Shown here piece after piece: positions 1 to 26,472 of a stretch of DNA of 26,472 nucleotides. Made by a program: the position numbers and the translations under genes. Under the pieces are notes generated by a model. The model did no database searches. It saw only the letters and a list, made by a program, of their open reading frames with translations, and was not told the origin of the DNA. The DNA is from a virus (Duplodnaviria > Caudoviricetes): IMG/VR virus record IMGVR_UViG_3300005805_009919, positions 1-26,472 of that record; one strand, written 5' to 3'. The number at the start of each line of letters is the position of its first letter. Positions within the stretch are counted from its first letter, which is position 1.

Positions 1-99
1 GTCTTCATCTTCCATGTCTTCATCTTCCATGTCTTCATCTTCCATGTCTTCGTCTTCCATGTCTTCGTCTTCCATGTCTTCGTCTTCCATGTCTTCCAT
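1..99. repeat. 15-bp tandem repeat (GTCTTCRTCTTCCAT x6 plus a 9-bp partial unit) encoding (MEDED)n on the minus strand
   Basis: Units at 1-15, 16-30, 31-45 have A at the variable site; 46-60, 61-75, 76-90 have G; partial unit at 91-99. The array may continue beyond the window. Confidence 0.95.
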
Positions 100-444
100 G
101 TCCTTAAAATGCTTCTTAGACATTTTGCCGCATTTATATCCACATTTTTTTGCACATCGGCTGCACATACCGTCTCCAGACTCACCTGAATCGCTTGAAG
201 AATCTGAAACACTTACTTCGATTTCATCATCAGAATTTTTGCCATCCGTTGTTGCTCCGCAACCGATCATTCTGGAATGAGCTTTTTTATTTTTCTTTTT
301 TTTCTTTTTTTTAGGCTTTTTGGCCTCTTCTAGATTTGATCCAAAAGGAGTGCTCATGCCGAGATTGGTTGGAGAAGATAAGCCTAGAACGTAACTAGGC
401 ATAACAGATTCGCTAATTAATTTCCATTGTTTGTATGAAATCAT
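1..444 (-). CDS. Partial (runs off the left edge) low-complexity protein with capsid-targeting-like leader, poly-Lys tract, Cys cluster and DMEDE acidic repeats; putative prohead core/internal protein
   Basis: Not in ORF track. ATG at 444 preceded by AGAGGA; open frame to position 1: MISYKQWKLISESVMPS...EEAKKPKKKKKKKNKK...CSRCAKKCGYKC...DMEDMEDEDMEDED. Confidence 0.85.
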   Translation of the reverse strand, partial: MISYKQWKLISESVMPSYVLGLSSPTNLGMSTPFGSNLEEAKKPKKKKKKKNKKAHSRMIGCGATTDGKNSDDEIEVSVSDSSSDSGESGDGMCSRCAKKCGYKCGKMSKKHFKDMEDMEDEDMEDEDMEDEDMEDEDMEDEDMEDED

Positions 445-473
445 AGATTCCTCTTACTATTAAAAGTTAACAA

Positions 474-481
474 TATATATG
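474..481 (-). promoter_or_regulatory. Putative T4-like late promoter box CATATATA
   Basis: About 30 nt upstream of ATG 444; fits the recurrent NNTANATA motif. Confidence 0.5.
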
Positions 482-559
482 TAAAGTTATCAAATTTTCC
501 ACATATTTGTTGATGTTAGTCAAATTTAAAAACAAAATTATCTACGAACTATTTTCAAG

Positions 560-1387
560 ATGAACAAAAAAATTTTATTTTTTTTAATATTTATTGGCTT
601 TGTTTTAATTTACGAACAAGTAAACAAAAAACAAAAAAAACCTTTTGTATATCTATCTCCTCAAGATCAAATATTAGAAGAAAAAGAAATTCCTCAAAAA
701 AATGATGGAATATCGCTGGTTGCTCATCTGAACCAGCAATTAACAAAGATTCATTCTGTTTATGATAAAAACTGTATCATTTATTTTAAACAAGGAAATA
801 GTCCAACTTTTAGAGTATTTGGTGAGTTAGCTATTGAAAAAGAAAAAAATTTTAGACTCGTAATTAGTCATCGTTTAACTGGCAAAGAAATGGATTTAGG
901 TTCTAATGACAAAGTTTTTTGGTTTTGGAACAAGCGTATGAACCCTCCAGTTCTGCATTTTTCCACTCATGTAAACCTCCATAAAACAAACTTAAAAACT
1001 GTATTAAATCCTATTTGGTTGATGGAATCGTTTGGCATCTTTCCAATCGATTTTAAAGATGCCGAAATTTCTAAGTATAAAGATTCCTGGTTTGTAAAAA
1101 CAACGAAGATTTCCTCGTCTGGTCAAAAAGTGAAATATGTCATTTTGATTAATCCCGTTTCTAAAAATATAATTGGAAGGTATTTATACAACGAAAAAAA
1201 TCAACTTTTTGCAAGTAGTGAATATCAAGAATTTGATGGAAGTTTAGCCAGAAAAATTACTTTTATTTGGTACGATGAAAACATAAACTTAGAAATTAAT
1301 TTAAATAGTTACCAAATAAATAAAGGCATCGATCCAAAATATTGGTCAATGCCTTTAAGTGAAAGTGCTATCGATATTGGGAATTAG
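560..1387 (+). CDS. N-terminally membrane-anchored protein, possibly LolA/DUF4292-like fold; resembles a Planctomycetota conserved protein
   Basis: MNKK followed by a hydrophobic stretch; the motif FRL...TGKEMDLGSNDKVFWFW...PP...H recalls planctomycete lipoprotein-like hypotheticals (from memory, not searched). Confidence 0.6.
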   Translation: MNKKILFFLIFIGFVLIYEQVNKKQKKPFVYLSPQDQILEEKEIPQKNDGISLVAHLNQQLTKIHSVYDKNCIIYFKQGNSPTFRVFGELAIEKEKNFRLVISHRLTGKEMDLGSNDKVFWFWNKRMNPPVLHFSTHVNLHKTNLKTVLNPIWLMESFGIFPIDFKDAEISKYKDSWFVKTTKISSSGQKVKYVILINPVSKNIIGRYLYNEKNQLFASSEYQEFDGSLARKITFIWYDENINLEINLNSYQINKGIDPKYWSMPLSESAIDIGN

Positions 1388-1623
1388 GATTGTTTTCGAT
1401 TCATTCTATTTTTGATTACTTGTCTACGCTCTGTTTGCAATCTTCTCTTCTCGGCACTTATTCCAGATGGATTGATATTCATCTGGGCGTTGAGACTTTG
1501 GACAGAGGCGGGTGCAGCTGGCCTTCTAACCGCCGAGCCAATTCTGTTGTTCATTGGGGTGCGTGGTGGTGTAGTTGACGATCTGCTTCCTTGCCGTTTA
1601 TTTTTGTTACATGAACATCCCAT
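1384..1623 (-). CDS. Small basic hypothetical protein beginning MGCSCNK (79 aa)
   Basis: Start reassigned from 1701 to ATG 1623, which is preceded by GAGGTG; Arg-rich. Confidence 0.75.
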   Translation of the reverse strand: MGCSCNKNKRQGSRSSTTPPRTPMNNRIGSAVRRPAAPASVQSLNAQMNINPSGISAEKRRLQTERRQVIKNRMNRKQS

Positions 1624-1630
1624 TTTCACC

Positions 1631-1807
1631 TCATAAAAAAAGTTTATTTCTAGTTTTGTAGACTGGATTTTCTTTTTGCCTGCGTGACAAGATTCTGTCA
1701 ATTAATTCTTTTCTTTTTGAATCAATTGCAGTTTTAGCTACATCTTCCGTTTTTGCATGTCCGCATCCACATCCTGTAGATTTTTTTGGCGAAAGTTTTT
1801 TTTCCAT
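1631..1807 (-). CDS. Small basic hypothetical protein with GCGCG motif (58 aa)
   Basis: Not in ORF track: MEKKLSPKKSTGCGCGHAKTEDVAKTAIDSKRKELIDRILSRRQKENPVYKTRNKLFL; its TGA stop overlaps the SD of the next gene; tandem TATAAATA immediately upstream. Confidence 0.7.
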   Translation of the reverse strand: MEKKLSPKKSTGCGCGHAKTEDVAKTAIDSKRKELIDRILSRRQKENPVYKTRNKLFL

Positions 1808-1808
1808 A

Positions 1809-1824
1809 TATTTATATATTTATA
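1809..1824 (-). promoter_or_regulatory. Tandem perfect T4 late promoter consensus TATAAATA-TATAAATA
   Basis: Minus strand reads GTATAAATATATAAATATATG, ending 1 nt before ATG 1807. Confidence 0.65.
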
Positions 1825-1849
1825 CTGGGCTTTTTTTAGAAAATGAAAG

Positions 1850-1927
1850 GAGTCGTGTGGTCAAATAAAATTGTTTTTTGGTGAAATCACCCCCTCTCGA
1901 ATTTTAAATATTTTGACCACACGACTC
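1850..1927. repeat. Intergenic perfect 16-bp inverted repeat (GAGTCGTGTGGTCAAA / TTTGACCACACGACTC) enclosing a structured 46-nt loop
   Basis: Arms at 1850-1865 and 1912-1927; inner pairing TAAAATT/AATTTTA and a GGTG-AAAT-CACC mini hairpin. Confidence 0.85.
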
Positions 1928-1932
1928 TTAAA

Positions 1933-2223
1933 CTAAATCCAACCAGTCTTTGTAGCTTCATTGATCTGTTCTATAGTAACTCGTCTCCCTAAAAATTCAC
2001 TAACAGATTCGGCAAAATGCTTTTCAATGTCTTTTTGTACTGCATAGAAAAAAGCAGGACCCATTTTTTTTGCTTCGAACAATGAATTTACATCAACCTG
2101 CCAATCTAAAAGCTCATCATCAATAAAGATGGCCTTTTCTACTCGGCCAGCTTCTCCAGCTCGTAATTTTACCTCAAACCTTTTTTTGCCTTCGTTTCTT
2201 AGTATTTCTTCTGATTTTTCCAT
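1933..2223 (-). CDS. Hypothetical protein (96 aa)
   Basis: Globular-looking ORF; AATATATA box at 2281-2288 upstream on the minus strand; no family recognised. Confidence 0.8.
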   Translation of the reverse strand: MEKSEEILRNEGKKRFEVKLRAGEAGRVEKAIFIDDELLDWQVDVNSLFEAKKMGPAFFYAVQKDIEKHFAESVSEFLGRRVTIEQINEATKTGWI

Positions 2224-2444
2224 ATTACATCTTTGGTGATAAAATTGTCGTTAATATTTATGTTTTATATTAGTTTTGAATATATATTTTTGATAATTTA
2301 TTGTTTTATTTGAATTTTTTATTTAGGAAGGATGTACTAGATAAAATTCCAAATTTTAAAACGTATGAAAAGAATGTAAAGACACAATCGATGAATTTGA
2401 ATGCACGCAAAGGATGTTTCATATGTCAATAATTTGGAGGATAA

Positions 2445-3008
2445 ATGGAAAAGGAATTAAAGGATGTGATCCAAGCTTTGGAAAGGATCAAAGGTTTTAA
2501 ATTTATCGATGCCAGTTTCAAGGGAGATTGGATCCATTTTCGCATGGATTCTAAAGCTAATCTCAACTTTCTTACAAAACAATTAAAAGAGTTAAAAGAA
2601 GAGCACAGTCTAGATCTTGTTGTTTTAGGAAACAAAAATGATCCTAAAGAAACAACCTATCAACTTGTGCTAAAATCTTCCGATAAAGTATCTGCTTTAG
2701 AATCTCTTGCTGAGAAATTGCAGAAAAAGCCAAGAGCGAAAAAAAAGCCAACTCATAAATTTCAAGAGTTGGGAATACCAGATCTATCCCTGGTTACCAT
2801 GCGGCAAATAGCCAACGAGCTCAAACAGAGATCAAATTTGACATTTGCGTTAGTGTGGATAGAAGATCATGAGATCGACAATATTGCCATAGAAGGAGCT
2901 GGAAACCCTACCCAAATAATAGGGCTTTTATCTCGTGGCACTCATCTCGCTATTGAATGGGCCGATAAAAACATTAAGTTTTTTAAGCCCGACGGAGATG
3001 AGTTTTAA
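2445..3008 (+). CDS. Hypothetical protein (187 aa), apparently two small domains joined by a basic linker
   Basis: Strong SD GGAGG before ATG; KKPRAKKKP linker; no family recognised. Confidence 0.85.
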   Translation: MEKELKDVIQALERIKGFKFIDASFKGDWIHFRMDSKANLNFLTKQLKELKEEHSLDLVVLGNKNDPKETTYQLVLKSSDKVSALESLAEKLQKKPRAKKKPTHKFQELGIPDLSLVTMRQIANELKQRSNLTFALVWIEDHEIDNIAIEGAGNPTQIIGLLSRGTHLAIEWADKNIKFFKPDGDEF

Positions 3009-3048
3009 TCATTCAGGAAGTAAATGAAGGGAATTTATAAGGAGGAAT

Positions 3049-3621
3049 ATGACATATCAGAATGGACCTATTTTAACTTCAAGTCAGAAGCAAATTTTAT
3101 ATGGAACAATTTTAGGAGGCTCTTCAATCATCAAGCCCGAAAGAGGTAAAAATTGCTACCTTGCTATGAGAGATTACGACTACGAATGGCTTTCCTACAA
3201 AATTGATTTGCTCAAAGACTTTTTCAAAGTAGACAAAAACACTATCAAAAAAGACAAAAACACCTTTCGGTGCTATAGTATTGCATTTCCAAGCTTCAAC
3301 GATCTTTATGATTCGTTTTATAAAGACGGAAAAAAGATTGTTAGCAAAGATGTCTTGGAAATTCTTACCGACGAAGCTTGGATGGTTTGGTTTGTCGATG
3401 CAGGAAGAAAAACGAAGCTCAAAGCTTACTTGAGAACTCATAAATTCGGAGAAGAAGGATCAAAAGCAATTGCGAATTATTTCAATTCTTTGGACTGCGA
3501 TTGTAATGTTCATCTTTGTCGCAAAAGATTTGAAATTGTATTTAACAACAAAGGTTGCAATGAACTTTTTAGCTATATTAAGCCTAAATTTCCGAAATTT
3601 ATCGCAGACAAATTTGATTGA
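3049..3621 (+). CDS. LAGLIDADG_2-type homing endonuclease-like protein, catalytic residues degenerate
   Basis: LTSSQKQILYGTILGGSSI (canonical ...GxLLGDG), F..LY..FY.DGKK.V, and AWMVWFVDAG (canonical LAxWFMDDG); SD AAGGAGG. Confidence 0.8.
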   Translation: MTYQNGPILTSSQKQILYGTILGGSSIIKPERGKNCYLAMRDYDYEWLSYKIDLLKDFFKVDKNTIKKDKNTFRCYSIAFPSFNDLYDSFYKDGKKIVSKDVLEILTDEAWMVWFVDAGRKTKLKAYLRTHKFGEEGSKAIANYFNSLDCDCNVHLCRKRFEIVFNNKGCNELFSYIKPKFPKFIADKFD

Positions 3622-3625
3622 ATTT

Positions 3626-3793
3626 TTAAGATTGGCATGAACCTGGACCACCACCTTGGCCACACTTTTTTACGCCACTAGCTTTTGGTTCACGAGTTGT
3701 CCTTGGTCCGGGTTTGCCAACGCTTGAAGTAGCTTTTCCCTTACTGAACCAAACTTCATCTAATTTTTTTAACCACTCTTTAAAATTAAGCAT
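3626..3793 (-). CDS. Small basic Gly-rich protein with capsid-targeting-like leader (55 aa)
   Basis: Not in ORF track: MLNFKEWLKKLDEVWFSKGKATSSVGKPGPRTTREPKASGVKKCGQGGGPGSCQS; CATAGATA box 4 nt upstream. Confidence 0.75.
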   Translation of the reverse strand: MLNFKEWLKKLDEVWFSKGKATSSVGKPGPRTTREPKASGVKKCGQGGGPGSCQS

Positions 3794-3797
3794 GAAA

Positions 3798-3805
3798 TAT
3801 CTATG
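3798..3805 (-). promoter_or_regulatory. Putative late promoter box CATAGATA, near-leaderless
   Basis: Lies 4 nt before ATG 3793 and just downstream of the terminator at 3814-3845. Confidence 0.5.
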
Positions 3806-3813
3806 CTTGAAAT

Positions 3814-3845
3814 AAAAAAAGGAACCGGCAAAACCGGTTCCTTTT
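3814..3845 (-). terminator. Rho-independent terminator
   Basis: GGAACCGG-N5-CCGGTTCC stem followed by U7 on the minus strand, 30 nt after the stop at 3875. Confidence 0.85.
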
Positions 3846-3874
3846 AAAATTTTTCACGAACCTAATTTATAAAC

Positions 3875-4534
3875 TTAGGTTCCAGAAGCTGCAGGAGCAG
3901 AAGGAACATCCTCTGCTGGAGGAGTCGGCTGAGCAGGAGCAGCACAGGTCGGCTCAGCAGGAGCAGCACAGGTCGGCTCAGCAGGAGCAGCACAGGTCGG
4001 CTCAGCAGCGTTACAAGAATTGCAAGCTGGCTGACTTACTACCAACGATCGGCTAACGATACGACGAGGAATTCGAACAACACAAGCATCGCAGCTTGCC
4101 TCGCAAGAATCACAAGCAGCATCAGCGGCAACCACAACACCAACGGTATTCAAACCACATCCAACCGTCGAAGCACAACGGCTTAATACAGTTCCAACTC
4201 CGTTCAAAGTAGTGCGAACAGGCTGAGCAACAATCGCTCGACGAACTCTAGTTACGCTCTTCTGTTCCACTACATTCTGCCCACGGCAATTCGTGCCTAG
4301 ATTGCGAGAAACAGTTCGAGTACGAGCAACATAAGTGCCTCGAACACGTGCTGCACGACCTCGGCAATTACCTGCCTTAACAGTAGACCCGCCACAATCA
4401 TTCGCAGCAACAGCAGCACAATCAGCAACAGCTACGCCGCCGCAACCGGCTACAGCCCCACCTTTAGAAGTTTCTGGCTGACCAAGAACCAAAACGGCAG
4501 CAAACACAAAAAACAATGCAACGATCTTCTTCAC
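3875..4534 (-). CDS. Secreted Cys/Ala/Val/Pro-rich low-complexity protein with EPTCAAPA repeats (planctomycete-like)
   Basis: Start reassigned to GTG 4534 (AAGGAG SD); MKKIVALFFVFAAVLVLG signal peptide; many Cys; visibly more GC-rich than its neighbours. Confidence 0.8.
   Translation of the reverse strand: MKKIVALFFVFAAVLVLGQPETSKGGAVAGCGGVAVADCAAVAANDCGGSTVKAGNCRGRAARVRGTYVARTRTVSRNLGTNCRGQNVVEQKSVTRVRRAIVAQPVRTTLNGVGTVLSRCASTVGCGLNTVGVVVAADAACDSCEASCDACVVRIPRRIVSRSLVVSQPACNSCNAAEPTCAAPAEPTCAAPAEPTCAAPAQPTPPAEDVPSAPAASGT
3924..4008. repeat. 24-bp tandem repeat, about 3.5 copies, encoding AEPTCAAP
   Basis: GGCTSAGCAGGAGCAGCACAGGTC at 3927, 3951 and 3975, with a partial copy at 3999. Confidence 0.95.
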
Positions 4535-4591
4535 TTCATTCTCCTTCCAAAAAAATTCTTGAGTCAAACTACATGACTCTAACATAATCCT

Positions 4592-4619
4592 ATTATAGTA
4601 GGTCCAGGTAGAAAATCAA
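4592..4619 (-). promoter_or_regulatory. Sigma70-like promoter TTGATT-N16-TATAAT
   Basis: Read on the minus strand, about 58 nt upstream of GTG 4534. Confidence 0.55.
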
Positions 4620-4631
4620 GAGACTAACTTC

Positions 4632-4874
4632 CTAAGTCTTGGCTAATTTTCTGATTTCGCCCAAAGAAATTTTGACCTTAGGATCTCGCAAAATTCTTTC
4701 AACTAAATTCTTTCCTTGGCTAGAGGTCATTTTTTCCCAAGCAAATTTTCTAGTTCCAAGACCAAATTCGTCAAAAGCTTTCCTTAGATTATCAAACAAG
4801 GTCTCGACAGCGTCAATTTTGTTGCTGCTTCTGTCTTTTCCCTCGTCCAGTCTAAATTCTTTAAAAGATTTCAT
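4632..4874 (-). CDS. Small protein with capsid-targeting-like leader (80 aa)
   Basis: Begins MKSFKEFRLDE; AAGGT SD; TCTAAATA box at 4894-4901. Confidence 0.85.
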   Translation of the reverse strand: MKSFKEFRLDEGKDRSSNKIDAVETLFDNLRKAFDEFGLGTRKFAWEKMTSSQGKNLVERILRDPKVKISLGEIRKLAKT

Positions 4875-4893
4875 TTTTACCTTTCTTTTTTCT

Positions 4894-4901
4894 TATTTAG
4901 A
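4894..4901 (-). promoter_or_regulatory. Putative late promoter box TCTAAATA
   Basis: About 20 nt upstream of ATG 4874. Confidence 0.45.
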
Positions 4902-4968
4902 TCTAATTCGCAAAAAAGTTAAATAAAAACACTATCTTAAATCAAACCTTCTTGCAAAGGAGAAAAAA

Positions 4969-5142
4969 GTGGCAAAGAAAGATTTTTGGATTTTCTGGAA
5001 GAAGAAAGAAAAAACCTTTACTTCCGATCAGGTTAAGGAACTTCTCGACAAGGTTCGAGAGTTTAATGCTGGGGCTATCGATCCTTATCTAAACAAGCAT
5101 GTAGATAAGAAGTTCGATGAGTGGGCGCAAAAACATAAGTAG
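4969..5142 (+). CDS. Small hypothetical protein (57 aa)
   Basis: Not in ORF track: AAAGGAG SD, GTG start, MAKKDFWIFWKKKEKTFTSDQVKELLDKVREFNAGAIDPYLNKHVDKKFDEWAQKHK, followed by a terminator. Confidence 0.75.
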   Translation: MAKKDFWIFWKKKEKTFTSDQVKELLDKVREFNAGAIDPYLNKHVDKKFDEWAQKHK

Positions 5143-5188
5143 CCTAAAAAACACCGTGAGGTACACATAAACCAACACTGGTAGATAG

Positions 5189-5233
5189 AAAAAATGCACC
5201 GAAAACAACTAAGCTTCCGGTGCATTTTTTTTT
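5189..5233. terminator. Bidirectional intrinsic terminator
   Basis: AAAAAATGCACCG...CGGTGCATTTTTTTTT between convergent genes. Confidence 0.8.
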
Positions 5234-5239
5234 GTTTGA

Positions 5240-5584
5240 TTAATAACGACAGCAACAATACCAAGTGCCGTTTGCTGCCTGAGCGTATCCAACCTCTTTA
5301 GGGCTCATTTGCCTTCGGTAACAACAGTTCATTTCGGCTTGATGCGGCGTAGACCCACTTCCGCAACCTTCGTAGCCTCGATTGCCTCCAAAATGCCCTA
5401 CTCTACCGATTCTAGCCATAATATTGGCAACACCCTGAGCAGAAGATACTTCTCCTCCATAGTTTCCAGCTGCTCTAGCTTGACTGCTTGTCGTATAGCT
5501 TTGATGCCCTCTTCTTATTCTAGCCTCTACAGAGCAAGCCATAACGCTGAAGATAAGCCAAGAACAAACGAAAAGTCTTGTCAT
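5240..5584 (-). CDS. Small secreted Cys-rich protein, minimal CAP/SCP-like domain (planctomycete-like)
   Basis: Start reassigned to ATG 5584 (AAAGGA SD); signal peptide ending VEA; AQGVANIMARIGRVGH-GG..GYEGCG...CC...VGYA...GTWYCCCRY follows the CAP order helix-His-ExxG-G.A-WY. Confidence 0.65.
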   Translation of the reverse strand: MTRLFVCSWLIFSVMACSVEARIRRGHQSYTTSSQARAAGNYGGEVSSAQGVANIMARIGRVGHFGGNRGYEGCGSGSTPHQAEMNCCYRRQMSPKEVGYAQAANGTWYCCCRY

Positions 5585-5658
5585 GCACGATCCTTTCAAG
5601 ATGCTGAAACGAAAAGCAAACCATTCCAAACTGCATCTTAGCAAATTTAATCGTGATG

Positions 5659-7257
5659 TCAATCCAAGGAATTTAGAATCCACTCAAGTCCATCTTTTAA
5701 AGAATCGTTGTAAACCACTTCGTCCATAAAGGGGGAAAATATACGTGGAACATCAAATTTGTCGATGTTAAAAAAGCTTTCAAAACTGTGATAATCAGAA
5801 CTTAAAGATTTTTCAAAATACTTAACTGTTTCGATTTTTGCTGCTAAATACAATCTATCATCTTCTTCATAGATTCGAAATGCATTACGCAGTAAATTTC
5901 CCCCTGCGTGGAGGTCGTCAAAGTCGTAAAAGCCGATTAAATAATTTTTTAATAATCCGAAAAACTCAAGTTCATAACCAGATTTATATCCATCAGTAGA
6001 GGCTGATTGAAGCATACTCATAATTTCTGGGTCTGATTTGGCCATTTTTTCTAAGTCATCTTCATCAAAATCTTCGTCAAGCTTTTTTTCTGCAATTTTT
6101 TCAAGCAGCTCTTTATTTTCTGATTCAGCGTAACTCCTAAAGTTACTAAGAGCCTCAGAGTCGGGAACTGAAAAATCCATTTTATCTATGTCTAAATCGT
6201 TGAGATCTGGCAAGTGTTCGTGAAGATTTGTAATTTCTCTTAGAAAATTTTGAACAAAATCATAAAGAGAGTGTCCTCCTCGATTCAAAATGACTTCTTG
6301 GTTTTCTAGATCTAAATCTAACCTGACTGGATGATCAGAGTTCAATAAATCAGCCAATTTAACAAGACTTTCATTTTTATTTGTCGAATACAAGTTTAAA
6401 ATTGAACCAACATAATCATTTATGAAGGGATTCTTTTTCAATAAAACTTGCTGATTTTCAGGAGAAAGATCTGAAACCATAAAGTTGTTTTCAGGCTTAT
6501 ATCCGCCTCCTTTTATAAATTCAATAATAGGCTCTCCTTTCCAAGTTCCAAGCAGCAAAGCCATTATTTGAGGATGGAATTTAGAAGATGGCTTACCGTT
6601 ATCACGACCTTTGCTTTCTCCTAATTTACGATTATTAACGATAAACGTTAGATAAGCAGCTCCATCTGGTCCTCTTAATGAAAATATATTATCCCCAGGA
6701 CGACGGCCTACGTTGCCACAATGGCCCATAGCATCACCCTCCTGCTTGCAATATCCCCTGTTCAAACTCACCCAAGTCCATCCAGAAGGCATGCCATCTA
6801 AAGGAACTATCTCCCCCTCCGCAGGTTGGGGACGCTTGGATACCTTTAATCTCTCATGATACTCCTCGTTATCCCTCGACATTTCCTCAGGGCTGTACTC
6901 CAAAGAATTTAACTTTTTCTTGAATTCACTCCAATGATTGTTTGATTGATACATGATAAAATCTCGAAAATGATTAATAGTATCACGAACTTCTCTTTTG
7001 GCCTCTGCAGTTTGCAAATTAGTCAAGACAATCGACGTTGGTGAAAACAATTCTGGATCTTTTTTTATCTTCCAAAAAAGAAATAACTTAGCCAAAGAGT
7101 CTTTAATGTCTTGTCTTAGCTGAAAAGACTGATTTATTATTTCTTTTATTTCTTTTGATAAAAATTGAACGTTTTCTACAGATGAAATTTTGCGATCTTT
7201 TAAATATTGTGTAACGGTTGATTCTTCTAATAGCCACTCTTTGAATAACAATTGCAT
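5659..7257 (-). CDS. 532-aa protein with capsid-targeting-like leader and a central PcfJ-like domain
   Basis: Begins MQLLFKEWLLEE; EGDAMGHCG...IFSLR...YLTF...ESKGRDNGKP at about 6550-6790 matches the PcfJ pattern EG..M.HC / SLR / KG..N..P. Confidence 0.7.
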   Translation of the reverse strand: MQLLFKEWLLEESTVTQYLKDRKISSVENVQFLSKEIKEIINQSFQLRQDIKDSLAKLFLFWKIKKDPELFSPTSIVLTNLQTAEAKREVRDTINHFRDFIMYQSNNHWSEFKKKLNSLEYSPEEMSRDNEEYHERLKVSKRPQPAEGEIVPLDGMPSGWTWVSLNRGYCKQEGDAMGHCGNVGRRPGDNIFSLRGPDGAAYLTFIVNNRKLGESKGRDNGKPSSKFHPQIMALLLGTWKGEPIIEFIKGGGYKPENNFMVSDLSPENQQVLLKKNPFINDYVGSILNLYSTNKNESLVKLADLLNSDHPVRLDLDLENQEVILNRGGHSLYDFVQNFLREITNLHEHLPDLNDLDIDKMDFSVPDSEALSNFRSYAESENKELLEKIAEKKLDEDFDEDDLEKMAKSDPEIMSMLQSASTDGYKSGYELEFFGLLKNYLIGFYDFDDLHAGGNLLRNAFRIYEEDDRLYLAAKIETVKYFEKSLSSDYHSFESFFNIDKFDVPRIFSPFMDEVVYNDSLKDGLEWILNSLD

Positions 7258-7288
7258 AAACTTTTTCCTAAAAATACAATATTTCTTA

Positions 7289-7298
7289 AGTATATAGA
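7289..7298. promoter_or_regulatory. Putative bidirectional late promoter (palindromic TATATA core)
   Basis: AGTATATA on plus and TCTATATA on minus, centred between the divergent starts at 7257 and 7329. Confidence 0.45.
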
Positions 7299-7328
7299 TG
7301 AAACTTGCCGTTTATTTTTGAGGTGAAA

Positions 7329-10300
7329 ATGACTATTGAAGACATGCTTTCTGGCCTGAATGCAAATTTTTCTCAAGTAACTGATTTGATTCCAAACAAA
7401 TTTAATTTTGCAGATGAACCTGATATTGATAATTTTACTCTAAGGATTTTAGGAAACTTTGTAACCGAGTTATCAGATGGAAAAATAATATGGGCAGGAA
7501 AAACTGAATTACGAGCTTATAATTCAGACAATAACGAAACCGTATATTTACAAAACATCCTAAAATATAACAAAAATGGAACCATCGATACTTCTTTTTC
7601 GCCCCCAACATTTACTGGTGGCCCTTCTGGATTTGTTCGATCGATTGCTGAACAAAGCGATGGCAAATTAGTCGTTGGTGGCCATTTCACAAAAGTTAAC
7701 GGAATTACAGTAAATTATATTTGCAGATTAAACGCCGATGGATCTGTTGATGAAACATTTAATACGGGTGAAGGCTTTAACAACAGTGTGCTTTCAATAG
7801 GTTTGATTTCGGATGATTCGATTTTTGTAGGTGGGATTTTTACAGACTTTGATGGAAATGCGGCAAATTATCTTGTTAAGCTAAATTCAGATGGAAGTTA
7901 CAGCTCAGATTCTGCAAATGTTGAAGCAGTCCCATTAGATAGTACTGTACACATTGTCAAAATTACTGCATCAGACAAAGTTTTGGCAGGTGGTCAATTT
8001 ACCGGAAAGATAAAGTGCTACAATGACGATGGAACTGAAGAAGCAGGATTTGTAATAGGAAACGGATTTGCAGAGCCTAACAACAATCCTTCTAATGCTA
8101 GAGTAAATGATTTTGCTTTACAAGATGATGGCAAAATACTTGTTGCTCATTGGTTCAAGGAATACAATGACGTTCCTATTTCAGTTGGGCTTACAAGACT
8201 AAATTCTGATGGAACACTAGATGATTCTTTTCATTTTTTCCATGGAGACACAAAAACAATCAGTGGAATTGCCACTTCAAGCGGAGGATCAACTTTAGTT
8301 ACATGCACAGCCCATGCTTTATCTACAGGAGATATCATTTCTGTTTCTGCTTCTGATTCTGTTCCCGATATCGATGGATACTGGGAAATCACTTATGTTT
8401 CTGATGACGAATTTTCAATTCCTTTTAGCGAAGTAGTCACCGCAGGAACAACTGGCACGATTCTTAAAGCTGAAGGCTTCGCAAATTCAGATACTGCTGA
8501 TTGGCGAAACCAAGCACCACAAGCAATCGCAGTCCAAAGTGATGGCAAAATAATAGTCGGGGGTTGGTTCGAGGAATTTGACGGTAATCCTCAAAATTAT
8601 TTAGTAAGACTTAATGATGATGGTTCCTTTGATGGTACTTTTGATGTAGCCGATAAGTTTTTAAAGGTGGGAGATGAAAAACGTATTCAAGACATTTATG
8701 TTGATGAATCTAACAATATTTGGTTGGCTCATGATTTAAGAATTTATGACGGTAATTTTTCAGATGGTCTCACAAAAATCGATTCTACCGGTGATTTTTT
8801 GGAAATTGATTTAATCACATCTGTAGATCGGGATGGTTTGAGTTGGGAAAATCCCTGGGTTCATAAAATTCTACAGCAAGATGATGGAAAAATAATTGTT
8901 TGTGGAGCAGAATCTCGTCAAGACGGATTTAAAGGAATTCGCAGACTAAATTTAGATGGATCTGAAGACACCACTTTCGGTCCTGTGCATGTGAACGCAA
9001 TGATACGTAAAGCAGATTTTCAAAATGATAAAATAATTATTGCTGGCGACTTTACTCAAGTTCATTCTCGATCCTGCAAATACATAGCCCGATTAAACTC
9101 CGATGGAAGCCTTGATGAGACTTTTAATATCACAACTGGCGTAGACGGAACAATTTATGCTTTAAAAGTTTTATCAAATGATAAAATATGGATAGGCGGT
9201 GGATTTAGTCAATTTGGAGACGTGCCCATTAGCTATGCTTGTAAACTTACAGCCGATGGAGATTTGGATTTAAGCCCAATTTTTTTAAACATAAATAATA
9301 TAGTCCACGTGATTGAAGAAGACGCAGATGGCAAAGTTCTTATCGGAGGGCAGTTCGAAGCTTCTCCAATAAGTATCTCTAACGTCGCTACCTCTGTTGG
9401 GTCCACAACTGAAATTACCTTAGCATCAAATCACAATTTAGATTCAGGTGCTTACGTTTACATTGAAGACTCTGCTTCTGAACCACCAGTAGACGGCATT
9501 TGGGAAATTTCAAATGCTTCTGGAAATTCATTTACAATTGATCTTGACACGGTCACTGTTAGCAACTCAGGCGGTACTTTCTACTCATATCCACATAATT
9601 ATTTATTCCGTTTAAATGCAGATGATACGGTTGACACAGATTTTCTTGTAAGCACTTTTAACAATAGCGTCGGCAACAGTCCACGTGTAAGCTCGCTTGG
9701 TATTCAAGATGATGGAAAAATTATCCTTGGACATTGGTTTGAAGCATACGGAGTAAACCAAAGCAAATATCTTACCCGTGTAAATGCTGATGGATCTTAC
9801 GATAGTTCTTTCGAACAAGAAGGAACAGGCTTGTCTGCATCCTATGGCGGAACCATGGCAGTCAGCTTAGATCAAAATGGAAACGTTTATGCTGGAGGAT
9901 TTTATGAAACTTACGATGGCAACCCACAACACCTTCTCGTAAAATTTAATGATGATGGAACGAAAGATAATTCTTTTGATGTAGGAATTGGATTCGATGA
10001 AAATTTTAATGGTAATCCAAGAATTATGGATCTCCTCACTGATGGCGAAAATGTTTATGTTGCTGGAAATTTCAGCATTTACAAACAAGATATTCGCTGG
10101 AATCTAATTAAGCTAGATGCATCAGGTGATTTAATTTCAAATTACAAGATGCCCTTGCCGTATAAAACTTATGGCATTAGCAATTCTAATAATGACATGT
10201 TTGATGGTGGTCATTATATTCATACAAACCTTACCCAAACATTTAGTTTACATCAAAAAGATAGATCTAATGTTTATACCTCAGTTGCAAATACGCATAC

Positions 10301-11030
10301 ACCAATCGGAGATGATGGATCACGGTCTAGCGAAAATTTCTTGCCCGAAAATCAAGACGGAACAGTTGAAGATGGATCTGCTTATTTTGGTACTGGTAGT
10401 TCTTATTTTACGAATATCTATCCTGGATTAAGAGTTTTGGTTGCCACAGGAGTGACAAATGATGTAAACGAAATTTCAATACTTGGAGAATCGGCTGATA
10501 ACCCAACTATAATAACTTCTACTGTTGAGCTAGACGGAGGATTTACTGGTTTTGTTCGTAAAGAATTAAATGGAGAACCGATATCTTTACATCAAATGAT
10601 TATCGTGAATGGAGATGCTAATTCTGCAGCAATAAATTATAACACAACCGGAGGCTATAATGACTTTGCAGTTACAAATATAGCTGCCGATTCAATCTTT
10701 ATTCTAACAATGGCTACTGATGCTAGTGATGCAGAAATTACTGATGAAGAAATTACTGCGATAGGCAATAAATTTTTATCGGTAATGAATGTAGGATTTA
10801 AAACTGTTGACATTGATTTGAGCCCAACTCCCGGTTTCATTCCCGCTTACGGTCGTGGAGAAGGAAGTCTAGATACAGCAATTTTAAATGGCAAGTCTTT
10901 ACAAAGAACTTGTTATCTTGAAACTGTCAACAGCCAAGGCCAGAGAAAAGTTGTGGCGTTTGTCGATGGAGAAGTTGTAAACGATCAAATCCAAGCACTT
11001 GAAGACTATCTATCTGTAAAGAAAAATTAG
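7329..11030 (+). CDS. Large Delta-60-repeat (DUF5122) beta-propeller protein with two inserted FCCH-like beta domains; probable virion surface/adhesion protein
   Basis: Many Q.DGK(I/L)(I/V)VGG.F and RLN.DGS.D.TF repeats; start reassigned to ATG 7329 (GAGGTG SD); no signal peptide; inserts AHALSTGD..SVS...IDGYWEI and NHNLDSGAYVYI...VDGIWEI. Confidence 0.85.
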   Translation: MTIEDMLSGLNANFSQVTDLIPNKFNFADEPDIDNFTLRILGNFVTELSDGKIIWAGKTELRAYNSDNNETVYLQNILKYNKNGTIDTSFSPPTFTGGPSGFVRSIAEQSDGKLVVGGHFTKVNGITVNYICRLNADGSVDETFNTGEGFNNSVLSIGLISDDSIFVGGIFTDFDGNAANYLVKLNSDGSYSSDSANVEAVPLDSTVHIVKITASDKVLAGGQFTGKIKCYNDDGTEEAGFVIGNGFAEPNNNPSNARVNDFALQDDGKILVAHWFKEYNDVPISVGLTRLNSDGTLDDSFHFFHGDTKTISGIATSSGGSTLVTCTAHALSTGDIISVSASDSVPDIDGYWEITYVSDDEFSIPFSEVVTAGTTGTILKAEGFANSDTADWRNQAPQAIAVQSDGKIIVGGWFEEFDGNPQNYLVRLNDDGSFDGTFDVADKFLKVGDEKRIQDIYVDESNNIWLAHDLRIYDGNFSDGLTKIDSTGDFLEIDLITSVDRDGLSWENPWVHKILQQDDGKIIVCGAESRQDGFKGIRRLNLDGSEDTTFGPVHVNAMIRKADFQNDKIIIAGDFTQVHSRSCKYIARLNSDGSLDETFNITTGVDGTIYALKVLSNDKIWIGGGFSQFGDVPISYACKLTADGDLDLSPIFLNINNIVHVIEEDADGKVLIGGQFEASPISISNVATSVGSTTEITLASNHNLDSGAYVYIEDSASEPPVDGIWEISNASGNSFTIDLDTVTVSNSGGTFYSYPHNYLFRLNADDTVDTDFLVSTFNNSVGNSPRVSSLGIQDDGKIILGHWFEAYGVNQSKYLTRVNADGSYDSSFEQEGTGLSASYGGTMAVSLDQNGNVYAGGFYETYDGNPQHLLVKFNDDGTKDNSFDVGIGFDENFNGNPRIMDLLTDGENVYVAGNFSIYKQDIRWNLIKLDASGDLISNYKMPLPYKTYGISNSNNDMFDGGHYIHTNLTQTFSLHQKDRSNVYTSVANTHTPIGDDGSRSSENFLPENQDGTVEDGSAYFGTGSSYFTNIYPGLRVLVATGVTNDVNEISILGESADNPTIITSTVELDGGFTGFVRKELNGEPISLHQMIIVNGDANSAAINYNTTGGYNDFAVTNIAADSIFILTMATDASDAEITDEEITAIGNKFLSVMNVGFKTVDIDLSPTPGFIPAYGRGEGSLDTAILNGKSLQRTCYLETVNSQGQRKVVAFVDGEVVNDQIQALEDYLSVKKN

Positions 11031-11049
11031 TTTTTCGTTAAATGTAAGG

Positions 11050-11718
11050 CTACTTTGGAAACACAACAAGATTTTCAAAGTAGCCTTTATTTTTTTTATT
11101 GTCTAAAACAATATCACCAAATCTATAGTCGTTTTCTGCCATCCATAATTGAAAGTCGTTTTTGTTTTCATCCTGAACTTCAATAAAAATAATTGGCTTG
11201 TTTTTCTGTATGGTATTTTTTAATCCATCAAGAACATCAAGTTCCATTTTTTCAACGTCGATTTTTATAAAGTCAATCGCTTTATCTGCAAACAAGACAT
11301 CTCCAGGCACAACTGTTATTTGTTCTCTTTGAGAATCAAATGACTTAGAAACCAAACTAGTTGAACCTAAATTATTTTCAAAGTTCTGCGAAGCATATCT
11401 TGTTTCATGCTCTTTTCCTAGTGCCAATCCTATGTAGTCAACGTTGACGTTGTGACAATAATTTAATGCTAAATTGGCCAGAAGCATTTTGTAAGCCCTC
11501 AGAATAGGCTCTACAGCGTAGACCAATTTAACCTTGGTGATTTTACTCCAATAAATCGTGTGGCTTCCTATGTGGGCTCCTACGTCCAAAATAGTAGAAT
11601 CTTTGTTTAAAAGCGTAGAAACGTTTTTTAACTCTTCTTCCTCAAAAAAATGACCTTGCATCATCTCTCTTTGGATGAAATCGTCTGGATCGTCAAAAAT
11701 AAATCGGAAGTTATCCAT
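11050..11718 (-). CDS. FkbM-family SAM-dependent methyltransferase
   Basis: ILDVGAHIGSHT, VYAVEP, FIKIDVE.ME..VL.G and PIIFIE motifs; AGTAAATA 2 nt before ATG. Confidence 0.9.
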   Translation of the reverse strand: MDNFRFIFDDPDDFIQREMMQGHFFEEEELKNVSTLLNKDSTILDVGAHIGSHTIYWSKITKVKLVYAVEPILRAYKMLLANLALNYCHNVNVDYIGLALGKEHETRYASQNFENNLGSTSLVSKSFDSQREQITVVPGDVLFADKAIDFIKIDVEKMELDVLDGLKNTIQKNKPIIFIEVQDENKNDFQLWMAENDYRFGDIVLDNKKNKGYFENLVVFPK

Positions 11719-11794
11719 GGTATTTACTTTCTCAAAAATCTAGAGAAACAAAATAAAGCAAAACTAAAGCTGTTTTAGAAAAGAGTTTGGTTTT

Positions 11795-11802
11795 TATAAA
11801 TA
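11795..11802 (+). promoter_or_regulatory. Perfect T4 late promoter consensus TATAAATA
   Basis: About 50 nt upstream of ATG 11853. Confidence 0.6.
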
Positions 11803-11852
11803 AAGTGTAGTTTGCAATTATTGCAAGTACTTTTTTTAAAAGGAGTTCAAAT

Positions 11853-12167
11853 ATGGCTGCATCTTCAGTAACAGGTACAGGAAATGGATCTGCACAGAAA
11901 TCTTTCGCACAGCTTGTCAACGGAGTTGTGAAAAGCGAAAATTTAGCTAAGGGCGCTCTCACCAGTTCAGGCACGATTTTCAAAGCTACAGTAACGGGCA
12001 ACGGAAGCGCTCAATCAACGGCTCATGGTTTAGGTTGTGTGCCAGCTATTGTTATGATTTATTCTAATAATGATAGCGTCACAGTCACAGAAGGCGCTCA
12101 CACCAGTGAAAATATTGTTTGCACAGTTACTAACAGCAAAGTTTACAACATTGTAGCTATTGCCTAG
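11853..12167 (+). CDS. Small beta-rich putative virion decoration/fibre protein (104 aa)
   Basis: AAGGAG SD; internal repeat VTG(TG)NGSAQ; AHGLG.VP motif typical of phage fibre/lectin-like termini; N-terminus shared with 19237-19662. Confidence 0.7.
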   Translation: MAASSVTGTGNGSAQKSFAQLVNGVVKSENLAKGALTSSGTIFKATVTGNGSAQSTAHGLGCVPAIVMIYSNNDSVTVTEGAHTSENIVCTVTNSKVYNIVAIA

Positions 12168-12183
12168 TTTTTCTGTTTTCTCT

Positions 12184-12222
12184 AAAAAAAGAACCCGTAT
12201 AGGCAAGCCTAACGGGTTCTTT
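12184..12222. terminator. Bidirectional intrinsic terminator
   Basis: AAAGAACCCGT-A-TAGGC-AA-GCCTA-ACGGGTTCTTT between convergent genes; the A7 tract gives a U-tract on the minus strand. Confidence 0.85.
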
Positions 12223-12236
12223 GCTTTTCTGCTGCA

Positions 12237-13499
12237 TCAAGACTTTCTGGCAGAATTTATTTTTTTTAGCTCTGATCTTCTTTCTTCAGTCATCGGTGCT
12301 GCTGATCTTAAAAGATTCGATAAAGCATTTTCATGAAGAGTCTCTCCATTGCCATGAATCGCAAAAGATTGCACATGACTGTTCACTAGCCCGGTTTTTG
12401 GCGTTAGCTTGGTCTTTGCTCTGTGTTTTTTTGCCTTGAAGGGAAAATCAAAATTAACACGATTACAGACATGGCCAAAGTTGTTTAGATTTGCCATCGA
12501 TGTTGTAGAGTTGCAATTGCTTCCTGTTTCGTTTTTGTAAAAGATAGTGGATTTCCCTTCTGTATGTGCTATAAATCTCTTCGTAAATTCTGGAAGAAGC
12601 TGCATCATTTTCTTGTTCCTGAAGTAAACAGCCACCGTAAGCCACCACCTAAAATGAACGTTTGCTGGAGCCGCAGTCTTAGGAAAACCTGCTAAAATCC
12701 AACATTCTTCGTAAAAGGCTACCATCTTAACCATCCATTTTTTAAAGTTTTTTAGCTGGTTTTCAAACTCTTTTCGACCCGACTTTTCTAAAAAGTTTAT
12801 GAAACGCCTTTCAAGTTCACTTTCCTTTTCCCAATTGTTGTTGATATTTTTCTTTCCAACTTTCGGAGAAAAAAGAGAGTCGTCTTCAGAGATGAATTTC
12901 CAAAAAGTATGATATTCATCTCTGATTCGTTGATGACCCAACTCACGCTTCTTATCTCTGTCTTCAACTTTGATTCCAAGACGATTGAAACCTTCCTTGT
13001 AAATATCTTGAATTACATTCAATTTTGGTTCCCAAAAAATTTCGAAAGTTTCTGGCCATTGATTATAAAATAAAGTTTTTGTAAGCTCATGCGGAGTCGC
13101 AACAGTGCCCTGATTAATTCCCATGAAATCTTCTAAAACTTCTGCTAAATTCTCGTATCTTGGAGTCTGAACGCTTATCTCTATCTTCGAAAAAACCTCT
13201 TTCCAGTCTTCATGTTTCGCTTTGAAATCTGTCAATCCATAATAAAATCTTTGAAGCCCATCATTTACATAATAAAAATTTAAGGTTTCATCTAACTGAT
13301 AAAGCACAATCGAACCACGAAGAAGCCTTTTTCTTTCATCTTCCTGATTGGCAATTGAAATTAATTTTTTGCCCCATCTGTCAAAAGCTTTGTCATCCCA
13401 AGCTCTTTTTCTTTGATGAGGAGGAATTCTCCACTCTCCTGAGAAAAATTTGTGATCAACTTCTTTTAAGGTGTAAATTTTTATGGTTTCTTCTCTCAT
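12237..13499 (-). CDS. DUF262 (ParB/Srx-like, GmrS-type) domain protein with a possible degenerate C-terminal HNH; GmrSD-like
   Basis: IPPHQR..AW, GSIVL, VNDGLQR (cf. DGQQR) and FMGIN.G motifs; C-terminal SHVQS...HG.GET..EN...N..R; start reassigned to ATG 13499 (GAAGGA SD). Confidence 0.7.
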   Translation of the reverse strand: MREETIKIYTLKEVDHKFFSGEWRIPPHQRKRAWDDKAFDRWGKKLISIANQEDERKRLLRGSIVLYQLDETLNFYYVNDGLQRFYYGLTDFKAKHEDWKEVFSKIEISVQTPRYENLAEVLEDFMGINQGTVATPHELTKTLFYNQWPETFEIFWEPKLNVIQDIYKEGFNRLGIKVEDRDKKRELGHQRIRDEYHTFWKFISEDDSLFSPKVGKKNINNNWEKESELERRFINFLEKSGRKEFENQLKNFKKWMVKMVAFYEECWILAGFPKTAAPANVHFRWWLTVAVYFRNKKMMQLLPEFTKRFIAHTEGKSTIFYKNETGSNCNSTTSMANLNNFGHVCNRVNFDFPFKAKKHRAKTKLTPKTGLVNSHVQSFAIHGNGETLHENALSNLLRSAAPMTEERRSELKKINSARKS

Positions 13500-13539
13500 T
13501 TTTTTTTCCTTCACTTTATTGAAGTTGTGACAAAAACAA

Positions 13540-13568
13540 ATTATAACATAAAACAAAAAGAAAAACAA
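13540..13568 (-). promoter_or_regulatory. Sigma70-like promoter TTGTTT-N17-TATAAT with extended -10 TG
   Basis: Minus strand ...TATGTTATAAT, about 40 nt upstream of ATG 13499. Confidence 0.55.
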
Positions 13569-13606
13569 TATATTTTTTTTATTTTAAAAACAAAAAGGAT
13601 TGCCAT

Positions 13607-14344
13607 ATGTCAAAAATACAATTAATACAAGGCGACTGTCTAGAAAAACTAAAAGATATTCCTGATGCCAGTGTCGATCTTGTTTTGACAAGCCCTCCCT
13701 ATAACATGAATCTAAGAATAAGAAACGGAAAGTATTGCTCTCGTCAAATTATAAAAGAATTGTCCACAAAGTATGAACGATATGATGATAACCTGCCCAT
13801 GCAAGAATATTACGAATTTAATCGCAAAGCAATAAAAGAACTACTTAGAATTTCAGATCTTACATTCTATAACGTACAATTCCTGACAGGCAATAAATCA
13901 GCCCTCTTTCAACTAATAGGTGAATTCCATGATAAAATAAAAGAATTCATCATCTGGGATAAAATAAACGCACAACCAGCTATTCGTGATAAAGTACTAA
14001 ATAGCAGATTCGAAGTAATCATCGTTTTTCAAAATTTTGAAGGAGAATCAAGACGATTCAAAACAGCTCAATTCCAAAGAGGTACACTCCAAAATTTATG
14101 GCAAATAAAACGTGGAACAAAGGTGTCCAATTCGCATGGAGCCGTCTTTCCATTAGAACTAGCAGAACTCGTTGTCGCAAATTTTACCAAAGAAAATGCT
14201 ACAGTCTTGGATCCATTCATGGGAACCGGAACCACAGGTGTAGCCTGTAAAAATCTAAACAGAAATTTTATCGGAATCGAAATAGATCCCGAATATTATA
14301 AAATAGCTGAAATGAGAATCAACGAAAATCAATCCGATCTCTAA
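13607..14344 (+). CDS. Beta-class N4-cytosine/N6-adenine DNA methyltransferase
   Basis: GDCLE, VDLVLTSPPY (motif IV), HGAVFP and VLDPFMGTGTT (motif I), FIGIEID, in beta order; SPPY favours m4C. Confidence 0.95.
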   Translation: MSKIQLIQGDCLEKLKDIPDASVDLVLTSPPYNMNLRIRNGKYCSRQIIKELSTKYERYDDNLPMQEYYEFNRKAIKELLRISDLTFYNVQFLTGNKSALFQLIGEFHDKIKEFIIWDKINAQPAIRDKVLNSRFEVIIVFQNFEGESRRFKTAQFQRGTLQNLWQIKRGTKVSNSHGAVFPLELAELVVANFTKENATVLDPFMGTGTTGVACKNLNRNFIGIEIDPEYYKIAEMRINENQSDL

Positions 14345-14363
14345 ATTTTCACCTACTTTGATC

Positions 14364-14391
14364 TTGACAATCTCATCAGATAACCTAAAGT
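14364..14391 (+). promoter_or_regulatory. Sigma70-like promoter TTGACA-N16-TAAAGT
   Basis: Perfect -35 hexamer, about 40 nt upstream of ATG 14431. Confidence 0.5.
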
Positions 14392-14430
14392 AAATTGAAG
14401 AAAACATCTCAATCCTCTTAGGATCATTGT

Positions 14431-15603
14431 ATGTACTTAGAAAATATCGACGGAAAACTCAAAAGCCAAGAAGTCAAGATCAAGTACGATTGCGATGGCG
14501 GCTTCGATATGTGCGGCCAAGAACGGATGCTTAAGCTAAGATACGCAGAAAAGAACTTCCAAGACAACCAAGGAAAACATATCTGCCGCAAATGCTTCAT
14601 GACCTTCAAAAATCCGGGCAAAAAAGAAGAAGTCAAACAAAAAATCAAAAAGACTAATCTTGAACGCTATGGCTCAACGATGCCGGTGAATCAAGAACAT
14701 CTCATCGAGCAAAGAAGAGAGCAATTCAAAAATCCAGAGTTCAAAGATCAGTGGGTGGAAAAACACAAAATTACGGCCCAAAAAAAATATGGCGTAGATC
14801 ATCCCATGAAAACTGAGGAAGTCAAGAAAAAACAACAGGAAAGCTTGATGCAAAATCACGGAGTCGATGTTCCTCTCAAGTCAGAAAAAATCAAAGCAAA
14901 AGCCAAAAAGACGATTCAAGAAAAATATGGCGTAGACAACGTTGCTCAAGTGCCCGAGATTAGATCGAAAATGGCAAAAACGACGCTAGAAAGATATGGC
15001 GTTGAGCACTACAACCAATTGCCTGATATGAAAGATTATTTGCGAGAAAATTGCAGGGAATGGCTGGCTGAATCTTGGAAAAATCCTTGGTCTAAAGGAA
15101 CCAAAAGACCAGAAGAGTGGAATCAAAAGCAAAGCGAATCCATTACGAAACGAATCTTGGCGGGAGATCTTAATCCTGAGGACAAACGTTTTTTTGTGAC
15201 AGGCTGGTACAGTAGCACCAAATGCAAGAAATCAAGAGCTTTCTTTCGATCTAGCCTTGAGTTGACGATGCACTATATTTTAGACACAGACAATAATATT
15301 GCTTGGTACGAAAATGAGCCTTTTGCGATTCGCTACGAAAAATCTCCCGGCATAATTAGAAATTATATTCCAGATTTTTTTGCTTTCAGATTCAACGGAA
15401 TTCCTCTTTTGGCAGAAATTAAACCAGCTTTTAGATTGAGAGAAAAAGAGGTAGAATATAAAATAACAGCCGGAGAAAAATTTTGTCAGGAAAATGGATT
15501 CGAGTTCATTTACATTGACGAAAATTACCTTGCTAAACGAAACCTTGATTTACAAACCTTAAAAACTTTGCCACGAGTCGAAATTTGTCAAGCAAGAAAA
15601 TAA
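14431..15603 (+). CDS. Free-standing TnsA-like PD-(D/E)xK endonuclease with N-terminal Zn-finger and K.T.LERYG repeats; putative homing endonuclease
   Basis: C..C/CRKC at the N-terminus; five T(N/A/I/T)..(R/K)(Y/H)G(V/S) repeats; C-terminal RSSLE...ENEPFAI.Y...YIPDFF...AEIKP with catalytic residues intact. Confidence 0.8.
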   Translation: MYLENIDGKLKSQEVKIKYDCDGGFDMCGQERMLKLRYAEKNFQDNQGKHICRKCFMTFKNPGKKEEVKQKIKKTNLERYGSTMPVNQEHLIEQRREQFKNPEFKDQWVEKHKITAQKKYGVDHPMKTEEVKKKQQESLMQNHGVDVPLKSEKIKAKAKKTIQEKYGVDNVAQVPEIRSKMAKTTLERYGVEHYNQLPDMKDYLRENCREWLAESWKNPWSKGTKRPEEWNQKQSESITKRILAGDLNPEDKRFFVTGWYSSTKCKKSRAFFRSSLELTMHYILDTDNNIAWYENEPFAIRYEKSPGIIRNYIPDFFAFRFNGIPLLAEIKPAFRLREKEVEYKITAGEKFCQENGFEFIYIDENYLAKRNLDLQTLKTLPRVEICQARK

Positions 15604-15621
15604 TTTTCACAACATGCAAAT

Positions 15622-15653
15622 AAAAAACCCTTCGGCTAGTTGCCGAAGGGTTT
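15622..15653 (-). terminator. Strong intrinsic terminator of the capsid operon (probably bidirectional)
   Basis: AAACCCTTCGGC-N5-GCCGAAGGGTTT with U6 on the minus strand. Confidence 0.9.
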
Positions 15654-15684
15654 CGACGTAAGTCCTTATGTGGCAAGGATTTAC

Positions 15685-17118
15685 CTAAATCACAAAATTT
15701 GCGATCGAGAGGCGACCATAGAACTTGGCACCCTCACGGAGTAGTTTCTTGCCGTAGCGGGTCATGATACCCTTACGTGGGCAGAAGCTCTCGGGGTCAA
15801 GTACTACTGGAGTCTGTGTGAGTGGCACGTATGGGCAGTAGAAGTAACCGCTGTCCATATAAGAATCACCCTTGTAGCCCATCAAGATCTGGCTTGTGGG
15901 GAATAGAGGATCCTTGTATAGTCTCCAACGATTGTTTACTGTGCCAACGTACTGGATGCCTAAGCTGCTGGTGAATGTCTCGCTTGGAGCGGGAGCAAAA
16001 CCTGCAGTAGCTGTCTCGAAGATCGAAGCGATTTCGGGGCTGGTGACAAGCCAGTTGGCACCACCACGAAGCGTCTTACGATGGATAACGTTCGAAACCT
16101 CAACAACCTTGACGTATAGAGACTCATACTTTTCTTTGATGGTTTCACCAAGAGCTGTGTTGAAGTCCCAAGCGGAAACAGTACCGGCATTATTTAGAAG
16201 ATCGGTGATAACCTCACGATCGATTTCCAAATTGATTTCCTGAGCTAGAACGGCTGTTAGCTCGGCCTCTGCATCCAGATTGTGCTGGCTGCGTAGATCC
16301 TGCTGAGCCTCATAGCTCCAGACTGCCTTCAGCTTACGAGTTACGGCTGCAATTTCCTGGCTCTCGATTACGAGGTTAACCTCGGGGAGATCCTGATTGC
16401 ACTCCATGTTGTACTCGTAAGAAACGACAACCTTAACAGCACCGTCAGTTGTGCCACTCCAGTTGAGGGTAAGAACGCCGCTGCTGTAAACGAGCTCAGA
16501 GGAAGTCTGAACTGTAGGGCTGGGCGAACCAATTGCGCTCAATACTAGTGAACCATCGGAAGCAACAGTGAATGTATAAACGGCTACGTTGTTATCATAA
16601 ATTGTGCCTGTGACAGTACCGGCTAGAACTGGTGTGTGCTCTAGGTTGAAAGTCGAGGTTGTGCCCTGTGCAACTTCCTGGCTCTCATTCTGAACGAACT
16701 GATGAGAATAGAAGATGCTCAGATTTGCAGTACCATCGGCTCTCTGCATTAAGCTGTTTGCGTCATCACCGGGGAATCCGCTGTTGTTATCAGCACCACG
16801 GATAGAACCCTTGTTGCTGGAATAACGGAATCGGAGGTAATAAACTAGGCCAGTTGGGCCAAGTAGTGGCTGAACGCTGACAATTTTGTTAGCGATTAGC
16901 TGTGGGTAGATACGGCGGACGAGGGGGATGCTGATTCTCTTGAACTGAGCAACATCACCACTGTCGGTTGAGACTTCGTTGATGAGTCTCTGGTTCTCTA
17001 GAAGAACCGCTGTGGCAGAACGAACATAACGGTCATCAATACCTTCGAGGAGTCCCGTCTTGCCCCAACGAGTTTCTAGCTCTTTTGCCTCGTTTAAAAA
17101 TTTTGAATTTACGTTCAT
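15685..17118 (-). CDS. gp23: Major capsid protein, T4 gp23-like
   Basis: TAVLLENQ, IPLVRR.YP.LIA..IVSVQP..GPTGL, TRKLKA.WS.E..QDL...H.LDAEAEL..L..EI..EIDRE, GYKG..D.G.FYCPYVPL, F.PRKGIMTRYG. Confidence 0.97.
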   Translation of the reverse strand: MNVNSKFLNEAKELETRWGKTGLLEGIDDRYVRSATAVLLENQRLINEVSTDSGDVAQFKRISIPLVRRIYPQLIANKIVSVQPLLGPTGLVYYLRFRYSSNKGSIRGADNNSGFPGDDANSLMQRADGTANLSIFYSHQFVQNESQEVAQGTTSTFNLEHTPVLAGTVTGTIYDNNVAVYTFTVASDGSLVLSAIGSPSPTVQTSSELVYSSGVLTLNWSGTTDGAVKVVVSYEYNMECNQDLPEVNLVIESQEIAAVTRKLKAVWSYEAQQDLRSQHNLDAEAELTAVLAQEINLEIDREVITDLLNNAGTVSAWDFNTALGETIKEKYESLYVKVVEVSNVIHRKTLRGGANWLVTSPEIASIFETATAGFAPAPSETFTSSLGIQYVGTVNNRWRLYKDPLFPTSQILMGYKGDSYMDSGYFYCPYVPLTQTPVVLDPESFCPRKGIMTRYGKKLLREGAKFYGRLSIANFVI

Positions 17119-17154
17119 TTTAGAGTCTTTCCTCTTTCATATTAGTTAGAAAAA

Positions 17155-18051
17155 TTATTGGGTCTTTTTTAGACCTGATAAAACGAGTAGTTGATCTACA
17201 TCGTTGTTAACAGGTGCTGCATATTCCGATATGACAACACCGTCATCGGCCTTATTACCTCTCCCCGTTACGTTCGTTGCTTTCTTAGTTCTTTCTTTCT
17301 GTTCATTGATCATTTCGCTCTTTCTTTCTTTAACAACAGCTTTTCGGCTTTCTGTAATGAGATCCTGAGCATTTCGAACTGCTTCGTTTAGCTTGGTATT
17401 CTCCGTAGAGAGACGAATATTTCGTGCTTCTAGAATCCTCATCTGGGACTTTACTTCGTCTACTGTCTTAAGAGCTTCGTCTAATTTCTTAGAAGAAACA
17501 GGTGATACAGAGTCATCTGATAGATAGTTAGAAGTTAGATCTACGATCTTGTCGAGAGTAACTTTGTGTTCGATCAAACGAGGATCGCTGAGAACGTCTT
17601 TCTTGGCTTGCTCATAAATTTCCTGACCTTTAAACTGTAGGAACTGATGAACTTTATCAACAATGTATTCTTTCATTTCGGCCAATTTCTTGTCATACTC
17701 TTCATACATTTCAACTTCGAGTTTCTGATTCTTTTCTCTTTCTTGCTTTAGCATCTGATATGCTTCTTCGTAACCTTCCTCAAGGGCTTCTTTATATTCT
17801 TCGCCCTGGATTTCGAGACGGTTGCGAAGATCGTTGATGATTGAATAAGCTTCCTCGTAGCCCTCTTCTGCGAGCTTTTCTGCGTTCACTAACTCAGAAG
17901 AAATTTCCGTGTAAGCCTCTTCAAGCTTCTGGTTGTATTCGGCTTCTAATTCTGTCTTGGCTTCATCGAGCATCTCAGTGATAGCGGTTGCTACCTCATT
18001 GATCTCAGCTTCGGGCAAGAGCTTTTTTAGCGCTTCTACGATCTTGTCCAT
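17155..18051 (-). CDS. gp22: Prohead core scaffolding protein, T4 gp22-like
   Basis: Acidic coiled-coil protein directly upstream of the MCP and downstream of the protease; multiple L/I-x-E sites; GAGG SD. Confidence 0.8.
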   Translation of the reverse strand: MDKIVEALKKLLPEAEINEVATAITEMLDEAKTELEAEYNQKLEEAYTEISSELVNAEKLAEEGYEEAYSIINDLRNRLEIQGEEYKEALEEGYEEAYQMLKQEREKNQKLEVEMYEEYDKKLAEMKEYIVDKVHQFLQFKGQEIYEQAKKDVLSDPRLIEHKVTLDKIVDLTSNYLSDDSVSPVSSKKLDEALKTVDEVKSQMRILEARNIRLSTENTKLNEAVRNAQDLITESRKAVVKERKSEMINEQKERTKKATNVTGRGNKADDGVVISEYAAPVNNDVDQLLVLSGLKKTQ

Positions 18052-18072
18052 TCTCCAACCTCGCTTTTCGAT

Positions 18073-18080
18073 TATTTACT
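18073..18080 (-). promoter_or_regulatory. Putative late promoter box AGTAAATA for the scaffold-MCP operon
   Basis: About 21 nt upstream of ATG 18051. Confidence 0.45.
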
Positions 18081-18179
18081 TTTATTGTTATTCCGACCAA
18101 AAAAGCAAATACATCTTTTGTTTTTTTAGTGCAGATACATAATATAAGTATGCACATGGTTTTATTTTTGAGAAATAAA

Positions 18180-19169
18180 ATGAAAAAAAAGTCACAAGAA
18201 GAGGTAAAAAATTTATTTGCTGAACATGGATGTGAATTGTTGGATAAGTATTTAGGTTCTGGTTTTTCTATGAAATACATATGTGTTTGTGGTGCAACTA
18301 AGTCAATTAGCCTTGATAAATTTCAGAAAAAGATTAAAAAAGGCAAAGTGGTTTGCGATAAGATCAATTGGACAGAAGAAAAAGATCAAATTTTACGTGA
18401 TTTGTATGGCAATTCGACTAGAAGCGAAATGCTCTCAAAAATTTGCGGATCTACTTATGAATCAATAAAACATAGAGCAAAAGTACTAAATCTCATCGGA
18501 AACAGAAGCCGCGTAATTTCTGAAGCAAGAAAGAACCAAAAGCCAAAATATGATTACAATATTAATTTTTTTGGGAACAAAACACGACAGTCAATATTTT
18601 GGGCTGGATTCTTAGCTTCTTGTTGTAGGATAGATTATAAAAAAAATACCATTTGTATTTCTTTACCGCTAGAAAATCAAGATATTCTCGAAGCTTTTCA
18701 GGATGCAATTTGTCATACAGGTGTTTGTAGCAAAACAAAATCAAGAGTTAAGCTTAATATTTTTAGAGCAAAAAAGTGGCTTTTAGATTTAGACAATTTA
18801 TTTAATTTGAATTTAAAAAGTCCTTCAGAAAGATTTAGTCCTTATCAGTTAAAAGATGCAGAAATACTTGTTTTTGCGGCTGGATATTTAGAAGGTGCAG
18901 GAAAAATCCGATACCATGCAAAAGAAAAAAAATTCAGATTAATTTTCTGTGGATCGGAGGAAATTTTAAATTGGTTAAAAATTTATTTTGATGAATTGTG
19001 TCCAAGTTTAAAAAAACCTTACTTGGAAATTGAAAAGCAAAAGTGTAATTTGTTTTTTTATAAGTTGGGATATTCTAAATCAAAATACTTAATTAAACAA
19101 ATAATTTCGCTAAAATTATCAAGATCAGAAGAAAAATGGCGATCGATCAAATTCATATTAGGAGTGTGA
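18180..19169 (+). CDS. LAGLIDADG-fold protein with N-terminal Zn-ribbon and Myb/HTH-like segment, catalytic residues degenerate
   Basis: GCELL..Y....MKYICVCG; WTEEKDQILRDLY; NFF....SIFWAGFLASCC (canonical YWLGFLxADG); FAAGYLEGAG (canonical FIRGYFDGDG); GSEEILNW. Start 18180 preferred over 18129. Confidence 0.8.
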   Translation: MKKKSQEEVKNLFAEHGCELLDKYLGSGFSMKYICVCGATKSISLDKFQKKIKKGKVVCDKINWTEEKDQILRDLYGNSTRSEMLSKICGSTYESIKHRAKVLNLIGNRSRVISEARKNQKPKYDYNINFFGNKTRQSIFWAGFLASCCRIDYKKNTICISLPLENQDILEAFQDAICHTGVCSKTKSRVKLNIFRAKKWLLDLDNLFNLNLKSPSERFSPYQLKDAEILVFAAGYLEGAGKIRYHAKEKKFRLIFCGSEEILNWLKIYFDELCPSLKKPYLEIEKQKCNLFFYKLGYSKSKYLIKQIISLKLSRSEEKWRSIKFILGV

Positions 19170-19171
19170 AC

Positions 19172-19206
19172 AAAAACTCCCTGGTTTTCACCAAGGAGTT
19201 TTTTTT
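19172..19206. terminator. Bidirectional intrinsic terminator
   Basis: AAAAACTCC-C-TGGT-TTTC-ACCA-A-GGAGTTTTTTTT between convergent genes. Confidence 0.8.
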
Positions 19207-19236
19207 GATTAGTTTCTTTAGTTGATTTTATAATAA

Positions 19237-19662
19237 CTATGAAACATTGTCGCCAGAAATGTACCATTCTTCGACTGCAGTCTTCAAGAGATTAGCGGTG
19301 CTTCTTGCGCTTATAGTGCAAGTGTTGACGTCCGAACCTCCGAGATAAAGCAGGGTGCCGCCGCCAGCTTTATCGACTACAACATCTAAACCTTGGGCAA
19401 CTACTATAATTTGAGTGCCAACTGGGAATGGAACGTCAGCAGTGTAAGGAATTGTAACAGTGCAATCGGTTGCATAGATGTGTTTGCCAGCATCGGTTAG
19501 TTCTAACTCATGATTAGTATCGCCGATATTTACTTGAGGATATCCATTAACGGAATCTGTAACTTCTTTAGTAAGATTAGCTAACTTTACTCTTCCGTTG
19601 TATAAGGCTGGAAACACGTTGGATGCTGCTCCTGGGCCGGTGCCTTGTGTAGTTTGTGTCAT
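19237..19662 (-). CDS. Putative virion fibre/decoration protein (141 aa)
   Basis: Start reassigned to ATG 19662 (AAGGAG SD); C-terminal L.LTDAGK...VTIP....FPVGT.I...A.LLK....W.ISG domain common at phage fibre C-termini; N-terminus shared with 11853-12167. Confidence 0.75.
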   Translation of the reverse strand: MTQTTQGTGPGAASNVFPALYNGRVKLANLTKEVTDSVNGYPQVNIGDTNHELELTDAGKHIYATDCTVTIPYTADVPFPVGTQIIVVAQGLDVVVDKAGGGTLLYLGGSDVNTCTISARSTANLLKTAVEEWYISGDNVS

Positions 19663-19691
19663 AAAAACTCCTTTTGAAAAAGAACACAATT

Positions 19692-19699
19692 TATATATT
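19692..19699 (-). promoter_or_regulatory. Putative late promoter box AATATATA
   Basis: About 30 nt upstream of ATG 19662. Confidence 0.5.
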
Positions 19700-19741
19700 G
19701 GTTTTTAATTCAATTTAAATTTTAATTGGGTGAAATTTTCA

Positions 19742-20326
19742 CTAAAGGTCACTAGCCGATAGCCTTAAAGACAACCATTCTCCAAAACTTTGTTGGTTTA
19801 AGGCATTGGGGTATCTAAATTTACTTTGTCTGATAGGTTTCCCTAAAAGAATGAATTCAATTTCTCTCATTGGTTCGCCATATAAAGAAGTTGGTTCATC
19901 CATCAATATTTTTAAATATCCTCTTTTTTCTGCACTTCTTATCATTGGATACGAAGTAGTGGATCGAGCGTTCATTTCAAAAACTTTGTTTCCGAAACTT
20001 AACAGCTTTGAATACAAGATTTGAAAGTCAGTAAAACTTAATTTTCTTATAGATGCGAGATCGATGATTTCCACCGTCTGATCGCCAACTCCAAAAATAG
20101 CATACCAATCAGGCTGAATAATGCAATCAATTTCGTTTTCTTCATACCCAGCAAGATCTAACATCTGTTCAAAAGAAGCTCGCCAATCATCTTCGTTTTC
20201 GTCATCTTGCCAAAATTGCATATGAGGCGGATAAATTTTTTTTTCTAAATCTTGCACATGACGAAGATTTGCTTGATTGAACGCACAAGCTTCCAGCAAA
20301 TTATAAAGTTCATAAAATGTTTTCAT
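19742..20326 (-). CDS. Protein with capsid-targeting-like leader, possible degenerate GNAT fold (194 aa)
   Basis: Start reassigned to ATG 20326 (MKTFYELYNLLE); L..V..LE..IYP, VEIIDLAS, VFEMNAR..SY, GY.I order resembles RimI-like GNAT, but no Q/RxxGxG loop. Confidence 0.6.
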   Translation of the reverse strand: MKTFYELYNLLEACAFNQANLRHVQDLEKKIYPPHMQFWQDDENEDDWRASFEQMLDLAGYEENEIDCIIQPDWYAIFGVGDQTVEIIDLASIRKLSFTDFQILYSKLLSFGNKVFEMNARSTTSYPMIRSAEKRGYLKILMDEPTSLYGEPMREIEFILLGKPIRQSKFRYPNALNQQSFGEWLSLRLSASDL

Positions 20327-20346
20327 GATTTGTTTTGACCACTGAT

Positions 20347-20392
20347 AAAAAAAGCCCACCACAAGATAAAAAATATATATCTTATGGTGAGC
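20347..20392 (-). terminator. Intrinsic terminator after the protease gene, overlapping a GATATATA late-promoter-like box (20374-20381)
   Basis: Minus strand GCTCACCATAAGATA-N9-TATCTTGTGGTGGGC (15 bp with two G-U pairs) followed by U7. Confidence 0.75.
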
Positions 20393-20403
20393 CAAATTAT
20401 TTT

Positions 20404-21084
20404 TTAAAGCTTGTCTTTGATCTCTTTGGTTCGAGATTCAATCATCCCTCCTAAACAAGCCAAAAGAGCTTCTTTAGAAAAAGATTTCTGTGATGATGAT
20501 CTCGTCGCAGCAGGAGCATCGTGACGATAGGTAACAGCAGGATCAAAGCTTTCCTTTTTGGAGACTACTCTCTCTTGAAAAGCATTGAAAGTACTTGGAT
20601 CAGCAACAGCATCAAAAGTAATTAATTTGTAACTTTCGCCAATTACTAGAATGCCATTTTCATCACTTCTACCATTTCCTACTCCTCGGCTGCTGATTCC
20701 AACTCTTACTCCATCATTTAGCAGACTCTTCAAAAGCTTGCCATAAGGAGTGTTTAGAATTTCGCCTTCGCCCATCAATTGATTGCCTTCCCACCATAGT
20801 TTTGTAACTACATGAGAGCAACGATCAAAATGGATTATAGAGTCGGTAGGATGGTCAAGTTCGCCCACCAAACCACGAGCTTCTATAATTGGAGTCAATT
20901 TCTTTACATTTTCATTTAGAACATTATACGGGTAAATACGCTTATTTTGGTTGACTGCTTCGGCCTCTTGAAACTTGCCTCTAAAACGAGTCAGCCCTCG
21001 ACTATTTTCGGCTGACTCATTTAGATTCAAGGTAAATCCACCGTTTGTACAGCAGTCAATGAACAAACTTAGTTTCTCATCCAT
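20404..21084 (-). CDS. gp21: Prohead protease, T4 gp21-like
   Basis: G.FQ.A...N.N.R.Y, GELDHP (catalytic His), ILNTP.G, VGISSRG.G (catalytic Ser), TFDAVADPS; AAGGAG SD. Confidence 0.95.
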   Translation of the reverse strand: MDEKLSLFIDCCTNGGFTLNLNESAENSRGLTRFRGKFQEAEAVNQNKRIYPYNVLNENVKKLTPIIEARGLVGELDHPTDSIIHFDRCSHVVTKLWWEGNQLMGEGEILNTPYGKLLKSLLNDGVRVGISSRGVGNGRSDENGILVIGESYKLITFDAVADPSTFNAFQERVVSKKESFDPAVTYRHDAPAATRSSSQKSFSKEALLACLGGMIESRTKEIKDKL

Positions 21085-21120
21085 TGACTTACTCCTTCTA
21101 GTGTAAATTTAAAAGCCGAC

Positions 21121-22869
21121 TTAACCCTTCTTATGTGGAACATAAGGATTTTTTAAGTTTGGCCATGTATCTTCTGACTGCCATAGACCCCAATCTTCGT
21201 TGTCGTCTATAACTGATTTTTCCTTCATCTTGTAATCAGCATTCTTTAGATTGTAAGGATTGGTTAGAGATGGATAGGTGTCGTTGTTTCCAATGTTACC
21301 ATGGCCATGATCTTTTAGCTCGGCAGAAAGTGCTTTGCTATAGGTTTTACCGTCAGAACTTGGAGCCATTCCATCGAAATCACCATTAAATTTAGAGGGA
21401 GTTGCATCGCTTTGTTTTGCAATCCAATCTAAATGAGGATGAGCACCATTTACCGTGTGGTGAACTGATGCATTTGTCGCATCCCAACCTTCAGAGGAAG
21501 CCATTGGTAGATTGTTTTCAATAAAATCTACTAGATAATCTGTCATTTCTTCAATCGATTCGAGATTGATAGTTGCTTCTTTTCTGAGCATAGAAGCACA
21601 CTCATTCAAGAAATTCTCTGCATGGGATTTGGTCATCTCATCGCCAGATTCAACAGCTAAACGATGAATCTCATGTATGGCCTTATAAAGATCTGCAACC
21701 ACCTGAAGCTCAGATTCAATCGTTTCGTCAAGAGTTAAATAGTAGTCTTCAATTATTGATTGAAATTCTAAATATGCATCCTCACAAGATTCACATGTAG
21801 GAGAAACGTCGTGAGTGGCACCTGCTGCCTTGGCAATTTTCTGAACTTTTTCTACGTGCGTATTGTGAGCAGTTCGTAAAATTGCTTCTGCCATGAACTG
21901 ACACATTTCATCGTCATAATTACTTACATTTGCAATTTCTAAAGCCTCTCTAATTTGAGTTGCGAGCTCTGTCTCGGTTACATAAAGAACAGATGGCCAT
22001 TTAGAGACAACTGCGGCAAGAGTTTCTTCAAGAGCAATATTATCTACAACATTGTTATATCTCTTAAGATCCGCCATCATTTTCACAAAATTCTGGTTCT
22101 CTTGTAGCTTTTTGGCTGTGCTTCTTAGCACTTTGGATTCAGCGCTCATACACTTCCAATCAAAGCTTAAAACTTTGGCCTCGTTTCTTTTGTCAAGAGT
22201 TGGCATGGCAATACCACTTACATTTCCTTTGCCATCAAATTTTACTCGTGATTGTGCTGCTACGGGGCCGAATGCCTTATAGTCTAGATATCCATAAACA
22301 TTTTCACACAAGCCAGCCCATTCTTTTACCATCATTGGCTTCATTTTTTTTGCATAGAACTGCACTGTTGCTTTCTTGCCCTTAGCACCTTTTTTACCTT
22401 TAGCTCCTTTTCTCTTAGATCGTAGGAACGCCATGAATGCAGCCTGATCTTTTTTGCTTTTATGCTTTTTAGCCTCATTTACGTTCACTGCACGGCGGTA
22501 AATTGAAGAATTGATAAACTGTTCGAACTGTTGTTCTGCTTTGACTTGATTATCTTCCAAAAGCGAATCAATAAAATTATCAAGAAGAGTTCTTGATGCA
22601 ATTTGTTCTGTTGATTCCTCGATGACTAACTGTTCGATGTTTTCTAGAACCAATTGTTCTTTATCCAAGGAATAAACGGCATGAATAAATGTGCCGTCTG
22701 GAGCTTGATAATTTACATCTGATTCACCAAAAGTAAAAAGCTTAAGGTCTTCTACTCCTAAAGTTTTGGACAGCACTTCCTCAGCTGCAATCAATTCATT
22801 TTGAGCTTTCGTAAGTGACGCTTCTTCAATTTTTTTAAAAACATCGAAGCTGATTAATTTTCTTTTCAT
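21121..22869 (-). CDS. Large uncharacterised head-module protein (about 582 aa), probable prohead core component
   Basis: Between portal and protease (the T4 gp67/gp68 position); ATG 22869 with GGGAG SD; leader MKRKLISFDVFKKIEE; KGAKGKK x2; DT(Y/W)PxLxNPY x2. Confidence 0.7.
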   Translation of the reverse strand: MKRKLISFDVFKKIEEASLTKAQNELIAAEEVLSKTLGVEDLKLFTFGESDVNYQAPDGTFIHAVYSLDKEQLVLENIEQLVIEESTEQIASRTLLDNFIDSLLEDNQVKAEQQFEQFINSSIYRRAVNVNEAKKHKSKKDQAAFMAFLRSKRKGAKGKKGAKGKKATVQFYAKKMKPMMVKEWAGLCENVYGYLDYKAFGPVAAQSRVKFDGKGNVSGIAMPTLDKRNEAKVLSFDWKCMSAESKVLRSTAKKLQENQNFVKMMADLKRYNNVVDNIALEETLAAVVSKWPSVLYVTETELATQIREALEIANVSNYDDEMCQFMAEAILRTAHNTHVEKVQKIAKAAGATHDVSPTCESCEDAYLEFQSIIEDYYLTLDETIESELQVVADLYKAIHEIHRLAVESGDEMTKSHAENFLNECASMLRKEATINLESIEEMTDYLVDFIENNLPMASSEGWDATNASVHHTVNGAHPHLDWIAKQSDATPSKFNGDFDGMAPSSDGKTYSKALSAELKDHGHGNIGNNDTYPSLTNPYNLKNADYKMKEKSVIDDNEDWGLWQSEDTWPNLKNPYVPHKKG

Positions 22870-22926
22870 AATCAATGACTCCCTGTGCTGTTGTTTTCAT
22901 TTGCTTAAATAATGCTGCAATGTGTT

Positions 22927-22992
22927 TATCTATTAAACACCTGCTAAATTTTGTTATAAATATCGAAAAAATATTTTACCCGCTAATATATA
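22927..22992. promoter_or_regulatory. Divergent late-promoter-like boxes: AATAGATA (minus, 22927-22934), TATAAATA (plus, 22955-22962), AATATATA (plus, 22985-22992)
   Basis: Read directly in the intergenic region between the divergent starts at 22869 and 23027. Confidence 0.5.
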
Positions 22993-23026
22993 GCTATGTA
23001 TTCAATAGTAAAATTAAGGAATTAAA

Positions 23027-23377
23027 ATGAAAAGTTTTCAAGACTATTTAGTATTAAAAGAAGACACTGGCCGTGCGGTAGCTCAAAATATGATAGATTT
23101 TCAACAAAGTCTATCTGGGATTGAAAGTGAGAATTTAATTGCTTTTATTAAAGCGGCTTATAAAATTCTAACTAACGAAGACAATAAGGCTTCTCAATTT
23201 ATACAAATGGTCAGCAGATTTTCAGGCGAATCAGAATTAAATTTAAATCGGTCTGCTTTAATTTCAGCTGCCAAGAAATTAATAGATTCTAGTTCAGGCA
23301 CGCCGGGTCTAGGAGATCAAACTGGCTCTGCAAATGAAATTACACCACCACCAGCCGATAAAATGGGTAGTTTCTAA
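23027..23377 (+). CDS. Small protein with capsid-targeting-like leader (116 aa)
   Basis: Begins MKSFQDYLVLKE; AAGGA SD; inverted relative to the head genes. Confidence 0.85.
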   Translation: MKSFQDYLVLKEDTGRAVAQNMIDFQQSLSGIESENLIAFIKAAYKILTNEDNKASQFIQMVSRFSGESELNLNRSALISAAKKLIDSSSGTPGLGDQTGSANEITPPPADKMGSF

Positions 23378-23625
23378 TTTTTTTTATACCAAAAATTATT
23401 TGCTTGAATTAAATTTTGTTCGTTTATCTCAAGACCACAAGCATCTCCGATCACTGAATCGATCGAACATAATGGGCAGATAACTGTCTGCCCATTGTCG
23501 GTAAATTGAGTAATTGTAGTTTTGTCTATCATTTTCATACAATGAAAACAACCAACGTTATTCGAAGAATCGACTAACGTTTTATTTTTTATCGCAAAAA
23601 ATGGAAATCTAGATAAAAATGTCAT
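23374..23625 (-). CDS. Small Zn-ribbon protein (GCFHC...CPLCSIDSVIGD)
   Basis: Two CxxC pairs; matches a widespread small bacterial/phage hypothetical family; TAA-G-ATG junction suggests translational coupling to the portal. Confidence 0.8.
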   Translation of the reverse strand: MTFLSRFPFFAIKNKTLVDSSNNVGCFHCMKMIDKTTITQFTDNGQTVICPLCSIDSVIGDACGLEINEQNLIQANNFWYKKN

Positions 23626-23626
23626 C

Positions 23627-26158
23627 TTAATCTCCTACGCTGTAATCAATATCTTGGTAGTCTTGTTCAAGTCCGTAGTTTTGAATTTCTAGATCGTATT
23701 TTTTTATGTCTTCTTCACTTGGTTCTGGAAGTAAAGATGGCTTTGTCTTTTTAGATTCTTCAGGTTCAGGTGTTTGTCCTTCTAATTCATTAGGCAACCC
23801 AGATCCTTCAAGTCCAGCCATGGGGCCGGTATCTGTCTGTCCTAAACCTTGAATTCCAGAAGGAGAAATTTCGGGGTTAGGACCTCCTGGTTCGGTGCCA
23901 ATTTCATTACGTTGAGATTGCTCGTCCGAAGGAATGCCAACACCCAAAAGTTGCGGATTTTGAGCCAAAACTTGCAATTTAAGTTCTTCCAGCTTTTGCA
24001 ACTTAAGTCTAGCAATCATCTCTTCTGTATCTTCAACTGAATATTTTAGAATTTTTGTCATAATATCGAAATCAGACATCAACTGGCTACTTTTTAATGT
24101 GCTTGCGTTGCCGTAACGAGCTGTAACAACCTCTGTTCTTGATAACTCTCTCCAATCTGAGGGAGGTGTCATTTTAATTCGAAGGTCTTGAAAAGATTCT
24201 TCAGGATATCCACGTAATTGAAGATGTCTCTCGACAATTTCTTGGATTCCATCCTCAAAAGCAGCTTGCAATCTTTCAATCATTCTGGCTATTTTTACAT
24301 CTTGTGCAGAAAGCGTTATTCTAGTAGCGGTCACATCTTCGTTATTAAGGTAGTTCTTAGGGAAATTCAAACTTGTTAGCAATTTGTTTCTAAAATAAAT
24401 TGCATCATCAATTTCTCCCAAATTTTCAGCACCGGGAAGAGTGTCAATACGTGTGTTGCTGTTAGGTCTCACCGGCAACCAATAATCCTCATCTTGGGCT
24501 GGTGGTTGCCATCGTTCTTCAACCTGATTGGCACCAGCTCCCCCCCTGTTATTAGTAACTTTCCTTTTTCTAAGCTGATCTTTAAGCCGATCTACGAAAG
24601 CTTCTGCTTTGAAAGGGGGTAACTGACCAACATCAATATAAAACACTCTTCTTTCAGGCGCACGACTTAGTCGATATGTAACCATAGCGTCTTCCATCAT
24701 TCTTAAGCTATGAGCAGGGCCGCGTGCAGGTTCAATTAAAGACTGACCATAAGGATAGAATGTTTTTCGATCATCTCCTATTCGGAAATGAACTATTTGA
24801 CCTGGAGCAAATCTTATGACTGTTGTTTGGCTAATGTCGATGTCATTTAAATCGTCGATTGGACCTTTCACGATAGCTTGATAATCAGGACCCTCTTTGC
24901 TCTGTTGAAACTCCAAAAGTTTACCTTTGACAGTTTCGATTCTAAACATAGTCTCAGGAGCCAAGGGTACTGCTTTGTAAATTCCTTCTCTAGGATTTTC
25001 TGGATTTACAACAAGCTCTAAAAACCAATCTCCAAACAAGCAAAGATTTTTGAACCAAACCCAGCCATTTCGATTGACATTTAACATTTTTCGGTGAAAC
25101 AAGAGAAATTCCACCTCTTGTTTAATGTCTTCATTCTCGGTACTAACCTTAAGAATGTTTCCATTGTCATCTTTTTGACAGTTATGTAAAATTACGCTGT
25201 CAGTAGCAAAACATTTATGATCTTCAACTGAAATGTCGTATACTTCTTGTTCTGGCCCGTCATGAATACCGATGATTTTTCTCTTTTCTTTATTCAGATG
25301 CAGTCTCCGTATTTCCCTATGGGTAAAGCCTTCTTTCTGCATCCAATCTTCAAGAGTGTGCCAATCTCTTTCGCACATTTTAGCAATCTGTCTTGTTGTC
25401 AAACCCCCGCCTATCATTCGTGCGACCCTATTGACTTTTTCATAAGATGGGCTAGTATTCCCTAATCTCCAGTCATCAACGAATTGTCTTTCATGAATCC
25501 AACCTCTGTGAAAAGAATAAATTCTCGGGTATTGATTTTGCTTTAAATCAGTCTTTGCTGGCAGTCTATAAAAAGGCATTAATTCGTCACTATACTTTAG
25601 CTTTCCAGTTTCGACCCATGAGCCATTTTTTAAAAGAACTTTGTGGTCTTCCGTAGCAGTAAAGCTGGAGCCGTTATCTAACGTGATGATTTTGGTTTTT
25701 GCTTTTTTTACTAATCTAGGCGCAAAAGCCCATCCCAAAGTATAATCTTGTTTCTTTTCATCATAGCAATAAACTAAAAATCGTTCTTCTGCTCTTTCTT
25801 CAGCGAGCTGTTTTATTGGAATGAAGCCGAATGGTGTTGCGATTTTAGTATCTCCGGCAACACAAGCTTCGTCTGAAAAGATTGTTATTGCCGTCTCAAT
25901 TTCAGGGATGTTCCGAAGTCTTTCGTATTCTTTATACCGCATGGCCCTATTTGTAAGGGTTGTGGTATCAATCATGTCAAATGTCTGGCGATAATTTAAG
26001 CCGATCGTTGGATCTGAGCCTTGTTGAAATTCTGCACCAAGAGCATCTGGCTGTACAACTCCCGCAGAACCAAACTGATTTGGATCTCTAGTGGCTGATA
26101 AAGGATCTTTTTTTGTGGCGTAACTAAAAAGCTTAAAAAAGTCAGACCAAATAGGCAT
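23627..26158 (-). CDS. gp20: Portal protein, T4 gp20-like, intein-containing
   Basis: PEIE.AI...DEA, L.MMEDAMV.YRLSRAPERRVFYIDVG.LP..KAE, EDYWLP.R....T.IDTLPG..NLGEIDD..YF..KL..SL..P; start reassigned to ATG 26158. Confidence 0.95.
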   Translation of the reverse strand: MPIWSDFFKLFSYATKKDPLSATRDPNQFGSAGVVQPDALGAEFQQGSDPTIGLNYRQTFDMIDTTTLTNRAMRYKEYERLRNIPEIETAITIFSDEACVAGDTKIATPFGFIPIKQLAEERAEERFLVYCYDEKKQDYTLGWAFAPRLVKKAKTKIITLDNGSSFTATEDHKVLLKNGSWVETGKLKYSDELMPFYRLPAKTDLKQNQYPRIYSFHRGWIHERQFVDDWRLGNTSPSYEKVNRVARMIGGGLTTRQIAKMCERDWHTLEDWMQKEGFTHREIRRLHLNKEKRKIIGIHDGPEQEVYDISVEDHKCFATDSVILHNCQKDDNGNILKVSTENEDIKQEVEFLLFHRKMLNVNRNGWVWFKNLCLFGDWFLELVVNPENPREGIYKAVPLAPETMFRIETVKGKLLEFQQSKEGPDYQAIVKGPIDDLNDIDISQTTVIRFAPGQIVHFRIGDDRKTFYPYGQSLIEPARGPAHSLRMMEDAMVTYRLSRAPERRVFYIDVGQLPPFKAEAFVDRLKDQLRKRKVTNNRGGAGANQVEERWQPPAQDEDYWLPVRPNSNTRIDTLPGAENLGEIDDAIYFRNKLLTSLNFPKNYLNNEDVTATRITLSAQDVKIARMIERLQAAFEDGIQEIVERHLQLRGYPEESFQDLRIKMTPPSDWRELSRTEVVTARYGNASTLKSSQLMSDFDIMTKILKYSVEDTEEMIARLKLQKLEELKLQVLAQNPQLLGVGIPSDEQSQRNEIGTEPGGPNPEISPSGIQGLGQTDTGPMAGLEGSGLPNELEGQTPEPEESKKTKPSLLPEPSEEDIKKYDLEIQNYGLEQDYQDIDYSVGD
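25181..25864 (-). mobile_element. Intein (228 aa) in the portal, lacking a recognisable intact homing endonuclease
   Basis: DEA|CVAGDTKI (block A), TATEDHKVL (block B TxxH), VYDISVEDHKCF (block F), ILHN|C (block G, Cys+1). Confidence 0.95.
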
Positions 26159-26240
26159 AATTTTTTCTCTCTTGTAAATACAATTCAATTTTCACAATGT
26201 TAGTTATTACTTCAGTTAATTTTTATAAGAAGCCTAAATT

Positions 26241-26472
26241 ATGAAGAAGTTAATTTTTGTTTGTAGCCATTTACATTCTGGTTCTCGGGAATTATGCGAA
26301 ATTCTTGATGACCACCCGAAAATTCAAATTTGTAAAAATTTTGAAAAACAAAACTACGCAAATCCGTTAGATCTGTTTCAGGCAACTTCGGCACCACACA
26401 AGTTGCAAAATAAATCGGCCATATACTTGGATCATCTGCTTTACAACTATCAATTGAGTATGAAGTCGGCAT
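26241..26472 (+). CDS. Partial (runs off the right edge) sulfotransferase-like P-loop protein
   Basis: Not in ORF track: MKKLIFVCSHLHSGSRELCEILDDHPKIQ resembles the IF.....RSGST.L...L..HP.I N-terminus of sulfotransferases, with a degenerate PAPS loop; TGTAAATA at 26173-26180. Confidence 0.55.
   Translation, partial: MKKLIFVCSHLHSGSRELCEILDDHPKIQICKNFEKQNYANPLDLFQATSAPHKLQNKSAIYLDHLLYNYQLSMKSA

Follow-up and report, generated by a model that had tools for sequence, protein, structure and literature searches.

Head module and leader genes of the window

The window analysed here is the whole 26,472-nt stretch of the viral record IMGVR_UViG_3300005805_009919, which comes from an uncultured giant phage that is T4-like. 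It contains a T4-type head module, including a gp21-like protease and a gp22-like scaffold, alongside genes that begin with a short leader. The major capsid protein (15685..17118, minus strand) is T4 gp23-like (PF07068, E 8e-88), and the gp22-like scaffold (17155..18051, minus) is assigned from position and composition, family searches having given nothing above cut-off. The prohead protease (20404..21084, minus) belongs to Peptidase_S77 (PF03420, E 1e-22), and its alignment with T4 gp21 spans the His, Ser, and Asp motifs, which we take to be catalytic. The gp20-like portal gene (23627..26158, minus; PF07230 and PF14890) contains an intein, and its product has no leader (score -13 in the profile described below).

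A first-pass annotation had singled out seven genes, named here by start coordinate and strand, as unrelated proteins with a common capsid-targeting-like leader. All seven N-termini lie where it placed them and read as it quoted them. The genes do occur in both orientations and also within the head module, and their bodies are indeed unrelated, the best pair among the seven being no better than E 0.023. None of the seven proteins matches PHROG at E <= 0.001.

Three of the genes are short or incomplete. Gene 444- (1..444, minus) encodes an acidic, low-complexity protein truncated at the contig end. Homologues in LR756511 (343 aa) and G006 (341 aa) both retain its leader and acidic tracts, and it is likely an internal core-type protein. 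Gene 3793- (3626..3793, minus) encodes 55 aa with no assigned function and has leader-bearing homologues in L029 and L055, while 4874- (4632..4874, minus; 80 aa) represents a small conserved family with eight blast matches across the loci.

Two further genes are plausible cargo candidates on the strength of structural comparison. Gene 7257- (5659..7257, minus; 532 aa) belongs to a family of 23 homologues, itself counted. Its AF2 model (pLDDT 84) matches PcfJ-like proteins in BFVD at E 8e-7, 2e-5, and 8e-4 and nothing in the PDB at E <= 0.001; when the family was compared with Pfam, with PDB sequences, and by Foldseek with PDB structures, no match was significant, and we left GNAT-type PDB rows (E 0.39 and upward) unused. 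The protein may be enzyme-sized cargo. Gene 20326- (19742..20326, minus; 194 aa) sits between the protease and scaffold genes and has a predicted GNAT fold, GNAT clusters filling 10/10 rows of a comparison with Atlas structures (TM 0.51-0.60). A single close homologue was found (78%), and none in the 80 loci or LR756511. Its single-sequence AF2 model (pLDDT 36) is unusable.

The remaining two genes are divergent neighbours. Gene 23027+ (23027..23377, plus; 116 aa) faces away from 22869-, and a divergent leader gene takes this position in 39/52 loci. An HMM built from the bodies of those 39 matches 23027+ at E 3e-4, so that, judged from position and profile, it is a conserved head-module neighbour from a positionally conserved family. 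A complex prediction of the scaffold with 23027+ scored 0.00 and is informative neither way. Gene 22869- (21121..22869, minus; 582 aa) has 69 blast matches in the loci with a conserved N-terminus of its own, and its one match among GenBank phages is in LR756511 (38.7%). It is likely a part of the prohead core, not modular cargo, with an N-terminus only related to the leader.

The leader is specific to gene starts

The leader consensus is M-x1-3-F-x-E/Q/D/N-W/F/Y-hydrophobic, with a Glu a few residues on. We trained a PSSM on 65 clusters drawn from IMG/VR loci, probably with remote homologues of 23027+ and 4874- among them. It gives 8.3 bits for 444-, 17.6 for 3793-, 10.3 for 4874-, 15.4 for 7257-, 9.3 for 20326-, and 18.6 for 23027+. 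The common leader therefore stands for six of the seven genes. The N-terminus of 22869- scores only 2.1 bits and also fails the leader pattern, and we rejected it as a member of the class.

The first-pass annotation had proposed a profile scan for N-terminal enrichment, and the motif is enriched at starts in all four sequence sets scanned. In the window, 6/29 gene starts and 0/92 internal Mets reach at least 8 bits (p 1e-4). At a threshold of at least 10 bits, the counts are 30/1,831 near-start and 0/1,849 internal Mets in LR756511, a 595-kb relative, and 160/1,900 near-start against 0/4,057 internal Mets in the IMG loci, which are the training source. The genome G001 has 26/841 first Mets and 0/768 deep Mets, five of the 26 being within a stretch that overlaps a training locus. 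The leader is real and gene-start-specific.

Codon usage shows that the leader is conserved at the protein level, not the RNA level: Phe is encoded by TTT 58 times and TTC 35 times and Glu by GAA 36 times and GAG 17 times, all six Leu codons are used, and Ser comes from both codon boxes. Predicted membrane segments are present in 0/99 tagged proteins and 177/1,975 others. In the AF2 model of 7257-, residues 2-12 form a short helix. Stray copies of the motif occasionally lie at the C-terminus of, or internal to, fused proteins; the C-terminal excess is not significant (4 vs 10 interior, p 0.055).

The suggestion that promoter and leader travel as a common DNA cassette fails in the window, where five leaders in register share at most 55% DNA identity and no direct repeat among the 20 largest families shown joins the 5' regions. 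Cassette-like shared 5' DNA is present in some relatives; in L078, leader DNA identity reaches 91% and the box-to-ATG stretch is repeated. Genome-specific homogenisation of leaders is not general, DNA identity being 0.456 within genomes and 0.467 between them.

A putative late-type box precedes the leader genes

Gene 444- is preceded, at 35 and 39 nt, by two overlapping TAnATA boxes (474..483, minus). The box of 3793- (3798..3803, minus) lies 10 nt 5' of the ATG; this gene has no Shine-Dalgarno sequence, transcription from the box would begin at or adjoining the ATG, and the mRNA is likely leaderless and late. Genes 7257- and 7329+ diverge, and the palindromic TATATA box separating them (7291..7296) is 39 nt from the former. 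The nearest boxes of 4874- and 23027+ are at 25 and 40 nt; those of 20326- and 22869-, at 53 and 63 nt, are distant only. A TAnATA lies at most 70 nt upstream of 7/7 flagged genes and 9/21 other window genes (p 0.0097). Each flagged gene thus has its own box, as first annotated, but the box is not leader-specific, and the window holds 85 matches on its two strands.

In LR756511, the box is present at -8 to -50 in 26/29 leader genes and 132/980 others, and the joint occurrence of leader and box has p 4e-19. Box positions in this genome peak at -10/-11 from the ATG (65/1,825 near-start ATGs), which suggests leaderless late mRNAs; the T4 late promoter box starts at -13 (PMC2988020). Across the clade, 46/99 leader genes have a box at -10 to -14, just 10 of these 46 with a Shine-Dalgarno-like word, and 28/99 have a distant box, 24 of these 28 with such a word. 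Another 52 LR756511 genes have the -10 box and no leader. A gp55-like sigma factor is matched by its family profile in 3/5 relatives, although a phmmer search of the loci with T4 gp55 gave no match; the sigma gene lies outside the window.

A candidate processing motif closes many leaders

The T4-type motif L/I-x-E is found in all seven flagged N-termini of the window. In the clade, it occurs in 52/99 leaders, in 8/99 downstream windows, and in 389/1,975 other N-termini, and in 20 of the 52 leaders its Leu is the residue of the targeting motif. The strict form is not present in 47/99 leaders. When the first residue is widened to L/I/M/V/F/W, 82/99 leaders have the motif, compared with 13 downstream windows and 573 other N-termini, and by sequence the cleavage motif of the clade seems relaxed relative to that of T4. 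Candidate sites also lie in the head proteins. The capsid protein has E10, E41, and E48 in 48/48 distinct N-termini, with a Leu two residues ahead of E10 and E41 in all 48, and 17/48 scaffold Glu residues have L/I two residues earlier (19% background, p 0.006; 16/47 in T4 gp22).

Relatives carry the leader on many genes, some for predicted enzymes

Each huge genome has about 30-60 tagged genes, dispersed on both strands. In LR756511 the median tagged protein is 140 aa, and 12/49 exceed 200 aa. The largest tagged proteins reach 950-1,076 aa, above the size of the ejected T4 Alt protein. Predicted tagged enzymes include CCA-adding enzymes, RNA ligase, HAD phosphatase, Acb1-like 2H phosphoesterase, NADAR, NUDIX, kinases, and an SNF2 helicase (971 aa in G001). 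A Pfam scan of 133 tagged proteins, 14 of them picked by eye below the score threshold, left 112 without any match, so any counter-defence function rests on a minority of the set; CAP and 5'-3' exonuclease matches among the 133 are probably false leader calls. Several tagged enzymes have Pfam domains that start at residues 16-28. The leader is present on an Acb1-like enzyme of L056 but not on its counterparts in L054 and L081 (~50% identity), and among seven distinct CCA-adding enzymes the leader is present on five, weak on one, and absent from one. From these comparisons, the leader has the character of an add-on, gained and lost on enzyme families. The proposal of a larger, enzyme-bearing cargo set is thus supported in relatives, but 22869-, 23027+, and 444- look like conserved head-core parts rather than exchangeable cargo.

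Likeness to T4 internal proteins

T4 internal proteins carry a capsid-targeting sequence (CTS) that is cut off by gp21, and T-even Ip proteins are diverse (PMC9026906, PMC3012670, PMC12373910). Targeting depends on CTS residues 4 and 7 (PMC9026906), which correspond to the two aromatic leader positions of this clade. Applied to 17 T4 genes, the clade PSSM places IPI (8.8), IPII (9.5), and IPIII (8.9) on top, with the other 14 at -0.3 or below. Like the clade genes, IPI-III join unrelated bodies to a short N-terminal peptide that has aromatics near positions 4 and 7 and a Glu further on. In the clade, the genes for portal, protease, scaffold, and capsid are of T4 type as well.

The systems also differ. 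T4 has three tagged genes in two loci, compared with about 30-60 dispersed genes here, and its IP bodies are nuclease inhibitors of 95-193 aa, whereas those of the clade include enzymes of up to about 1,000 aa. Unlike in the T4 IP system, the tag is also found on conserved head-module genes. No TAnATA box lies within 50 nt of the T4 ip genes, so their regulation differs from that of the clade, where the box is late-type and the mRNA often leaderless. No body homologous to IPI, IPII, or IPIII is present among the seven window proteins, and none of these matches phrog_4363, 7857, or 5341, the families of the T4 IPs. T4 Alt is a precedent for head cargo as large as an enzyme; it has a short propeptide at its N-terminus, and both of its ends are processed (PMC9026906). 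It is a packaged, ejected ADP-ribosyltransferase, whereas the window candidates are GNAT-fold and PcfJ-like, and no ADP-ribosyltransferase family was matched among 160 tagged proteins scanned. P1 DarB, the ejection proteins of phiKZ and SPN3US, and polyvalent proteins are likewise large head-loaded enzymes of early counter-defence; DarB carries its packaging signal at the N-terminus, and Dar proteins have no common consensus signal (PMC9024508, PMC9026906, PMC5512222). The phiKZ-type propeptides have a cleavage motif alone in common, in contrast to the one short consensus on many separate genes in this clade. We take the clade system to be a variant form of T4 capsid targeting.

Leader proteins in the Atu_ph07 virion

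Atu_ph07 is a cultured, distant T4-superfamily jumbo phage of Agrobacterium, outside this clade, for which a virion proteome has been published (PMC6102473). Its leader is a shorter form that the window-clade PSSM scores below 3 bits. As in the window clade, dispersed unrelated genes combine a TAnATA box with a short, Glu-terminated leader, and here they encode listed virion proteins: 21/23 ORFs with the strict form of the phage's own leader are in the virion list (Table S5 of PMC6102473), and the record lacks annotation for the remaining two. Thirteen of the 21 form one paralogue family; six unrelated held-out singletons are all on the virion list, and their boxes lie at -25 to -37. A looser pattern fixed beforehand occurs, in the held-out 193 kb, in 8/35 listed virion ORFs and 19/379 other ORFs (p 8e-4). 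Most listed virion proteins have no leader, and neither do the annotated tail, sheath, and baseplate proteins. The virion mass spectrometry of PMC6102473 is blind to inside versus outside, cleavage, and ejection, and the paper is not known to remark on the leader. By analogy, the 21/23 result makes packaging of tagged proteins likely, and it shows that the prediction is checkable against existing virion data.

Discussion

Six unrelated window genes start with a peptide like the T4 tag, and their products are therefore likely, by this analogy, to be packed in the particle. The capsid-targeting reading of the first-pass annotation is well supported by the N-terminal specificity, the T4 CTS match, the presence of a T4-type protease and of L/I-x-E sites for it in both scaffold and capsid protein, and the listed virion proteins of Atu_ph07. 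We consider it probable that the leader works as in T4. Tagged genes would be expressed from their upstream late-type TAnATA box; the leader would dock their products onto the prohead core, where the cut past the downstream hydrophobic-x-Glu would be made by the gp21-like protease. Once freed, the proteins would remain in the head, and some of them would enter the host together with the DNA. The tagged set would comprise two classes, conserved core-type proteins (23027+, 444-) and variable cargo (20326-, 7257-, 3793-, 4874-). In relatives, variable cargo such as RNA-repair and nucleotide-signal enzymes could blunt host defences ahead of phage gene expression. Several observations weigh against this account: the strict L/I-x-E is confined to 52/99 leaders, 20 of them by way of a targeting-motif Leu; some tagged proteins are longer than Alt; the T4 ip genes lack a nearby box; and, for the Atu_ph07 analogy, the leader differs and 13/21 listed proteins come from a single paralogue family.

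A different, unlikely account is that tagged proteins are prohead-targeted assembly parts, which form the core or occupy it before being degraded or kept in the head, with no effector delivery. The positional conservation of 23027+ (39/52 head modules), the acidic, low-complexity, and conserved 444-, the gp67/gp68 slot of 22869-, and the long-standing link of T4 IPII and IPIII to morphogenesis (PMC9026906) fit such a role. However, it leaves the tagged enzymes of relatives, from CCA-adding enzymes to SNF2 helicase, and the gain and loss of leaders within one enzyme family unexplained, and the Ip1-3 proteins of T4 are injected and inhibit GmrSD nucleases (PMC12373910).

It is very unlikely that the leader, as a short helix with occasional C-terminal or internal copies, docks proteins to another late structure (tail lumen, baseplate, or a replication or assembly compartment) or marks them for degradation: it matches the genetically defined T4 CTS, a head-protease Glu motif lies downstream, the annotated Atu_ph07 tail, sheath, and baseplate proteins lack it, and the C-terminal excess is not significant. 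An RNA-level translation enhancer of leaderless late mRNAs, with the peptide as a by-product, would suit the 46/99 genes with a close box and few Shine-Dalgarno-like words, yet we find it highly improbable given the free variation of synonymous codons, the 28/99 distant boxes, most with a Shine-Dalgarno-like word, and the 52 LR756511 genes that share the -10 box without the leader. Chance resemblance of AT-rich, Lys/Phe/Glu-rich N-termini, to which the abundance of TAnATA in the window and the sub-profile 22869- might point, is refuted by the internal-Met counts, zero in all three sets at 10 bits, and by the joint occurrence with the box, and has next to no probability.

Returning to capsid targeting, we extend it tentatively, with slightly less than even confidence, to huge T4-like phages, whose hosts in the present case are probably Planctomycetota. 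Such phages may pre-load their heads, under one short tag, with a payload of 30-60 proteins. This would include a set for tRNA/RNA repair (CCA-adding enzymes, ligase, kinase, phosphatases), enzymes of the Acb1-like and NADAR types, proteins with acetyltransferase folds, and an SNF2 helicase, and its ejection would disable immunity ahead of all phage gene expression. Since enzymes gain and lose the tag, the injected proteome may be readable from sequence alone. If the tag is a head address, a one-line profile would yield candidate injected proteins of uncultured huge phages, and with 112/133 tagged proteins outside any Pfam family it would point directly to new counter-defence proteins for testing. 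If this is true, phage RNA-repair and nucleotide-degrading enzymes would shift from being made during infection to being delivered with the genome, and the size range of T4-type cargo would be wider than known.

Genomic setting and comparison set

The 26,472 bases of the window make up the entire viral contig and hold a T4-type head module, composed of an intein-bearing portal gene (23627-26158, minus strand; intein at about residues 109-337), an unknown 582-aa protein, a gp21-like protease, a scaffold and a gp23-like capsid protein. The closest capsid protein in GenBank, at 75.5%, belongs to the uncultured 595-kb phage LR756511.1, and the 2,596 other records all fall below 60%. Our comparison set consisted of the complete LR756511, the 80 top-ranked of 381 IMG/VR loci containing related capsid genes, and a 323-kb contig, G001.

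Three homing-endonuclease-like genes lie on the plus strand, with LAGLIDADG (3049-3621), DUF7487 plus TnsA-like (14431-15603) and weak HNH-associated (18129-19169) matches; two of them flank the scaffold-capsid pair, which is on the opposite strand. An FkbM-family methyltransferase (11050-11718, minus strand) and an N6/N4 DNA methyltransferase (13607-14344, plus strand) are also present. A 1,241-aa DUF5122 beta-propeller repeat protein (7305-11030, plus strand) has a palindromic box in common with gene 7257- and is likely a surface fibre. The small, Cys-rich, exported-type protein encoded at 5240-5584 (minus strand) may hint at a host in Planctomycetota, since 10 of 10 genome matches of this single gene fall there, mostly in Pirellulaceae.

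A leader peptide at the N-terminus

Seven window genes, designated by start coordinate and strand (444-, 3793-, 4874-, 7257-, 20326-, 22869- and 23027+), had been proposed to share a short N-terminal leader resembling the T4 capsid-targeting sequence (CTS). We collected leader candidates from the IMG/VR loci using a pattern shaped by the finding itself, clustered them by body, and trained a PSSM on the 65 clusters that blast did not connect to any candidate from the window or LR756511. In LR756511, this PSSM reaches at least 10 bits at 30 of 1,831 near-start Mets versus 0 of 1,849 internal Mets; in G001, it matches 26 of 841 first Mets (5 of the 26 in a stretch overlapping a training locus) versus 0 of 768 deep Mets. 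The leader is real. Within the window, the proposal stands for six genes, which score 8.3-18.6 bits (the scores of 23027+ and 4874- are non-independent, because their remote homologues are probably among the training clusters), but 22869- scores 2.1. On T4 itself, the same PSSM gives 8.8, 9.5 and 8.9 bits for IPI, IPII and IPIII, respectively, and -0.3 or less for 14 other genes. Synonymous codon variation in the leader is at background level, indicating selection on the peptide. Membrane segments are predicted in 0 of 99 tagged proteins versus 177 of 1,975 others.

Leader-like aromatic-x-Glu-Trp words also occur at C-termini, in the window at 19742-19800 (minus strand) and 4969-5142 (plus strand), and in relatives at L091:38200-39228 and L002:12721-13416, and some of these proteins carry an N-terminal leader too. 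The C-terminal excess of such words is not significant (p 0.055). T4 Alt is processed at both ends (PMC9026906). Two homologues of the protein encoded by 7257- (5659-7257), P0010 and P0011, have an internal leader copy where an N-terminal extension meets the rest of the protein, as would result from the fusion of two tagged genes.

Leader-bearing proteins in the Atu_ph07 virion

Atu_ph07 is a cultured 490-kb Agrobacterium phage of the T4 superfamily, whose virion list appears in Table S5 of PMC6102473. Of 140 rows taken from this table, 138 could be assigned to ORFs using mass and position, although a few assignments of small proteins are probably wrong. The base rate of virion listing is 140 of 714. 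A strict leader pattern, derived from the initial 50 kb, matches 23 ORFs across the whole genome and none of 1,249 deep Mets; 21 of the 23 are in the list as tabulated (PMC6102473), and the other two (22449+ and 315526-) are unannotated in the record. These 23 ORFs form 11 clusters, of which 9 are virion clusters and one comprises 13 paralogues. Outside the training stretch, all six unrelated singletons (gp381, 407, 487, 548, 561 and 672) appear in the virion list, each supported by 2-17 peptides, and carry TAnATA at -25 to -37. A looser pattern, fixed before testing and matching the six window leaders and the scaffold as well, occurs in the held-out 193 kb in 8 of 35 virion ORFs versus 19 of 379 others (p 8e-4). 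The clade PSSM did not score the Atu_ph07 leaders. These results support the leader as a mark of virion proteins in Atu_ph07, the list reporting presence in the particle only. The 13 paralogous leader-bearing virion proteins comprise an array at 39484-50592 (gp53-63) plus gp408 and gp482.

Candidate variable cargo and apparent fixed head parts

The first-pass annotation took all seven genes for modular cargo, a reading that is plausible for four. Gene 20326-, a sporadic insertion within the head module, has a predicted GNAT fold and no homologue among the fetched loci (best 80 of 381); the product of 7257- is PcfJ-like, and its distant homologues carry other leader forms; 3793- and 4874- belong to small families. 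The remaining three look like fixed head parts because they are conserved or positionally fixed: the 23027+ family lies divergent from the core gene in 39 of the 52 loci, with no call made in the other 13, 444- is conserved and has acidic tracts, and 22869- is conserved and occupies the gp67/gp68 slot. As for a mobile promoter-plus-leader cassette, the leaders in the window have no DNA in common (identity at most 55%), but in relatives L078 (7934-13567) and L060 (14682-17108) the DNA from box to ATG plus leader is repeated before several adjacent genes, a recent duplication of the 5' module.

Enzyme-sized cargo, also proposed, is supported in relatives. In LR756511, 49 genes reach at least 7 bits, each its own cluster, with a median of 140 aa and 12 exceeding 200 aa. 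Among 133 tagged proteins (119 cluster representatives and 14 added by eye), 21 have Pfam matches, 8 of them to RNA-repair or nucleotide-signal families: a CCA-adding enzyme, an RNA ligase, a HAD phosphatase, an AAA_33 kinase, two 2H phosphoesterases (one Acb1-like), NUDIX and NADAR. Acb1 and NADAR are counter-defence enzymes. Further families include GNAT, C39 peptidase and phosphoribosyltransferase. In G001, 5 of 27 tagged proteins match Pfam (two CCA enzymes, a kinase, a 971-aa SNF2 helicase and a DUF). Tagging varies within families: across 10 relatives there are 9 CCA-enzyme genes, 7 of them distinct, and of these 7, 5 carry the leader, 1 a weak form and 1 none; an Acb1-like enzyme has it in L056 and lacks it in L054 and L081. 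Some genomes have two distinct CCA-adding enzyme genes, both tagged or nearly so (G001:C1:205666-206097 and 232394-232822; also G002 and G005).

Late-promoter boxes and predicted leaderless transcripts

As had been noted, a TAnATA box precedes every flagged gene, within 70 nt of the start in 7 of 7, compared with 9 of the 21 remaining window genes. For LR756511, counting boxes 8-50 nt upstream, the figures are 26 of 29 leader genes and 132 of 980 others. Among 99 non-redundant leader genes, the box is at -10 to -14 in 46 (10 of those with a Shine-Dalgarno-like word), at -15 to -55 in 28 (24 with the word), and absent in 25. Because the late box of T4 has its first base at position -13 relative to the transcription start (PMC2988020), a hexamer at -10/-11 would place transcription start at the ATG, and we infer leaderless late mRNA in this clade, with 3793- as the probable window example. 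In LR756511 the box is most frequent 10-11 nt ahead of the ATG (65 of 1,825 near-start ATGs), in tagged and untagged genes, as at 3798-3803 (minus strand) in the window. It is a general late feature, extending beyond leader genes. Of 65 LR756511 genes with a -10 box and a leader score below threshold, 13 look tagged by eye and 52 do not; 19 Pfam matches among the 52 are to glycan, methyl-transfer, fibre, nuclease and protease families, none to RNA-repair or nucleotide-signal families. A gp55-like sigma is present in 3 of 5 relatives. We predict that leaderless late mRNAs are typical of the clade as a whole.

A proposed route of processing and packaging

The window protease aligns with T4 gp21, including motifs that we take to be catalytic. 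L/I-x-E is found in 52 of 99 leaders, compared with 8 of 99 windows taken downstream and 389 of 1,975 N-termini of other proteins; if M, V, F and W also count as the hydrophobic residue, these figures become 82, 13 and 573, respectively. The hydrophobic-x-Glu motif is therefore enriched, not universal. Of 48 Glu positions in the scaffold, 17 have L or I two residues earlier (background 19%; T4 gp22, 16 of 47). Residues E10, E41 and E48 of the capsid protein are retained across all 48 distinct N-termini compared, 45 of which have Ile or Met before E48.

In T4, IPs co-purify with gp22, and CTS residues 4 and 7 serve targeting and 8 and 10 processing (PMC9026906). By analogy, tagged proteins would be made late, as the box suggests, and their helical leader would dock on the prohead core and be removed by the head protease; the proteins would be retained in the head, the variable class then being ejected as are T4 Ip1-3 and Alt (PMC9026906, PMC12373910). 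The leader system works like the T4 CTS system, for which diverse bodies are known in T-even phages (PMC3012670, PMC12373910). The window bodies are not homologous to T4 Ip proteins. Full-text searches of a literature collection with a minority of subscription papers turned up no description of a leader of this kind in huge or jumbo phages of the T4-like type. What is new relative to T4 is the scale, the dispersion, the late and often leaderless promoters and the enzyme cargo. We regard packaging of the tagged proteins as highly probable, and the whole chain from late synthesis to ejection would likely operate for at least part of the tagged set.
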